This document shows positions 1-64,000 of a stretch of DNA of 64,000 nucleotides, one piece after another. A program made the position numbers and the translations under genes. Numbering within the stretch: the first letter of the stretch is position 1; every line of letters starts with the position of its first letter. Under the pieces are notes generated by a model. The model worked only from the letters and a program-made list of their open reading frames with translations. It searched no databases and was not told where the DNA came from. This stretch comes from an uncultured Acidimicrobiia bacterium (GTDB lineage: Bacteria; Actinomycetota; Acidimicrobiia; Acidimicrobiales; Ilumatobacteraceae), in the NCBI GenBank assembly GCA_963822315.1, contig CAWGHB010000010.1, forward strand, positions 88,377 to 152,376. Reading direction: 5' to 3'.

Positions 1-523
1 AGCCGAGCCGCTCCCCGGCCTCGACGGCGGGCCGGGTGAGGATGATCCGCTGCACCTGCTTGGCCTGCAGCGCCTTCACGGCCATCGCCACGGCGAGCCA
101 TGACTTCCCGGTGCCGGCGGGTCCGATGCCGAACGTGATGACGTTCTCGGCGATCGCGTCGATGTAGCGCTTCTGGCCGGCCGACTTCGGGCGCACCTGG
201 CGGCCCTTGGCGCCGCGCAGGACGTCGGTGGTCAGGATCTCGCTCGGCCGCTCGTCCTCGCCGACCATGCCGATGACGCGCCGCAGGCTCGCCTCGTCGA
301 GGTCGTGGCCGCGCTGGAGCAGGCCGACGAGCTCCTCGAAGAGCCGGCCGACCTCCCCCGACCGTTCGCCGCGTGCGGTGACCTCGTTGCCGCGCACGTT
401 GATCTCGGTCTGCGGGAAGGCCGCTTCGATCTGGCGCAAGTGCTGGTCGCGGGGCCCGACGAGAGCCGACATCACGTGGGTGCCGGGGACGACGACGGTG
501 GTCGTGGTCTCGGTCGCTGTCAT
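1..523 (-). CDS. phoH: PhoH-like ATPase, N-terminal part (3' end runs off the window)
   Basis: Own translation of minus strand from ATG 523-521: MTATETT...[51 protein letters not shown]. Walker A motif and the Pho[10 protein letters not shown] block are present. Absent from the ORF track because it is open at the window edge. The start overlaps the upstream stop as ATGA (520-523). Confidence 0.85.
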
Positions 524-1245
524 GAAGTGGACGAGCCCTCGGCGCTCATCGTGTTGATGGTAGCGGGTGGTCCGGCGCTCCCGATGAAGCGGTCGAGCTG
601 GGCCACCGGCACCAGGTTCCACCGCTCGATGACCGGGAGCTCGCGCTCGTGGCCGAGGATCGAGACGCTGGCCGGGTCGAGCGTCAGCACCCGGCCGTCG
701 CGGGCGTCGAGGCGGCACCAGCGGGCGGCGAGGATCCGCAGGATGTGGGCGTGGGCGAACACGACGGCGAGCCGGCGCTCCCCGGCGAGCCGAGACAGCA
801 CCCGGTCGGCGCGGCCGGCGACCTGCTCGAGCGACTCTCCGCGCTCGAGCGGGTTGGTCCAGACCGACCATCCGGGGACGTCGACCCGCAGCTCGTCGGT
901 GCGGCGACCCTCGGCCTCGCCGTAGTCCCACTCGGCAAGGTCGGGCTCGATCTCGGCCCGATCGCCGAAGCCGGCGAGCACGCACGTGTCGCGGGCCCGT
1001 CGGAGTGGACTCGTCAGGATCAGCGCCCCGTCGATGCCGCCGATCGCCGACAGCACGGGGTGCAGCTCCGCAGCGAGTCGGCGACCGTCGTCGTTGAGCG
1101 GGATGTCGCTGCGGCCCGTGTGGCGCCGCTGGCTGCTCCATGCCGTCTCGCCGTGCCGCACGAGCACCACCCGATCGCTCACCCCCCGGACGCTACGCCC
1201 GACGGCATCACCGGCCGGTGCACGCCGTCGCTGCGCCGTCGCCAT
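520..1245 (-). CDS. histidine phosphatase (phosphoglycerate-mutase-like) family protein
   Basis: ORF 520..1347. N-terminal VVLVRHGETAWS..RHTGRSDIPL (RHG catalytic motif). Start placed at ATG 1245 (MATAQ); GTG 1182 is also possible. The stop overlaps the phoH start. Confidence 0.8.
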   Translation of the reverse strand: MATAQRRRAPAGDAVGRSVRGVSDRVVLVRHGETAWSSQRRHTGRSDIPLNDDGRRLAAELHPVLSAIGGIDGALILTSPLRRARDTCVLAGFGDRAEIEPDLAEWDYGEAEGRRTDELRVDVPGWSVWTNPLERGESLEQVAGRADRVLSRLAGERRLAVVFAHAHILRILAARWCRLDARDGRVLTLDPASVSILGHERELPVIERWNLVPVAQLDRFIGSAGPPATINTMSAEGSSTS

Positions 1246-1265
1246 CGGTAGCGTCGCCGGGCGTG

Positions 1266-1682
1266 ATGCACGAGGACTACGCGCTGCGGGAGGGCCCGCC
1301 GTCGGCTGCCGACGCCGTGCGGCTGCGGGCCCGGGCCGGGCTGTCACCCAGGACCCTGGAGCAGGCGGCGCCGGCCATGGTCGGCAGCTGGTCGGGGGTC
1401 CACGTCGTCCACGTGCCGTCGGGCGCCGTCGTCGCGATGGGGCGGGTCATCGGCGACGGTGGTTGGTACTTCCACATCTGCGACATGGCGACGGAGCCCG
1501 ACCACCAGCGCCTGGGCATCGGGGAGGCGGTGCTGGTGCACCTGCTCGACGGCATCCTGGCCGCCGCGCCGGCGACGCCGTACATCACGCTGCTCGCCGA
1601 CGAGCCCGGCCGCCCGCTGTATCGCAGGGTCGGCTTCGTGGACACCGCGCCCGGGTCGATCGGCATGGTCCTGCGCCGCTGA
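1266..1682 (+). CDS. GNAT family N-acetyltransferase
   Basis: ORF 1140..1682. HQRLGIGEAVLVHLL..PLYRRVGF acetyl-CoA binding pattern. Start set at internal ATG (MHEDYAL) to avoid overlap with the divergent gene. Confidence 0.7.
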   Translation: MHEDYALREGPPSAADAVRLRARAGLSPRTLEQAAPAMVGSWSGVHVVHVPSGAVVAMGRVIGDGGWYFHICDMATEPDHQRLGIGEAVLVHLLDGILAAAPATPYITLLADEPGRPLYRRVGFVDTAPGSIGMVLRR

Positions 1683-1756
1683 ACTGAGAACTCGGGGCGG
1701 GGCACCGGCGGGCGCCGGATGCGACCCGGCTCGCCGCCACGTGGTGAGCTACAGCG

Positions 1757-3004
1757 ATGAGCGCTCGTGAGGCCTGGATCATCGACGGTGTGCGCACGTA
1801 CCGCGGCAAGGGCCGGGCCAACGGCGCCCTCCACCACATCCACCCCCAGGAGCTGCTGGCGCAGTGCCTCAACGCGGTGGTCGCCCGCGCCGGCGTCCCG
1901 ACGACCGACGTCGAGGACGTCATCGCGGGCAACGCCGCCGGCGTCGGTGACCACGGCGCCGACATCGCCCGCCTCGCCGTCCTCACCGCAGGGTGGCCGT
2001 ACTCGACGCCCGGACTGACGATCAACCGCTTCTGCGGCTCGGGCCAGCAGGCCGTCGGCATGGCCGCCACCGGTGTCCTCGCCGGCCATCAGGACCTCGT
2101 GATCGGCGGCGGCGTCGAATCCATGTCGCGGCCGTTCACCGCCGGCGCCGACGGCGTGCCCGGCACCATGGACGGCAGCAACCCCCTGGTCCGCGACAAG
2201 TACCCGCTGATCCCCCAGGGCATCGCCGCCGACCTGATCGCCACCGTCGAGGGCTTCTCCCGCACGGAGTGCGACGAACTGGCCGTCCGCAGCCAGGACC
2301 GCGCCGCCAAGGCGATCGCCGAGGGCCGCTTCGACCGCAGCGTCATCACCGTCCACAACCAGGACGGCTCGGTCGCGCTCGACCACGAGGAGTTCCCCCG
2401 CCCGGGCACCACCGTCGAGGGACTGGCCGGGCTGGCCCCGAGCTTCGCCACGATGGGCGCCACGCCGTGGGAGAAGTTCGGCGGCGAGACGTTCGACGAG
2501 ATGTGCATCCGCACCTACCCGCAGATCGACGAGGTCCACCACGTCCACCACGCCGGGAACTCGTCGGGCGTCGTCGACGGCGCGTCGGCGATCCTCGTGG
2601 CGTCGAGCGACTACGCGGAGGCCCACGGCCTGACGCCCCGGGCCCGCATCCGGATGACCGCGGCCATCGGGTCCGAGCCGGTGATCATGCTGACCGGCCC
2701 GGCGCCGGCCGCCCAACGCGCCCTCGACAAGGCGGGCATGACCGTCGACGACATCGACATCTGGGAGATCAACGAGGCGTTCGCCGCCGTCGTCCTGAAG
2801 GCGATCCGCGAGCTCGACCTCGACATCGACCGGCTGAACGTGAACGGCGGGGCGATGGCCCTCGGCCACCCGATCGGTGGGACCGGCCCGATGCTGATCC
2901 AGACCGCGCTCGACGAGCTCGAGCGCACGGACAAGGAGACGGCACTCGTCGCCATGTGCACCGGGGGCGGCATGGGGACGGCCACGATCATCCAGCGCAT
3001 CTGA
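1757..3004 (+). CDS. acetyl-CoA acetyltransferase / thiolase
   Basis: 415-aa ORF. NRFCGSGQQAV active-site Cys region, NVNGGAMALGHPIGGTG, C-terminal CTGGGMGTATIIQRI. Confidence 0.9.
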   Translation: MSAREAWIIDGVRTYRGKGRANGALHHIHPQELLAQCLNAVVARAGVPTTDVEDVIAGNAAGVGDHGADIARLAVLTAGWPYSTPGLTINRFCGSGQQAVGMAATGVLAGHQDLVIGGGVESMSRPFTAGADGVPGTMDGSNPLVRDKYPLIPQGIAADLIATVEGFSRTECDELAVRSQDRAAKAIAEGRFDRSVITVHNQDGSVALDHEEFPRPGTTVEGLAGLAPSFATMGATPWEKFGGETFDEMCIRTYPQIDEVHHVHHAGNSSGVVDGASAILVASSDYAEAHGLTPRARIRMTAAIGSEPVIMLTGPAPAAQRALDKAGMTVDDIDIWEINEAFAAVVLKAIRELDLDIDRLNVNGGAMALGHPIGGTGPMLIQTALDELERTDKETALVAMCTGGGMGTATIIQRI

Positions 3005-3031
3005 CGCGCGGCCCGGCCGCACGTGCCGGCG

Positions 3032-3478
3032 TCAGCCGTTCGACGAGATCCGCGCCGGTTCGACGAGGACGGCGACGCGCCGCTCGGCGGCCATGACCCG
3101 GTCGTAGGTCGCCCAGTCGTCGTGCTCACCACCGGCCGCGACGAAGACGGCACGCAGCAGCCCGGGCACGTCGTCAGCGGCGACCCCGTTCCCGGGGTCG
3201 TCCGGCCCGATGATCTCCGCCGGACCCTCGACGGCTGCCCACTCCCAGCCGGCGCGGAACGTGACCGCGGCCCGACCGGCGCCGCGTAGCAGCTCCACCT
3301 TGCGGGCGTCGCCCCGGGCGACAAGGCCGACGACGGGCCGGCCCGACACCGGGTGGGCGAGCACGCCGGCGTTCACCACCGAGGCGTGGACGGACCCGTC
3401 GCGACGGGTGGTGGCGACGACCGCCAGACCGTGTTCGGCGGCGACGAGGCGGCGGACGAGGTCGAGATCGGCAGGCAT
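3032..3478 (-). CDS. PPOX-class (pyridoxamine 5'-phosphate oxidase-like, probably F420-dependent) protein
   Basis: 148-aa ORF. LVRRLVAAEHGLAVVATTRRDGSVHASVVN..VTFRAGWEWAAVEG split-barrel pattern. Confidence 0.65.
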   Translation of the reverse strand: MPADLDLVRRLVAAEHGLAVVATTRRDGSVHASVVNAGVLAHPVSGRPVVGLVARGDARKVELLRGAGRAAVTFRAGWEWAAVEGPAEIIGPDDPGNGVAADDVPGLLRAVFVAAGGEHDDWATYDRVMAAERRVAVLVEPARISSNG

Positions 3479-3503
3479 GGACCAGTGCTCCCAGCGCCGC
3501 CGG

Positions 3504-3887
3504 TCACGCGGGCTCGGCGAGGTAGAACGTGTTGCCGTCGATGTCCCGGAACGAGAACATCAGCGGCACACCGGGCCAGCGCAGCAGCTCGGCGACGTCG
3601 ACGCCGTGCGCCGTCATCGCCTGGTGCTCGGCCTCGGCGTCGGTGGCGAGGAAGCGGATGCCCGTGTCGATGCCCGACGGCAGCTCGTCCGAGGCGGCGA
3701 CGATGGCGACCGAGACCGCCGACCCCGGCGGCGCGACCTCGATCCAGCGGAAGCCCTCGCTGAGCTCGGCATCCATCTGCACCTCGAAACCGAGATCGAC
3801 GAAGAAGGCGACCGTGCGGTCCTGATCACTCGCCGGGATGGCCACCGTGCGGATCGTCGTGATGGTCGTGGTCGTCATGTCAGGCAT
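3504..3887 (-). CDS. VOC / glyoxalase family protein
   Basis: ORF 3504..3989. IPASDQDRTVAFFVDLGF...FSFRDIDGNTFYLAE. Start set at MPDMTTT. Confidence 0.7.
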   Translation of the reverse strand: MPDMTTTTITTIRTVAIPASDQDRTVAFFVDLGFEVQMDAELSEGFRWIEVAPPGSAVSVAIVAASDELPSGIDTGIRFLATDAEAEHQAMTAHGVDVAELLRWPGVPLMFSFRDIDGNTFYLAEPA

Positions 3888-3939
3888 GTGCTTGCTCCTC
3901 GCGTGGCGTCGGTCATGAGACGGTCCTGGCCGTGCGAAC

Positions 3940-4836
3940 TCATCGCCCCCCAGCGCCTGGAGCGGACGGCGGACGGTTGACCGATCCATGTCGTTCGCTC
4001 GCTGGCGGACCCGCTCGGCTCACGAAGTCGGGCGGCCGCTTCTCGGTGTGGCTGGCCAGCCCCTCGCGCACGTCTGGCCCGGCGAAGCCGTACATCTCGT
4101 AGGCCAGGCTGGCATCGAAGATCCCCGACTGGGCGCGGTACCAGTGGTTGAGCGTCTGCTTCGTGTACCTGATCGCGCCCTGCGCGCCGTCGGCCAGCTG
4201 CACGGCCACGGCGAGCGCTCGGTCCTGGACCTCGTCGTCGTCGACGCACAGCGACACCAGCCCGATCCGCTCGGCCTCCTCGCCGCGCAGCTCGTCGCAG
4301 GTCAACAGGTAGTACTTGGCCTTCGCCATGCCGCACAGCAGCGGCCAGCAGATCGCCGCGTGGTCGCCGGCAGCGACCCCGAGGCGGGTGTGGCCGTCGA
4401 TGATCCGGGCCGTGCGGCCGACGACCGAGACGTCGGCGAGCAACGCGGCCACGAGCCCCGCGCCGACGGCGGCACCGTGGATCGCCGAGACGATCGGCTT
4501 GGAGCAGTCGATCACGTTGTGGACGAGGTCGCGCGCCTCGCGCATCGTCTCGGCCCGCCGGTCGTAGTCCTCGACAAGGCCACCGATGAGCTCGAAGCTG
4601 CCCCCGGACGAGAACGCCCGGCCGGCGCCGCGCAGCAGCGCGACGTTCGTGTCCGGGTCGCGGTCGACGACCCGCCACACATCGGCCAGCTGGCGGTGGG
4701 CCGACGGACCGACGGCGTTGAGGCCGGGGGCGTCGAGCGTGATCCGCAGGACGCGGTCGGCCGGCCGGTCGATCGTGAGGTCGCTGAACTCTGCGTACCG
4801 GCGGTCCGGCTCGGGCGGTGCGGTCATCGCGCCCAT
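3940..4836 (-). CDS. enoyl-CoA hydratase/isomerase (crotonase) family protein
   Basis: C-terminal 298 codons of the artefactual 1018-aa ORF 3940..6996. [41 protein letters not shown]. About 28 extra C-terminal codons are read through repeat copy R1-a. Confidence 0.85.
3986..4023 (+). repeat. 38-nt interspersed repeat R1, copy a
   Basis: CCATGTCGTTCGCTCGCTGGCGGACCCGCTCGGCTCAC. Aligns with copies at 24965, 35356, 35288, 36639 and (diverged) 29266. Confidence 0.7.
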
Positions 4837-4980
4837 CGTGCCCGCCAGCCGAGGAGGACGGCGAGCACGACCGGCAGCCCGAGGTAGGCGTGGTACTCGC
4901 CAGGGCCGCGTACACCGGGAGGAACACGTACCGCGCGGTCGCCCAGGCGGTGCCCGAGTCGCGATACTCACGTCACCACC

Positions 4981-6339
4981 ATGAGCGCGAGCATCCTCTT
5001 CCTGTGCACCGGGAACGCGACCCGGTCGGTGATCGCCGGCGCCGTGCTCCGGTCCCATCTGCCCGACGTCGAGGTCCAGACCGCGGGGACGTTCGCCATC
5101 GACGGGCTGCCGATGAGTTGGCGGACCCGCGCCGGCTTCGACGCGGTCGGCGTCGTCGCCCCGCGGCACCTCAGCCGGCAGGCCGTGGCCGAGGATCTCG
5201 AACGGGCGACGGTCGTGATCGGGTTGGCACCCGAGCACGTCGAGTGGGTGCGCCGCGAGCACCCGTCGGCGGCGGCGCGCACGGTGACCCTGCAGCGCCT
5301 CAACCGGGCGCTGGCCGACGACGAGCGGCCGCTGGCCGACCGCGTCGCCGAGCTCGACCTGGCCGCCGTCGAGCTCGCCCCCTGGGAGGAGGTCGTCGAC
5401 CCGGGCGGCGGCGAGGTCGAGGCCTTCATCGCCTGCGCCAACGAGGTGGTCGGCCTCGTCGAGCAGGTCGCCGGCCGGCTGCGGCCCCGCTCGCCGAGCG
5501 GCGAGACGTGGAGCGGCGCCCGAGCCGTGCGCTGGGTCGCCATCGCCGCTGCCCTCGACCGTCAGCTCGCGCCGGTGTCGGACGCGCTGTTCGAGATGGC
5601 CGGCCTGCAGCCCGGTGAACGGGTGCTCGACGTCGGCTGCGGCGCCGGGCCGACGACGCGCCGGGCCGCCGAGCAAGTCGGGAGCACCGGCTCGGTGGTC
5701 GGCCTCGACATCGCCGCCCCGATGCTGGAGGCGGCGCGCGCCGAGCCGGTCCCCGCCGGCGCCGCGCCGATCGAGTGGGTGCAGGCCGACGTGGGTGCGT
5801 GGGACCCGCCGGCCGACCGGTTCGACGCTGTGATCTCGCGCTTCGGGGTGATGTTCTTCGACGATCCCGGCGCGGCGTTCGCCACGTTGCGGCGGGCCAC
5901 GGCTCCTGGCGGGCGGCTGTGCGTCGCCGTGTGGGGCATGCGCGACGAATCGGCGGTGTTCGAGGTGCCGCTGCAGTCCGTGCTCACGGCGCTCGGGCAG
6001 CCGGACCATCCGGCGGTGCCGGCGCGAGACTTCGGTCCGTCGTCGCTCGGTGATCCCCAGCACGTCGTCGACCTGCTGAGCGCCGCCGGGTGGCGCGACG
6101 TGCGGTGGAACCGGCGGCACCTGGAGCTCCCACTCGGAGGCGGCGTCGGGCCGGCGGACGCGGCATCGGTCGCCATCCAGCTCGGTGCGGCACGCGCCGT
6201 CGTCGACACCCTGGACGACACCGAGCGCGAGCGGGCCCTCGTCGCCCTGGCGGAGGCGCTGGCCGCCCACGTCGACACCGACGGGCACGTGCGCCTGTCG
6301 GCGACGATCGGCATCGTCACTGCGACACCCCCGACGTAG
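4981..6339 (+). CDS. fusion protein: low-molecular-weight phosphatase/ArsC-like domain + class I SAM-dependent methyltransferase domain
   Basis: 452-aa uninterrupted ORF. N-terminal [11 protein letters not shown] (CX5R(S/T) P-loop). Residues ~200-330 carry [13 protein letters not shown] and [12 protein letters not shown] methyltransferase motifs. Confidence 0.75.
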
Positions 6340-6348
6340 GTTGACCGG

Positions 6349-9189
6349 GTGCCCGTCCCCGGACCCTCCGCGCTCGGCCGCGGCGTCGTCATCACCACCG
6401 GGTCGCCCGTGCCGCCGGCCTGGTCCAGGGCCGCTGTCGTCACGGTGGACGAGGCCGCCGTCGCCGATCCCGTGGCGACCGTGGCAGAGCTCCACGCCGC
6501 GTGGGCAGCGCGCGAGCCCGTCGTCGTTGCCCTCGGCGTCGACCCGGCCACGTTCCGCGCGCCGGCGTCGATCCCGGTGGAGCCCTGGCGGCTGGGTCCC
6601 GGAGCCGAGCCGTCGTTGGACCGGCTCCACTTCCTGACCTGGGCCAACACCTACGACGCGCGCGTCGGCGAGCCGGTGTGGTGGTGGGGCGTGAAGGCGG
6701 CCCGCCTCGAAGGCGCGGTGGCCACCCCCGACGGCGCAGCCGACGTCGTCCTGGCCGACGGCCGACCGGCGTGGATCGACGGTGGACCCCGGGGACCGCT
6801 GGCTCTCGCCGACGTCGTCGTCCACAGCGAGTCCGTCGACCTGGGGCGACTGACCGTCGTCCCGACCGCGGTCACGCCGCGAGCCGACCTGGCCCCCGAC
6901 CAGCTCGCCGCCGTCGGGCACGGCGCAGGGCCGGCACGGGTCATCGCCCCCGCAGGATCGGGCAAGACCCGCGTCCTCACCGAACGCCTCCGCCACCTCC
7001 TCGTCGACCGCGGCTACGAGTCGGGCGGTGTGCTCGCCGTCGCCTACAACAAGCAGGCCCAGCTGGAGATGGAGGCCCGCACGACCGACATCCGGCCGCG
7101 CGTGCGCACGTTGAACTCACTCGGGCTGTGGGTCCTGGCCGAGCACCGCGGGTCGTCGCCGCCGGTGCTCGACGAGCCCGACGTCCGGCGCATCGTCGAC
7201 GAGCTGCTCCCGGGGCGGCGGCAACGGCGGGCGAACACCGATCCGATCGGGCCCTACGTCGAGGGCCTGACGGCCATCCGCCTCGGCCTGACCGCCCCCG
7301 AAGCCGTCGAGGGCTCACGCGACGACGTGCCCGGGCTGGCCGAGATGTTCCCGGCCTTCCGGCGCCGCCTGGCCGACCGCGGCGCCGTCGACTTCGACGA
7401 GCAGATCTACGGTGCCGTGGAGGCCCTGCTCGGCGACGGGCCGTTCCGCCGCTCGATGCAGCGGTCGTGCGGCCACCTCCTCGTCGACGAGTTCCAGGAC
7501 CTCACGCCGGCCCACGTCCTGCTGCTGCGCCTGCTCGCCCTCCCGGCCCTCGACGTGTTCGGTGTCGGCGACGACGATCAGTGCATCTACGGCCATGCCG
7601 GCGCCGATCCGGCGTTCCTGATCGAGTACGGCGAGCTGTTCCCCGGCGCCGTCCCGCACCCGCTGACGGTGAACTACCGCTGTCCGGTGGAGGTGGTCGC
7701 GGGTGCCCGCACGCTGCTCGGCTACAACCACCGCCGCGTCCCCAAGGTCATCGAGGCCGGGCCGGCCAACGACACGGCGGCGGGGGCCCTGCGCGTGGTC
7801 GAGCACGGCCGCGACGACGGCGCGGCGGCGACGCTCGACGTGCTGCGGTCGTGGCTCGACGAGGACGACGTCGCAGCGTCGTCGATCGCCGTGCTGGCGC
7901 GGGTCAACTCCCTGCTGCTGGCGCCCCACGTCGCGCTCCACGAGGCCGGGCTCGCGGTGTCATCGGTGCTGCGTCCCGACGTCCTCGAGCGCACCGGCAT
8001 GCGGGCCGCGCTCGCCTACCTGCGCATCGCCACGTCGCCCGACGGCCTCGACCGTCGCGACATCGTCGAGATCCTGCGGCGACCGACGCGGGGCCTGCCC
8101 CAGTGGTTTCCCGAGCGGCTCGATCGGCGCGCCCGCTGGACCCTGCCGCAGCTGGCGGCGATCGCCGACCAGGTCAACGACAAGGACGCCGCCAAGGTCC
8201 TGCGCCTCGCCGACGACCTACGCATCGTCGTGGACGCCGGTCGGGACGGCACGACGCGCGACGTGCTCGAAGCGGTGCGCGACGACGTCGGGCTGGGCGC
8301 GGCGATGAGCCTGCTCGATCGCACCGGGGGCGGCCAGGGGTCCAGCCACCTGGACGACATCGACGGCCTCCTCGGCGTCGCCGACCTCCACCCGGATCCG
8401 GGCGGGTTCGAGCCGTGGCTGCGCACGGCGTTCCAGCGCGAAGCCGACCCCGCCGGGATCACGCTGTCGACGGTCCACCGCGTCAAGGGCCGGGAGTGGG
8501 ATCGCGTCGTCGTCTTCGGCGTCGCCGACGGCATCGTCCCCCACCGCCTGGCCGAGGACGTCGAGGAGGAGCGGCGGGTGCTGCACGTCGCCATCACCCG
8601 CGGCCGCCACCGGGTCGCCGTGCTCGCCGACCGGACGCGGCGCAGCGGGTTCCTCGACGAGCTCGCCGGCACGGCCCCAGCGACCCGCCCGCCACGACCC
8701 CGGGTGGACGAGGCGGCGGCGCCCGCGAGGCTGTCGTCGAGCCGGCGGGCAGCCACCGGCACGGCGCCGGCCGCCGACGGCATCGAGGCCGCACCCGGCC
8801 TCGTGATCACGGTCCCCGGCGGTCACGAGGGCACCGTGGAGGACGCCGACGGGCGCTCGGCGGTGGTCCGCACGGCGTCGGGCGGGACGCTGCGGGTGCG
8901 CTACGGCGAGCGGGTCGGGCTCGACGGGCGACGGGCCCCGCTCGTCGCGCCGACCAAGCTGTGGGGTGTCGCCGCCGACACCGAGGCCGCGCTGCGGGCC
9001 TGGCGCACCCAGCGCGCCGGCGCCGACGCCGTCCCCGCCTACGTCGTCGTCAACGACAAGCACCTCCGCGGCATCGCGCTGGCCCGTCCGGCGACACCGG
9101 CCGACCTGGTCGCGTGTGACGGCATCGGACCGGCCAAGCTCGAGCGGTACGGCGACGAGATCCTCGCCGTCGTCGAGTCCGTCGGCTGA
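6349..9189 (+). CDS. UvrD/PcrA-family DNA helicase with ~200-aa N-terminal extension and C-terminal HRDC-like domain
   Basis: 946-aa ORF (GTG start). [17 protein letters not shown] (Walker A), [35 protein letters not shown]-terminal [32 protein letters not shown]. Confidence 0.85.
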
Positions 9190-9194
9190 CGTCC

Positions 9195-9253
9195 GCGCCA
9201 ACTTGTGCAACGAAAACCGCGCTGGGGCGCGGGTTTCTTACACGAGTTGGCGC
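9195..9253. terminator. long imperfect hairpin between convergent genes (candidate bidirectional terminator)
   Basis: GCGCCAACTTGTG..GAAAACCGCGC-TGGG-GCGCGGGTTTC..CACGAGTTGGCGC. Nested inverted repeats with 1-2 mismatches, lying between stops at 9189 and 9261. Confidence 0.5.
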
Positions 9254-9260
9254 GATGCCG

Positions 9261-9899
9261 TCAGCGCTTGCCGCCGCCGAGGAGGCCGCCGAGGACGTCG
9301 CCGAGCCTGCCCAGGCCGCCACCGCCACCACCACCACCACCGTCGCCACCTCCGAGGAGGCCGCCGAGGATGTCGCCGATCCCACCCCCGCCGCTGTCGT
9401 CGTCGGCCGCGGCCGGCTTGGCGGCGCCCGGGCCCATGCCGGCCGTGTCCGAGGAGCCCGACGGTGCCGACGACGACGGAGCGCTCCCGCCACCCCCCAG
9501 CGACTTGCCGAGGAACGACATCAGCAACGGCGCCAGCATCGGCAGCAGCTTGGCGATCAGCCCCGCACCGCCCGAACCGCCGAGCCCGCCGAGGCCGCCG
9601 AGCTGGTTGACGACGGCCTCTTCGTTGTCACCGAAGACGTTCCGCACGATCTTCTCGCCGTCGGCCTTGTCGACCTGGTCGAAGTCGATGCCACCCTCGA
9701 GTAGCGATCCGTCGTGCTGCCGGACGGCCCGTGCGAGCGACGCCGCGCCGGCCGGGTCGTCGGCGTTGGCCTTCATCCCGCCGACGAGCGCCGGCAGCGC
9801 GCTGCGCACCGCCTCCTCGGCTTCGGCCTCGCTGACCCCGAGCTGGCCGGCGAGCTGACCGATCGGGATCTGCGACATCAGGTCGTCGATGCTGCTCAT
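9261..9899 (-). CDS. DUF937-like protein with glycine-rich C-terminal tail
   Basis: C-terminal part of ORF 9261..11369 from MSSIDDLMSQIPIGQLAGQLGVSEAEAEEAVRSALPALVGGM. Tail is GGLLGGGDGGGGGGGGGLGRLGDVLGGLLGGGKR. The family call is from memory. Confidence 0.5.
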   Translation of the reverse strand: MSSIDDLMSQIPIGQLAGQLGVSEAEAEEAVRSALPALVGGMKANADDPAGAASLARAVRQHDGSLLEGGIDFDQVDKADGEKIVRNVFGDNEEAVVNQLGGLGGLGGSGGAGLIAKLLPMLAPLLMSFLGKSLGGGGSAPSSSAPSGSSDTAGMGPGAAKPAAADDDSGGGGIGDILGGLLGGGDGGGGGGGGGLGRLGDVLGGLLGGGKR

Positions 9900-9946
9900 C
9901 GCGGCAGTGTAGGAGCGGCCCCGAACGGCCTCGTCACGCCCGATCG

Positions 9947-11539
9947 TCAGCGGCGCATGGCCGCCGACCTGGCCCGGACGGCCTCGGGCGAGCCGGTGAA
10001 CAGCATGACGCCGTCCTCGACCGGACCCTTCCGGAAGAGCTGCTTGTCCCGCGCGTAGCGCTGCGGGTTGATCCACGGCTCGTGGTCGCCCTGCTTGGGC
10101 AGCATCGGCATCATGCGTTGCATGTAGCCGGACGAGAACCCGTCGATCCACGGTCGCGGCGCCATGTCGCGATCGACCGCCCGCAGGCGCGGGGTGCACT
10201 GCACCGTGCCGGTCGCCGCGAGGTGGTTGAGCAGCCGGCACACGTACGTGCTGACCAGATCGGCGCGGAGCGTCCACGAGGCGTTGATGTACCCGAACGT
10301 CGACACGAGGTTCGGGACGTCGGAGTAGGCGAAGCCCTTGTAGGTCCACGTCTCGGAGAAGTCGACCGGCTCGCCGTCGACGACGACGTCGATCTCGCCG
10401 AGCAGGACGAGCTGCAGCCCGGTGGCGGTCACGATGACGTCGGCCTCGAGCTGGCCACCCGACCGCAGGGCGATGCCGGTCGGCGTGACCGTCTCGATCT
10501 CGTCGGTGACCACGGCGGCCCGTCCCGACCGCAGCGCCCGGTACAGGTCCCCGTTGGGCAGCAGGCAGAGGCGCTGGTCCCACGGGGCGTAACGGGGCGC
10601 GAAGTGCGTGTCGACGTCGTAATCCGGGCCGAGGGCCTTGCGCACGTAGCCGATCAGCGCCGACCGCACCTTCTCCGGTTGCGTGCGGGTCCGTCCGTAG
10701 AAGAACTGTTGCATCGCGATGTTCTTGCGGCGGGTGATGGCGTACGCCGCGCGCTCGGGCAGCACCCGTCGCAGCCGGTTCGCCACCTTGTCGACGTCGG
10801 GGCGGGCGACGACATACGTCGGGGAGCGCTGCAGCATCGTGACGTGGGCGGCCGTGCCGGCCAGCGCCGGCACCAGGGTCATCGCCGTGGCCCCCGACCC
10901 GATGACGACGACCCGCTGGCCGGCGACGTCGAGGTCGTCGGGCCACTCCTGCGGGTGCACGACCCGACCGTGGAAGCGATCGAGACCCGGGATCTCGGCG
11001 CGGTACCCGCCGCGGTAGCTGTAGTAGCCGGCGCACACGGAGAGGAACGAGCACGTCATCGGCGACGTGGTGCCGTCGGCCCGGGCGACGGTCAGCGTCC
11101 AGCGCGCCGTCACGCTCGACCACTCGGCCCGCTCGACGCGGTGCCCGAACCGGATCACCGGCTCGAGACCGAGCTCGGCGACCGTCTCCCGCAGGTAGGC
11201 GAGGATCGACGGCCCGTCGGCGATGGCCCGCTCCCCCGTCCACGGCCGGAATCTGAAGCCGAGGGTGTGCATGTCGCTGTCGGACCGCACGCCCGGGTAG
11301 CGGAACAGATCCCACGTGCCGCCGATGTCGTCGCGCCCCTCGAGCATGACGAACGTCCGGTCCGGGCACATGGTGCGCAGGTGGTACGCCGCCGAGATCC
11401 CCGAGATGCCGGCGCCCACGATCACCACGTCATGATGCGAGTCCTCGGGCGGGGTGTCGGGACGCGAGTCCTCGAGCGCGGTGTCCCCGTGCTGCGACGG
11501 CTGCTCGGACCCGTCCGGTGCGGACCCCTCACGCCCCAT
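9947..11539 (-). CDS. flavin-containing (Baeyer-Villiger-type) monooxygenase
   Basis: 530-aa ORF. VVIVGAGISGISAAYHL, FHGRVVHPQEWPDD (FxGxxxHxxxW-like), VVVIGSGATAMT second dinucleotide fold. Confidence 0.8.
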   Translation of the reverse strand: MGREGSAPDGSEQPSQHGDTALEDSRPDTPPEDSHHDVVIVGAGISGISAAYHLRTMCPDRTFVMLEGRDDIGGTWDLFRYPGVRSDSDMHTLGFRFRPWTGERAIADGPSILAYLRETVAELGLEPVIRFGHRVERAEWSSVTARWTLTVARADGTTSPMTCSFLSVCAGYYSYRGGYRAEIPGLDRFHGRVVHPQEWPDDLDVAGQRVVVIGSGATAMTLVPALAGTAAHVTMLQRSPTYVVARPDVDKVANRLRRVLPERAAYAITRRKNIAMQQFFYGRTRTQPEKVRSALIGYVRKALGPDYDVDTHFAPRYAPWDQRLCLLPNGDLYRALRSGRAAVVTDEIETVTPTGIALRSGGQLEADVIVTATGLQLVLLGEIDVVVDGEPVDFSETWTYKGFAYSDVPNLVSTFGYINASWTLRADLVSTYVCRLLNHLAATGTVQCTPRLRAVDRDMAPRPWIDGFSSGYMQRMMPMLPKQGDHEPWINPQRYARDKQLFRKGPVEDGVMLFTGSPEAVRARSAAMRR

Positions 11540-11760
11540 GGGGGGCGACGCTAGTCAGGCACACCTCGAAGCGGTCGCCGCCGCCAGGCGCCGCCGCCGG
11601 GCGCCGCGCCGACCGAGACCGACCCACCCATCGCGGACACGAGCTGCTCGACGATGGCTGGCGATGCCCGGGCCGTCGTCGACGGCACCACGACCTGCTC
11701 GTCCACCGCTGCATCCCATGAGGTCTGCGCCGGCGGAGGGCGTCCCGTAGGTTCGACGGG

Positions 11761-13113
11761 GTGACGAGCGCCGCCGATGCCGACGACCTGGCCGGACCGA
11801 CCACCGAACTGCTCCAGGCGTTGATCCGCAACGGCTGCGTCAACGATGGCCGCCCGGAGTCCGGCGACGAGGTGCGCAACGCCGACGTCCTGCAGGCCTA
11901 CCTCGAAGGCGCCGGACTGGACGTGGCGCGCTACGAGAGCCGTCCCGGACGTACGTCGATCGTCGCCCGCATCGAGGGCACCGACCCGACGGCACCGACG
12001 CTGTGCCTGATGGGCCATACCGACGTGGTCCCGGTCAACCCCGGTGGCTGGTCGAACGATCCGTTCGGCGGTGAACTGATCGACGGCGAGGTGTGGGGCC
12101 GCGGCGCCGTCGACATGCTCAACGTGACCGCGGCGATGGCCGTGGCCGTGCGCCGCCTGGCCGTCAGCGGCTTCCGGCCCCGTGGCACGCTCGTGTACTT
12201 CGGCGTCGCCGACGAGGAGGCCGGCGGCCGCTGGGGCGCCGAGTACGTGCTCGACCGACATTGGGACGCCGTCGGCGCCGACTACGTGTTGACCGAGCTC
12301 GGCGGCTGGTCGCACGTCGCGGCCGACGGCCACCGCCGCGTCACCGTGAACGTCGCCGAGAAGGGCCTGTCGTGGCGGCGGCTCACCGTCCGCGGCACGC
12401 CGGGCCACGGCTCGCTGCCGTACCGCGCCGACAACGCGCTGATCACGGCCGCCGAGGTGGTCCGGCGTCTCGTCGAGTACCGGCCCGGCGCCCGGCTCGG
12501 CGAGCTCTGGCAGGCCCAGCTGGCCTCGCTCGACCTCTCCGAGGAGACCCGGCGGCTGCTCGCCGACCCGGAGACGATCGACGACGCCATCGCCGGACTC
12601 CCGACCGCCACCGCCCGCCTGGCCCACGCGTGCTCGCACACGACGATCTCGCCCAACGTCATCCACGGTGGCCAGAAGACGAACACGATCCCCGACGTGA
12701 TCGAGCTCGACGTCGACGTCCGCATGGTCCCCGGCGACACCCGGGAGGTCGTCGACGGCTACTACGCGGAGATCCTCGGCGACCTCGCCGACCGCGTGGA
12801 CATCAGCTCGCTGCAGGAGGCGGAGTCGACGCGCTCCGCCGTCGGCAACCCGCTGTGGGACACGCTGGCCCGACACACCCAGGTCGCCTACCCGGGCGCC
12901 GAGATCGTGCCCGGGATCGTCACCGCCGGGACCGACGCCCGGTTCTACCGCGCCCGCGGCGCGGTCGCCTACGGCGCCGGGCTGTTCTCACCGCGCGTGA
13001 CGCTGGCCGACTTCACGACCCGGTTCCACGGCAACGACGAGCGCGTCGACGTGGAATCGCTGGGACTCTCGGCCGAGCTCTTCCACGGCGTGGCCCGTGA
13101 CGTGCTCGGGTGA
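11761..13113 (+). CDS. M20 family metallopeptidase (ArgE/DapE-like)
   Basis: 450-aa ORF. LMGHTDVVPV, FGVADEEAGG, NVIHGGQKTNTIPD. Confidence 0.8.
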   Translation: MTSAADADDLAGPTTELLQALIRNGCVNDGRPESGDEVRNADVLQAYLEGAGLDVARYESRPGRTSIVARIEGTDPTAPTLCLMGHTDVVPVNPGGWSNDPFGGELIDGEVWGRGAVDMLNVTAAMAVAVRRLAVSGFRPRGTLVYFGVADEEAGGRWGAEYVLDRHWDAVGADYVLTELGGWSHVAADGHRRVTVNVAEKGLSWRRLTVRGTPGHGSLPYRADNALITAAEVVRRLVEYRPGARLGELWQAQLASLDLSEETRRLLADPETIDDAIAGLPTATARLAHACSHTTISPNVIHGGQKTNTIPDVIELDVDVRMVPGDTREVVDGYYAEILGDLADRVDISSLQEAESTRSAVGNPLWDTLARHTQVAYPGAEIVPGIVTAGTDARFYRARGAVAYGAGLFSPRVTLADFTTRFHGNDERVDVESLGLSAELFHGVARDVLG

Positions 13114-13181
13114 GGTTGCCGTCACACGCCGTTCACATCCGCCGAACACCGCCGAAACCGTCCGTTCCTACGGTTCGCGCC

Positions 13182-13472
13182 ATGATCTACCCGCCGTATG
13201 CCGCGCCGTTCCCCGACACCAGGACGGCTGACATCACGCTCGGCAACCAGCAGCGAGCCGTGCTCACGCTGCTGGCCCAGAAGCCCGGCCACACGTTCAC
13301 CTCCGAGGAGCTGGCGGCCAAGCTGAACCTGCCGATGATGACGCCGCGTCGGGCCGAGGTCCTGGTCACCGGCATCAACGACGTGCTCGGCAAGGAGACG
13401 ATCCTCGAGGTGCCGCGGCGCGGCTGGAAGCTCTCGCCGTACCTCGACCAACCGATCACGATCAGCTTCTGA
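13182..13472 (+). CDS. stand-alone OmpR/PhoB-type winged-helix domain protein (no receiver domain)
   Basis: ORF 13110..13472. ITLGNQQRAVLTLLAQKPGHTFTSEELAAKL....RRAEVLVTGINDVLGKETILEVPRRGWKL resembles a Trans_reg_C domain. Start uncertain. Confidence 0.45.
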   Translation: MIYPPYAAPFPDTRTADITLGNQQRAVLTLLAQKPGHTFTSEELAAKLNLPMMTPRRAEVLVTGINDVLGKETILEVPRRGWKLSPYLDQPITISF

Positions 13473-13494
13473 CCGACGGGGCACACTCGGCGGC

Positions 13495-14602
13495 GTGACC
13501 GCCGACGTCCTGACCCGACGAGAGCTCAACCGGTCGACGCTGGCCCGCCAGCTGCTGCTCGAGCGCCGCCCACGCCGCGCCGCTCGACGTCGTCGCCCGA
13601 CTCGTCGGGATGCAGGCGCAGGTCCCCCACAACCCGTACCTCGGCCTGTGGTCGCGGGTCGCCGGCTTCGATCCCGGCGAGCTGTCGACGCTGCTCACCG
13701 AACGGGCGGTCGTGCGGATCGTCGTGATGCGGGGCACGGTGCACCTCGTGACGGCCGACGACGCCCTCGTGCTGCGACCGCTCAGCCAACCCGTCCTCGA
13801 CGGCGAGATGCGGCGGCACTCGCAGTACGCCGCCACGCTCGCAGCGATCGACGTGGACGAGGTCGTCGACTTCGCCCGGCCGCTCCTGGACGAGCGGCCG
13901 CGGGGCGCCCGCGAGCTCCGTCGGCTGCTGGCGGCGAGGTTCGAGGGCATCGACCCCGGGGCGCTCGTCCTGGCCTGCCGCAACCGCCTCGCGCTCGTGC
14001 AGGTGCCACCGCGCGGGCTGTGGCGGCGCAGCGGTGAGGTCACGACGGCGACGATCGAATCCTGGCTCGGACGGCCGGTCGACCCCGCGCCCTCGATCGA
14101 CGAAGTCATGCTGCGGTACCTCGACGCCTACGGACCGGCCCAGCCGGCCGACATGGCGGCCTGGTCACGGCTGACGGGGTTGCGGGACGTCGTCGAGCGG
14201 GTGCGGCCCCGGTTGCGGACGTTCCGCGACGACCGGGGACGCGAGCTCCTCGATGTCGCTGACGGCATCCTGGTCGACGGCGACGCCCCGGCGGCCCCCC
14301 GCTTCCTACCGGAGTACGACAACGCCCTGCTCGCCCACGCCGACCGGAGCCGCTTCCAGCGCGAGGACGCGCCGCTGCTCGCGACCCAGGAGCCCGTGCA
14401 CGGCACCGTGCTCGAGGACGGCCAGGTCTGCGCAACGTGGGCCCTCGGTCGTGTCGATGGCACGTCGACGATGACCGTCCGCCACCTCCCGGTCCCGAAG
14501 CGTCGCCTCGCCGCCGTGGTCGCCGAGGGCGACCGCGCGCTGCGCTTCATCGAGCCCGACGCCACCACCCACCGCGTCGTCCTCGTGCCCGCCGCCGGCT
14601 GA
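13495..14602 (+). pseudogene. YcaQ/AlkZ-like winged-helix DNA glycosylase (DUF1006 family), one frameshift
   Basis: The N-terminus VTADVLTRRELNRSTLARQLLLERR lies in the frame of ORF 13495. It continues as AHAAPLDVVARLVGMQAQVPHNPYLGLWSRV...VRIVVMRGTVHLVTADD in the frame of ORF 13610. The frame change is +1 at about 13565-13575. Confidence 0.65.
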
Positions 14603-15248
14603 CCCGGGCCGCCTCGAACACGTGGAGGTCGTCGGCGAAGCCCGGCCAGTGCGGCAGTTCGACCGACGCGACCTCGTGCCAGCGGGCATCGATGTCGCAC
14701 ACGCAGGGTGCTGATTCGACGCCGTACGTGCAGTGGTTGCAGCCGTCGAGGAGCCCGAGGCGGGCGTGCAGCGCGTCATCGCCGGTGCCGCCGCCCGGTG
14801 GTTCACCGACGTAGACGACGTGGCGGCCGCCGGCGGCGCGGTAGCGGTCGACGGCGTCGAGGGGCCAGGCCTCGTCGATCGGTGGCCACACGAGCAGGAG
14901 CGCCCGGTCGGGGTGCTCGGCGGCGACCGTGTGATCGCCGCGGACGACCGGGTACCAGGGGCGGACGTGGGCGAACCACTTGCTGGCCGGCGACGGCGCC
15001 GGCTCGATGTCGACGGCGAGGACGTCGATCCCCTGCTGGTCGGCGACGTACGCCCAGTAGCCGGTGCCGGCGCCGAGCTCGACGACGCCGTGGCGGGCGA
15101 CGCGCCGGATCGCGTCGAGCGCCGCGGCCGTCGGGACGGCGAACGCGTGACGCCGGACCGCCTCCATCCGCGTCGCCGCGGACGACGGCTCGGCCTGCGC
15201 GTCGAGCAGCACGTCGTGGAGGGGGTTGTGGAACGGCAACGTGGGCAT
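14547..15248 (-). CDS. class I SAM-dependent methyltransferase-like protein
   Basis: ORF 14547..15449, start at MPTLPFHNP. VVELGAGTGYWAYVA..DVLAVDIEP. The 3' end overlaps the convergent gene by 56 nt. Confidence 0.55.
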   Translation of the reverse strand: MPTLPFHNPLHDVLLDAQAEPSSAATRMEAVRRHAFAVPTAAALDAIRRVARHGVVELGAGTGYWAYVADQQGIDVLAVDIEPAPSPASKWFAHVRPWYPVVRGDHTVAAEHPDRALLLVWPPIDEAWPLDAVDRYRAAGGRHVVYVGEPPGGGTGDDALHARLGLLDGCNHCTYGVESAPCVCDIDARWHEVASVELPHWPGFADDLHVFEAARVSRRRARGRRGGWWRRAR

Positions 15249-15328
15249 CGGTGCGGCCAGTCTCGCGAGCGACGCGACGGCCGCGAAACGGGTGGCCCGC
15301 AGCGACCGCCGGCGGGCAGACTGCGACC

Positions 15329-15817
15329 GTGGTCCAGGTCGTCCCCGCCCGACTCGACTGGCTCGAGGCGCTCGCCGAAGGTGACGATGAGTTCGCGGCG
15401 CGCTTCGGCATCCCGGTCGAACCCGACTGGATCGGGTTCCCCGAGGCACTCCCCTTCGCCGTCGACGGCGCCCGGCGCCGGTCCGAGGACCCGTTCGGCA
15501 CGCACCTCTTCTTCGACGACCTCGACGGTGCGCTCGTCGGCTTCGGCGGGTTCAAGGGCGAGCCACGGGACGGGGAGGTCGAGATCGGGTACACGGTGGC
15601 GCCGTCCCGGCAGGGCCGCGGCATCGCCACCGCCGTCGTCGCTGAGCTCGTCGCACGGGCCGGCGCGGCCGGTGTCACGACAGTCAGCGCCCACACGGCC
15701 GGGGAGGACAACGCGTCAACCGCCGTCCTGCGCAAGAGCGGTTTCACACGGACCGCCGAGCTGCCCGACGAGGACCTCGGTGTGGTCTGGCGCTGGCAGC
15801 GCCCGACCGCCGGTTGA
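15329..15817 (+). CDS. GNAT family N-acetyltransferase
   Basis: C-terminal part of ORF 14708..15817 from GTG (VVQVVPARLDW). VEIGYTVAPSRQGRGIATAVV..VLRKSGF. Confidence 0.7.
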   Translation: MVQVVPARLDWLEALAEGDDEFAARFGIPVEPDWIGFPEALPFAVDGARRRSEDPFGTHLFFDDLDGALVGFGGFKGEPRDGEVEIGYTVAPSRQGRGIATAVVAELVARAGAAGVTTVSAHTAGEDNASTAVLRKSGFTRTAELPDEDLGVVWRWQRPTAG

Positions 15818-15828
15818 GATCGTCTTGG

Positions 15829-16308
<480 letters not shown>

Positions 16309-16405
16309 CTAGATTGCGTGCAGGTGACCAAGACCTCACGATCGGGGACGGGTCGAGTGGACGAGCCGGGCTCGTGGGGCCCGCCTCATCCGGTAGAAAC
16401 GGGCG

Positions 16406-17717
16406 GTGGCGGACGCGACCCGGCAGGACGGACGGGATCGGCCCGGCGTCACGCTGCGGCCGCTCGTCGACTTCCTGCACACCGAGGCCGCCGGTGGCGT
16501 CGTCCTGCTCGTCGCCGCCGTCGTCGCGATGGTGTGGGCCAACTCGCCGTGGAAGGACTCCTACGCCGAGCTGTGGCACACCCGCCTGGTCGATCGACCT
16601 CGGCGGCCACGTCCTCGACCTCGACCTGCGGGAGTGGGTCAACGACGGCCTGATGGCGATCTTCTTCTTCGTCGTCGGGCTCGAGATCAAGCGCGAGCTC
16701 GTCGACGGCGAGCTGCGCGACCCGCGCCGGGCCGCGCTCCCGGCGATCGCCGCGCTCGGCGGCATGATCGTGCCGGCGCTGATCTACGTCGCGTTCAACG
16801 CCGGCGGGGACGGGCTCGCGGCTGGGGCATCCCGATGGCGACCGACATCGCGTTCGCGGTCGGCGTGCTCGCCTGCTCGGGGCCCGGGCGTCCCCTCGCT
16901 GCAAGCTCTTCCTGCTCGCGCTGGCCATCGTCGACGACATCGGCGCGATCGTGGTGATCGCCGTCTTCTACTCCGACGACTTCGACCCGCCGGCGTTCGC
17001 GGCGTCGATCGTGCATCGTGCTCGTGATCGCCGTGCGTCAAGCGCCTCGACGTGCAGCAGGTCGTGGGTGTACGTCCTGCTCGGCGTCGGCTTGTGGTTG
17101 GCCGTCCACGAGTCGGGCATCCACGCGACCCTGGCCGGCGTCGTCCTCGGGCTGATGACACCGGCCCGACCGCGTCGCCAGAGCACGCTCGTCGACGCCG
17201 ACGAGATCGGCGAGCGACCTCGCGCAGCAGGTGGCCGACGGGTGGACGGTCGAGGCGGCGCAGGCGACCGTGGCTCCGACGCCCGCGATTCGGTGTCGGT
17301 CGTCGAGTGGCTGGAGCACCGCCTGCACCCGTGGTCCAGCTTCGCCATCGTGCCCCTGTTCGCGCTGGCCAACGCCGGCGTGCCCATCACCGCCGACGCC
17401 CTGTCGGCGGCGGCGTCCTCGCGGATCACCTCGGCGTGCTGGGCGGGCTCGTCGTCGGCAAGCTCGTCGGAGTCACCGCCTTCACGTGGCTGGCGACGCG
17501 CCTGCGGATCGCCGACCTGCCGCCGGGTGCGACGTGGGGCGGCCTGATCGGCGTCGCCGCGCTGGCCGGCATCGGGTTCACGGTGTCGCTGTTCGTCACC
17601 GGCCTGGCCTTCGACAGCGTGGTCCTACAGGACGACGCCAAGATCGCCATCGTCGCCGCGTCGACGACGGCCGCCGCGCTCGGATCTCTGCTCCTGCTGC
17701 GCCGCCGGGCAAGCTGA
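16406..17717 (+). pseudogene. nhaA: Na+/H+ antiporter NhaA, heavily frame-disrupted
   Basis: NhaA blocks are spread over all three frames: [30 protein letters not shown]; [29 protein letters not shown]; [17 protein letters not shown]; [19 protein letters not shown]; SGIHATLAGVVLG; LEHRLHPW..FALANAGV; LVVGKLVGV...GIGFTVSLFV. Frame changes near 16590, 16812, 16880, 17010-17060 (several), 17215, 17285 and 17425. Confidence 0.8.
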
Positions 17718-17722
17718 CGGCC

Positions 17723-18472
17723 GTGACCTACTGCCTCGCCCTCCGCCTCGACGCCGGACTCCTCTTCCTGGCCGACACCCGAACGAACGCCGGCGTCGAC
17801 AACGTCGGCACGTACCGCAAGTTGCACGTGATCCAGCCGGCACCCGACCGCGTCTTCGTGCTCGAATCGGCGGGCAGCCTGGCGACCACCCACGAGGTGC
17901 TCGCCCGGATCGACCGCGACCTCCAGTCCCCCGACGCGGCAGGAGAGCCTGACCACGGTCAACCACCTCTTCGAGGCTGCGCTGTACGTCGGGCGGCTCA
18001 GCCGGGAGGTCGCCGCCGAGCACCGCATGGCGCTCGAGCGCGGTCGGCGCCGATGGCACGGCGACGTTCATCCTGGGCGGCCAGATCGCCGGCGACCGCC
18101 CCGACATCCTGCTCATCTACCCCGAGGGCAACTACATCCGCACGTCCGACACGATCCCGTTCCTGCAGATCGGCGAGAGCAAGTACGGCAAGTACTTGCT
18201 GGAGCTGGCGGTGCGAGCGCACGTCGACGTCGAGACGGCGGGCAAGATCGCCCTCGGCTCGATGCTCAGCACCGGCGCGGGCCAACCTGTCCGTCGGGCC
18301 CCCCTACGACATCGGGATCTACCGCAACGGCTCGCTCGAAGTGCACGAGATGCGCATCGAGGCCGACAACCCCTACCTCGCCGAGCTCGACCGGGTCTGG
18401 TCCGACCAGCTGATGGACGCCGTGCACCAGCTCCCGCCGATCCCACCCGACGTGCGCCTCCAGTTCTCCTGA
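17723..18472 (+). pseudogene. proteasome-type (Ntn-hydrolase, COG3484-like) protease, three frameshifts
   Basis: VTYCLALRLDAGLLFLADTRTNAGVDNVGTYRKLHV.. is in one frame. SLTTVNHLFEAALYVGRLSREVAAEHRMALERG, TFILGGQIAGDRPDILLIYPEGNYIRTSDTIPFLQIGESKYGKYLLE and ANLSVGPPYDIGIYRNGSLEV follow in successive frames. Shifts near 17940, 18045 and 18280. Confidence 0.65.
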
Positions 18473-18495
18473 CGCTCACCGAAGGGGCCCTGGGC

Positions 18496-19104
18496 TCAGA
18501 GCCAGCCGCGCTGGTCGGCCAGGTGGCCGGCCTCGACCCGGTTGCGGGCACCGGTCTTGGCGATCGCCGACGACAGGTAGTTGCGCACGGTGCCCTCGGA
18601 CAGGTGCACGCACGACGCGATGTCGGCGACCGTCGCGCCGTCGCGGGCCACGACGAGCACGTCGCGTTCGCGTGGCGTGAGCGGCGACGGCCCGCCGGCG
18701 AGGGTCGCGGCGGCGAGCGCAGGGTCCACGACCCGCTCCCCGGCGCTCACCCGCCGCACGGCGTCGGCGAGCTGCTCAACCGGCGCGTCCTTGACGACGA
18801 AGCCCAGCGCACCGGCCTCCATCGCCCGCCGCAGGTACCCCGGCCGCCCGAACGTCGTCAGGATGATCACCCGGCACGACGGCTGGGTCGCAGTCAGCTC
18901 GGCGGCGGCGGTGAGACCGTCGATGCCGGGCATCTCGATGTCGAGCAGCGCGACGTCCGGCGAGTGGTCGATGACGGCCGCCACGACCTCGTCGCCCCGC
19001 CCGACCTCGGCGACGACCTCGAAGTCGGGCTCCAACGACAGCAGCGCGGCCAGCGCCGAGCGGATCAGCGCCTGATCGTCGGCGACGAGCAACCGCAGCG
19101 TCAC
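18496..19104 (-). CDS. NarL/LuxR-family response regulator
   Basis: VTLRLLVADDQALIRSAL..DVALLDIEMPGIDG..LTPRERDVLVVARDGATVADIASCVHLSEGTVRNYLSSAI. The GTG start overlaps the kinase stop as GTGA. Confidence 0.85.
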   Translation of the reverse strand: MTLRLLVADDQALIRSALAALLSLEPDFEVVAEVGRGDEVVAAVIDHSPDVALLDIEMPGIDGLTAAAELTATQPSCRVIILTTFGRPGYLRRAMEAGALGFVVKDAPVEQLADAVRRVSAGERVVDPALAAATLAGGPSPLTPRERDVLVVARDGATVADIASCVHLSEGTVRNYLSSAIAKTGARNRVEAGHLADQRGWL

Positions 19105-20251
19105 GACGGCGTCCGGGCGTCCACACGCAACCGCCAGCCCGGCGGGCACGGGCCGTAGGTCACGGTGCCCCCGAGCGGCCGCGACGCGCTCGCCGAGTCC
19201 GGCCAGCCCGCTGCCGGGCGGGGCCGGGGCGCTCGCCGCAGCGGCCGCCCCGTCGTCGACGACCTCGATCCAGTCGCGGCCCATCGACACCGTGCACGTC
19301 GTGGCCCGGGCATGACGGACGACGTTGGTCACGCCCTCGCGCACGACCCATGCGAACAGCGACTGGCAGTCGGCGTGCACGTGGTCGATCGATCCTGGGA
19401 ACGAGGTGGCGATCCCAGCCGCTCGCAACACCTCCTGCGACGTCGCGAGCTCGCCCCGCAGCGTCACGTCGCGGTAGCCGGAGACGGCGGCGCGGACCTC
19501 GCGCAGGGACCGCCGGGCCAGCTCCTCGACCTCGCCGATCTCGATGGCGGCGCGGTCCGGATCCCGAGGGGCCAGGCGGCGGGCCAGGCCGGCCTTGATG
19601 GTGATCGTCGTGAGCGAGTGCCCGAGGAGGTCGTGGAGGTCGCGGGCGATGCGGTTGCGCTCCCCTTCCGCGGCAAGTCGGGCGACCTCGACGCGCGCGG
19701 CCGACAGCTCGCCGTTGGCCCGCACGAGGCCGAAGAACCCGAACATCGCCAACGAGATCAGGACGACGGTGACCCCGCCGTCCACGTCGACGCCCGCATC
19801 CCACGACGGGACGAGCGCGGGGAGGAGCATCACGACGGCAGCCAGCGCGACCACGGGCCCGACCCGCGCGTCCCGACGCGGCGACCACCAGGACGGCCAG
19901 GTACACGCACATCACGAGCGCGTCCTCGTGGGCGAACGGCAGCTCGAGGACGACCAACACGGCGAGGAGCCCGTACAACCGCCAGAACAGCGCGTCGCGA
20001 CCACTCTGGCGGATCTCCATGGCCAGCAGGTAGTCGGCGCAGAACGCGACGAGGACGGTGCCACCGGCGACCAGCCGCCACCCGGACGAGTGCTGACCGA
20101 CCCCGTGCGCGGTCTGGGCGAGGTACAGCAGGAAGACGCCGGGGAAGATGAACTGCCGCCACCCCCGGGCCCACCGCCGTTGGTCCTGATCGTCCCAGGT
20201 CGGAGCGGATGCCCCGGCGACGGCCACCTCGGCGTGCATCATGCAGTCCAA
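19101..20251 (-). pseudogene. HisKA_3-type sensor histidine kinase, two frameshifts
   Basis: The TM-rich N-terminus (ORF 19160..20251 frame) joins NRIARDLHDLLGHSLTTI...GSGLAGLGERVAA (ORF 18496..19854 frame) near 19870. The C-terminal GGTVTYGPCPPGWRLRVDARTPS* lies in a third frame from about 19145. Confidence 0.75.
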
Positions 20252-20269
20252 CCTACGGCCGGACCGGCG

Positions 20270-21026
20270 TCAGGCGCGGTCGGTGTCGCGCCGGAACGCG
20301 CGGGCCGCGACCACGACCAGGACGGTGGTCCACACGGCGAGCGTGATCCACGCCGCGGACCGGCCACGGATCGCCGCCGTACGCCGTCTTGCCCGCCTGG
20401 ACCAGCCAGTACGACGGCAGGCACTGCACGACTTGGAACATCACGCCGCTCTGAGCCGTCGGACCCCACGCCCCGCCGAGCAAGGCGAACAGCGCCGTGA
20501 TCCCACCCAGCGCCGGTCCCATCGAGTCGACGGTCAGGACGTGCCCGAGCACGATGCCCAGCGCGGCGAACGGGACGAGGCCGACGAGGACCAGGATCGT
20601 CATCTCCAGCCAGCGCGCCGCGCCGAGCCGGACGCCCAGCGCGGTCCCGGCGGTGTACAGGACCACGATGCTCAGCGCGGCCATGACGTAGCCGGACAGG
20701 ATCTTCGTCAGCATGTAGGTCCGGGTCGGCAGCGGGCTGATCCGCAGCTGGCGGGTCCAGCCGAGCGCCCGCTCGGCGGCGATGCGGGCACCGCCGGCGA
20801 TGACGGCGGTCATCGACCCCCACGCCACCATGCCGGCCATGTAGTACGTGGCGAACGGGATCCCGTCGAGTTGCTCATCTCGGTTCGGGCCGGCGACGAC
20901 GAGGAACAGGATCAGGGGGAAGACGAGAGAGAACACGAAGAACCGGCGGTTGCGGAACGTCCGCAGGATCTCGTAGCGGGTGTACACGGTGGTTCGGGCA
21001 CCGCCGACAGGTGTGGCTCGGCTCAT
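20270..21026 (-). pseudogene. ABC-2 type transporter permease, C-terminal frameshift
   Basis: MSRATPVGGARTTVYTRYEILRTFRNRRFF..multi-TM. After ..GDPWPVRG (about 20340) the plausible end WITLAVWTTVLVVVAARAFRRDTDRA* is in another frame, with its stop at 20270. Confidence 0.6.
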
Positions 21027-21932
21027 CGACGCGACCTCCGATCGGGTGAGCTCGACGAACGCGTCCTCGAGCGCGGCGCCGCGGATCTCGATGTCCCGGA
21101 GATCGGGGTGGTCGGCGAGCAGGCACCGGATCGCCCGATCGGAGTCGTCGCAGACGAGCTCCACGCTGTCGCCGTGACGCTCGACCCGGGCCACGCCCGG
21201 CGTCCCGGTCAGGCGGTCGGCCGCCACGCCCGGCAGCGTCGCCCGGATCACCCGACCGCCGACATGGGCCTTGATCTCCGTCGTCGCGCCGTCGGCGACG
21301 ATCCGGCCGCCGGCCATCAGCACGATGCGATCGGCGTACGCGTCGGCCTCGTCGAGGTAGTGGGTGGCGAACACGATCGTCGTGCCGGCGAGAGCGTTGG
21401 CCCGCATCGTCGCCCAGAAGGTGCGCCGGGCCTCGACGTCGAGGCCGACGGTCGGCTCGTCGAGGACGAGGAGCCGAGCGTTCGCCACCAGTGCGATCGC
21501 GAAGCGCACCCGTTGGACCTGACCTCCCGACAGCTTGTTCGTGCGGCGGTCGGCGAGGTCACCGATGTCGGCGATGGCGATGACGGCCTCGACCGGCAGT
21601 GGGTGGGGGTACAACGAGGCCACCATCGTGAGGACCTCGCGGACGGACAGCTCGATGATGACGGCGCCCGACTGGAGCATGCCACCGACGAGGCCGGCGG
21701 CGACCGCCTCGCTCGGCGGGAGGCCGAACACCGTGACCTCCCCGGCGTCGGGCCGTCCGAGCCCGAGGACGATGTCGAGCGTCGTCGACTTGCCGGCACC
21801 GTTGGGGCCCAGGAGCGCGACGGTCTCGCCCGACGCGATGTCGAGGTCGATGCCGCGCACGGCCGGCACCGTCCCGTACGACTTGGTGAGCCCGGCCAGG
21901 TGGATCCCCGGGTCGGCGGCTGTGGGCGCCAT
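21027..21932 (-). CDS. ABC transporter ATP-binding protein (no stop codon before the permease)
   Basis: LLGPNGAGKSTT (Walker A), LSGGQVQR (signature), LLVLDEPTVGLD (Walker B). RBS GGAGG lies upstream of ATG 21932. Reads in frame into MSRATP of the permease. Confidence 0.8.
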
Positions 21933-21996
21933 CACGCCTCCGACTGTGCGCCTCTCCGGGCGGGCGGGACCAGTGCCGGCGATGACCGATCTCCGA

Positions 21997-22008
21997 TGAC
22001 AATTGTCA
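21997..22008. promoter_or_regulatory. perfect AT-rich palindrome TGACAATTGTCA in a divergent intergenic region (candidate operator)
   Basis: Seen directly. Lies 65 nt upstream of the ABC ATPase start (21932) and 108 nt upstream of the PPOX gene (22116). Conspicuous in ~70% GC DNA. Confidence 0.35.
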
Positions 22009-22115
22009 GTCACGGACGGGATCGGACGCTCGTCGCAGCGGTGCGATGAGTGCGTGCTGCGATCGCGGTCGACCCCTGACGAAGGTCGCCACCGCGGCGC
22101 CGAGAGGAGCACGAC

Positions 22116-22655
22116 ATGCCTCAGAACGACCCGATCGCCACCCGCAACCTCGACGGGTACGGGGCGCCGATCATCGACTGGTCGCGGGTTGCACCGATCC
22201 TGGCCGGTGAGCTGCCGCAGGGGCCCGACACGGGCGGACCGAACCGCCACACCCACTGGCTGACGACGACGAACCCGGACGGAACGCCCCACGTGATGCC
22301 GCTCGGAGCGCTCGGCATCGACGGCGCGCTGTACTTCAGTTCGGGCCCCGGCACCCGCAAGTCCCGCAACATCGAGCGGGATCCCCGCTGCGTGATGAGC
22401 GTCGCGACCCATCCGTTCGACGTCGTCGTGGAGGGCGTGGCCGAGCGGGTGACCGACCGCGCCGAGTTGCAGAGGGTCGCCGAGACGTACGCCGACGGCG
22501 GCTGGCCGGCGTCGGTCGAGGGGGACGCGCTGACGGCGGAGTACAGCGCACCGGCCGCCGGGCCACCGCCGTGGTACGTCTACAAGGTCGTCCCGGCGAC
22601 GGTGTTCGCGCTCGGCACGGCCGAGCCCTACGGCGCCACCCGCTTCGATCTCTGA
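22116..22655 (+). CDS. pyridoxamine 5'-phosphate oxidase family protein
   Basis: 179-aa ORF. HWLTTTNPDGTPHVMPLGALGIDGALYFSSGPGTRKSRNIERDPRCV. Confidence 0.7.
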   Translation: MPQNDPIATRNLDGYGAPIIDWSRVAPILAGELPQGPDTGGPNRHTHWLTTTNPDGTPHVMPLGALGIDGALYFSSGPGTRKSRNIERDPRCVMSVATHPFDVVVEGVAERVTDRAELQRVAETYADGGWPASVEGDALTAEYSAPAAGPPPWYVYKVVPATVFALGTAEPYGATRFDL

Positions 22656-22729
22656 CCCGCGGGCCGCACGGATCGCCCGGTCGGCCGTCACGCTGGCAGC
22701 ATCGGAGCACGACGACCGGAGGATGCCCG

Positions 22730-23473
22730 ATGCCGCAGCTCGATGTCCCCATCACCACGCCCGACGGCACGTGCGACGCGACGCTGCACACGCCCGCCGG
22801 TGACGGCCCGTGGCCCGGGGTGATCATGTTCACCGACGCCGGTGGCGTGCGCCCGACGTTCCTCGCCATGGCCCAGCAGCTGGCCGACCTCGGCTACGCG
22901 GTCCTGTTGCCTGACGTGTACTACCGCCTCGGACCGTTCGAGCCCTTCGACATGGGCACGATCTCGAGCGATGCCGGCGAGCGGTCCCGCCTGTTCGGCA
23001 TGGTGGGGACGGTCACGATGGCGTCGGCGACGATGGACACGGCGGCGATGCTGGACCAACTTGCGTCCCGCCCGGAGGTCGCGGCGACGAAGGTCGGCAC
23101 GACCGGCTACTGCATGGGCGGGAGGCTCTCCCTCAACGCCGCGGCGCGGTTCCCCGATCGCATCGGTGCCGCCGCCTCGTTCCACGGCGGCAGCATCGGG
23201 TCGAGCGCGCCGGACAGCCCGCACCTGCTGGCCGGGCAGATGACCGCCACCGTGTACGTCGCCGGCGCCGTCGACGACCCGACGTTCGACGACGAGCAGT
23301 ACGAGCGGTTGTCCACCGCGCTGACCGACGCCGGCGTCGACCACACGCTGGTGACCTACCCCGCTCACCACGGGTTCGCGGTGCCCGACAGCCAGAGCTA
23401 CGACGAGGCCGCAGCGGCTCGCCACTGGCAGGCTCTCGAGGAGCTGTACGCCACGGCGCTCGTCAGCCCCTGA
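22730..23473 (+). CDS. dienelactone hydrolase family protein
   Basis: ORF 22571..23473, start at MPQLDVPITTPDG preceded by GGAGGA. GVIMFTDAGGVRP, TTGYCMGGRLS nucleophile elbow, YPAHHGF. Confidence 0.8.
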   Translation: MPQLDVPITTPDGTCDATLHTPAGDGPWPGVIMFTDAGGVRPTFLAMAQQLADLGYAVLLPDVYYRLGPFEPFDMGTISSDAGERSRLFGMVGTVTMASATMDTAAMLDQLASRPEVAATKVGTTGYCMGGRLSLNAAARFPDRIGAAASFHGGSIGSSAPDSPHLLAGQMTATVYVAGAVDDPTFDDEQYERLSTALTDAGVDHTLVTYPAHHGFAVPDSQSYDEAAAARHWQALEELYATALVSP

Positions 23474-23501
23474 CCCGACGATCCCGAGTTGCCACCGCGG
23501 G

Positions 23502-23894
23502 TCAGCCCGCGATGTGGGCGAGGGCCTCCACCTCGACCAGGCAGCCGGGCCGGCCGACCGCGGTGACGAACACCACCGAGACCGCCGTCGGGTGGGGCCC
23601 CCACACCTCCTGCGCCGCGGCGTAGGCCTCGTTGACGTCCCCACCCGCGGCGATGTAGATCGTCAGCTTGGCGACATCCTCCTGGGTCGCGCCCGCCACG
23701 TCGAGGACGGTCAGCACGTTGCGCAGCGCCTGGGCCGCCTGCGGGCCGAGCTGGTCGCTGACCAGGTTCCCGTCGCCGTCGATCCCGTTCTGGCCGCCCA
23801 CGACGACGAGGCGACCGCCGGGCCCGATGAGCACCCCTTGACTGAACGCCGGGCTGGCCTCCAGCGTCGGCGGGTTGAGGTGGGTGATGGTCAT
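23502..23894 (-). CDS. RidA/YjgF family protein
   Basis: 130-aa ORF. FSQGVLIGPGGRLVVVGGQNGID..QALRNVLTVLDVAGATQEDVAKLTIY..LVEVEALA. Confidence 0.85.
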   Translation of the reverse strand: MTITHLNPPTLEASPAFSQGVLIGPGGRLVVVGGQNGIDGDGNLVSDQLGPQAAQALRNVLTVLDVAGATQEDVAKLTIYIAAGGDVNEAYAAAQEVWGPHPTAVSVVFVTAVGRPGCLVEVEALAHIAG

Positions 23895-23996
23895 GGCTCC
23901 GGCCTCCTGGTGACTCGTCGTGTGCCGGGTCCGAGCATCCCCCGTCCGGCGCCGGGTCAGTCGACCCCGTCCGACGTTCTGGAGGCGCGGCGGCAG

Positions 23997-24926
23997 TCAG
24001 TCGAGCGCGGCGAGGAACGGGCCGATCGCGGCCAGGAACCCCGGCGTGTTCCCGCCGTGGACGTTGTGGCCGACGTTCGCCACGGTCACCAGCCGACCGT
24101 CGGGCAGCGCGTCGACGAACCGTTCGGCGGCGTCGGCCATGAGCACGTCGGACTCCTCGCCGCGCACGAGCAGCACCGGGCAGGAGATCGCCGTCACGCT
24201 CTCCAGTGTCAGATCCCGTGGCGCCCCGGGCAACCGCCGGTGGTCGACCTTGCTGACGTACTTGCCGTCGGCCCGCACGAGGAGGTTGTACTTGACCGTG
24301 CGGGCGATGTGCTCCCGAGAGCGGAAGCGGTCGTAGCGGACCACGTTGTCGAGGAACACGTCGAGATCGTCGAACTCGACGTTGTGCGCCACGAAGTCGC
24401 CGATGACCTTGGTCCCCTTCGCCGACAGCTCCGGCCCGACGTCGACGACGACCAGCGCCCGGGCCACGTCGGGCTCCTGGATGCTCGCCTGCAGTGTGAC
24501 CCGACCGCCCATCGAGTGACCGAACACGATCGGGCGGGCGAGCGACTGGTCCTCGATGAAGGCCAGCGCGTCGGCGACCATCGCGTCCATCGAGTAGTCG
24601 AGCTCCCGGCTCCACTCCGTGTCGCCGTGCCCGCGCTGGTCGAGGGCGTACACGTGGAAGCGGTCGGCGAGGTGGAGGCTGACGAGGTCCCAGGAGTGCG
24701 ACGACTGGTTGCCGCCGTGCAGCAGCAGCGCAGGTGGCGCACCCGGGTCCCCCCACTCGGTGAAGTGGAAGCGCATGCCCCGGACGACGGCCTGCCGGGA
24801 GACGTAGCGGACGTCCGGGGAGTGCGGGATCCCGAGGTCGGCGGCGCTCTGGAGCAGGCTGGCGAACTCGTCCGACGCCCGCATGTCCATCGGTGCGAGG
24901 TCGGTGGCGAACTCGTTCAGGTACAC
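23997..24926 (-). CDS. alpha/beta hydrolase
   Basis: 309-aa ORF. LLLHGGNQSSHSWD, VFGHSMGG nucleophile elbow, GHNVHG. Confidence 0.8.
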   Translation of the reverse strand: MYLNEFATDLAPMDMRASDEFASLLQSAADLGIPHSPDVRYVSRQAVVRGMRFHFTEWGDPGAPPALLLHGGNQSSHSWDLVSLHLADRFHVYALDQRGHGDTEWSRELDYSMDAMVADALAFIEDQSLARPIVFGHSMGGRVTLQASIQEPDVARALVVVDVGPELSAKGTKVIGDFVAHNVEFDDLDVFLDNVVRYDRFRSREHIARTVKYNLLVRADGKYVSKVDHRRLPGAPRDLTLESVTAISCPVLLVRGEESDVLMADAAERFVDALPDGRLVTVANVGHNVHGGNTPGFLAAIGPFLAALD

Positions 24927-24964
24927 GGGCCGACACTAGGAGGGCCGGTGCCGTCGACGACGAG

Positions 24965-25002
24965 GTGAGCCGAGCGAGTCCTCGAGCGAGCGAACGACAT
25001 GG
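24965..25002 (-). repeat. 38-nt interspersed repeat R1, copy b
   Basis: The reverse complement is CCATGTCGTTCGCTCGCTCGAGGACTCGCTCGGCTCAC. Its terminal GTG (24965) is in frame with the kinase ORF. Confidence 0.7.
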
Positions 25003-26693
25003 CGCGGTGAGCCGGCGCTGCGTGCCGGCCGACGTTGTAGCCTCCGGCGCGGTGTCCGCCGACCGCCTCGGACCGCGGAGCCTGCGCCAGCTCCTCGACG
25101 CCGTGCTCGCGATCGGCTCCAGCTTGGACCTCGACGACGCGCTGCAGCACATCGCCGAGACGGCGACGTCACTCGTCGATGCCCGGTACGGGGCGCTCGG
25201 CGTCCTCGACGAGTCCCGCCGCGGACTGGCCCGGTTCGTCACCGTCGGCATCGACGCCGACACGTATGCCGCGATCGGTCGGCTGCCCAAGGGGCAGGGA
25301 CTGCTCGGTCTCCTCATCCACGACGCCCGGCCGCTGCGGGTCGCGAGGATCGATCAGCACCCCGAGCGGGCGGGCTTCCCGCCCCACCACCCGCCGATGA
25401 CGTCGTTCCTCGGGGTGCCGATCATCAGCCGCGGCGAGGTCTTCGGCAACCTCTACCTGACCGACAAGATCTCGGCCGACGCCTTCACCGACCTCGACGA
25501 GCAGTTGGTGATGGGGCTGGCCGCGGCCGCCGGCATCGTGATCGACAACGCCCGGCTCTACGGCCGGGCGGTTCGTCGCGAGGCCGCGCTCGAGCGCGAT
25601 CCACGAGATGATCTCGGCCGTCACGACCGACGAGGTCGGGCATGGCGGGCTCCAACTGGTCGCCGACCGCGCCTGGGAGCTGGTCGGTGCCGACGTCGCG
25701 ACGGTCGCCCTCCCGTCCCCGGACGGCGAATCGCTGACGCTGAGCGTGGTCGCCGGCCCGGCGTCGACGGACCTCCGCGGGCAGGCGTTCCCGATCGCGT
25801 CGAGCGTGTCGGGTGAGGTGATCGCCACCGGTCGGCCGGTCGTGCTGGAGGATGCCGCCCACGACGAGCACGCCAGTCAGCCCCAGGTCAGCGCCGGCGT
25901 GATCGGCCCGGCGATCTGGGTGCCGTTGCGGGCGTCGGGGGACGTCGTCGGCACGCTGTCCGTGGCGCGGCGCAGCGGCGCCGAGCCGTTCTCGGAGGCC
26001 GAGCTCGAGCTCGTCCTCCTGTTCGCCGCCCAGGCCGGCGTCATCCTGGAGATCGACCGCAGCCGGGATGACGTCCGCCGCCTGTCGATCCTCGAGGACC
26101 AGGAGCGCATCGCCCGCGATCTCCACGACACCGTCATCCAGCGCCTCTTCGCGACCGGGCTCTCGCTGCAGGGGCTCACCCGCCTGACGTCGGAGCCGGT
26201 GTCAGGGCGTCTGGCCTCGGCGATCGACGATCTCGACGCGACGATCCGCCAGATCCGCACCGTGATCTTCGGGCTCGAGCGCCCGGTCGGGCGCGAGCTG
26301 AACGGCCTGCGGGGGCGGATCCTCGACCTCGCCGTCGAGGCGGCGCGGGTCCTCGGCTTCGACCCCCGGGTGACGTTCAGCGGACCGATCGACACCGTCG
26401 TCGACGTCGGGACGGCCGACGAGGTCGTCGCCGTCCTCCGCGAGGCGCTGTCGAACGTGAGCCGCCACGCGGCGGCGCGCGAGGTCGTCATCGATGCCGG
26501 CACGGACGGCGCGGCCTTCACGCTCACCGTCACCGACGATGGAGTCGGGCTCGGAGACGGGGGCGGTGCCTCGGGGCACGGCGTGGAGAACATGCTCGCC
26601 CGCGCGGCGCGGCGCGGCGGGACGGCCGAGATCGGCACTCGGCCGGAGGGGGGCGTCCGCGTGCGGTGGTCGGTGCCGCTCGGGCGGGTCTGA
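24965..26693 (+). pseudogene. DevS/DosS-like GAF-GAF-HisKA_3-HATPase sensor kinase, one frameshift; start uncertain (GTG 24965/25007/25052)
   Basis: GAF-A (SLVDARYGALGVLDE..FPPHHPPMTSFLGVPI..GNLYLTDK..NARLYGRAVRREAALE) lies in the frame of ORF 24893. It continues as AIHEMISAVTT..GAF-B..ERIARDLHDTVIQRLFATGLSLQ..GHGVENMLARAA in the frame of ORF 25608. The shift is near 25595. Confidence 0.75.
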
Positions 26694-26715
26694 GCGATCC
26701 GCGCCGGCCCGGCGC

Positions 26716-27759
26716 TCACGCCCGTGTGAGGACGACCTTCAGGGCGCCGGTCTCCCCGGCGCGGGCGAAGACGTCGTACGCCTCTTCGAACTGGTCGAGA
26801 CGGAAGTGGTGGGTCACGAACCGCGACGGGTCGAGCTGACCGCTCTGGGCCAACCGCAGCAGGGTGGGCGTGGAGGAGGTGTCGACGAGGCCGGTCGTGA
26901 TCGTGACGTTCTTGATCCAGAGGTCCTCGAGGTGCAGCGTCGCCGGCTCACCGTGCACGCCGATGTTCGCGACATGGCCACCGGGACGCACCAGCGCCGC
27001 CGCCAGTTCGAACGTCGCCGGGACGCCGACCGCCTCGATGGTCACGTCGGCGCCGAGCCCTCCGGTGAGGTCGCGCACGACGGCCAGCGGATCCTGGTCA
27101 CCGTTGTTGACGGTGACGTCGGCCCCGAACTGCTTGGCGGCGTCGAGCCGGCTGTCGACGAGGTCGATGGCGATCACATGGCTCGGGCTGAGGAGACGGG
27201 CGCCGGCGATCGCCGACAGGCCGATCGGTCCGGCGCCGACGACGGCGACGACGTCTCCCGGGCGGACCCGGCCGTTGAGGACGCCGACCTCATACCCGGT
27301 CGGCAGGATGTCGGCGGCCATCAGCAACTGGTCGTCGGTGACGCCGGCTGGCGCGAGGTAGGTGGAGGTGTCGGCGAACGGGACGCGAACCAGCTCGGCC
27401 TGGGTCCCGTCGATCAGGTGTCCGAGGATCCAGCCCCCGCCGCCCAAGCACTGCCCGAACATGGCCTCGCGGCAGTAGCGGCACGTGCCGCAGGCCGAGA
27501 TGCACGAGACGAGGACGTGGTCGCCGACGTGCCGGGCCCGCACGCCGGCGCCGACCTGCACGATCGTCCCGACGGCCTCGTGACCCAGCACCCGGCCGGG
27601 TGTCACCGTCGGCACGTCACCCTTGAGGATGTGGAGGTCGGTGCCGCAGATCGTCACCGCGTCCACGCGCACGATGGCATCGGTGTCGGCGACGAGCGAC
27701 GGCGCCGGCACCTCCTCCCACGACGCGTGGCCTGGTCCGTGGTACACGACAGCGTGCAT
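26716..27759 (-). CDS. zinc-dependent alcohol dehydrogenase (MDR family)
   Basis: MHAVVYHGPG..GHEAVGTIVQVG..CGTCRYCREAMFGQC..VAVVGAGPIGL. GGAGG precedes ATG 27759. The ORF is open up to GTG 27837, which sits at the leaderless position relative to box B1. Confidence 0.85.
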   Translation of the reverse strand: MHAVVYHGPGHASWEEVPAPSLVADTDAIVRVDAVTICGTDLHILKGDVPTVTPGRVLGHEAVGTIVQVGAGVRARHVGDHVLVSCISACGTCRYCREAMFGQCLGGGGWILGHLIDGTQAELVRVPFADTSTYLAPAGVTDDQLLMAADILPTGYEVGVLNGRVRPGDVVAVVGAGPIGLSAIAGARLLSPSHVIAIDLVDSRLDAAKQFGADVTVNNGDQDPLAVVRDLTGGLGADVTIEAVGVPATFELAAALVRPGGHVANIGVHGEPATLHLEDLWIKNVTITTGLVDTSSTPTLLRLAQSGQLDPSRFVTHHFRLDQFEEAYDVFARAGETGALKVVLTRA

Positions 27760-27872
27760 GGTCTGCCTCCTGGTCGATGTCGGCGGGTCGGAGGGCGGCG
27801 GGCGATCCGTGCTCGGGTCGCTCATCCGGGCCTCCACACGTCCATGATCCGCGTCGGAGCAGCGCCTCGACA

Positions 27873-27886
27873 GGGCCGAACGTCAC
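27873..27886 (-). promoter_or_regulatory. DosR-type operator B1
   Basis: Gene-strand sequence GTGACGTTCGGCCC followed by T. 36 nt from GTG 27837. -10 hexamer GATCAT at -12..-7. Confidence 0.65.
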
Positions 27887-27926
27887 GGTTCGGAGCGGGA
27901 CGTGGCGGAGGTCGCGACCACGGTGA

Positions 27927-28388
27927 TCACTCCGGCGACGCCCGCCGCACCGGCGGATCCCGGTGCTCGCCGGCGCCGGCCGCCACCCGGAACCGGCGAC
28001 CGCTCACCTCCACCGGTTCGATCCGCACCACGTGGCTCTTCGGTGCCGCCTGCCACGGGAACAGCGGCAGGTCCGATGCGTCGAAGCGCTCGTGGAGACC
28101 TCGGAGCTCCTGGGCCCGACCCTTGATGATGACGGACCAGGCCTCGCCGCGCGCCCGGTCGTGGCCGTCCACCTCGAACGCCACGTTGCCGTCGAGTCCG
28201 ACGGCGGTGAGCTTCGTGCCCGCCGCCGTGCGGAACACGACCGTGCCGTGGTCGACGACGTAGTTCACCGGGAAGATCTCCGGCTGGTCGGACAAGGCGA
28301 CGGCGAGGCGGCCGATCTCGGCCGTGCGCAGCAGCTCGAAGCACTCGTGGGTCGTGAGGACGGTCATGCCGAGACGGTCGGTGGTCAT
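27927..28388 (-). CDS. PPOX-like split-barrel protein (Pyridox_ox_2-type), paralog 1
   Basis: MTTDRLGMTVLTTHECFELLRTAEIGRLAVA..EIFPVNYVVDHGTVVFRTAAGTKL. Clearly paralogous to 36671..37117. Confidence 0.7.
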   Translation of the reverse strand: MTTDRLGMTVLTTHECFELLRTAEIGRLAVALSDQPEIFPVNYVVDHGTVVFRTAAGTKLTAVGLDGNVAFEVDGHDRARGEAWSVIIKGRAQELRGLHERFDASDLPLFPWQAAPKSHVVRIEPVEVSGRRFRVAAGAGEHRDPPVRRASPE

Positions 28389-28424
28389 GGGGCCATCGTG
28401 CGCCCGGTCGGCCGACGGTGGCGA

Positions 28425-28438
28425 GGGCCCAACGTCCC
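28425..28438 (-). promoter_or_regulatory. DosR-type operator B2
   Basis: Gene-strand sequence GGGACGTTGGGCCC then T. 37 nt from ATG 28388. -10 hexamer CACGAT at -12..-7. Confidence 0.65.
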
Positions 28439-28544
28439 GTTCCCGGCCCACCGCCCGTCGCCGCGGCGCGCCGACGTCCCACCCCGCACCGGCGACGGGA
28501 GCCGGGCGGGGTGGGACGGGTGGGGTCGGCGGGGCAGGCTTGGT

Positions 28545-29240
28545 TCAGGCGGTGCGATGACGGTGGACGAGCCCGAGCACCACGAGGACCCCCATCGCGC
28601 CGGCGGCGACGAAGCAGACGATGGCGGCGATGCCGGCGATCATCCCGATGGTGGACCACGCGTAGGTCGACAGCAGCAGACCGCGGAGCGTCTCGCCCCG
28701 GAACAGCGAATCACGCTGCCCGCTGATGGAGTCGGCAGTTGCCTGCAGCTCGTCGATGGTCGCCGGGGGCTCGCCGTTGTCGATGGCGTCCTGGACGGCG
28801 GCGGCCGCGGCCCGCTGGGGCTGCCCGAGGTCGGCATAGGTCGCCCCGTCGGCGATGCCCTCGAGGTGGCCGCCGATGTAGCTGGCGTAGGCCTCGGCCT
28901 CGCCACCCGTGGTGACCTGCTCGCCGGCGTAGCCGAGCAGGTCGGTGCGGCCCTCCTCCTCCAGGGAGGCGGCGTCGGGGAACGTGATGTTCTGCGAGGA
29001 CAGCTCGCGCCCGACGTAGTCGTCGGCGAACCGGTTGCCCCACGTGAGCAGGCCGCCGGCTACGACCAGCACGAGCGCCGCCACGCCGCCGAGGGCGACG
29101 AGGATCGCGTCGAGCCGACGGCGCCGGATCGGTCCGACGACGTCGACGTCGGCGGGGTCCGGCGGGCCGGCGGGCTCGGGCTCGGGGAGGTCGAGGTCGA
29201 CGACCGGCCGGTCGGGTGACGGGTGGTAGGTCTTGGTCAT
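28545..29240 (-). CDS. membrane protein, two TM segments flanking a ~130-aa extracytoplasmic domain (function unknown)
   Basis: 231-aa ORF. Hydrophobic stretches LDAILVALGGVAALVLVVAGGLL and WSTIGMIAGIAAIVCFVAAGAMGVLVVLGLV. No family recognised. Confidence 0.5.
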   Translation of the reverse strand: MTKTYHPSPDRPVVDLDLPEPEPAGPPDPADVDVVGPIRRRRLDAILVALGGVAALVLVVAGGLLTWGNRFADDYVGRELSSQNITFPDAASLEEEGRTDLLGYAGEQVTTGGEAEAYASYIGGHLEGIADGATYADLGQPQRAAAAAVQDAIDNGEPPATIDELQATADSISGQRDSLFRGETLRGLLLSTYAWSTIGMIAGIAAIVCFVAAGAMGVLVVLGLVHRHRTA

Positions 29241-29265
29241 GATGGGCTCCGATCAGGAGGGTGGT

Positions 29266-29304
29266 GTGAGCCGAACGAGTCCGCGGCTCGCGCGGACGAG
29301 GTGG
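29266..29304 (-). repeat. possible diverged copy of repeat R1 (copy f), containing a 7-bp hairpin
   Basis: In GTGAGCCGAACGAGTCCGCGGCTCGCGCGGACGAGGTGG the first 17 nt match copy b at 16/17. GTCCGCG-GCTCG-CGCGGAC (29279-29297) could terminate the USP gene. Confidence 0.4.
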
Positions 29305-29347
29305 CTCGGGAATTGGACGTAGCGGGGTGATCCCGTGCGGTCCCGTG

Positions 29348-30190
29348 TCATGGGACGACGACGACGGGGCAGGTGGCGTGATGGCTGACCTGGTCGCTCA
29401 CGGAACCGAAGACGGCGCTGGCCAGCTCGCCGCGACCACGCGAGCCGACGACGAGGACCGAGCCGAGTGCCGCGGCCTCGAGCAGGGCGGCGGCCGGGCG
29501 GTCGCAGCTCGACACGATCTCGACGGGCGCGATCAGGCCGGAGGTGTCGACCGGCGCGAGCTCGCGACGCAGGAAGCGGTCGGACTCGGCGGCGAGTGCC
29601 GGCGGGTCGAACGCCGGGTCGTAGAGCCCCAACATGCTGTACGGCAGGAGCCACGCATGCACGGCGACCAGGCACCGGCCGGCGCTCCGCGCCTCCTCGA
29701 ACGCCCATCGCAGCGCACGCCGGGAAGGTTCGGACCCGTCCAGGCCGACGACGACGGGCTGATCGGCGCGCGTTGCGGCGTCACGGATCACGGCGACCGG
29801 GCAGGTGGCGTGGTGGAGGACCTGGCGACTGACCGAACCGAGCAGCAGACCACGGAATCCGCCGATGCCGCGAGCGCCGACCACGACGAGGTCGGCGCCG
29901 TCGCCGGCCTCGAGCAGCGCCCGGCCCGGGAGGTCGTTGACGACGACCCGCCGGACGGCGTCGTGGTCGGCGGTGGTCCGATCGACGAGGTCGTCGAGGA
30001 CCTTCGCGGCGACGGCCGCGCTGTAGTCCGGGTCGAACGGTGCGCCCGGCTCGGCGTGGTGCTGGTCGATGTAGCCCCACGCGAGGAGGGCCGTGACGGG
30101 CCGGTCGTGACGGGCGCCGTGATCGGCCGCCCACCGCAGCGCGGCGCGGGCGTAGGGGGACTCGTCGACGCCGACGATGATTCCTTCCAT
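29348..30190 (-). CDS. tandem universal stress protein (two UspA domains)
   Basis: MEGIIVGVDESPYARAALRWAA..LVVVGARGIGGFRGLLLGSVSRQVLHHATCPVAV then a second copy ..VVGLDGSEPSRRAL..VVGSRGRGELASAVFGSVSDQVSHHATCPVVVVP. Confidence 0.85.
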   Translation of the reverse strand: MEGIIVGVDESPYARAALRWAADHGARHDRPVTALLAWGYIDQHHAEPGAPFDPDYSAAVAAKVLDDLVDRTTADHDAVRRVVVNDLPGRALLEAGDGADLVVVGARGIGGFRGLLLGSVSRQVLHHATCPVAVIRDAATRADQPVVVGLDGSEPSRRALRWAFEEARSAGRCLVAVHAWLLPYSMLGLYDPAFDPPALAAESDRFLRRELAPVDTSGLIAPVEIVSSCDRPAAALLEAAALGSVLVVGSRGRGELASAVFGSVSDQVSHHATCPVVVVP

Positions 30191-30225
30191 GCCTCGAGCA
30201 TCGGTTCCGGACGGCCGATCCGGTA

Positions 30226-30239
30226 GGGCCGAAGGACCC
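30226..30239 (-). promoter_or_regulatory. DosR-type operator B3
   Basis: Gene-strand sequence GGGTCCTTCGGCCC then T. 36 nt from ATG 30190. -10 hexamer GATGCT at -12..-7. Confidence 0.6.
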
Positions 30240-30392
30240 GTCGCGCCCGTGACCACCTGGGTGCGGACCGTGCCATCCCGACATCCGGGCGCGGGCAGTC
30301 ACGAAATCGAGACCATCCGCGCCCAGGTGCGCCGATGAGGCTGATCGCGCCCAGATGGTGGGAGGCGCGCCGGGCGAGCGGGACCTGGAACA

Positions 30393-31058
30393 ATGATCGA
30401 GGTGAGCGAGCGCGTGAGGGTGTTCCTCCTCGACGACCACGAAGTGGTCCGCCGCGGCGTCCGCGATTTGCTGGAGGCCGAGCCGGACATGGTCGTGGTC
30501 GGCGAGGCCAGCACGGAGGACGAAGCGGTCCGGCGGATCCCCGCGGTCGACCCCGACGTGGCCGTGCTCGACGTCCGGCTGCAGGACGGTGACGGCATCA
30601 GCGCCTGCCGTGAGATCCGGTCCCGCCACCCGCGGACGGCCTGCCTGATGCTGACGTCGTTCGGCGACGACGAGGCGCTCTACCAGGCGATCATGGCCGG
30701 CGCCGCGGGGTACGTGCTCAAGCAGATCCGCTCCGGCGACCTCGTCGACGCGGTCAGGCGCGTCGCCGCCGGCGAGCAGTTGCTCGATCCCGCCCTCACG
30801 GCACGGGTGGTGGAGCGGCTCCGGCGGGGACCGGAGGAAGACGAGCTGATCGCCCGGCTCAGCCCTCAGGAGCACCAAGTGCTGACGTTGCTCGCCGACG
30901 GACTGACCAACCGTCAGATCGCCGAGCGCCTGTACCTGGCCGAGAAGACGATCAAGAACTACGTGACGTCGGTGCTGTCGAAGATGGGCATGGCGCGCCG
31001 GACCGAAGCCGCCGTCTACGCGGCACGGCACCTGGACCCGCGACGCGACCCGACGTGA
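30393..31058 (+). CDS. dosR: DosR/DevR-like NarL-family response regulator
   Basis: VRVFLLDDHEVVRRGVRDLL..DVAVLDVRLQDGDGI..LTSFGDDEAL..AGAAGYVLK..LSPQEHQVLTLLADGLTNRQIAERLYLAEKTIKNYVTSVLSKMGMARRTEAAV is collinear with M. tuberculosis DosR as I recall it. The recognition helix AEKTIKNYV compares with AEKTVKNYV. Confidence 0.85.
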   Translation: MIEVSERVRVFLLDDHEVVRRGVRDLLEAEPDMVVVGEASTEDEAVRRIPAVDPDVAVLDVRLQDGDGISACREIRSRHPRTACLMLTSFGDDEALYQAIMAGAAGYVLKQIRSGDLVDAVRRVAAGEQLLDPALTARVVERLRRGPEEDELIARLSPQEHQVLTLLADGLTNRQIAERLYLAEKTIKNYVTSVLSKMGMARRTEAAVYAARHLDPRRDPT

Positions 31059-31094
31059 CGGGCGCGGGCGGGTGGGCGGCGCGCCGTCCGGCCG

Positions 31095-31604
31095 TCACGG
31101 CGCCGGCGGCACGTCGAGCTCGACCTCGACCAACCCGTCGACCACCCGTTGCCGGCACGGCAATCCGCTGTGGTCGAACATCGTGCGCATCCGCCTGTTC
31201 GTCGGCAGCGTCAGGGCGACGAACCGGCGCACCCCGACGGCGCGGGCGCGGTCGGTGAGCCGGTCGAGCAGGACCCCGGCCACGCCTCTCCCCTGCCACG
31301 CGTCGGCGACGACGAATGCCACCTCGGCGACCGCCGGGTCGTCGTCGAGGCGCTCGAAGCGGGCGACGGCGACGATCGTCGCGCCGTCGAGGGCGACCAC
31401 CGCCTCACGCTGCACGTGATCGACGTCGCAGAAGCGGGCGACCTCGGCCGCGCTGAGGTGCGGGTGGGCACCGAAGAACCGGTTGCGCACCGTGACCGCC
31501 GAGAGCCGGTCGTGGAACTGCGCCAGCGCGGCGGCGAAGGAGGGGGCCATCGGCACGATCTGCAGGCGGGCGGTGTCGGCGACGGCGCGCCGCGGCGAGC
31601 TCAT
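31095..31604 (-). CDS. stand-alone Pat-type GNAT (protein lysine acetyltransferase-like)
   Basis: LSAVTVRNRFFGAHPHLSAAEVARFCDVDHVQREAVVAL..AVARFERLDDDPAVAEVAFVVADAWQGRGVAGVLLDRL..NRRMRTMF matches the GNAT domain of Pat/acetyl-CoA-synthetase-like acetyltransferases. ATG 31604 overlaps the upstream stop as ATGA. Confidence 0.7.
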   Translation of the reverse strand: MSSPRRAVADTARLQIVPMAPSFAAALAQFHDRLSAVTVRNRFFGAHPHLSAAEVARFCDVDHVQREAVVALDGATIVAVARFERLDDDPAVAEVAFVVADAWQGRGVAGVLLDRLTDRARAVGVRRFVALTLPTNRRMRTMFDHSGLPCRQRVVDGLVEVELDVPPAP

Positions 31605-32413
31605 CGCGGACCGCCGAAGGTCGGGCCGTCGGCGGGGACGATCAGCACCGGGCACGATGCCTGACGGATCAGCCGGCGGGCCGTGGAGTACCAGTGCGTG
31701 GCGCTCCCGGGCCACCGTGGAGCGGCCACGACGAGCACGCGGCCATGCTCGCGGGAGGTGTCGACCAGCAGCGACGCCGTGTCGGCCGAACGAGGGCGGT
31801 CGACCGCGGCCGCGCACCCGTGCTCGGCGAGTACCGCGCCCGCACGATCGACGTCGTCGGACGGGGGCGCCGAGGCGTCGGCCGGCCACGGATCGGCCGC
31901 GGCGAGGCCGAGGAGGACGACCGTCGTCCCGGCGAACGTGTGGCACCACCGCACGATCACGGGCAGGGCGGCACCGGCCAGTCCCGATCCGTCGATCGGG
32001 ACGACCAGCGTCGCCGGGAGCTCGGTCGGCGCCGCTCCGGGCCCGAGCAGCATCACCGGTTGGACGACGTGCTCGAGCACGTGCTCGACGTCGTCGTCAC
32101 GCAGGCGGTCGGCGGCGGCGCCCCCGCCGAGCGCGTCGATCACCAGCAGGGCGCCGTCGCGGCTGGCCACGTGCTCGGCGATGCCTGCGCCGACCGACCC
32201 GGCGGCCAACGGGACGTGGACGGACCGGCGGGCCGCCGGCCGCAGCAGGTCGGGCTCGTCGTGGCCGTCGGCGTCGAGCTCGGTGACGTCGAGGCCGGCT
32301 GCCGCGAGCCGCCCGATCATGGTGGACACCGCGGTCGTGGGACGTCGGCCGTCGTAGACGGTCACGAGTGAGGCGAACCGGTGGCAGGTCGTCGCACGGG
32401 TCGAGTCGATCAT
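31601..32413 (-). CDS. tandem universal stress protein-like protein
   Basis: ORF 31601..32455, start MIDSTRATT preceded by GGAGGA. LLVIDALGGG..VVQPVMLLGP then VVPIDGS..VLVVAAPRWPGSATHWYSTARRLIRQASCPVLIVP. Confidence 0.75.
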   Translation of the reverse strand: MIDSTRATTCHRFASLVTVYDGRRPTTAVSTMIGRLAAAGLDVTELDADGHDEPDLLRPAARRSVHVPLAAGSVGAGIAEHVASRDGALLVIDALGGGAAADRLRDDDVEHVLEHVVQPVMLLGPGAAPTELPATLVVPIDGSGLAGAALPVIVRWCHTFAGTTVVLLGLAAADPWPADASAPPSDDVDRAGAVLAEHGCAAAVDRPRSADTASLLVDTSREHGRVLVVAAPRWPGSATHWYSTARRLIRQASCPVLIVPADGPTFGGPR

Positions 32414-32446
32414 GGCTCCTCCGGTCGGTTCACGTCCGGGTCGGCG

Positions 32447-32474
32447 ACGTCGCACGTCGCACGTCGCACGTCAG
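32447..32474. repeat. heptamer tandem repeat (ACGTCGC) x3 plus a partial copy
   Basis: ACGTCGC ACGTCGC ACGTCGC ACGTCAG seen directly. Lies between the CoA-transferase stop (32471) and the USP start (32413). Confidence 0.8.
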
Positions 32475-33742
32475 ACATAGCCCAGCTGCCGGGCGCAGTG
32501 ACGCAGGCGGTCCCGGTGGTCGGGGTGGGCGATCCCGATGAGCGCGTGCGCCCGCTCGCGGATCGAACGGCCGCGCAGCTCGGCGACCCCCCACTCGGTG
32601 ACCACCTTGTCGACCGTGTTCTTGAGCGTGGTGACGACGTCCCCCGGCGCCAGTGATGGTGTGATCTTGGAGACACCGCCGTCGGCGGTCGTCGCGTGGA
32701 GCACGACGAAGCCCTGGCCACCGTGCGAGTACAGCGCCCCGCGGGCGAAGTCGGCCTGGCCGCCGCTGGATGAGTAGTAGTGGCCCGCGATCGTCTCCGA
32801 CGCGCATTGTCCGAGCAGGTCGATGCTGAGCGTCGAGTTGATCGACACGAAGGACGGCTCGGTCCCGATCGTGCGAGGGTCGTTGACGTAGCTCACCGGC
32901 CACAGCTCGAGCGCCGTGTTGTCGTCGAGGAACCGGTGCAGGCGGTCGGTGCCCAGCGCGAACGTGCCCACGGCCTTGGTGCGGTTGAGGTGCTTGCGGA
33001 CGCCGGTGACGGCCCCGCACTCGATGAGGTCGACGATGCCGTCCGAGAGCAGCTCGGTGTGCACGCCCAGGTCGCGGTGCCCGGCCAGCGCCGACAGGAT
33101 GGCGTTCGGCGTGGCCCCGATGCCGATCTGGATCGTCGCGCCGTCCGGGATGCGCTCGGCGACGTGGGCGGCGATGCGGGCGTCGACGTCGTCGCTCGGC
33201 ACGGGTGGGACCTCGACGAGCGGGCGATCGACCTCCACCCAGCCTGCGACCTGCGACACGTGCAGCTGGTTGCGACCGAACGTGCGCGGCATCCGGGCGT
33301 TGGCTTCGAGGAAGAACCGCGCCCGGCCGATGAACGACGCGACGTAGTCGGCCGACACCCCGAGGCTGAAGTAGCCGTGGCGGTCGATCGGCGACGCCGC
33401 CGCGAGGACCAGCGGGTCCGTGGTCGTCGCGGTCAGGATGTCCCGCATCTCGGAGAAGTTGCCGGGCACGAGGTCGATGGTCCCGGCCGCGTAGCACGGT
33501 CGGGTGACATGGGACAGGAAGTAGGACCGGTGGCGGATGCGATCGCCGAACGCGCCGTGCAGGGATGGGCGGTCGTGGATGGCGTGCATCTGGTGGATCC
33601 GCAGCCCGTCGAAGTGTTCGGGATGCGCTTCGATGGCGTCGAGCAGGGAGACGGGCTCGCCGTTGGCGAGCGGCACGATGACGTCTCCGTCCCGATGGAC
33701 GTGGTCGAGCACCGCGTCGGGCAAGGTGGCGGGGCGGGGCAT
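32471..33742 (-). CDS. acetyl-CoA hydrolase/transferase family protein (4-hydroxybutyrate/acetate CoA-transferase-like)
   Basis: 423 codons from MPRPATLPDAVLDHV. IQIGIGATPNAILSAL, HTELLSDG, SSSGGQADFARGA (GGQxDF motif). Confidence 0.85.
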   Translation of the reverse strand: MPRPATLPDAVLDHVHRDGDVIVPLANGEPVSLLDAIEAHPEHFDGLRIHQMHAIHDRPSLHGAFGDRIRHRSYFLSHVTRPCYAAGTIDLVPGNFSEMRDILTATTTDPLVLAAASPIDRHGYFSLGVSADYVASFIGRARFFLEANARMPRTFGRNQLHVSQVAGWVEVDRPLVEVPPVPSDDVDARIAAHVAERIPDGATIQIGIGATPNAILSALAGHRDLGVHTELLSDGIVDLIECGAVTGVRKHLNRTKAVGTFALGTDRLHRFLDDNTALELWPVSYVNDPRTIGTEPSFVSINSTLSIDLLGQCASETIAGHYYSSSGGQADFARGALYSHGGQGFVVLHATTADGGVSKITPSLAPGDVVTTLKNTVDKVVTEWGVAELRGRSIRERAHALIGIAHPDHRDRLRHCARQLGYV

Positions 33743-33779
33743 CGGGCGACGGCTCCGGGAGCAGGTCGGGGGCGACCGG

Positions 33780-34655
33780 TCAGGCCGTCCGGAGGGATCC
33801 GGGCACGGTGACGTCGTGGAACGGACGGTGCGGTGCCGCGAGGGGCGCCGCCGGCTGGCGGGCGGTGAGCGGCACCGGCCGCGCCGGGACGACGAGCACC
33901 GGGTGAGCGGCGCGGTGGACGAGCTCCTGCGTGACGCTGTGCCAGTGCCAACGGCCGTCGGTGGCGCGGCCGCTGGTCGCCACGTAGACGGACCCGGTGA
34001 ACCGGTCGGCCAGCGCTTCGAGCCCGGCGACGGTGTCATCGTGGTGCACGAGGTGCGTCGAAACCGGCACGCCGTGGTCGGCCAGGAGCGAGGCCATCGC
34101 GGCGAGCCGACGATCGGCCGCGGCGTCGTCGCCGGCGGCCACGACCTCCGCGAGCTGCGGCACCGTGCCCCGGAACGTCGCCTGCCAGGAGACGATGGTC
34201 GGCACCGAGCGGTCGGCGGCCTCGCCGGCGTCGATGCATGGCACGAGCGTGCTCCCCGGCGGGAACGAGGTGGGGACGTTCGGGCCGATCAGCAGGACCG
34301 GCTGGTCGGTCGTGCGCAGCACGTCCCTCGTCACGCCACCGAAGAAGCTCGACCGGATCGGGGAACGAGCCGACGTCGCCATCAGGAGCAGCGAGTCCGG
34401 GCGACTGGCGGCGTGGTGCACCAGCGCACGGGCCGCGTCGACGTCGTGGACGATGCACCACGCGTCGCTCGTCGAGGCGAACTGCCGGGCCCGACGCTCG
34501 AGCTCCCAACGATCGACGTCATTCGGCAAGCCGGGCTCACAGATCGTGACCAGCTCGACGGTGGCGTTGCCGGTGCTGGCCAGCGCCCGGGCGATCGGCA
34601 ACGCGCGATCGTTGTCCGGCGCGAGGTCCAGCGCCACCACGAGCGTCGTGAACAT
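33780..34655 (-). CDS. tandem universal stress protein
   Basis: MFTTLVVALDLAPDNDRAL preceded by GGAGGA. ..LLLMATSARSPIRSSFFGGVTRDVLRTTDQPVLLIGP, with a second domain ending HSVTQELVHRAAHPVLVVP. Confidence 0.8.
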   Translation of the reverse strand: MFTTLVVALDLAPDNDRALPIARALASTGNATVELVTICEPGLPNDVDRWELERRARQFASTSDAWCIVHDVDAARALVHHAASRPDSLLLMATSARSPIRSSFFGGVTRDVLRTTDQPVLLIGPNVPTSFPPGSTLVPCIDAGEAADRSVPTIVSWQATFRGTVPQLAEVVAAGDDAAADRRLAAMASLLADHGVPVSTHLVHHDDTVAGLEALADRFTGSVYVATSGRATDGRWHWHSVTQELVHRAAHPVLVVPARPVPLTARQPAAPLAAPHRPFHDVTVPGSLRTA

Positions 34656-34715
34656 GGGTTCCTCCGATCGGTCTCGCACACGTCCATGGTGACCCCTCGG
34701 GCCCCGGTTTGGACA

Positions 34716-34729
34716 GGGCCCAACGTCAC
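34716..34729 (-). promoter_or_regulatory. DosR-type operator B4
   Basis: Gene-strand sequence GTGACGTTGGGCCC then T. 61 nt from ATG 34655. -10 hexamer CACCAT 25 nt downstream of the box. Predicted ~24-nt leader with SD. Confidence 0.6.
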
Positions 34730-34754
34730 TCGCCGTCTCGTCCATCGCGGAGGC

Positions 34755-34768
34755 GTGACGTTCGGCCC
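34755..34768 (+). promoter_or_regulatory. DosR-type operator B5
   Basis: GTGACGTTCGGCCC then T. -10 hexamer GACAGT at 34792-34797. Predicted TSS about 34804, followed by GAGGAGG and ATG 34823. Confidence 0.6.
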
Positions 34769-34822
34769 TACAGTCGGCGTGACGGCAGGCCGACAGTGGG
34801 AGTGGACGAGGAGGTACGACGC

Positions 34823-35279
34823 ATGGTGCAACACGACGTCCACGTGCTCGTGGTCTATGAATCGATGTTCGGGAACACGGAGGCCGTCGCCCGGAGCATC
34901 GGCTCTGCTGCGGCGGGCCGTGGCTGCCGGGTCGACGTCGTCGACGTCGGCAGCGCGCCGAGCCACGTCGGTGACGTGCAGCGAGTGGCTGGCCGAGCTC
35001 GCCCGGCCCGAGCGTCCGGTGGTCGCCGCCTGCTTCGACACCCGGATCCGAACGCGGCTGCTCGTCGGTTCGGCGGCGCGGGCCATCAGGCGGCGACTGC
35101 GCCGGCTCGGGTTCGGCGTCGTCGACGTGCGGCGTTTCACCGTCACCGCGACGCCCGGCCCGCTGGCCGACGACGAGCTGCAGCACGCCCAGCGATCGGC
35201 CTCGGCGCTGGTCGACCGCTGTGTCGGCACGACGCCGAGCGCGTCGCCATCAGGCCCGGCCGATGAGCACCGCGTCTGA
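34823..35279 (+). pseudogene. flavodoxin-like protein with out-of-frame internal deletion
   Basis: MVQHDVHVLVVYESMFGNTEAVARSI..VDVGSAPSHVGDV (frame of ORF 34709) jumps at about 34975 to SEWLAELARPERPVVAACFDTRIRTRLLVGSAARAIRRRLRRLGF (frame of ORF 33537..35279). The ~45 residues normally between them (DLLVVGxPTHAFG.. block) are missing. Confidence 0.6.
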
Positions 35280-35778
35280 GCCGAGCCCCAACGTTCCCTC
35301 GCTCGAGGGCTCGCTCGACCCACCCAGCCCACCGGGCTCCGGCGATCGCTCCGAGCCACGTCGTTCGCTCGCTCGAGGATCCGCTCGGCTCCCGTTGGCC
35401 GTCGGTGTCGATCTCTCCCCGGAGTCGGCCGCCGCACTCTCGTACGCGCTCCTGCTGGCCAGCCAGCTGGATCGTCCGGTCGTGGTCGTGCACGCCGTCG
35501 GGCTCCTGGAGGAGGCCGGCGTCCGCCCGCCGCCGGTCCTCGATGCGATCATCGACTCGGCGCGCGCCCGCTCCGGCGCGTTCGACGTCGACGTCAACAT
35601 CGTCGTCGAGGACGGGCCGCCGGCGGCGGTGATCGAGCGGGTGGCCGACCGATCGGGGGCCGAGCTGGTGGTCGTCGGGCGGCGCGGGCTCGGCGACGCG
35701 CCGCAGCCGTTGGGGTCGGTCAGCGAACTGCTGCTGGCGCGGAGCCGGGTCCCGGTCGTCGTGGTGCCGAGCGCCTGA
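35263..35778 (+). CDS. universal stress protein (single domain); start uncertain
   Basis: LAVGVDLSPESAAALSYAL..VVVVHAV..LVVVGRRGLGDAPQPLGSVSELLLARSRVPVVVVP. ATG 35263 would translate two R1 repeat copies. TTG 35395, just after them, is an alternative start. Confidence 0.7.
   Translation: MSTASEPSPNVPSLEGSLDPPSPPGSGDRSEPRRSLARGSARLPLAVGVDLSPESAAALSYALLLASQLDRPVVVVHAVGLLEEAGVRPPPVLDAIIDSARARSGAFDVDVNIVVEDGPPAAVIERVADRSGAELVVVGRRGLGDAPQPLGSVSELLLARSRVPVVVVPSA
35288..35323 (+). repeat. interspersed repeat R1, copy d (diverged)
   Basis: CCAACGTTCCCTCGCTCGAGGGCTCGCTCGACCCAC. Confidence 0.55.
35356..35393 (+). repeat. interspersed repeat R1, copy c
   Basis: CCACGTCGTTCGCTCGCTCGAGGATCCGCTCGGCTCCC. 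In tandem with copy d. Confidence 0.7.
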
Positions 35779-35785
35779 GATCATC

Positions 35786-35799
35786 GGGACGTTCGGCCC
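35786..35799 (+). promoter_or_regulatory. DosR-type operator B6
   Basis: GGGACGTTCGGCCC. Exactly 36 nt from ATG 35835. -10 hexamer CACAGT at 35823-35828. Confidence 0.65.
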
Positions 35800-35834
35800 G
35801 TGCGGCGGGGACGGGGCGGGCGCACAGTCGAGGC

Positions 35835-36143
35835 ATGGAGCACACCTCGCAACCTGATGCCGTCGCCATCCGTGGCGACGATGACCCACTGGCGATGTGG
35901 GGCGCGATCGTCCGCTCGCTACGCCACGTGATCCTGTACGCCGACATCGAGGAGCTCGACCGGTTCGAGCCGATCCGGGACGAAGCCGACCTGGACGCCG
36001 ACGACTTCGTACGTCTCATGCTGGCGGTCGGCGGCGAGACCGGGATCGCCATCCCCGAGGCCGACTACCCCCTCGTCGCCACGCTCGCCGCGCTGGAGGA
36101 CTACCTCAACGACCACGTCCCCGGCACCCTCGACCGGACCTGA
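35835..36143 (+). CDS. acyl-carrier-protein-like small protein lacking the phosphopantetheine serine
   Basis: 102 aa. EPIRDEADLDADDFVRLMLAVGGETGIAIPEADYPLVATLAALEDYL aligns with the ACP pattern ..DLG(L/A)DSL..VEL...E..FGI.IP..D....T...L..Y., with DDF in place of DSL. Confidence 0.5.
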   Translation: MEHTSQPDAVAIRGDDDPLAMWGAIVRSLRHVILYADIEELDRFEPIRDEADLDADDFVRLMLAVGGETGIAIPEADYPLVATLAALEDYLNDHVPGTLDRT

Positions 36144-36203
36144 CGAGCGGCTCCGTCCGTCGGCACTCGCCGGCGGGCGGAGCCCGGACCGCGACCGGGC
36201 CGG

Positions 36204-36671
36204 CTACAGGTAGCCGCCGACCGGGTGTGTCGGGGCGTCGACCGCACCGCGCAGCAGGCGACCGGTGATCGCCTCGACCGGCACGATCATCCATCGGTCC
36301 CGCGGCCCCGGTGCCCACGAGGCGACCTCGACCGTGTCGGCGCCCGCCGGCATCGGCAGCAGCCGTCCGTGGACGACGACGCTCCAGCCGGACCGAGTGC
36401 GCTGGTCGAACATGTCGACTTCGAACATCACGGGCTGCGGAACCGGACCGTCGGCGCGGCTCCCCGCCTGGGTGCGGAACGTGACGATCCCGTCGACGGC
36501 TGTGTAGTTGACCGGCACGATCGCCGGATCGTCGCCGCCGATGACGAGCCGGCCGACGTGCTGCGTGCCCAGCAGGGCGACGCACGTGGAGCGGTCCAGC
36601 GCGAACAGCTCGGCCGGACGCTCCGGTTCGGCGCCGGGCCACGCTGTTCGCTCGATCGAGGTCCCGCTCAT
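36204..36671 (-). CDS. PPOX-like split-barrel protein, paralog 2
   Basis: MSGTSIERTAW..LDRSTCVALLGTQHVGRLVIGGDDPAIVPVNYTAVDGIVTFRTQAGSRA. The ATG shares its A with the upstream TGA (TGATG). The first ~11 codons are encoded by repeat R1 copy e. Confidence 0.7.
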   Translation of the reverse strand: MSGTSIERTAWPGAEPERPAELFALDRSTCVALLGTQHVGRLVIGGDDPAIVPVNYTAVDGIVTFRTQAGSRADGPVPQPVMFEVDMFDQRTRSGWSVVVHGRLLPMPAGADTVEVASWAPGPRDRWMIVPVEAITGRLLRGAVDAPTHPVGGYL

Positions 36672-36672
36672 C
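36639..36672 (+). repeat. interspersed repeat R1, copy e
   Basis: CCACGCTGTTCGCTCGATCGAGGTCCCGCTCATC. Spans the stop/start junction of two PPOX-like genes. Confidence 0.6.
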
Positions 36673-37117
36673 AGACGGTCCGGACAGGATCGGCCCAGAC
36701 CGAGGGCGCAACGACGTCGAAGCTGCGGCCGGTGATCTCGACCGGCTCGATCCGGACGAACCGGTGCTTGGGGCTGGCGTGCCATGGGAACAGCGGCAGA
36801 TCGAGCGCGTCGAGCAGGTCGTCCATGCGCTCGATCTCGACCGCATGGCCCTTCACGACGACGCTCCACGCCGAGTTCCCCGCCGGGTCGAGCCCGTCGA
36901 CCTCGAATGCCACGCCGCGACCGAGCACGGCCGCCGCCAGCTTCGTGCCCTCCGCGGTGCGGAACACGATGCCGCCGCGATCGACGACGTAGTTGAGGGG
37001 GAAGATGTCCGGGTGCTCACGGATCGAGACGGCGAGCCGACCGACGGTCTGCCCGCGCAGGAGCTCGATGCAGGACTCGGTGTCGAGCACCGTGGTGCCG
37101 AGGTGATCGGTGGTCAT
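36671..37117 (-). CDS. PPOX-like split-barrel protein, paralog 3
   Basis: MTTDHLGTTVLDTESCIELLRGQTVGRLAVSIREHPDIFPLNYVVDRGGIVFRTAEGTKL. The ATG overlaps the upstream stop as ATGA. Confidence 0.75.
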   Translation of the reverse strand: MTTDHLGTTVLDTESCIELLRGQTVGRLAVSIREHPDIFPLNYVVDRGGIVFRTAEGTKLAAAVLGRGVAFEVDGLDPAGNSAWSVVVKGHAVEIERMDDLLDALDLPLFPWHASPKHRFVRIEPVEITGRSFDVVAPSVWADPVRTV

Positions 37118-37533
37118 GCCTCAACCATCCGCTTCGGACGGGCCGGCCGCCAGGGCCGAAGGTCCCCGACCGCCTGACGCCCGTGCACGTCGTCCGTGGT
37201 GAGCCGGACGACGGTGCGGTCGGGGTCGGGGAGGCGGGCCCACGGTCGTGGGTGGCTGGCGACGCCCCGCACGGTGACCGTCCACGCCGGCCGCCCGTCG
37301 ACGGCGGGACCCTCGGCCTCGAACGCCACGACGGTGTCGTCCGTGCCGGCGTGGACGTCCGAGCCCGGCCTCGTCTCGATCACGATGCGGTCGTCGTCGT
37401 CGACGTGGAAGTGGACGGGCACGATGGCCGGTCGGTCGTCGACCGGGACGATGACCCGCCCGACGTGGACGTCGCGCAGCGCTCGCAGGCACTCGGCTCG
37501 GGTCAGGACACGCAGGGCCTCATCGGTGGTCAC
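37114..37533 (-). CDS. PPOX-like split-barrel protein, paralog 4
   Basis: GTG start. MTTDEALRVLTRAECLRALRDVHVGRVIVPVDDRPAIVPVHFHVDDDDRIVIETRPGSDV. Confidence 0.7.
   Translation of the reverse strand: MTTDEALRVLTRAECLRALRDVHVGRVIVPVDDRPAIVPVHFHVDDDDRIVIETRPGSDVHAGTDDTVVAFEAEGPAVDGRPAWTVTVRGVASHPRPWARLPDPDRTVVRLTTDDVHGRQAVGDLRPWRPARPKRMVEA
37153..37166 (-). promoter_or_regulatory. DosR-type operator B7 (inside the 3' end of the upstream coding region)
   Basis: Gene-strand sequence GGGACCTTCGGCCC then T. 36 nt from ATG 37117. -10 hexamer GATGGT at -12..-7. Lies within CDS 37114..37533. Confidence 0.6.
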
Positions 37534-37568
37534 ACCTCGATGGTCGCGGGCGACGTCCGACGCAGCAA

Positions 37569-37582
37569 GGGCCCAACGTCCC
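37569..37582 (-). promoter_or_regulatory. DosR-type operator B8
   Basis: Gene-strand sequence GGGACGTTGGGCCC then T. 36 nt from GTG 37533. -10 hexamer GACCAT at -12..-7. Confidence 0.65.
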
Positions 37583-37608
37583 TGGTTCGGCGCGCCCGCC
37601 GGTCGACC

Positions 37609-37622
37609 GGGACCAATGACCC
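37609..37622 (+). promoter_or_regulatory. DosR-type operator B9 (most divergent copy)
   Basis: GGGACCAATGACCC then T. 37 nt from GTG 37659. -10 hexamer CACGCT at 37647-37652. Confidence 0.5.
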
Positions 37623-37658
37623 TGGCGCGGCCGCTCCGCCCGGCCGCACGCTGGTGCG

Positions 37659-38072
37659 GTGCTCGTCGACAGCGGACTGGAGCTCCTGACCGAGGCCGAG
37701 GCCTGGCGGCTGCTGCGCGGCGCCGAGATCGGTCGGGTGGGCATCACGATCGGCGCGCTGCCGGCGATCTTCCCGGTGAACTACCGGATCGTCGACGGGG
37801 CCATCGTCTTCCGCACCGCACCGGGTTCGAAGATGTCGGCCGCATCGGCGCACGCCGTCGTCGCGTTCGAGGTCGACGACTACGGGCCGGCCGACCGCTC
37901 GGGCTGGAGCGTCCTCGTCGTCGGCCGCAGCGAGGTCGTGGAAGACCCCGACCTGGCATCGGCGCTGCGCCGGTCGCGCCTCGAGCCGTTCGCCGACGGC
38001 GACCGCACGGCGATCGTGCGCATCGACCCGGTGTTCGTGTCCGGTCGGCGCCTCGTGCACCGTCCGACGTGA
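37659..38072 (+). CDS. PPOX-like split-barrel protein, paralog 5
   Basis: GTG start. LVDSGLELLTEAEAWRLLRGAEIGRVGITIGALPAIFPVNYRIVDGAIVFRTAPGSKM. Confidence 0.7.
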   Translation: MLVDSGLELLTEAEAWRLLRGAEIGRVGITIGALPAIFPVNYRIVDGAIVFRTAPGSKMSAASAHAVVAFEVDDYGPADRSGWSVLVVGRSEVVEDPDLASALRRSRLEPFADGDRTAIVRIDPVFVSGRRLVHRPT

Positions 38073-38180
38073 TCGTCGCCGCATCGCGGCCACCTCCCAC
38101 GGTCGTCAGCGATTTGGTTCCTCGAGGCATCGGCTACGCCGAGGCGGGGAGCCAACGGCCGGACGTCGGCCCACTTGACG

Positions 38181-38208
38181 GTGAGACGGAATTGTCTTAG
38201 CGTCTCAC
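38181..38208. promoter_or_regulatory. inverted repeat GTGAGACG-N12-CGTCTCAC (candidate TetR operator)
   Basis: Seen directly. Ends 3 nt before the tetR-family ATG 38211. The spacer is AT-rich (GAATTGTCTTAG). Confidence 0.45.
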
Positions 38209-38210
38209 GC

Positions 38211-38792
38211 ATGGGCTCGAGCATCGAGACGCGTGTGCTCGACGGGGCGCGCAGCTGCATGGAGCGCTGGGGCATCGCCAAGGTCTCCATCGACGACATC
38301 GCCGCCGAATCGGGCGTGTCGCGGGCGACGATCTACCGGCTGTTCCCGGGCGGCAAGGACGTCCTGTTCGAGGCGTTGCGGGTGCGCCAGCTCGAGGAGT
38401 TCTTCACCGTGCTGCGCGAGCAGGTGGCCGGCGCCGGATCGCTCGAAGACCTCATGGTGCGGGCCGTCGTCGTCGCCACCCGCGAGCTGCGCGCCGACGA
38501 CCACCTCGCCCTGATGATGGCGTCGGAGCCGGGCACCGTGCTCGGGCAGCTGACCGTCGAGGGCCTCCCGCGGATCATCCGGATCGCCACGACGTTCCTC
38601 GTGCCGCTCGCCGACCCGTTCCTCGACCGCCCGCACGCCCGCGCCGTGCTCGACGTCCTGGCCCGCATGACGATCTCCTACTTCCTGTCCCCGTGCGACA
38701 CCGTCGACCTCGGCGACGAGGAGTCGGCGCGGGCGTTCGTCGCCCCCCTGCTCGCCGCGTTCACGTCCGAGTCCAGCACCGTCCCCGTCTGA
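38211..38792 (+). CDS. TetR family transcriptional regulator
   Basis: ORF 38175..38792, start MGSSIETRVL. VSIDDIAAESGVSRATIYRLFPGGKDVLFEAL HTH. Confidence 0.85.
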   Translation: MGSSIETRVLDGARSCMERWGIAKVSIDDIAAESGVSRATIYRLFPGGKDVLFEALRVRQLEEFFTVLREQVAGAGSLEDLMVRAVVVATRELRADDHLALMMASEPGTVLGQLTVEGLPRIIRIATTFLVPLADPFLDRPHARAVLDVLARMTISYFLSPCDTVDLGDEESARAFVAPLLAAFTSESSTVPV

Positions 38793-38813
38793 GTTCCAGG
38801 AGGAGCTACCGCA

Positions 38814-39950
38814 ATGAGCACCACCCACCGAGGCAACGACGAGATCATCGGTCGCGCCCAGCTGGACGACCTCGAAGCGATCCTCGCCATCACCAACTCC
38901 GACGTCGACGAGGTGCTGCACGCGGTCGAGGACAAGGCCGACGCGCTGTTCACGTGGGACTACTCGCTGTCCCGGCCGCAGCTGCGCAAGCTGTACGAGA
39001 AGGGCAAGACCGGGCAGTGGAACGCCACGACCGACCTGCCGTGGGACACCGAGGTCGACCTCGAGAAGGTCGTCGCCGGGGACCAGCTGGCGATCATGGC
39101 CGGCCTCGATCCCAACCACTACGACGGGACCGTCCTCGAACGTTGGGACGCCAAGGAGTGGTTGGCGTTCGGCATCGAGAACCGCAAGTGGACGCTGTCG
39201 CAGTTCCTGCACGGTGAGCAGGGCGCCCTGCTCTGCACGGCGAAGATCACCGAGACGGTGCCGTGGTACGACGCCAAGCTCTACGCGTCGACCCAGGTCA
39301 TGGACGAGGCCCGTCACGTCGAGGTCTTCGCCCGCTACCTGGAGGAGAAGCTCGGCGGCGGCTACCAGGTCAACGCCCACCTGCGCATGCTGCTCGACGA
39401 CATCATCAACGACAGCCGCTGGGACATGACCTACCTCGGCATGCAGATCATGGTCGAGGGCCTCGCCCTCGCCGCGTTCGGCTTCATGCACCAGCTGACC
39501 GACGAGCCGCTGCTCAAGCAACTGCTCCGGTACGTGATGAGCGACGAGGCCCGCCACGTCGCCTTCGGCGTCTTGTCGCTGAAGGAGATCTACGAGGGCA
39601 TGACCGATGCCGAGATCAAGGACCGCCAGGAGTTCGCCTACGAGGCGGCCGTGCGGATGCGGGACCGGTTCATGTCGCAGGAGGTCTGGGAGCGCATGGG
39701 CATCAACCCCCGGGACGTCCTCCCGGTCGTGATGCGCGACCCGACCCGCGACCTGTTCCAGCAGATGCTGTTCTCCAAGATCGTGCCGAACTGCAAGAAG
39801 CTCGGCCTCCTCGACCGCAACGACAAATGGCTCCGGCACCGCTTCGAGGAGATGGGCGTCATCCAGTTCGAGGACCTCGAGGACACCGGCGAGGAGTACG
39901 ACAAGTTCGAGATCGGCGCCGACGCACCGGTGCCTGTCGCCGGCGCCTGA
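38814..39950 (+). CDS. ferritin-like di-iron carboxylate protein (AurF/R2-like oxygenase family)
   Basis: 378-aa ORF. Two ExxH motifs (MDEARHVEVF and SDEARHVAFG) plus EQGALL and VEGLALAAF helices. The subfamily is not resolved by eye. Confidence 0.6.
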   Translation: MSTTHRGNDEIIGRAQLDDLEAILAITNSDVDEVLHAVEDKADALFTWDYSLSRPQLRKLYEKGKTGQWNATTDLPWDTEVDLEKVVAGDQLAIMAGLDPNHYDGTVLERWDAKEWLAFGIENRKWTLSQFLHGEQGALLCTAKITETVPWYDAKLYASTQVMDEARHVEVFARYLEEKLGGGYQVNAHLRMLLDDIINDSRWDMTYLGMQIMVEGLALAAFGFMHQLTDEPLLKQLLRYVMSDEARHVAFGVLSLKEIYEGMTDAEIKDRQEFAYEAAVRMRDRFMSQEVWERMGINPRDVLPVVMRDPTRDLFQQMLFSKIVPNCKKLGLLDRNDKWLRHRFEEMGVIQFEDLEDTGEEYDKFEIGADAPVPVAGA

Positions 39951-39963
39951 TCCGGCAGGACGA

Positions 39964-40533
39964 TCAGGTCGCTGCCGACACCGGTGCCGACGTGGGCGCG
40001 TCGGTCCCGGCGAACACGACGTCGACGAGCCGGCGGTGCCGTCGACGGGTCGCCCACCACACAAACTTGAGCGGCAACGGCGCGTCGTCGATCAGGCTGC
40101 GGCGGGCATCGCCGTCCATCGCGTCGACGATGCAGGGCTCGTAGAACGTCATACCGCGGCGACGGGCGTCGCCGACCGCTGCATCCTGCACGGCGTCGAA
40201 CTCGTCGGCCGAGTAGTGCCGCAGGAAGAGCGGGATCACGTCGGCGTCCTCGACGGCCAGGTGCTCGGCGAGGTGGTCGCGCAGCGCGATCGACGTGGTG
40301 ACCAGCTGGTCACGAGCGCCGGCGGCCGGCACCCGTCGGGCGAGGTCGGAGAAGAGGTGGCGATCCTCGGCCTGGTGCTCGATCCACCCGACGTCGGACC
40401 GCACGCCCACACCGCCGAACAGCACGAACGACGGGAGGCACGGGTCGGTCGGCTCGGCCACTGCGCCAGTCTGGCCGACCCGCCGTGGACGACCCTTGAC
40501 GCCGTGCGGGTTGCATCTCGCGCCGATCTCCAT
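39964..40533 (-). CDS. hemerythrin-like (HHE cation-binding) domain protein; start uncertain
   Basis: WIEHQAEDRHLFSDL and LRDHLAEHLAVEDADVIPLF (H..xE / HxxxE patterns). The N-terminal ~25 codons of the ORF look non-coding. Confidence 0.5.
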   Translation of the reverse strand: MEIGARCNPHGVKGRPRRVGQTGAVAEPTDPCLPSFVLFGGVGVRSDVGWIEHQAEDRHLFSDLARRVPAAGARDQLVTTSIALRDHLAEHLAVEDADVIPLFLRHYSADEFDAVQDAAVGDARRRGMTFYEPCIVDAMDGDARRSLIDDAPLPLKFVWWATRRRHRRLVDVVFAGTDAPTSAPVSAAT

Positions 40534-40577
40534 GACCTCTCCATGCCCTGCGTCCTTGCTCCGGTCATCCTGGAACC

Positions 40578-40815
40578 ATGCCGACGGACATCGACGACGA
40601 CACCCGACGGGCCGCCATCGAGGAGCAGATGCGGATGGTCGCCCACGACGATCCGGTGGCCTCGCACGCGCTGTACCACGACGACGCGGTGCTGGAGTTC
40701 CCGCAGTCCGGCGAGCGCTTCGAGGGCGTTGACAACTTCCGCGAGTGGCGGGCCCGCATCTACGTCACCGAGCCGTGGGATGCACCCGAGTGGCGCGCCC
40801 CTGGCGGTCGGCGAC
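40578..40815 (+). pseudogene. SnoaL/NTF2-like protein remnant (internal deletion)
   Basis: MPTDIDDDTRRAAIEEQMRMVAHDDPVASHALYHDDAVLEFPQSGERFEGVDNFREWRA runs directly into a C-terminal-type YVTEPWDAPEWRAP. The central beta-sheet part is missing. ~400 nt without a convincing ORF follow. Confidence 0.4.
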
Positions 40816-41219
40816 AAAGGCCGTCTGATCCCTTGTGGGCGCCGGTCCTCGCCCGTCAAGGTGCTCGGGGATCGTGCGACGCGACGGCCGATCCGATCTC
40901 AGGACGTGCGCACCGAGTGCCACGGTTGTTGCGGACGTTGACCTCCTCGGAGGTTGGATCGGCGATCTGGGTGAGGACACAACCCGCGAGGGGTCGTCCT
41001 GATCAGAAGCGTCAGGTTCCGCTGACCGACCGGACCTCGACGGCGATCGACGGCGAGAGTCGTGAGGACCCGGAGGTCGCCGAGGGCTCGTGACGTCGCC
41101 GTCCGCGGTCCCCGCCCGAGTCACCGGTAAGCTGGCCACGCGGCGGGCTGGTCGTGTGCACTCGGCAGTTGTCAGGGGTGTTCGGTGTGCCTGTCCGCAC
41201 TCGTTGTGGATCGTGGGCC

Positions 41220-42480
41220 ATGTCCGAACTGCCTCCCGTGCCTGACAGTGTTCGGCTGCTGCTGGCCGGTAGCGAGGTGCCTCCTCGGGTGTTTGGGTCG
41301 TTGCCGCTGCCGGCGACCGGCCCAGAAGTCGCCCAGTTCGTCGCCTTGCGAGCTGCGGCGTGTGTCGGCGCCGACTATTCCAACCTGGCGGCCTTGGATG
41401 GGAGCGGACAGTCGTTGCGGCTCTTCCACGGGGCGTTCCTCGCCCCGGCGATCGCCGACCGGTACACGGACGTACCGTTGGATGCGCCCTTTCCGATCGC
41501 CGTCGCCGCTCGTACCGGGACGGCGATCCTGCTGCCGGACCTCGACGCCTACCGAGACCGATTTCCCGAGATCGTCGCCGACACCGTTGCCGCCGGGGTG
41601 CAAGCAACCGCATCGCTACCGCTGTATCGAAACAGTGGCAGTCTGGCCGGGGCGATCGGTTTCGCCTGGACGAGTCCTGTCAGGTTCGACACCAAGCTGC
41701 AGAGTGCGCTGCAGGCCGTTGCCGAGCTGTGCACGGCGACGATCGAACGGGCGGAGCGCCACAATGCTGACCACCAGTTCATCGTCGACCTCTCGGCGAG
41801 TCTGCTGGGAACTCTCCCCGTCATGGACGGGGTGGAGACCTCCGCCCGGTACCTGCCCGCCAGCCAAACAGCTGCGGTGGGCGGTGACTGGTATGAGGGG
41901 ATCCTGCTCGGCGATCAGCGACTGGCGCTCGTGGTCGGCGACGTCGCCGGACACGGCCTGGCCGCCGCCGCCGACATGGCACTCCTTCGCGGCATGATCA
42001 CGGCGCTGCTCCACTCCGGCGTCGCGGTGGCCGACGTCTTCGGCGAAGTGTCGGACGTCCTGCGTCAACGGGCCGGACTGCTGCTTGCGTCCGCGGCCCT
42101 GATCGTCGTCGACACCGACGACGAGACGCTCACCTACGCCACCGCCGGCCACCCGCCACCCGTCGTCCAACTCCCGAGCGGGGAAATCCGACGACTCGAC
42201 GACGCGAACGCGCCGATGATCGGCCTCACCTCGACGCGTACGCGTGGCCAATACCGTGCCGTTCCCGGCCGGCTCCCGGCTGGTCATGTTCACCGACGGG
42301 CTCGTCGAGCGACGCGATCGACCCTTCGACGACGGCATCGACCAGATCGTCGAGCTGCTGTCGACGTTGCCGAGCCTGCTCACCCCGATACAGGTCACCG
42401 ACGCCATCTTGGACAGCCTCTTGGCCGGCGCCGCCGCCACGGACGACATCGCCGTCGTCGCCATCCAACGCGTCGCCTGA
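41220..42480 (+). pseudogene. GAF-domain PP2C (SpoIIE-type) serine phosphatase, one frameshift
   Basis: MSELPPV..GAF-like..AAVGGDWYEG..LVVGDVAGHGLAAAADMALLRG..ATAGHPPP lies in the frame of ORF 41154. At about 42242 it continues as VANTVPFPAGSRLVMFTDGLVERRD...DDIAVVAIQRVA* in the frame of ORF 42244. Confidence 0.75.
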
Positions 42481-42996
42481 TGCCGACGGTGCAATCGCCA
42501 GGTGATCGCAATCGGCCCTTCGCGCGCGTGGCGAACGTAGGTGGCCGGGACGAGGCACCAGAACGCTCGGTCACTGGCCCGCAGCCGAGCGAATGCAGGT
42601 CGTTCGGCTCCGCCGGTCGCCCCAGCCGGTCACGGGCGTATGAGTGGACGATGCGTCAGCGAATGATCGAGAGCGCTGACTTCGAGTGCGCACTCGGAGC
42701 CGACGACCAACCTCTTGCCGCCGAGGTCGCTGGAGCGACCGAACTGCTGCCGATCACTGCCATGACGCCGTAGGTGCAACGCCATGCCGCCGTGAACTCC
42801 TCATCAGCCCTAGAGCGGTGCTTCGTCCCATCAGCATCGGGACGATACGCCACCCCGTACGGAACTCTCCCGATGCTCGACCACATCGCCGAATACCTAG
42901 CGGACGACCGTGATTTCGTGGGCGTCCAACGCTCCGAGTCGCTACCGCGAAGCGCGCCCTCGAGCAGCCATCTCAAGGGGCGAAGGGGCACGCCGG

Positions 42997-43755
42997 TCAG
43001 GCCCCGACCATCATCGTGCCGCCATCCACGGCCAGCAGTTGCCCGGTGATGAACCGGGCCCCCGAGGAGGCCAGGAACACGATCGCCGGACCGAGGTCTG
43101 CGACCGGGTCCCCCAGTTTGCCTCCGATCACGATCGTCTCGGCGATCCTTTGCTCCACGAAGGGACGCGCCTCGGCGCCGACCGAGTCGAGGAATCGGTC
43201 GGCACCAGGAGTGGCCACCGCGGGGGCCAGGGAGTTGACCGTGATCCCGTAGCGTCCCCACGCCCGTGCCGCCGCCCGGGTCCAACCGTGCACGGCCGCT
43301 TTCGTCAACGAGTAGGCGGCAGCACTCGGATTGCCGATGACACCCTCGGCGGAGCCGAGATTGATGATCGCGCCGCCGTTCGTCTTCATGTGCTCGAACG
43401 CGGCCTGGTTCGTATACACCGTCGACTTCACGTTCGTCGCCAAGAGGAACTCCAGGTCCGCTTCGTCCAGTGTGTCCGGTGTCGACGGCATCCACAGTCC
43501 GGCGGCGTGCAGCAACACGTCCAGGCCACCGAGGGTCTCATGGGCCTCCTCGACGACGCGAAAGACCTGCGGCCGGTCACGCAGGTCCGCCCGAAGCCAA
43601 CTCGCTCGACCGACCAGCTGCTCCGGCGGTTCGGTGCGATGGATGACCGCGGCCACGTTGGCCCCCGCGCCGGTCAGCACCTCCACCGCCGCGGCGCCGA
43701 TACCGGTAGCGGCTCCGGTCACCATGACTCGCCTGCCATCGAGTGGATCCGACAC
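42997..43755 (-). CDS. SDR family oxidoreductase
   Basis: 252-aa ORF. VMVTGAATGIGAA (TGxxxGxG), NLGSAEG, YSLTKAAV (YxxxK). Confidence 0.85.
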   Translation of the reverse strand: MSDPLDGRRVMVTGAATGIGAAAVEVLTGAGANVAAVIHRTEPPEQLVGRASWLRADLRDRPQVFRVVEEAHETLGGLDVLLHAAGLWMPSTPDTLDEADLEFLLATNVKSTVYTNQAAFEHMKTNGGAIINLGSAEGVIGNPSAAAYSLTKAAVHGWTRAAARAWGRYGITVNSLAPAVATPGADRFLDSVGAEARPFVEQRIAETIVIGGKLGDPVADLGPAIVFLASSGARFITGQLLAVDGGTMMVGA

Positions 43756-43949
43756 ACGTTCCCCAGTCCGTTGTGTCCGTCAGCTTCGGGCCCAGACGGT
43801 AGTGAGTCTCACGGGCACGCGTCACGTACTGGCGAAGGGTGCCACCGCGCCGCCTCACGCGAAGCGGCCCACCGTGTGGACCTACGCTGTTGCGAGGGGT
43901 TGGCCGTTGTGATCAGGGCGAGGCCCGAGCAGAGTTGGGAGGTCCCTTG

Positions 43950-44714
43950 ATGACGACGGCAGTGGTCACCGGTGCGGGCAGCGGGATGGGACATGCGTGC
44001 GTCGATTGTCTGCGCGAGCTGGCCGACGTGGTGTTCGCCGTGGATCTTCGGCCGCCGGACATCGACGGCACCACGGGCGTCGCTTGCGACGTCTCCGATC
44101 CTGTGGCCGTTCAAGCGCTCGCTCGTCAGGTCGCGGCATGCGGACCGTTCGGGGCGCTGATCCATGCCGCCGGCATCTCACCGACGATGGGTGACGCCCG
44201 GCGCATGTTCGAGGTCAACCTCGTCGGCACGCAACTGGTGCTCGACGCGTTCGACGCTCTCGTCGCGCCTGGATCAGCTGCCGTCTGCTTCGCGTCCTCG
44301 TCTGCGTACGAGGTCGCGGCATACGTCAATGATGAGCACGAGGCCCTGCTCGGCGATCCGCTCGTGCCGGACTTCCTCGATCGGGCAACGGCCCTCATCC
44401 CCGACCCCGGGTTCGCGTACGCGATCTCGAAGGTCGGGGTCATGCGTGCCGTCCGCCGCGCCGCCGTCGAGTGGGGTCGCCGCGGTGGTCGAGTCAACTC
44501 CCTCTCGCCCGGCATCATCGATACCCCGATGGGCCGTCTCGAGCTGGAACATCACCCGACCATGCAGCAGGTGGTCGAGAAGACACCGCTCGGTCGCACC
44601 GGCTACCCAGGCGAAGTGGCCGCTGTCGCCGCCTTCCTGGTCTCCGAAGCGGCATCGTTCGTCTCGGGCATCGACGTGCTGGTCGATGGCGGGGCAGCGG
44701 CGGCCGTCGGCTGA
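43950..44714 (+). CDS. SDR family oxidoreductase
   Basis: Start MTTAVVTGAGSGMGHA after GGGAGG. YAISKVGV (YxxxK), NSLSPGIIDTPM. Confidence 0.85.
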   Translation: MTTAVVTGAGSGMGHACVDCLRELADVVFAVDLRPPDIDGTTGVACDVSDPVAVQALARQVAACGPFGALIHAAGISPTMGDARRMFEVNLVGTQLVLDAFDALVAPGSAAVCFASSSAYEVAAYVNDEHEALLGDPLVPDFLDRATALIPDPGFAYAISKVGVMRAVRRAAVEWGRRGGRVNSLSPGIIDTPMGRLELEHHPTMQQVVEKTPLGRTGYPGEVAAVAAFLVSEAASFVSGIDVLVDGGAAAAVG

Positions 44715-44876
44715 CCAGCAGGACCGGGCAGATCCCGACCGAGACCGCCGAGGTGGGAGCCCGCCCGACAGCGGTGAATGCAGACAGCTCCTCGTGCTCG
44801 ACCCATCACACCGGGGTGCGCCACGCGAGGAGCGCGATCGATCAGCAGCGCTTTGCCCAGCTGAGAAGCTGCAGCC

Positions 44877-45683
44877 ATGGAACGACTCGGCATCGAGCAC
44901 CTCAGCGTCTTCGGGCTGCCACCGGTCCAGTTCGTGAACCTTGTGGCCGACCTCGGCTGCCGCTATCTGGCAACCGGCCTGGCTGCGGCTCCGTACAACC
45001 CCCACGGCTACCCGCCGTTCTCACTCAAGGACGACGCGGCGCTTCGCCGGGAGATGATCGCCGCGATGGAGGACCGGGGGGTGTCGATCTCACTCGGCGA
45101 GGGCTTCTCGTTGCGCGGGGGTCAGGACGTCGGCGATCGGCGGAACGATCTCGAGGTCATGGCGGAACTGGGCGTCCGGCGGATCAACACCGTCACGATG
45201 GACCCCGACCTCGGACGGTCATTCGACCAGTTCGGCAAGCTGGCCGAGATGGCGGCCACGCTCGGCATGGAGACCACCGTCGAGTTCGGCCCGGGCCTGT
45301 CGGTCGGAGACCTCCCAACAGCGCTGACAGCCGTGCACCATGTCGGCCGGCCTGACTTCCGGCTGCTCATCGACACCATGCATCTCTGCCGCACCGGTTC
45401 CAGCCCGGCCGACATCGCGGCGCTCGATCCGAGTCACATCGGCTACGTCCAGCTCAGTGATGCACCGCGACAGCCGAGGTTCCCCACCTACATGGAGGAG
45501 GCCATGTTCGAGCGGATGGTGCCGGGCCTCGGTGAGCTGCCCTTGCGTGAGATCCTTGCTGCCGTGCCGCCGGATGTCATCGTCGGCATCGAGGTTCCCC
45601 TCCGTGCGCAGGCTGAAGGAGGCGTCGGCCCAGAGGACCGATTGCGGCCGTGCGTCGCAGCGGCTCGCGCTCTCCTCGCCTGA
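44877..45683 (+). CDS. sugar phosphate isomerase/epimerase (xylose-isomerase-like TIM barrel) family protein
   Basis: 268-aa ORF. General pattern ..ELGVRRINTV..FRLLIDTMHL..IGYVQLSD.. The call is from memory of the family. Confidence 0.65.
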   Translation: MERLGIEHLSVFGLPPVQFVNLVADLGCRYLATGLAAAPYNPHGYPPFSLKDDAALRREMIAAMEDRGVSISLGEGFSLRGGQDVGDRRNDLEVMAELGVRRINTVTMDPDLGRSFDQFGKLAEMAATLGMETTVEFGPGLSVGDLPTALTAVHHVGRPDFRLLIDTMHLCRTGSSPADIAALDPSHIGYVQLSDAPRQPRFPTYMEEAMFERMVPGLGELPLREILAAVPPDVIVGIEVPLRAQAEGGVGPEDRLRPCVAAARALLA

Positions 45684-45777
45684 ACGGCTCCGCCAACGGC
45701 GGCGTTTCTCACGGTTCCACGGTGGAGTCGAGGGTAGACGCGGCGTGGAGGTGAGGCGGCTGCCGGCCTGACGAGGA

Positions 45778-46979
45778 GTGTCAGTCCACGGTCACGGGCA
45801 CGTTGCGGAAGCCGGCGACGTTGGCCATGCGCACGCGCTGCACGTCGGTCTCGTCGACCTCGAAGTGCGGCCAGCGGGAGAGGAACTCGCCGAGGGCGAT
45901 GCGACTCTCGCTACGGGCCAGAGCGGCACCGATGCAGAAGTGCGGGCCTCGGCCGAGGCCCGAGGGGGGCCGGTAGACCGGTCCGGGTAATGTCGAATCG
46001 ATCCGGCTCGGTGTAGGCCCGAGGATCCCGATTGGCCGACCCGGTGACCAGGAACACGGGGTAGCCCGCCCGGATCGTCGAGTCGTGCAAGGTGACCTCG
46101 CGCGTCGAGAACCGGCCCTGGAGGTGCGACGGCGCCCAGTAGCGCAGCACTTCCTCGACCGCTGCCGGCATGCGCGTGGGGTCGTCGAGGAGGAGCTGGA
46201 GCTGGTCTGGGTGGCGGTGGAAGAGCACGATCGCGTTGCCGACCAGCTTGGTCACGGTCTCGGTGCCGGCAGCCCCGAGGACGAGGGCGAAGTCGGCGAC
46301 CTCGTCATCGGTGAGCCGGCTGGTGGACCCGTCGTCGGTCCCGACCTCGGCTTCGATCAGGTGGGTGATCATGTCGTCGGCGGGATGGTTGCGCTTGTGA
46401 CGGACCAGGTCGAGGAACAACTGGTACTGGGCGATGTAGGCCTGCACCGTCTCGTCGGTCAGTTCGCCGGTGCCCTCGACCCGATTGAGGATCTGGTCGG
46501 TCCACTCCCTGATCCGTGGGCGGTCCTCCGGCGGGATGCCGAGCACCGCGCTCGATGATCTCGTTGGGGAAGATGGCGCTGAAGTCGGCGACGGCGTCGA
46601 ACGACGTACGCCCCTCCAGCGGGGCCAGCGTGGAGTCGATCACGTCCCGGACGACCTGTTCCATGCGCGCCACACCCTTGGGCGAGAACGCTCGGTTGAC
46701 CAGAGCGCGAAGGCGGTCGTGATGTGGCGGGTCGAAGTTGATGATCATCCCCGGCACGAAGTCGGGGTTCTTCAGGTCACTCAGCGTCGAACCATGGGCG
46801 CTGGAGAAGACCTCCCAGTTGATGCTCGCGTCGTACACGTCCTGGTATCGAGACAATGCGTAGAACTCGTGGTCCGGATTGAAATAGACCGGCGCTTCGT
46901 CACGCAGTCGGGTATACATCGCGTACGGGTCGTCGAAGAACTCGAGCGAATACGGATCGAACACGACCGGTGCGGTCAT
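45778..46979 (-). pseudogene. cytochrome P450, at least two frameshifts
   Basis: The N-terminus is in ORF 46305..46979 (..FDPPHHDRLRALV..). The middle is in ORF 45911..46546 (VLGIPPEDRP..AGTETV..EEVLRYWAP ExxR). The heme loop GRGPHFCIGAALAR and C-terminus ..FRNVPVTVD* are in a third frame ending at 45778. Shifts near 46548 and 45960. Confidence 0.8.
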
Positions 46980-47908
46980 GGATGTACAACCACTCTGAAG
47001 GTGCCTTTGGCACGGTCTCGTGCGACGTCGAAGGCGTGCACCGCGTCCTCGATGCCGAAGCGATGCGTGATCAGCGTCTCGGCGATCTCCGGTCGAGCGG
47101 CCAGCATCGCCGCCACCCGGTCGAACTCGCGGACGTCACCATCCGCGCAGTAGCCCAGCGACGGAGCCGTCTTGGCCTCTTTGAGGAACGCCGCCAGGTG
47201 CGGCCATGGAACGTCCGGAGCGAACACACCCACCGTCACCACTGTGCCCCCCGGCCGCACCAGCTCGAACGATCGATGCAGCGAGCTCTCCGAGCCCGCC
47301 GACTCGACCACCACGTCGTACACCCCGACCGGCGGCGACGCCCCAAAGCGTTCAGCGACCTCCCGCTGGTGCGGGTGCCTGGCCTCGACAGCAACCTCCG
47401 CCGCGCCCAACGACTGCGCCGCGGTCACGGCCAACAACCCGATCGCCCCTGCGCCCACGACTGCGACCCGTGTGTCGGGCCCCACTCCGCCCGTCCGGCA
47501 AGCGTGCCAAGCCACCGAGCCCGGCTCCACCAGGCAAGCCTCGGACGGCCCCAGACCCTGCGGCAACCGCCGCAACGCACGGGTCGGAGCCCGGAAGAGC
47601 TCCGACATCCCTCCCGGCGCGGTGATTCCGAGGGCCGAAGTCGCCGCCATCGCGCAACGGTTGTAGTTGCCCCGCAAACACCACTCACATGCATCGCAAC
47701 CGAAGATGGCCTCGACCGCCACCGCTGTTCCGTCCTCGAGGACACCGGCGATCTCATGCCCGATGATCTGCTCGCTGCCCCAAGCGATGTACTGGAAATC
47801 GGAGGCGCAGATGCTCACCGTCGACACGCGGACCAACTCACCATCACCCGTGGGCTCATCGACATCGACCACCGCCACCCCACCCGGGATGCACCGCACC
47901 GCCCGCAC
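46976..47908 (-). CDS. zinc-binding alcohol dehydrogenase family protein
   Basis: 310-aa ORF. GHEIAGVLEDG, CDACEWCLRGNYNRC, VAVVGAGAIGLL. The stop overlaps the P450 start as ATGA. Confidence 0.8.
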   Translation of the reverse strand: MRAVRCIPGGVAVVDVDEPTGDGELVRVSTVSICASDFQYIAWGSEQIIGHEIAGVLEDGTAVAVEAIFGCDACEWCLRGNYNRCAMAATSALGITAPGGMSELFRAPTRALRRLPQGLGPSEACLVEPGSVAWHACRTGGVGPDTRVAVVGAGAIGLLAVTAAQSLGAAEVAVEARHPHQREVAERFGASPPVGVYDVVVESAGSESSLHRSFELVRPGGTVVTVGVFAPDVPWPHLAAFLKEAKTAPSLGYCADGDVREFDRVAAMLAARPEIAETLITHRFGIEDAVHAFDVARDRAKGTFRVVVHP

Positions 47909-47989
47909 CTCAGATCCCCACCATCAGCGACCCGCCATTCACTCGCCACACGAATTCCGGACCGAGACGCGAGGCCATGCCGGCGGTCG

Positions 47990-48508
47990 TCATGACGTCG
48001 TGTCCTGCACCGGGTTCGAGGAGGCATCAGCCGGTGCAGCATTGAATGTCGGGATCCGGCCGGTCGCGAAGTACTCCTCCATCATGGGCTGCAGGGACCG
48101 CGACACCAGTTCGATCCGGAGACCGATCGCATTCCGATGGTAGGACCAATACGGGTCACCGCCTGGCCCGACGCCCATCACCTCGGGCGCGAAGCCCCCC
48201 TGCACGAGCGCAGCGCCATCGAGCTCCACATCGTCGGACCAATACCCGAGGTGGTGGACCCCCGAGCTGGCCGGTTCCCACAGAGTGCCAGGAATGACAC
48301 GGATGATCTCCAGCCGCGGGACGCTCGTTGAGTACACGAAGCTCGGCTGCACCACACCCGTCGTTCCGTCCGCGTACTTCACGTCGGTCGGGCTGCTGAT
48401 CTCCTCGCCCCACGTGTGGCCGAGGACGTCCGAGAGCTCGACGAGCGTCGACTCGAACTCGTCGACGACGATGCCGATGTGGAACTGGTCAGCGGCTTCC
48501 AAGGTCAT
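47990..48508 (-). CDS. VOC / glyoxalase family protein
   Basis: ORF 47990..48742, start MTLEAADQFHIGIVV after GGAGG. ..GVHHLGYWSDD..IGLRIELV. Confidence 0.65.
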   Translation of the reverse strand: MTLEAADQFHIGIVVDEFESTLVELSDVLGHTWGEEISSPTDVKYADGTTGVVQPSFVYSTSVPRLEIIRVIPGTLWEPASSGVHHLGYWSDDVELDGAALVQGGFAPEVMGVGPGGDPYWSYHRNAIGLRIELVSRSLQPMMEEYFATGRIPTFNAAPADASSNPVQDTTS

Positions 48509-48810
48509 GGCGGCCTCCGGCGGGTCGGACCAGGCCGGACAGTAACCCACCACCCGGCACGATCGCCACCCGCCAGGTGCGGCTTCGGCGCAGCACATGG
48601 ACGACTGTGCGGACGTTGCGCCGGCGACCCTGGAGCACCGCGACACGTGTGCCTCGCGTCGCGGCGACAGGACGCTTGCCGACCGTTCGCCAAGACGTGA
48701 CGACCACGCTCTCCGGACGTTGTCCGAAGAGGACGGGAACATCCGGATGCGTGCACCTTCCAGACGGAGTCAGTTGACACGATGCGAACGCGGCAGTTGC
48801 CGGGTTGGTC

Positions 48811-49354
48811 TCAGTGGCCGGAAAGGCGGGCGCAGACGTGCTCCAGGATGGCGATGTGCTTGGCTGTGTCGTGGCGCATCAGATCCACGAGTAGCGGATG
48901 CAGCATCGACTCGGGTGCGCCCCGCAGTGACTTGGCAAGCTGGCGGAGCTCCTTGGCGTCGGCCTTCTCCAACGCCAGCAGGTCTCGCGTCTGCTGCAGG
49001 AGCGCCGGGTCGCGGCGTGGGGCCAGGGCCGGCACGCTCGGCTCGATGGCGATCTCCTCGACGAACGACCTGAGGGCGTTGGCCATCTCTTCGAACACGC
49101 GGTGGTGCCGGTGCTCGTCCTCCAAGATGAGGCGCACGAGGTACTTGACCCCGTCGCTGGCGGACGACTCCTTGACCACCTTCTCGTACGCGGCGAGGGC
49201 CGCGCCCTTCCCGGGCGCCATGGTTGGTGAGCCTGTCGAGGATCGCGGTCTCGGCATCTCGGTCGGGCCGATGACTGGTCCGGTACTCGGCTCGTTCGTA
49301 CTCGATGTCTCGTTCGTACCCGGTGGGGATGAGGTAGTCGTGCTCAGGGCCCAT
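48811..49354 (-). pseudogene. hypothetical helical (ferritin-like?) protein, one frameshift
   Basis: MGPEHDYLIPTGYERDIEYERAEYR..LTNHGA (ORF 48770..49354 frame) continues near 49215 as PGKGAALAAYEKVV..LILEDEHRHHRVFEEM..LMRHDTAKHIAILEH* (ORF 48811..49548 frame). No family firmly recognised. Confidence 0.4.
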
Positions 49355-49687
49355 GGCTTGTCCTTTGGTTCGGTGATCAGGTTTTCGCGTCGCCGGAACG
49401 TCGGAGCATCCTCGGCGCGTGCGGTTGGGCGGTCGCGGGCAGCGTTGGTCCCGGGTGCGATCGTCACGCCACTACATCTACGGAGGCACGTGTTCCAAGC
49501 ACAGAGCCGAACGTCCCGATCGCAGAGTGAGCGGCGGGCCCGATCCATGGATCAGATGGTCCGACCGGCGCCGGCGGCCCGCCCCGCCGCAAGCGCGTGC
49601 GAGCGGCGCTGGCCTGTTCGACCCTCAGCCCCCGGCGAGGCGGGCGCGACGCGCCGCCTGACCGCTCGCCGCCGTCCCGACCATCGG

Positions 49688-49701
49688 GTGACGTTCGGCC
49701 C
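49688..49701 (+). promoter_or_regulatory. DosR-type operator B10
   Basis: GTGACGTTCGGCCC then T. 37 nt from ATG 49738. -10 hexamer CACGCT at 49725-49730. Confidence 0.65.
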
Positions 49702-49737
49702 TACCTACGCTGGCCCGGGACCTGCACGCTGAAGGGG

Positions 49738-50158
49738 ATGACGATGACGAATGTTGGTTCCATGCCCGTGTCTGCGCTCGCCGCCGACGTCGTTGCCCGA
49801 GTGGCTCCGGACGCCGACCTGTGGGAACTCGCCGAGGCCTTGGTCGAGGCCGACGTCGGCGCGCTGGCGGTCGGCGACGGCGACGACGTGCTCGGCGTCG
49901 TGTCCGAGCGGGACGTCGTGCGCGCCCTCGCCAGCCGGCGTGATCCGATCGGCCACCAGGACGATCGAGATCGCCCACACCCACGTCGTGTGGTGCGACG
50001 CCAGTTCGACGGTGGCCGAGGTCGCCGAGGAGATGATGGAGCGCTACGTCCGCCACGTCCTCCTGGAGGAGGAGGGACGAGTCGTGGGGATCGTGTCGGC
50101 CCGCGATCTGCTCGGCGCTTACACCGCGGCGGAAACGGCCGAGGAGGCCGAACGCTGA
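49738..50158 (+). pseudogene. CBS-domain pair protein, one frameshift
   Basis: MTMTNVGSMPVSALAADVVARVAPDADLWELAEALVEADVGALAVGDGDDVLGVVSERDVVRAL switches near 49945 to ..TRTIEIAHTHVVWCDASSTVAEVAEEMMERYVRHVLLEEEGRVVGIVSARDLLGAY..* (frame of ORF 49751). Confidence 0.65.
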
Positions 50159-50252
50159 CAGGAGGACCACTGTCGTTCGTTTTGCGTGCAGCGCCGCGGC
50201 GGTGACGCCCGCCTGCGAACGCACCGCATGGAGGGCAGTGCGTCGACGTTTC

Positions 50253-50266
50253 GTGACGTTCGGCCC
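50253..50266 (+). promoter_or_regulatory. DosR-type operator B11
   Basis: GTGACGTTCGGCCC then T. -10-like CAGGTT at 50291-50296. AGGAGG, then GTG 50314. Confidence 0.6.
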
Positions 50267-50313
50267 TGGTTCATGTGGGCCCGTGCGCCGCAGGTTGGAA
50301 GTAGGAGGCAGCC

Positions 50314-51199
50314 GTGCTCCAGTTCGACCGGGCCAGCAAGCGCTTTGGCAGCTTGGCAGCGCTCGACGCCTGCTCGTTCACCGCACGGCCCGGACGGCTC
50401 ACCGGCTTCCTCGGGCCGAACGGCGCAGGGAAGACCACGGCCATGCGGACGGTCTTCGGGCTCGTGGAGCTCGACAGTGGTGACGTGCGGTGGCAGGGCG
50501 ATCCCATCGGGCCTGAGCAGCGAGCACGGTTCGGTACATGCCCGAGGAGCGCGGGCTCTATCCCCGCATGCGCGTCCGCGACCAGCTCGTCTACCTCGGC
50601 CGGCTGTGCGGCCGTACGAGCGCGGCGGCGAACCGGACCGTTGACACCTGGCTCGAGCGCCTCGGCCTGTCGACTCGAGCGGGTGACCGGCTCGACACCC
50701 TGTCGCACGGCAACCAACAGCGCGTCCAGCTGATTGCCGCGCTGGTCAACGAACCGGAGCTCCTCGTCCTGGACGAACCGTTCTCCGGTCTCGACCCGCT
50801 CGCCATGGCCTCGATGTCGGAGATGCTGGCCGAGGTCGCCGCCGCGGGCACGACCGTGCTGTTCTCCAGCCACCAACTCGATCTCGTCGAGGACATCTGC
50901 GAGGACGTCGTCATCATCAACGCCGGTCGGGTCGTGCGCGCCGGTGACCTCGCCGAGCTGCGGGCCGAGGTTCCACAGCGATTCGTGACCGTTCGCTACC
51001 GCGGGCGCGCACCCGACTGGTCCCGATCGCCTGCGTCGAACTCGTCGACCAACGCGACGGAGAAGCCAGGCTCAGCGTCGACCAGGGTGCCGATCTCGCC
51101 GCGATGATCTCCACCGCGCAACGCGACACCGACCTGGTGGCATTCGCCTACGAGCCCCCGACCCTCTCGGAGTTGTTCCGGGAGGCGGTCGCGGCATGA
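50314..51199 (+). pseudogene. ABC transporter ATP-binding protein (NatA-like), two frameshifts
   Basis: FLGPNGAGKTT (Walker A), then a shift at about 50534 where RFG(Y)MPEERGLY appears to lack one nt. LSHGNQQRV, LLVLDEPFSGLD. A second shift near 51020 leads to ..VELVDQRDGEARLSV..AFAYEPPTLSELFREAVAA*. The stop overlaps the next ATG as ATGA. Confidence 0.75.
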
Positions 51200-51852
51200 A
51201 CGGCGTGCGCCAGACCTGGCTCGTCGCAGCCCGCGAGATCCGCGAGCGCGGCCTGATCGAGGGCCGCAGCCCCGACGACGAGACCGCCGCCTTCCTCATG
51301 ACCATGGTGCTGTTCTTCTCGATCAGCACCTACGGCGCCATGGTCCTCAGCGGCGTCATCGAGGAGAAGTCGAGCCGCACCGTCGAGGTCCTCCTCGCCC
51401 GCATGCCGGCCCGCCACCTGCTCGCCGGCAAGATCGCCGGCATCGGCATGCTCGGGCTCGTCCAGATCGCCGCCACGGCGATCGTCGCGCTCTTTGCCGC
51501 GTCGCTCGCCGATTCCTTCGACGTCCCCGCGGTGCGCGGCAGCGTCGTCGCGTGGGCAGTCGTGTGGTTCGTACTCGGCTACGCCCTCTACGCCACGGTG
51601 TTCGGCACCCTCGGGTCGCTGCCAGCCGTGCCGTCCACGAAACGAGAGGCCCGGACACAGCTCGTCCTCATCGTCATCGCCACCGCCATCGGCGCTGTCG
51701 TGTTCGCACTATCGGGCGACTTCGTGATCGGCGTCGGTGTCGGTGCCGGCGGCTTCGCCGTTGCGCGGCAGGCCATCAAGGCGTGGGGTCGCAAGGGCGA
51801 CGACCAGGCCCGCGCCGAGAACGAGCCCGACCGCGAGCCGGTCCATCGGTAG
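51196..51852 (+). CDS. ABC-2/NatB-like membrane protein, unusually short (possibly internally deleted)
   Basis: 218 aa. ..VIEEKSSRTVEVLLARMPARHLLAGKIAGIGMLGLVQ is typical of NatB-type permeases, but the long N-terminal loop region of that family is absent. Confidence 0.45.
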   Translation: MNGVRQTWLVAAREIRERGLIEGRSPDDETAAFLMTMVLFFSISTYGAMVLSGVIEEKSSRTVEVLLARMPARHLLAGKIAGIGMLGLVQIAATAIVALFAASLADSFDVPAVRGSVVAWAVVWFVLGYALYATVFGTLGSLPAVPSTKREARTQLVLIVIATAIGAVVFALSGDFVIGVGVGAGGFAVARQAIKAWGRKGDDQARAENEPDREPVHR

Positions 51853-52186
51853 CCGCGACTGTCGCGGCGCTCCCCCGGCACAGCCGACGTGGTCGCCGTC
51901 GAAGCGATGCCTGGCGTGCAATGAGTCGACGACGTGCTCGAGGACCTCGGCCGCGGTGTCTGCTTCGCCTCCGTTGCGATGTGCCCGCTGTCGACGTTCC
52001 GACCGGGATGCCCTGAGGCAATGGCGGCGCGGACATCCCCACGAACACGGTGAGAAACCTCGAGGCCATCCGCGCCCAGGGCTTGGGAGCGTGAGTCGAA
52101 CCAAGGCGCGCCGAAGAATGTTTCGGTCAGCTCCCGCCGACGTGCGACCGCCCAAGAGATGCTTCGTGGGCGATCATCGCCGGGCG

Positions 52187-52487
52187 TCAGCGACCGCAGT
52201 CGACCGCGACCTCGAGTGCCTCGCAGATCTGACGCATGCGGTCGTCGCTCACACGACCGAGTCGCTCCATCGGCGTCGCGATTCACGGCGCTCCGCCGCG
52301 GTACGGGATCCACGTCCGGTTCAAGGACGACCTCGGTGCTCAGGCCTCGGATGGTGGTCGTACATGGCGCAACCAAGGCTCGACGCAGACGAGGAACCGC
52401 AACGTCGCGAGAAAGCACGAGCACCGGCCGGCGTCCGCTCTGGGGCGGCTCGCACCACCACACCTGGCCGCACGACGGAACGGCCAT
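52187..52487 (-). pseudogene. mazF: MazF/PemK-family toxin, frame-disrupted
   Basis: MAVPSCGQVWWCEPPQSGRRPVLVLSRDVAVPRLRRALVAPCTTTIRGLSTEVVLEPDVDPVPRRSAVN, then near 52278 the plausible end ..MERLGRVSDDRMRQICEALEVAVDCGR* lies in another frame. The ATG shares its A with an upstream TGA. Confidence 0.6.
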
Positions 52488-52684
52488 CAGCTGCCTGCGG
52501 CAGCGTCCCGGAAGGAGGCGAGGTGACCCCACTCGTCGGGCTCCTCGAGCGGATGCGCGTCATCGCCGGCGTACTCCGCGTCCAGATCAGCAGCGCGATG
52601 GCGCAGTATGGGTCAAACAAACGTGAACCAAGCCCTGTACCCGACGGCCCGGTCGGACCTCGCTGCCGGACGAGCGGAGCTCGC

Positions 52685-54451
52685 TCAACCGGTCGTCGGG
52701 GAGGCGGGTCCGGTGGCCGAGCGGTAGGCGTCGACTGCCTCCCCGATGGTCGTGTACAGGTGCCCCGGCGCCACGAGGGCAGGCGGTTCACTGATGCGGC
52801 GGCGGAGCCGGGCGTGCGCGCCGGACACCGCAACGGTGATGCCTTGCTGGTCGAGGTCGGTGAACAGACGCCGGAGCGTGTCGGTCGCGGTGACGTCCAG
52901 CTCACCGATGGCCGAGGCGTGGACGAGGAGCCAGCGCGGCGTCGGCTCGGACGAAGCGACGAGCGCCAGCACACGGTCGCGGAACACCTGCGCGTTGGCG
53001 AAGAACAGCGGGGCGTCGAACCGGTAGACCAACAACCCGGGTTCGCGCTCGGCGCCCCTGAGGACGTCGCCCCACCCCGGGCGGTCGGGCCGGCGACCGA
53101 GGACGGCGTCGTGGGGCGATGCGGCCCGGCGCATGAAGTTCACGAGAGACAGGCCGAGGGCGATCGCCACGCCAGTGAGGACGCCGGTCAGCACGACGCC
53201 CACCAGCGCGGCGACCGCGACGACCAGCTCGGGCCGGCGGTACGCCCACAGCTGGCGGATCTCCCCCCACGACATCAGGCGCAGCGCGGCGGCGATGACG
53301 ACGCCAGCGAGGACGGGCACCGGCATGTTCTCGATCACGGGTGCGAAAACCAGCAGCACGAGGGCGATGACGAGCGCACCCACGATGGGCACGAGCGAGC
53401 TGCGACCGCCGCCGGCGAGGGCGGCCCCGGAGCGGGAGGCGCTGGCGCCGACGGGGTAGCCGCTGGCGAACGAGCCGGCCAGGTTGGCCACACCGAGCCC
53501 CACCAGGTCACGGTTGGGATCGACGTCGTAGCGAGCCTGCTCTGCATAGCGACGAGACTGCAGCACGGCGTCGGCGAACCCGAGAACGGCGAGGGCCAAG
53601 GCCCCCGGGAACATCTGGCGGACGTCGCTCAACGTCACGTCCGGCACGTCGACCGGCGGCAGTCCCGTCGGGATGTCGCCGACCAGGGCGACGCCCTTCT
53701 TCTCCAGCGCGAACACAGCCACCAGCCCCGCCCCGATCAGCAGGAGCAGGACGGCGGCCGGCAGGCGAGGCTGCAGGCGGCCGATCACGAGGGACACCAC
53801 GACCGTCGTGCCGCCGAGCACCAGCGACCACAGCTCGGTGTCGCCCAGCTCCCGCACGGTCTCGACCAGCTTCGAGATGGTGGTGTCGGCGGCCACGCTG
53901 AGGCCGAGGAGCTTGGGCAGCTGGCCGACCAGGATGGTGATGGCCAGCCCGGTCATGAAGCCGCTCAGCAGCGGACGGGACAAGAAGTTGGCGAGGAAGC
54001 CGATGCGGGCCAGCCCGAACACGAGGAACAAGCCGCCCACGAGGAAGGCCAGGACCGGGGCGAGGGTCACGGCGCGCGCCTCGTTGCCTGCGGCAAGGGG
54101 TGCCAGCGTGGCGCCGATCAGGGCCGCGAACGCCCCGTCAGGCCCGAGCACCAGGTGGCGCGACGAACCCACCAACGCGAACACCACCATCGGCACCATG
54201 GCGGCATAGAGCCCGTAGACCGGGGGGAGCCCGGCCACCTCGGCATAACCGAGGGCGGACGGGATCGTCAGCGCCCCGACGGTGACACCCGCGGCGGCGT
54301 CCGTCGCCAGCCAGGCGCGCCGGTAGTGGCGCAGCGACGGGTTGAGGCCGATCGGCAGCCGGTAGCCACGCAGCCGCTCACGCAGGGTGAAGCGCTGGTC
54401 CGGCGCCGGCGGGAACTCGTCGATCGCGCCGATCGCTCCATGATGCCCCAC
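52685..54451 (-). CDS. SulP family anion permease with C-terminal STAS domain
   Basis: Part of ORF 52685..54898, start set at GTG 54451. AGVTVGALTIPSALGYAEVAGLPPVYGLYAAMVPMVVFAL, many TM segments, STAS LLVYRFDAPLFFANAQVF. Confidence 0.85.
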   Translation of the reverse strand: MGHHGAIGAIDEFPPAPDQRFTLRERLRGYRLPIGLNPSLRHYRRAWLATDAAAGVTVGALTIPSALGYAEVAGLPPVYGLYAAMVPMVVFALVGSSRHLVLGPDGAFAALIGATLAPLAAGNEARAVTLAPVLAFLVGGLFLVFGLARIGFLANFLSRPLLSGFMTGLAITILVGQLPKLLGLSVAADTTISKLVETVRELGDTELWSLVLGGTTVVVSLVIGRLQPRLPAAVLLLLIGAGLVAVFALEKKGVALVGDIPTGLPPVDVPDVTLSDVRQMFPGALALAVLGFADAVLQSRRYAEQARYDVDPNRDLVGLGVANLAGSFASGYPVGASASRSGAALAGGGRSSLVPIVGALVIALVLLVFAPVIENMPVPVLAGVVIAAALRLMSWGEIRQLWAYRRPELVVAVAALVGVVLTGVLTGVAIALGLSLVNFMRRAASPHDAVLGRRPDRPGWGDVLRGAEREPGLLVYRFDAPLFFANAQVFRDRVLALVASSEPTPRWLLVHASAIGELDVTATDTLRRLFTDLDQQGITVAVSGAHARLRRRISEPPALVAPGHLYTTIGEAVDAYRSATGPASPTTG

Positions 54452-54664
54452 GCCGTCCGGTGTCGGCCGCCCGCTCGGCCACCGTGGGTGACGACGCCCT
54501 CGTTGCGGGCAGCACCGAGGCGGGCAGACCGAGACGTAGGTCGCGACGGATCTCGGCACCCGAATCGTTGCTGACCTGCGCGGCGCTCGAGCGTCAGTGC
54601 GTATCGCGAACGGTGGTTCGCCAGCCCACTGCGAGCACGGTGGGGCTGTCCGGTCGGTCGGACG

Positions 54665-54729
54665 GTCCAAGAACTTCGGGCGTGGTGAAACGCCCACCAT
54701 CGTCCCGACGCTTGTCTCGGTAACCGGCG
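54665..54729 (+). repeat. direct repeat copy 1 flanking a small low-GC gene (contains hairpin GGGCGT-GGTGAA-ACGCCC)
   Basis: GTCCAAGAACTTCGGGCGTG..ACGCCC..CGACGCTTGTCTC..CCGGCG. The first 20 nt are 19/20 identical to copy 2. Confidence 0.6.
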
Positions 54730-54767
54730 CGACATCTTCGCGCAGGGGTGGCAAGAGGGAGTCAGCA

Positions 54768-55022
54768 GTGATCAAGCGGGCAATTGTTGCGGGGTGCGCA
54801 CTGACGGCAGTTGCGTTTGCCGTCCCAGCGGGCGCCGCTATGGCGGATGGCGGAAACGGCAGGTCGTTCTGTAGTGAATCGGGTGCCCCGTTTGGCACTG
54901 CCCCAGAAAGCTATGGCAATGCAGGCGAAGTCATCAGCTGGCTCGCTCGCAACGGGGGTTTCGATCCGGACCTTCCGGTGGTGGGACTTCAAGTCGCTGC
55001 TGCGTGCAACCCCACCAGGTGA
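54768..55022 (+). CDS. small secreted protein (84 aa), function unknown
   Basis: GTG start after AGAGGGA. Signal-like VIKRAIVAGCALTAVAFAVPAGAAMA, then DGGNGRSFCSES..AAACNPTR (two Cys). Visibly lower GC than its surroundings. Confidence 0.45.
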   Translation: MIKRAIVAGCALTAVAFAVPAGAAMADGGNGRSFCSESGAPFGTAPESYGNAGEVISWLARNGGFDPDLPVVGLQVAAACNPTR

Positions 55023-55083
55023 GTCCAAGAACGTCGGGCGTGTAACGCCGACGGCCGCGCCGTCGCTTCTCTCTGTCGGCGGG
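55023..55083 (+). repeat. direct repeat copy 2 (hairpin GTCGGGCGT-GTA-ACGCCGAC), immediately after the small gene's stop
   Basis: GTCCAAGAACGTCGGGCGTGTAACGCCGAC..CGTCGCTTCTCTC..CGGCGG. Confidence 0.6.
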
Positions 55084-55360
55084 ACTGGACGTGGCGGGGG
55101 TCCGGACGGGGCCCCCTGCCCGTCCCGACTCGTCGGGTCAGCGGTGGCCAGCAGTGCGGCTGTAGTAGTCGACGACGAGCAGGCGCAGCTCGGCGACAAC
55201 GAGGCGTAGCTCCCGGATGGCGTGGACCTGGGCGACGGTCGGTTCGGCGCCGAGCTGGATCGACTCGACGACCCGGGCGAGGTAGCGGGCCAGGGCCAGC
55301 TGAAGCCGCACGTCGACGTGCGGGTGCACGAGGGGTCGTCGGCCCCGGCCAGCGAGTCGA

Positions 55361-57096
55361 TCAGGCGTCCGCCGGGTCGGGGCCGCGACCTGCCGGAACC
55401 ACCTGCGTCGCAGCGGTTCCCGTCGCCTCGACAGGCGCACCGATGGCTTCGTCGAACCCGCGCACCATGTCGGACGCGGCGTACGCCGCGCTCGGCGCCT
55501 CCGACGATGCGGTCCGGGCGGACGAGCACGACCGACTCCGGCCGACCGTCGAACCAAGTCTTGAGCGTCCCGTCGAGGTCGCCGACGACCAAGACCGACT
55601 CGTCGGGCTCGGCCTCGTCCCACCGCAGCTGCACCGCGGGGCGGGCGGCCACCAGCCGGACGTCGGCGCCGCGCGAGCCGGGCTCGGGCGTCGACGTCGA
55701 GGACGGCCGCTGGATCGTTGTTCCAGACCACGAGGGCGAACCACGGGCCGAGCGCATCGTCGAGCTTGAGCGACGCGATCTCGCGGGTGCACACCGTGGG
55801 CTGGATGAACAGCCGGCCCACCGTGGTCACCTCGCCCGCGGAGCCCACGTGGGTGAGCGCGCCGTCGGACAGGGTGGGCATGGGCTTGAACCGCATCTGC
55901 ACGATGTAGCTCTTGGCCATCGGTGCGACCGAGATGGCGCGGAAGAACAGGTTCCTCGCGGTCGCCGTCGCCCGGTTGGTGACCGAGACGAACCTGCCGA
56001 CCCAGGTCGACAGCGAGATCATGGCGCGGACGTGGGCGCGCCGCTCGGTCTCGTAGGTGTCGAGCAGCGTGTCCGCCGCGAGCCCTCGCAGCACCATCGC
56101 GAGCTTCCACGACAGGTTCACCGAGTCGCGAATGGCGCTGTTGTAGCCCTGCCCCTGCCACACCGGCATGACGTGTGCGGCGTCGCCGACCAGGAACACC
56201 CGGCCGGAACGAAAGCTGGACGCCATCCGGGAGTGGTGGGTGTACACGCGCCGACGGATGATGTCGACCGGTGCCGTGCTGGGTACGAACGGTTCGAGCA
56301 GCCGGGTGACGAACTCGTCGGTCATGGCGTTCGCCTCGGTCTCGCCGGGCTTCAGCATGAACTCGAACCGGCGGATGCCGTGAGGGATGCTGATCGACAC
56401 GAACGGCCGCTCCGGGTCGGCCCACACGTAGGCGCCCGGTCGACCCAGCGGGTCGTTGCGCAGGTCGATCACGAGCCAGTCCGCGCTCGCGGACGTCCCT
56501 TCGAACGCGAGCCCCAACCCCTTGCGGGTGGCGCTGCTGCCGCCGTCGGCGCCCACGACGTACCGGGCCCGGACGGTGCGGTCGCCGGCGGGGTGCGACA
56601 CCGCGAGGGCCACACCTTCGTCGTCCTGCGCGACTCCCGTCACGCGGGCCGACCACTGCACCTCGACCGACCCGAAGCGGTCGAGGCCCTCCAGGAGGAC
56701 CCGGTCGGCGAGGGGCTGTACGAACCCGTTGCGCCGCGGCCACCCGAACTCACCGGTGGGCGGCGCGAGCCGGGCGAGGTCGCGCCCCTTCGCGTCGACG
56801 AAGACGAGCTGCTGGTGGGGGACCGTGTGCTGCAGCACCTCGTCGACGACCCCCGCCGTCTGGAAGGTGCGCAGTGTCTCGTCGTCCATCCCGACGCCAC
56901 GCGGGTAGTCGATGAGGCCGGGTCCCGCCTCCAGCACCGTCACGCGCAGGCCATAGGTGCCCAGCAGGTTGGCCATCATCAGGCCCGACGGACCGGCACC
57001 CACCACTGCGACGTCGACGACGTCGCCGGGCACCGGGCCTGCGGAGCCGTTGAGCGCAGAGCCGTCACTACCAGAACCATGGAGAGGCAACGTCAT
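55361..57096 (-). pseudogene. FAD-dependent aromatic hydroxylase (MhpA/PheA-like), two C-terminal frameshifts
   Basis: VAVVGAGPSGLMMANLL, VVGADGGSSATR and GRVFLVGDAAHVMPVWQGQGYNSAIRD are intact in ORF 55138..57096. ..DARARLA then GADVRLVAARP..LVRPDRIVGG (another frame, from about 55690), then SAAYAASDMVRGFDEAIG..* (third frame, from about 55495, stop 55361). Confidence 0.75.
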
Positions 57097-58089
57097 CCTG
57101 GTCCTTCACGGGCAGTGTCGAACGCGTAGGCGAGCGCCCCGTACACGTCGCGCAGCATCTGCGCGGTGCGCGGGGTGCGGGGGACCCCACCGAATCCGCC
57201 GTGGATCACGCCAGGGTACACGTGCAGCTCCACCGGGACCCCGGCGTTGGAGAGCCGACCCGCGTACTCGATGCTCTCGTCGAGGAAGCCGTCGACGTCA
57301 CCGATCGACAGGAACACCGGGGCCAGCCCTCTCAGGTCCGCCTCGCGAGCAGGCGCGGCTGAGCCGGGCACGGCGTCGGTGCCGGACAGGCTGCCGAGGT
57401 ACGCCTCCCACACCATGCGGTTCGCCTGCAGGTGCCACAGACCCCAGTGCCCGGGCTCGGCCAGTGCGCGGATCGACGACGTCACCTCGCGGTCGTCGAG
57501 CATCGGGTACACCAGCAGCTGCAACAGGGGCTGCGGGACAGCACTGCCGGCGCGGGCGTCGTCTCGCAGTCGGATGCAGAGTCCGGCCACCACGCCCGCG
57601 CCCACGCTCGCGCCACCCAGGACGAGGCGTTCGGGATCGACGCCGTGGGCCGCGGGATCGCCGGTGAGGCGCCTGCCACACGGTGTCACCGTCGTCGACG
57701 CCCGCCGGGTACGGGTGCTCTGGGGCGAGCCGGTAGTCGACCGACACCACTGCGCATCCGAGCTCGATCACCATCCGGTCGAGCCGACCGTCGTTCTCGT
57801 CGAGGTCGCCCATGATGAACGCTCCCCCGTGCATCCACAGCAAGCACGGCAGCGGTCCGTCCACGCCCGCCGGTCGGTACCAACGCACCGGCACGTCCGG
57901 ACGTCCGGCGTTGCCCGGCACGACCGCGTCGGTGCGCGTGACCCGGGGGTCGGGCGCGAACGGCGGCGGGTGCACGGTGGAATAGGAGCTGCGGATCGTG
58001 GCGATGCTCGTGAGGTCCCACCGGGTCAGCCGATCGAGGAGCTCGACGGTGCCCGGTTCGACGCGCCGCGGGACCTCGTCGGGCCGCAT
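57093..58089 (-). pseudogene. alpha/beta-fold esterase/lipase (hormone-sensitive-lipase-like), one frameshift
   Basis: ..LLWMHGGAFIMGD..VSVDYRLAPEHPYPAGVDDG (frame of ORF 57298..58404) continues near 57668 as LTGDPAAHGVDPERLVLGGASVGAGV (GxSxG)...YPGVIHGF (ORF 57093..57689). The stop overlaps the next ATG as ATGA. Confidence 0.7.
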
Positions 58090-58168
58090 CAGCGGGCCTC
58101 GTCGACGAAGAACGCGCGCATCCGCGACCGGTCGACGAACTTCTCCTCGTCGAGCGCCATGGCGGCCA

Positions 58169-59993
58169 TCAGCCCGCCTTCGCCGACGGCGAGGCCACGT
58201 GGTCAGGGCGGGTCGGGTCGACGGGCGCGATGCCCTCCTCGATGGCCTTGATGAGCATCGCGGTGAACGCGGAGTAGTACCTGACGACCCGGATGAACCC
58301 CGTGGCGAACCACAGCCCGGGTTGTGCAGAACGGCGCCAGGTGTTGGCCAGCTCGCCGTCGGCCGCACGGACGTAGGCGTCCGAGATCTTGGCGCCCGCA
58401 TCACCGAGCGCCGGCCCGATGTGGCCCCAGAAGTTGTGGTAGCCGGTGGCGAACACGAGGAGGTCGTACCTCTCGCGTGTGCCGTCGCTGAAGACGATCG
58501 TGTTGCCGTCGACGATCTCGCTGACCTCGACGCCCTGCTTGAGGGTGATGGTCCCGTCGGCGATCAGGCTCGACGCGCCGATGTCGATCTGAAAGCTGTC
58601 CGCGCCCGCCATGCGTGCACCGATGATGCCGGTGCCGTTCGGACCCCAGTGCAGTTTGAACCCGCGGGCCTCGAGGCGGTCGAGGAGGTCCTGGTCCTCC
58701 TGCTTGGCCAGCTGCACGAGCGTGCGCTGCAGGTCGTCTCCCGGTCCCTCCGCAGGCAGCGTGTACGCGATCTGGTCGAGGTACTCCGCCGGCAAGGTCG
58801 CGTCCTCTGTGAAGAGAGAGTTCCAAATCTTGTGGTACGAGGCGAAGCTGACCACATAGGTCGAGCTGCGCTGCAGCATCGTCACGTCCGCGCCCTGCTC
58901 CCACAGGTCGTGCGCGAGCTCGTGGCCGCTCACGCCCGCACCGATGACCAGGGCGCGCTTGCCCGCGAAGTCCGCGGCGTTCTGGAACGAGTCGGAGTGC
59001 ACCGCCAGGCCCTCGTACGACGTCGAGACCCTCGATCTCCGGGATCCTCGGCGGCCCGTACATGCCGCCGGCCACGACGAAGTGCCGGGGGTGCAGCACC
59101 CGGACGGTGCCGTCGGGCCGTTCCACCCGGATCGACCACACGGCCGCGTCGTCGTCGTAGTGGGCGTCGAGGAAGGTGGTGCTGGTCCAGACGTTGAGGT
59201 CCATCAGGGTTGCGTACGACTCGAGGAAGCCGGCCCACTTGTCCTTGGGTGTGTGCGAGGTCCAGTTGGGCGGCAACGGCAGGTAAGGCAGGTGGTCCCC
59301 CCAAACCGTGCTGTGCAGCGCGAGCGAGGCGTAGCGCTTGCGCCACGTGTCACCGACGCGTGCCTCCTTCTCGATGACGAGGGTGCGGACATCGAGCGCT
59401 CCCAGACGAGCCGCGATCGACAGCCCGTTGTGCCCGGCGCCCAGCACCACGACCGCGGGCTCGTCGTCCTCGAACGCCTGCTCCTGCAGCCGGTCCTCGT
59501 GCCAGCGGGTCCGGTTGGGGACCACGTCGTAGACCTTGCCCTCGGGCCGGTTGTGTCGCACGCCCTCGGGAAACTCCGGGAGACTGATCAGCTGGGTCTG
59601 CACCATCGATGCGGCGAACGGGCCGCGGTCGCGGCTGAGCACGACGTGACCGCGATCGGTCCGGTTGCTCGTGGTGAAGTCGAAGAACACCCGGATCGCG
59701 CCGTCGACGAGCTCGGGCGGAACCGTCTGGTTGACCTGGAAGTCACCCGCCTCGGACTCCTTCACCAGGTTCAGCAACCAGGGCACCAAGGCGGCGCGAC
59801 CGATGGCGTGGCTGAAGTCCCAGGACATCGCCATGAAGTCGCGCCACGTCGCCTGCTCCTGGAAGAGCGGCTCGAGGTCGGACGCGGATCCGGTCGTCAC
59901 CGCGGCGGCGAGGTCCGCCACCCAGCCCGCGGCGATGTCGGCCGCGTCGGCGTCGCTGGCGTGCACGGCCGCCGCTAGTGCGCTGTCTGTCAC
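58169..59993 (-). pseudogene. flavin-containing monooxygenase-like NAD(P)/FAD oxidoreductase, one frameshift
   Basis: AVVVLGAGHNGLSIAARL...GGMYGPPRIPEIEG (ORF 58401..59993) continues near 59030 as STSYEGLAVHSDSFQNAADFAGKRALVIGAGVSGHELA.. (ORF 58169..59002). Confidence 0.7.
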
Positions 59994-60053
59994 ACGATCT
60001 CCCCTTCGTTTGCGGCGTCGCCGTCGACGCAGCGAGCCAGTGCCGTTCTTACG

Positions 60054-61701
60054 TCATTCGGTGCGGCCGGCGGGTGCCGGACGACCGCTGCGGTCACGCG
60101 CGGCCGCGCGGCCGCTGTACATCCCCCACACGCCGGCGACGGCAAGCGTCGCGCCGGCACCGCCGTAGACCATGCCGCACGGGCTCGCCATCACGTTGCC
60201 CGCGGCGAACAGGCCCGGGATCACAGCGCCGTCGACGTCGAGCACTCTGCCCTCGCGGTCGGTGCGCGGCCCACCCTTGGTGCCGAGGGCGGAGCTGGTC
60301 ACCTCGACGCCGTAGAACGGCCCGGTCTCGAGCGGACCCAGGGTCGCGAACGGCGAGTCGGGGTCCGACATCCTCCCGCCAGGGAACCGGTCGAACGTGC
60401 TGCTACCACGGGTGAAGTCGGGGTCGATGCCCGCACGGGCGTGGTCGTTGAACCGCTTGACCGTGCCGTGCAGCTCACCCGCGTCGATCCCGAAGTGTTC
60501 CGCCAGCTCGTCGAGGTCGTCGGCACGCGCGACCCAGTCGGGCACCGGCTGGCCCGCCGCTCCACCGAACACGCCGAAGCGGTCGACCGTCGACTGGTCG
60601 AAGATCATGAAGGCGGGCAGGTTGGGGTACTCGAGCCGCGGACGCGTCGAGCTGGTGGAACGCACCGCCGAAGGCGTTGTAGTTGGCGGCCTCGTTGGCG
60701 AACCGTCGTCCGTAGCGGTTGACCATCAGCGACCCCGGGAGCGCCCGCTCGCCGCGAGCTCAGCAGCCCGTTCTGCCCACCGTCGGCCCGGGTGCCCGGG
60801 GTCGTGACGACCGGGGACCACCACGCCTCGCGCATGTTGCCCAGCTGCGCACCGACGCGCATCGCCATGCGGAGGCCGTCGCCGGTGTTCGTCGCGGCAC
60901 CGATGCCTCGGACCAGCGGGCCGCGGAGGAAGTCGCGCACGAGCTCGCGATCGAACTCGAAGCCACCGGTCGCGAGGACGACCGAGCCCGCACCGACCGG
61001 CTCGACGCCGTCGGCCGTCGAGACCTCGACGCCGCGCACCCCGTCGTGCCCGTTCAGCAACCGCAGCGCCCGGGTGCCGGTGACCACCTCGACACCACGC
61101 GCGAGGCACGCCTCAGCAGCCCCGCCACCAGTGCTCGCCCCTGGCCCTCCTGCTGCGCCTGCTCGCGTTCGGCGACCACCTCGGCCGACAAGACGCCGGT
61201 ACCGCCGCCGAGCGGCATCTCGACCAGGACGATCCGGCGGGGCTCGCCCCCGATTCGGGACGCCCACTCCCCCAGGCCCGCCAACGAGACCAGGCCCGGC
61301 TCGAGCGTGCGGCCGCCGTTCGGGAGGGCCCCGGGGTGCTCGGTGTGGTAGTCGGGGTAGCCCGGCACCATCACGAGGCGGATCTTGGTGTGCTCGTGGA
61401 GGAAGTCGACGTACTGAGGACCACCTTCGACGAGCGCCTGGACGAGCTCGGGGACGAGCATCCCGTTCGACAGGCTCGACAGATACTCCAGCCCGCGCTC
61501 CTCAGAGTCCTCGATGCCCACGGCCCGCGCCAGCTGGTTTCCGGGGATCCAGATGCCGGCACCCGACCACGCAGTGGTGCCGCCCACGACGTCGGCCTTC
61601 TCCAGCACCGCGACGGACACGCCTTCGAGGGCCGCGGCGAGCGCGGCCGTCAGGCCGGCGGCTCCCGAGCCGAGCACCACGACGTCGTAGGCCTCTTGCA
61701 T
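60054..61701 (-). pseudogene. FAD-binding dehydrogenase (KstD / fumarate-reductase-flavoprotein-like), at least three frameshifts
   Basis: MQEAYDVVVLGSGAAGLTAALAA..VGGTTAWSGAGIW (ORF 61054..62217), ARGVEVVTGT..VVLATGGFEFD (ORF 60605..61267), VNRYGRRFANEAANYNAF (ORF 60475..60726), ..VIPGLFAAGNV..* (ORF 60054..60665). Shifts near 61125, 60745 and 60650. Confidence 0.7.
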
Positions 61702-61832
61702 CGCACGCCCTCCGCCAGGTCCGGGAACCCGGTCTTGTGCAGGTACTGCATCATGCTGCTCCCCAACTGCAGCGGTCGGCATGGTACCGACGGACTTTCG
61801 TCCCCCGCAAGGCGTTGCGGACGCTGCGAGGA

Positions 61833-62720
61833 TCAGACGGCCAGCAGGTCGGCCGTCGCCGCGACGCCCATGCCGGTGATCCACTCCGCGACCGGCTCGT
61901 AGGCGACGGGCACGAGCGGGGCGCCGGCGGCGAACGCCGTCGCGATCCACGTCCGCACCTCGGCACCCCCTGCACCGGCGGGTGCGAGGTCCTCGGCGGT
62001 CAAGGTCGCCAGTGACTGCCAGTCGGGACCCGAGACGCGCCGCAGGAACTCGTGGTCCCACGGCGGGTTGATGGCCTCGACCGCTCGCGCCATGTTGTCG
62101 GTGATCAGCTGCTGGCGCTCGGCCTCCGGCAGGTCCTGCGCACCGGCCACCAGGGACGGCGGGGCGTGGGAGAGCCCGCCGGAGCCGACCACGAGGACCC
62201 GGTCGTCGGGACCGCACTCCTGCCGGACGAAGTCGCCGACCGCCTCACCCAGCCGCGCCACCCGCGCCGCGGTCGCGATCGGCCGGCCGATGCAGTTGAC
62301 GACCACGGGGACCATAGGGTGCGCCGAGAACGAGCCGAAGAGGTCGCCGGTGGACTGACCGAAACCGTGGTCCAGACGGAGGTGGGGCGCCGTCGCCACG
62401 TCGACCCCGGCGTCCACCAGCCACCGGCCGAGCGCGACGGCGCGTTCCGTCGGCACGTCGTAGTCCTCCTCGACGGTCCCCCAGTCGCCGTAGCCGGTGG
62501 CCGACTCCGCGATCGTGAAGCACGGGGTGATCCCCACCAGCGCCCGGAGGTGGTCGGGGCCGAAGTAGACGACGAGCGTGGGGTCGAACCGGGCCACGGC
62601 CTCGGCAACCACGGCGAACCCACGCCGGAACTCCAGGCCCAGACGGTGCTCGACGTCCTTGGACATCGGCGGGCTGTGCGAGAGCGCGACGCCCGCCACA
62701 CGCGGTCCCGAACCGCTCAT
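61833..62720 (-). CDS. class III extradiol ring-cleavage dioxygenase (LigB/MhpB-like)
   Basis: Start MSGSGPRVAGVALSHSPP after GGAGG. ..YFGPDHLRAL..LRLDHGFGQ..VLVVGSGGLSHAPP. Intact 295 codons. Confidence 0.7.
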   Translation of the reverse strand: MSGSGPRVAGVALSHSPPMSKDVEHRLGLEFRRGFAVVAEAVARFDPTLVVYFGPDHLRALVGITPCFTIAESATGYGDWGTVEEDYDVPTERAVALGRWLVDAGVDVATAPHLRLDHGFGQSTGDLFGSFSAHPMVPVVVNCIGRPIATAARVARLGEAVGDFVRQECGPDDRVLVVGSGGLSHAPPSLVAGAQDLPEAERQQLITDNMARAVEAINPPWDHEFLRRVSGPDWQSLATLTAEDLAPAGAGGAEVRTWIATAFAAGAPLVPVAYEPVAEWITGMGVAATADLLAV

Positions 62721-63435
62721 GCGCCCACCTCCGTGCTCACCGTCGCCCGGAGTTCGGCCAGGTGGACACGGGTGGACATCCACCGGCGTTCCCAGAATCG
62801 CTCCGGACGTTCCGGCACACCGACGCACATGCTCACCACGCTGTCCTTCAGAAGAAGTCGTCCACCGCCAACCCGGCGCAGCAGCTCAGGGTATCGATCG
62901 GCGACCATGGGCCCGCGCCCGGGTGGTCGTGATGGTGGTGTACGGGCGCACCGGGCGGGTGGTCGCCCGGCGACCGTCGGGGAAGCGACAGGCGCCGGCC
63001 ATCTCGAGGCCGGCCGCCTCAGGTCGCTGCCGGGCCGAAGACCGGCAGGAGGTACTCGCCGTGCGCGTCGACGCAGCCACGAACCATGATGCCGCGCCCG
63101 CCGCAAGGCCCGCCCAGGCCAAGGGGAGCCCGTCGAGCGGGGAGATGATGTCCGTTCGTCCTCGGGTGGAGGCCGATGCCGCACAGTCGGCCGGAGCGGG
63201 GCGCCCGGCGGCAGGTCGGTGAGATCAGCGCAACCTGGTACAGCTCGCCGCCCATCAGCCCGAACCCCGGCTCGAGGCCAACGTCCGTATAGAAGCGGCG
63301 GAGCAGCTCGTCGACGAGGCGCCAGCGAATCCAGTTGGTGTACGTGCTGCCCTCGCCCGCAAGGCCGGACGTGTTGAACGCCCCGAGATGCATCGTGTGG
63401 TCGTCCCACCACGACTGGTCGGAAGCTGCCATCAT
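62717..63435 (-). pseudogene. unassigned gene, reading frame apparently broken at least twice
   Basis: A coding-looking N-terminus (MMAASDQSWWDDHTMHLGAFNTSGLAGEGSTYTNWIRWRLVDELLRRFYTDVGLEPGFGLMGGELYQVALIS) turns into Arg/Pro/Gly-rich text. A coding-looking C-terminus (MVADRYPELLRRVGGGRLLLKDSVVSMCVGVPERPERFWERRW..*) lies in another frame and ends in an ATGA overlap with the dioxygenase. Family not recognised. Confidence 0.3.
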
Positions 63436-63479
63436 CTCAACTTGAAGCCGTAACGGTGCTGGAGAGCGGCGGGTCCACC

Positions 63480-64000
63480 GAGAACATCGAACAAGACCTC
63501 ACCCTCAATCCGACAATGCGCTCTTCGCCGAGCTGCTGGCGGACGGGCGCACGGGTGCCTCAGGGCGCTCCGGCGGTCTCTTGCCCAAGAGCGTGAGGAA
63601 CGTCCACGGGCTTCTGCACCGGGCGTTCCGTGACGCAGTGCGCTGGAGGCGGCTGGCGGTGAACCCGTGCGACGCTGCCGACCAGCCGCGGAGGCAAGCG
63701 CCGGAGATGCGAGCGTGGACGGCGGCCCAGCTCGGTCGGTTCATCGCCGCGACGGCCGAGGAACGGGAGGCAACGCATGGTGGCAGCTGCTGGCCACGAC
63801 TCGAGGGGACTGTTGAACCCCCCTCCCCTCCCTTCCGCCCCTGCACGGTGTGCGCCTCGGGCGAGGCGGGCGGCCTGATCGGATGGGCTGGGCGTGGCGG
63901 CGAGCTGCTCGTGACCGAGCCTGACGGGTCGCCGGTGCACCCGCAGATGCTGACGCGGCGGTTCGGCGTCGTGATCAAGCGAGCCGAGTTGCCAGTGATC
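63480..64000 (+). mobile_element. tyrosine recombinase (phage-type integrase) remnant, 3' end off window
   Basis: ..GLLPKSVRNVHGLLHRAFRDAVRWRRLAVNPCDAADQPRRQAPEMRAWTAAQLGRFIAA is core-binding-domain-like. LWWQLLATT is out of frame, followed by a C/T-rich insert at 63818-63842. ASGEAGGLIGW..ELLV runs directly into TEPDGSPVHPQMLTRRFGVVIKRAELPVI, so most of the catalytic core between them is missing. The N-terminal arm-binding part is absent. Confidence 0.55.

What the first reader, a model, noticed from the sequence alone, without database searches (positions are those of the whole stretch)
24965..38072. A strictly oriented 15-nt operator (GKGACSTTSGGCCCT) marks 11 promoters and defines a DosR-type dormancy island
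Read on the strand of the downstream gene, eleven sites share one asymmetric motif:
- GTGACGTTCGGCCC: 27873 (rc), 34755, 49688, 50253
- GGGACGTTCGGCCC: 35786
- GGGACGTTGGGCCC: 28425 (rc), 37569 (rc)
- GTGACGTTGGGCCC: 34716 (rc)
- GGGACCTTCGGCCC: 37153 (rc)
- GGGTCCTTCGGCCC: 30226 (rc)
- GGGACCAATGACCC: 37609

Ten of the eleven are followed by T. All point toward the gene they precede. None was noticed elsewhere in intergenic DNA, apart from the degenerate look-alikes listed under rejected.

The motif has the GGGAC-N4-GNCCC architecture of the M. tuberculosis DosR box, recalled as TTSGGGACTWWAGTCCCSAA. The island also encodes a regulator whose recognition helix (AEKTIKNYV) is almost identical to that of DosR.

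The genes downstream of the boxes are:
- an alcohol dehydrogenase
- five PPOX-like proteins
- tandem USPs, one of them heading an operon with a CoA-transferase, a further USP and a Pat-type GNAT
- a flavodoxin with a USP
- an ACP-like protein
- 12 kb away, a CBS-pair protein and an ABC transporter

This gene content matches the mycobacterial and streptomycete hypoxia regulons in kind. The operator variant, its strict orientation and the member list appear specific to this lineage.
Basis: partly seen in the sequence, partly recalled or inferred. Interest (0 to 1): 0.8.

Follow-up and report, generated by a model that had tools for sequence, protein, structure and literature searches.

The report
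DosR-type hypoxia regulon promoter boxes
The repeated 14-15 base motif is real and is most likely the binding site of a DosR/DevR-type oxygen-stress regulator encoded in the same island, so this is an ordinary actinobacterial dormancy regulon seen in a little-studied lineage (probably Acidimicrobiia), not a new kind of system.

Summary
GKGACSTTSGGCCC occurs 9 times exactly (0.01 expected). With two degenerate copies and a twelfth site I found at 49504(-), it marks 12 promoters, and every box points at its gene.

Each of the 11 listed boxes is followed 23-24 nt later by an nAnnnT -10 hexamer. At 8 promoters a start codon lies 35-36 nt after the box (7 of them also 6-7 nt after a -10 hexamer), which implies leaderless mRNAs. 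The box therefore spans about -49 to -36, centred at -42.5. That is where the primary Dev box sits at M. tuberculosis tgs1.

The island encodes a DevR orthologue (55% identity; D54, K179, K182 and N183 kept). It also encodes a DevS/DosT-type kinase with two GAF domains that keeps the haem His and the distal Tyr.

All boxes keep the G5 and C7 positions that DevR needs. GGGACCTTCGGCCC is also a predicted OsdR site in Streptomyces coelicolor. Relatives carry the same box, polarity, spacing and gene set.

So the DosR reading holds, but the claim of lineage specificity does not. Differences from M. tuberculosis: no detectable second box, no box before the regulator, fixed polarity. Many genes in the window are frame-broken. 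Nothing was tested experimentally.

The parts
25052..26693 (+). DevS/DosT-type sensor kinase (GAF-A, GAF-B, HisKA_3, HATPase_c), read in two frames with a break near 25560
   Evidence: Pfam finds a GAF domain in frame A (24893-25816) and GAF+HisKA_3+HATPase_c in frame B (25608-26693). GAF-A is 57% identical to DevS GAF-A (2y8h, E 4e-47). The haem ligand His149 and distal Tyr171 are conserved, with Gly at position 87 as in DosT (PMC4082495). The ATPase domain's best solved match is DosT/DevS. The frame switch is placed at 25560/25561. The start near 25052 is inferred from the alignment.
30393..31058 (+). DevR/DosR-type response regulator (receiver domain + LuxR/GerE helix-turn-helix)
   Evidence: Pfam gives Response_reg + GerE. 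Best PDB match is DevR 3c3w at 228 bits; the next, VraR, scores 156 bits. Identity is 55% over 205 ungapped residues. Equivalents of D54, D8/D9, T82, K104, K179, K182 and N183 are conserved. No box lies directly upstream.
27873..27886 (-). Box GTGACGTTCGGCCC(T), promoter of Zn-alcohol dehydrogenase 26716-27759
   Evidence: Exact match. -10 hexamer GATCAT at 27844-27849, 23 nt after the box. The true start is ATG 27759 behind AGGAGG, giving a leader of about 78 nt. Pfam gives ADH_N/ADH_zinc_N. ADH orthologues in L003 and L009 keep a degenerate box and -10 at the same place.
28425..28438 (-). Box GGGACGTTGGGCCC(T), promoter of PPOX-like gene 27927-28388
   Evidence: Exact match. -10 hexamer CACGAT at 28395-28400. 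ATG 6 nt after the -10 and 36 nt after the box, so leaderless. Pyridox_ox_2, E 1e-29.
30226..30239 (-). Box GGGTCCTTCGGCCC(T), promoter of tandem-USP gene 29348-30190, probably co-transcribed with membrane protein 28545-29240
   Evidence: One mismatch, PWM score 20. -10 hexamer GATGCT at 30197-30202. ATG 35 nt after the box. Usp x2, E 2e-50. Co-transcription with the membrane protein is inferred from strand and spacing only. That protein recurs next to DevR orthologues in L001, L009, L010, L014 and L021.
34716..34729 (-). Box GTGACGTTGGGCCC(T), promoter of the operon tandem-USP 33780-34655, CoA-transferase 32471-33742, USP 31601-32413, Pat-like GNAT 31095-31604
   Evidence: Exact match. -10 hexamer CACCAT at 34686-34691. 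ATG 34655 behind GGAGG. Pfam and NCBIfam give Usp, AcetylCoA_hyd_C/butyryl-CoA:acetate CoA-transferase-like, Usp, and a GNAT matching the catalytic part of mycobacterial Pat. The operon is inferred from same-strand genes that abut or overlap.
34755..34768 (+). Box GTGACGTTCGGCCC(T), promoter of a flavodoxin-like gene (34823-35279, frame-broken near 34980) and USP 35395-35778
   Evidence: Exact match. -10 hexamer GACAGT at 34792-34797. ATG 34823 behind GAGGAGG. The Flavodoxin_1 N-terminal match is sub-threshold, E 4e-5. Usp, E 3e-18. It lies back to back with box 34716, start to start 39 nt.
35786..35799 (+). Box GGGACGTTCGGCCC(G), promoter of a 102-aa protein of unknown family, 35835-36143
   Evidence: Exact match. 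-10 hexamer CACAGT at 35823-35828. ATG 35 nt after the box, so leaderless. No Pfam or NCBIfam family, so the 'ACP-like' label is not supported.
37153..37166 (-). Box GGGACCTTCGGCCC(T), promoter of PPOX-like genes 36671-37117 and 36204-36671 (1-nt stop/start overlap); the box lies inside the 3' end of PPOX gene 37114-37533
   Evidence: Exact match. -10 hexamer GATGGT at 37124-37129. ATG 35 nt after the box. Pyridox_ox_2, E 2e-29 and 1e-14.
37569..37582 (-). Box GGGACGTTGGGCCC(T), promoter of PPOX-like gene 37114-37533
   Evidence: Exact match. -10 hexamer GACCAT at 37540-37545. GTG 35 nt after the box. Pyridox_ox_2, E 6e-14.
37609..37622 (+). Degenerate box GGGACCAATGACCC(T), promoter of PPOX-like gene 37659-38072
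   Evidence: Weak by sequence (leave-one-out score 1.4), but it keeps G5/C7 in both halves. -10 hexamer CACGCT at 37647-37652 and GTG 36 nt after the box. It lies 40 nt from box 37569, back to back. Pyridox_ox_2, E 6e-29.
49504..49517 (-).
   Evidence: PWM score 19.5, intergenic. GTG 36 nt after the box, in frame with ORF 48811-49548. No strict nAnnnT hexamer; TAGAT lies at the expected place. A 34%-identical homologue lies next to the DevR orthologue in L002. No Pfam or NCBIfam family.
49688..49701 (+). Box GTGACGTTCGGCCC(T), promoter of a CBS-pair gene 49738-50158 (frame-broken near 49932)
   Evidence: Exact match. -10 hexamer CACGCT at 49725-49730. ATG 49738 is 7 nt after the -10. The first CBS domain is in the frame of 49738 and the second in the frame of 49751.
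50253..50266 (+). Box GTGACGTTCGGCCC(T), promoter of ABC transporter ATPase 50314-51107 (frame-broken near 50520) and permease 51196-51852
   Evidence: Exact match. -10 hexamer CAGGTT at 50291-50296. GTG 50314 behind AGGAGG. ABC_tran profile positions 1-66 and 65-136 fall in two frames. ABC2_membrane_3 for the permease.

Best explanation
The motif is most likely the DNA site of the DevR/DosR-type response regulator encoded at 30393-31058, and it acts as an activator site rather than a repressor operator.

Inferred chain of events:
1. The adjacent DevS/DosT-type kinase binds a gas ligand (O2, NO or CO) through haem in its first GAF domain.
2. When O2 falls, or NO or CO binds, the kinase phosphorylates the regulator on the Asp equivalent to D54.
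3. A regulator dimer binds the imperfect inverted repeat G(G/T)GAC-N4-GGCCC.
4. Each box sits at about -49 to -36 (centre -42.5), directly abutting the -35 position. The bound dimer probably recruits RNA polymerase to promoters that have weak -10 hexamers, (C/G)AnnnT, and no recognisable -35 (a class II arrangement).
5. Eight of the twelve transcripts would start at the start codon (leaderless). Four have Shine-Dalgarno leaders.

The genes switched on are universal stress proteins, five PPOX-like flavin/F420-type proteins, a Zn-alcohol dehydrogenase, a CoA-transferase with a Pat-like acetyltransferase, a flavodoxin-like protein, a CBS-pair protein, an ABC exporter and two proteins of unknown family.

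What is shown here is limited to the sequence features, their spacing and their conservation in relatives. Binding, the signal, the transcription start sites and activation are all inferred from the M. tuberculosis and Streptomyces systems.
For: 1. The motif is far above chance and confined to promoters: 9 exact matches against 0.01 expected, and 12 strong PWM hits against about 1.
2. The geometry is fixed. All 11 listed boxes have nAnnnT 23-24 nt downstream (null 0.057 per site). Eight have a start codon 35-36 nt after the box, and in the seven of these that have a -10 hexamer it lies 6-7 nt after it. Flanks and spacers are not conserved.
3. The inferred centre, -42.5, equals the mapped position of the primary Dev box at M. 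tuberculosis tgs1. DevR promoters characteristically have the proximal box overlapping -35 (PMC3177182; PMC3029386).
4. The sequence matches 11 of 14 core positions of GGGACTWWAGTCCC (consensus confirmed). Its right half, GGCCCT, equals the OsdR consensus AGGGCCGATCGGCCCT. GGGACCTTCGGCCC is itself a predicted OsdR site.
5. All 12 boxes keep G5 and C7 in both halves, the positions essential for DevR binding.
6. The regulator is closest to DevR, with the base-contacting K179, K182 and N183 conserved. The kinase keeps the haem His and distal Tyr.
7. Phylogenetic footprint: relatives from Acidimicrobiia to Streptomyces have the box at the same distance before PPOX, ADH, membrane-protein and regulator genes, within the same neighbourhood.
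Against: - There is no experimental datum for this organism. Transcription start sites, binding and the inducing signal are all inferred.
- The kinase reads in two frames (break near 25560). If the break is real, the signalling input would be lost.
- No box precedes the regulator or the kinase, unlike M. tuberculosis, S. coelicolor and several relatives.
- No second tandem box is detectable at -63.5. In M. tuberculosis at least two boxes are the rule, although the secondary boxes there are poorly conserved and were found only by footprinting.
- Five boxes carry T at the second G. The matching G-to-T change halved OsdR binding in vitro.
- Only 64 kb of the genome could be scanned.
Confidence: 0.85

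Rival explanations
1. The boxes are bound by a different regulator. Candidates are another NarL/LuxR-type response regulator, such as the one in the fused kinase-regulator ORF at 18496-19854, or an unrelated redox regulator. On this reading the DevR orthologue lies among the target genes by coincidence.
For: A second HisKA_3 kinase and LuxR-type regulator is in the window. A box-like sequence, GTGACCTACGGCCC, lies just before its receiver domain at 19150. No box lies before the DevR-type regulator itself.
Against: The box matches the experimentally defined DevR/OsdR site, including its essential positions. The DevR orthologue keeps the three base-contacting residues. Boxes track DevR orthologues and the same target genes across many genomes. 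The 19150 copy lacks the -10 hexamer and the spacing.
Confidence: 0.07
2. The motif is a promoter element read directly by an alternative (for example ECF-type) sigma factor, that is an extended -35 element, rather than a transcription-factor site.
For: It has a fixed distance to a -10-like hexamer and strict co-orientation with transcription. The T at the predicted -35 position is conserved.
Against: The conserved blocks lie too far from the -10 hexamer for a -35 element. GGCCC ends 23-24 nt upstream of it and G(G/T)GAC ends 32-33 nt upstream, against the usual 16-19 nt. The motif is an imperfect inverted repeat of the DevR type, and fully palindromic versions occupy the same place in relatives. 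No sigma-factor gene was found among the island genes annotated.
Confidence: 0.03
3. The copies are relics of duplicated promoter-gene modules or of a small dispersed repeat. Their similarity and common orientation would then reflect common descent, not selection for binding.
For: Several targets are paralogues (five PPOX, several USP genes). Some promoters share extra bases: CATGGACGTGTG in the ADH and USP promoters, and cGAGGc before four start codons.
Against: Similarity stops at the box, the T and the -10 hexamer. Spacers and flanks are unrelated. Non-homologous genes (ADH, CBS, ABC, flavodoxin-like, unknowns) carry the box. Orthologous promoters in distant genomes keep box and spacing while everything else has diverged.
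Confidence: 0.03

Closest known systems
DevR/DosR-DevS/DosT dormancy regulon of Mycobacterium tuberculosis (Dev boxes)
   Same: - Response regulator 55% identical, with the phospho-Asp and base-contacting Lys/Lys/Asn conserved.
- Haem-GAF kinase with the same domain order and the same haem ligands.
- Box of the type GGGAC-N4-GNCCC that keeps the essential G5/C7.
- Box centred at -42.5, next to or overlapping -35.
- Targets include USPs and a CBS-pair protein. Rv2626c is a DevR promoter; that it is a CBS protein is my own knowledge.
   Different: - The right half is GGCCC, not GTCCC, and the centre is STTS, not TWWA.
- There is one detectable box per promoter, where M. tuberculosis has two to four in tandem.
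- No box lies before the regulator.
- Most transcripts are predicted to be leaderless.
- No hspX, nitroreductase, narK2 or nrdZ homologues were identified among the window genes annotated.
OsdK/OsdR (SCO0203/SCO0204) regulon of Streptomyces coelicolor
   Same: - About 65% identity to Streptomyces orthologues of the regulator.
- The OsdR consensus AGGGCCGATCGGCCCT shares the GGCCCT half.
- GGGACCTTCGGCCC is itself listed at narG2 (-53), SCO0167 and SCO5979.
- Targets include USPs, a Zn-dehydrogenase and a PPOX gene with the box at -50.
- Streptomyces loci fetched here show a box 35-37 nt before a leaderless PPOX gene next to the regulator.
   Different: - The Streptomyces consensus is symmetric (GGGCC/GGCCC, or GGGGC/GCCCC at the PPOX gene). 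Here the distal half is G(G/T)GAC.
- osdR is autoregulated by its own box, which is not seen here.
- Nitrate reductase and developmental targets are not seen in this window.
Class II activator-dependent promoters (site centred near -41.5/-42.5, for example CRP/FNR or NarL-family activators)
   Same: The site abuts the -35 position, the -10 hexamer is weak and there is no recognisable -35 hexamer, all at a fixed distance. This comparison rests on general knowledge of promoter classes.
   Different: Classic class II sites are functionally symmetric. Here the polarity is fixed: variable G(G/T)GAC distal, near-invariant GGCCC-T proximal.

Membership tests
DevR/DosR-type two-component regulon | NarL/LuxR-family response regulator orthologous to DevR, with the phospho-acceptor Asp54 and DNA-contacting Lys179, Lys182 and Asn183 | tested here: met
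   Best PDB match is DevR 3c3w (E 8e-67; next family member 72 bits lower). Identity is 55%, ungapped. All named residues are conserved. Residue roles are from PMC4082495.
DevR/DosR-type two-component regulon | Cognate haem-binding GAF-GAF-HisKA_3-HATPase sensor kinase (DevS/DosT) with the proximal His and distal Tyr | tested here: met
   Domain order confirmed. GAF-A is 57% identical to DevS. His149 and Tyr171 equivalents are present, with Gly87 as in DosT. Caveat: the gene reads in two frames, with a break near 25560.
DevR/DosR-type two-component regulon | Binding box of the GGGAC-N4-GTCCC type, with G5 and C7 of each half-site present | tested here: met
   All 12 boxes have G5/C7 in both halves (requirement from PMC3177182). 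11 of 14 core positions match the published consensus. The exact variant is listed as an OsdR site.
DevR/DosR-type two-component regulon | Promoter-proximal box overlapping or abutting the -35 region (about -42.5) | tested here: met
   The box ends 23-24 nt before the nAnnnT hexamer and 35-36 nt before leaderless start codons, which puts it at -49 to -36. Start sites are inferred, not mapped.
DevR/DosR-type two-component regulon | Two or more tandem boxes in helical phase at every promoter (the M. tuberculosis hallmark) | tested here: inconclusive
   No second box is detectable 21 bp upstream. The G5/C7 score at that offset is below background. The only paired boxes are back to back in divergent promoters, 39-40 nt apart. 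However, M. tuberculosis secondary boxes are poorly conserved and were found only by footprinting, so sequence alone cannot exclude them.
DevR/DosR-type two-component regulon | Autoregulation: a box before the regulator operon | tested here: not met
   No box with at least 7 of 8 core matches lies in 30240-30392 or before the kinase. The nearest box, 30226, points away and ends 153 nt from the start codon. Relatives L004, L010, L012, L017, L033 and L042 do have one 35 nt before the regulator.
DevR/DosR-type two-component regulon | Regulon enriched in universal stress proteins and redox or stress proteins clustered around the regulator | tested here: met
   Four USP genes, two of them tandem-domain (tandem-USP), plus five PPOX-like genes, ADH, CBS and a flavodoxin-like gene. 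The same neighbourhood is found in relatives. It parallels the S. coelicolor list.
DevR/DosR-type two-component regulon | Binding of the phosphorylated regulator to the boxes, and induction by hypoxia, NO or CO | not testable with these tools
   This needs EMSA, DAP-seq or ChIP-seq, and RNA-seq on the organism or a heterologous host.

The most novel reading that the evidence does not exclude
DevR-type boxes at -42.5 may be intrinsically directional across Actinomycetota, not palindromic as they are usually drawn.

- The distal half is G(G/T)GAC and is variable.
- The proximal half is a near-invariant GGCCC followed by T at the predicted -35 position.
- The mirror arrangement is never seen in leaderless-geometry promoters: 0 against 10 in other genomes, and all 12 in this window have the one polarity.

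In this lineage a single such box might suffice to drive leaderless transcripts. The GGGAC and GTGAC distal halves might form two affinity tiers; the GTGAC boxes go with leadered genes (4 of 5).
Probability: 0.3. Interest if true: 0.45.

Novelty: new member of a known kind. Interest (0 to 1): 0.3.

Why it matters
This extends a well-studied oxygen and NO stress regulon to what appears to be an Acidimicrobiia genome. That assignment is inferred from the best matches, where the closest relatives are uncultured Acidimicrobiia at 78-80%.

The searchable literature held no paper mentioning both DosR and Acidimicrobiia. A broader search with DevR, DevS, DosS and DosT showed none among its top-ranked papers.

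The kinase, the regulator, the box at -42.5 and a USP/PPOX/ADH core all recur from this class to Streptomyces and mycobacteria. This is consistent with an old, shared actinobacterial module.

The practical value is a clean 12-promoter training set with fixed geometry. It can be used to annotate such regulons in metagenome-assembled genomes. There is also a modest mechanistic lead, the fixed polarity of the box, which could be tested in tractable Streptomyces or mycobacterial systems.

It does not open a new class of mechanism.

Tried and rejected
- **Sigma-factor -35 element.** Rejected on spacing: the conserved blocks end 23-24 and 32-33 nt from the -10 hexamer.
- **Dispersed repeat or duplicated promoter.** Rejected because flanks and spacers are unrelated and orthologous promoters keep only the box.
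- **Second tandem box at -63.5.** Searched for and not detectable.
- **Box before the regulator or kinase.** None found.
- **Look-alikes at 19150, 21174 and 34273.** They lie inside genes and have no -10 hexamer, so I treated them as chance.
- **Relaxed architecture scan of the whole window.** It gave 21 hits against about 11 expected. The excess is the known sites.
- **Source of the window.** An exact-protein look-up of the regulator found no record.
- **My first gene-based orientation count in relatives.** Too noisy because of crude start calls. I replaced it with a geometry-based count.
- **A permissive box pattern.** It produced mostly noise in 70% GC DNA.
- **Three early Pfam queries in the wrong frame** (flavodoxin 34824, PPOX 36204-36669, CBS 49751). 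These gave false negatives and were redone.
- **Two papers not held.** Gerasimova et al. 2011 on mycobacterial dormancy regulons, and Daigle et al. 2015 on the S. coelicolor DosR-like regulon. Prior descriptions of polarity or wider taxonomic range may exist there.

Full report
**Observation.** Dinucleotide shuffles give 0.01 on average, and none of 100 reached nine.

The two further listed sites are a one-mismatch copy at 30226(-) and a degenerate copy at 37609(+). Ten of the eleven are followed by T.

A weight matrix built from the eleven sites finds 12 hits scoring at least 14, against about one in shuffled sequence. The other sub-threshold look-alikes (19150, 21174, 34273) lie inside genes.

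**Anatomy of the promoters.** When the promoters are aligned on the box, nothing outside it is conserved except three things: the following T, a hexamer about two helical turns downstream, and the start region.

- All eleven listed boxes have an nAnnnT hexamer starting 23 or 24 nt after the 14-mer: GATCAT, CACGAT, GATGCT, CACCAT, GACAGT, CACAGT, GATGGT, GACCAT, CACGCT, CACGCT, CAGGTT. The chance of this is about 0.057 per site.
- At seven of them the start codon follows that hexamer by 6-7 nt, which puts it 35-36 nt after the box. The twelfth site also has a GTG at +36.
- These eight genes are therefore predicted to be leaderless.
- Four genes have Shine-Dalgarno leaders: ADH, the USP operon, the flavodoxin-like gene and the ABC transporter. 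The ADH starts at ATG 27759 behind AGGAGG.
- With the -10 hexamer at -12 to -7, the box spans -49 to -36 (centre -42.5), and the conserved T falls at -35.
- The three genic look-alikes lack the hexamer.
- In the two divergent intergenic regions each gene has its own box, back to back, 39-40 nt apart start to start.
- No degenerate second box is detectable 21 bp upstream of any site.

**The genes.** Pfam and NCBIfam confirm the following:
- five Pyridox_ox_2 proteins;
- two tandem-USP and two single-USP proteins;
- a Zn-alcohol dehydrogenase;
- an acetyl-CoA hydrolase/transferase-family CoA-transferase;
- a GNAT that matches the catalytic part of mycobacterial Pat;
- a CBS-pair protein;
- an ABC ATPase and permease.

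The 'flavodoxin' rests on a sub-threshold N-terminal match. The 'ACP-like' 102-residue protein and the protein behind the twelfth box have no family.

The stretch between the island and the outlying sites (39.9-48.7 kb) encodes ordinary oxidoreductases and has no boxes.

**The regulator and kinase.** The protein at 30393-31058 has a receiver domain and a LuxR-type helix-turn-helix.
- Its best solved relative is M. tuberculosis DevR (E 8e-67, 228 bits). The next family member scores 156 bits.
- The alignment is ungapped over 205 residues at 55% identity.
- It keeps the equivalents of Asp54, Lys179, Lys182 and Asn183. These are the phospho-acceptor and the three residues that contact bases (PMC4082495).

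Upstream lies a kinase with GAF-GAF-HisKA_3-HATPase architecture.
- Its first GAF domain is 57% identical to the haem domain of DevS (E 4e-47).
- It keeps the haem ligand His149 and the distal Tyr171, with Gly at position 87 as in DosT.
- The gene reads in two frames, with a break near 25560.

**Comparison of the box with known sites.**
- In M. tuberculosis, G5 and C7 of each half-site are essential.
- The primary box of tgs1 is centred at -42.5 with a secondary box at -63.5.
- Overlap of the proximal box with -35 is a common feature (PMC3177182; PMC3029386).
- All twelve boxes here keep G5 and C7 in both halves. The positions that vary (G/T at the second G; A against C at the fourth base) are the non-essential ones.
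- The Streptomyces OsdR consensus is AGGGCCGATCGGCCCT.
- The table of predicted OsdR sites includes GGGACCTTCGGCCC at narG2 (-53), SCO0167 and SCO5979. It also includes a PPOX gene with its box at -50 (PMC5069765).

The motif is therefore a blend of the two published consensus sequences. It is not a lineage-specific variant.

**Related genomes.** A scan of one genome per species with the regulator returned 80 loci. The closest are uncultured Acidimicrobiia (78-80% identity), then Desertimonas flava and Iamiaceae (69%), then Streptomyces (about 65%).
- No locus was identical to the window, and the exact protein is not on record. The taxonomic assignment is therefore an inference.
- The same genes surround the regulator in these genomes: haem kinase, PPOX, ADH, CoA-transferase, USPs, the membrane protein, the GNAT, and a homologue of the hypothetical protein behind the twelfth box.
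- Orthologous promoters keep the box, the hexamer and the 35-37 nt spacing, while everything else has diverged.
- In dozens of Streptomyces loci, a box 35-37 nt before a leaderless PPOX gene lies just beside the regulator.
- Several relatives have a box 35 nt before the regulator itself. The window and its closest relatives do not.

**Orientation.** All twelve boxes in the window have G(G/T)GNC (GAC in eleven, GTC at 30226) distal and GNCNC proximal (GGCCC in ten; GACCC at 37609, GGCTC at 49504) (two-sided binomial p about 0.0005).
- Some targets are paralogues, but their promoters share nothing beyond the functional elements.
- Among promoters with the leaderless geometry in the other loci, the GGGAC...GGCCC arrangement occurs ten times. 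Its mirror, GGGCC...GTCCC, never occurs.
- The T after the box is far better conserved than the matching base on the distal side.
- Polarity is therefore real, but it is shared across lineages.
- The simplest explanation, which is an inference, is that the proximal half and the T are constrained jointly by the regulator and by the polymerase at the -35 position.

**Mechanism and rivals.** The best explanation is a DevS/DevR-type hypoxia, NO or CO switch. The phosphorylated regulator binds a single box at -42.5 and activates weak, mostly leaderless promoters (confidence 0.85).
- A different regulator cannot be excluded without binding data. It is unlikely given the match to the DevR site and the co-occurrence across genomes.
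- A sigma-factor -35 element is excluded by spacing.
- A dispersed repeat is excluded by the lack of flank similarity.

**Differences from the M. tuberculosis paradigm.**
- No second box is detectable. Secondary boxes there are cryptic and were found only by footprinting, so this point stays open.
- There is no autoregulatory box.
- The right half is GGCCC.
- Leaderless starts are prevalent.

**Caveats.**
- Frame breaks affect the kinase, the flavodoxin-like gene, the CBS gene and the ABC ATPase.
- They also affect unrelated genes, such as an NhaA-like antiporter at 16.4-17.7 kb.
- This points to an error-prone assembly or to general gene decay, not to decay of the regulon in particular.
- Only 64 kb could be scanned.
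- All functional statements are inferred from homology.

**Verdict.** This is a new member of a known kind, and interest is about 0.3. The fixed polarity of the box is the only mildly novel lead.

Noticed in passing
window 25560; 34980; 49932; 50520; 16400-18500; 18496-19854: There are many frame disruptions. The DevS-like kinase, the flavodoxin-like gene (which also seems to lack a central segment), the CBS-pair gene and the ABC ATPase each read in two frames. An NhaA-like antiporter (about 16.4-17.7 kb) and a protease-like gene (about 17.7-18.5 kb) are broken many times. A HisKA_3 kinase and a LuxR-type regulator are fused in one ORF. The breaks are not at obvious homopolymers. They suggest an error-prone assembly or widespread pseudogenes, not decay of the regulon in particular.
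   Followed up: partly
It has a GTG at the leaderless distance (+36), in front of a 218-aa protein with no Pfam or NCBIfam family. A 34%-identical homologue lies beside the DevR orthologue in L002.
   Followed up: partly
window, all 12 boxes: The five boxes with GTGAC as the distal half precede the four leadered genes (ADH, USP operon, flavodoxin-like, ABC) plus CBS. The seven with GGGAC or GGGTC all precede leaderless genes (post hoc Fisher p about 0.01). The association does not hold in relatives: L007 has GTGAC with a leaderless gene, and L009 has GGGAC with a leadered ADH.
   Followed up: partly
window 37153-37166 inside gene 37114-37533 (-): The box and -10 hexamer of one PPOX gene (36671-37117) lie inside the 3' coding end of the upstream PPOX gene. 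The next PPOX gene (36204-36671) overlaps its predecessor by one base (TGATG), so the three tandem PPOX genes have two internal arrangements.
   Followed up: no
window 27838-27849 and 34680-34691; 30191-30196, 35829-35834, 37118-37123, 37534-37539: There is extra shared sequence beyond the box. CATGGACGTGTG spans the -10 hexamer and predicted start in the ADH and USP-operon promoters. (c/t)GAGG(c/t) fills the six bases between the -10 hexamer and the start codon in four leaderless promoters.
   Followed up: no
window 30240-30392 and 24927-25051; L004, L010, L012, L017, L033, L042: There is no box in front of the regulator or the kinase here, nor in the closest relatives (L001-L003, L005-L007). 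More distant relatives have a near-palindromic box (for example GGGACCAAGGTCCC) 35 nt before a leaderless regulator gene. Autoregulation therefore seems to have been lost or moved in this clade.
   Followed up: partly
window 31095-32413 (-): A USP-domain protein (31601-32413) overlaps by 4 nt a 169-aa GNAT. The GNAT matches only the catalytic half of mycobacterial Pat and lacks the cyclic-nucleotide domain. Both lie downstream of a CoA-transferase in a box-driven operon. This could be an acetylation module under hypoxia control.
   Followed up: no
L018-L078, about 10680-10840 in each (Streptomyces loci): Beside the osdR orthologue in dozens of Streptomyces species there is a box of the form GGGGC-N4-GCCCC-T. 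It lies 35-37 nt before the start codon of a PPOX-like gene (MSTDEIRAIELL...). This is the same leaderless geometry as in the window.
   Followed up: partly
window 61791-61804: CGGACTTTCGTCCC is close to the canonical M. tuberculosis box. It lies in the intergenic region between a LigB-type dioxygenase gene (61833-62699, -) and an FAD-binding protein gene (61054-61701, -), 89 nt from the start of the latter.
   Followed up: no
window 38211-39950 (+): Directly after the island there is a TetR-family regulator and a di-iron AurF/R2-like ligand-binding-oxidase-like protein, in DNA of lower G+C (66-69% from about 39 to 52 kb).
   Followed up: no
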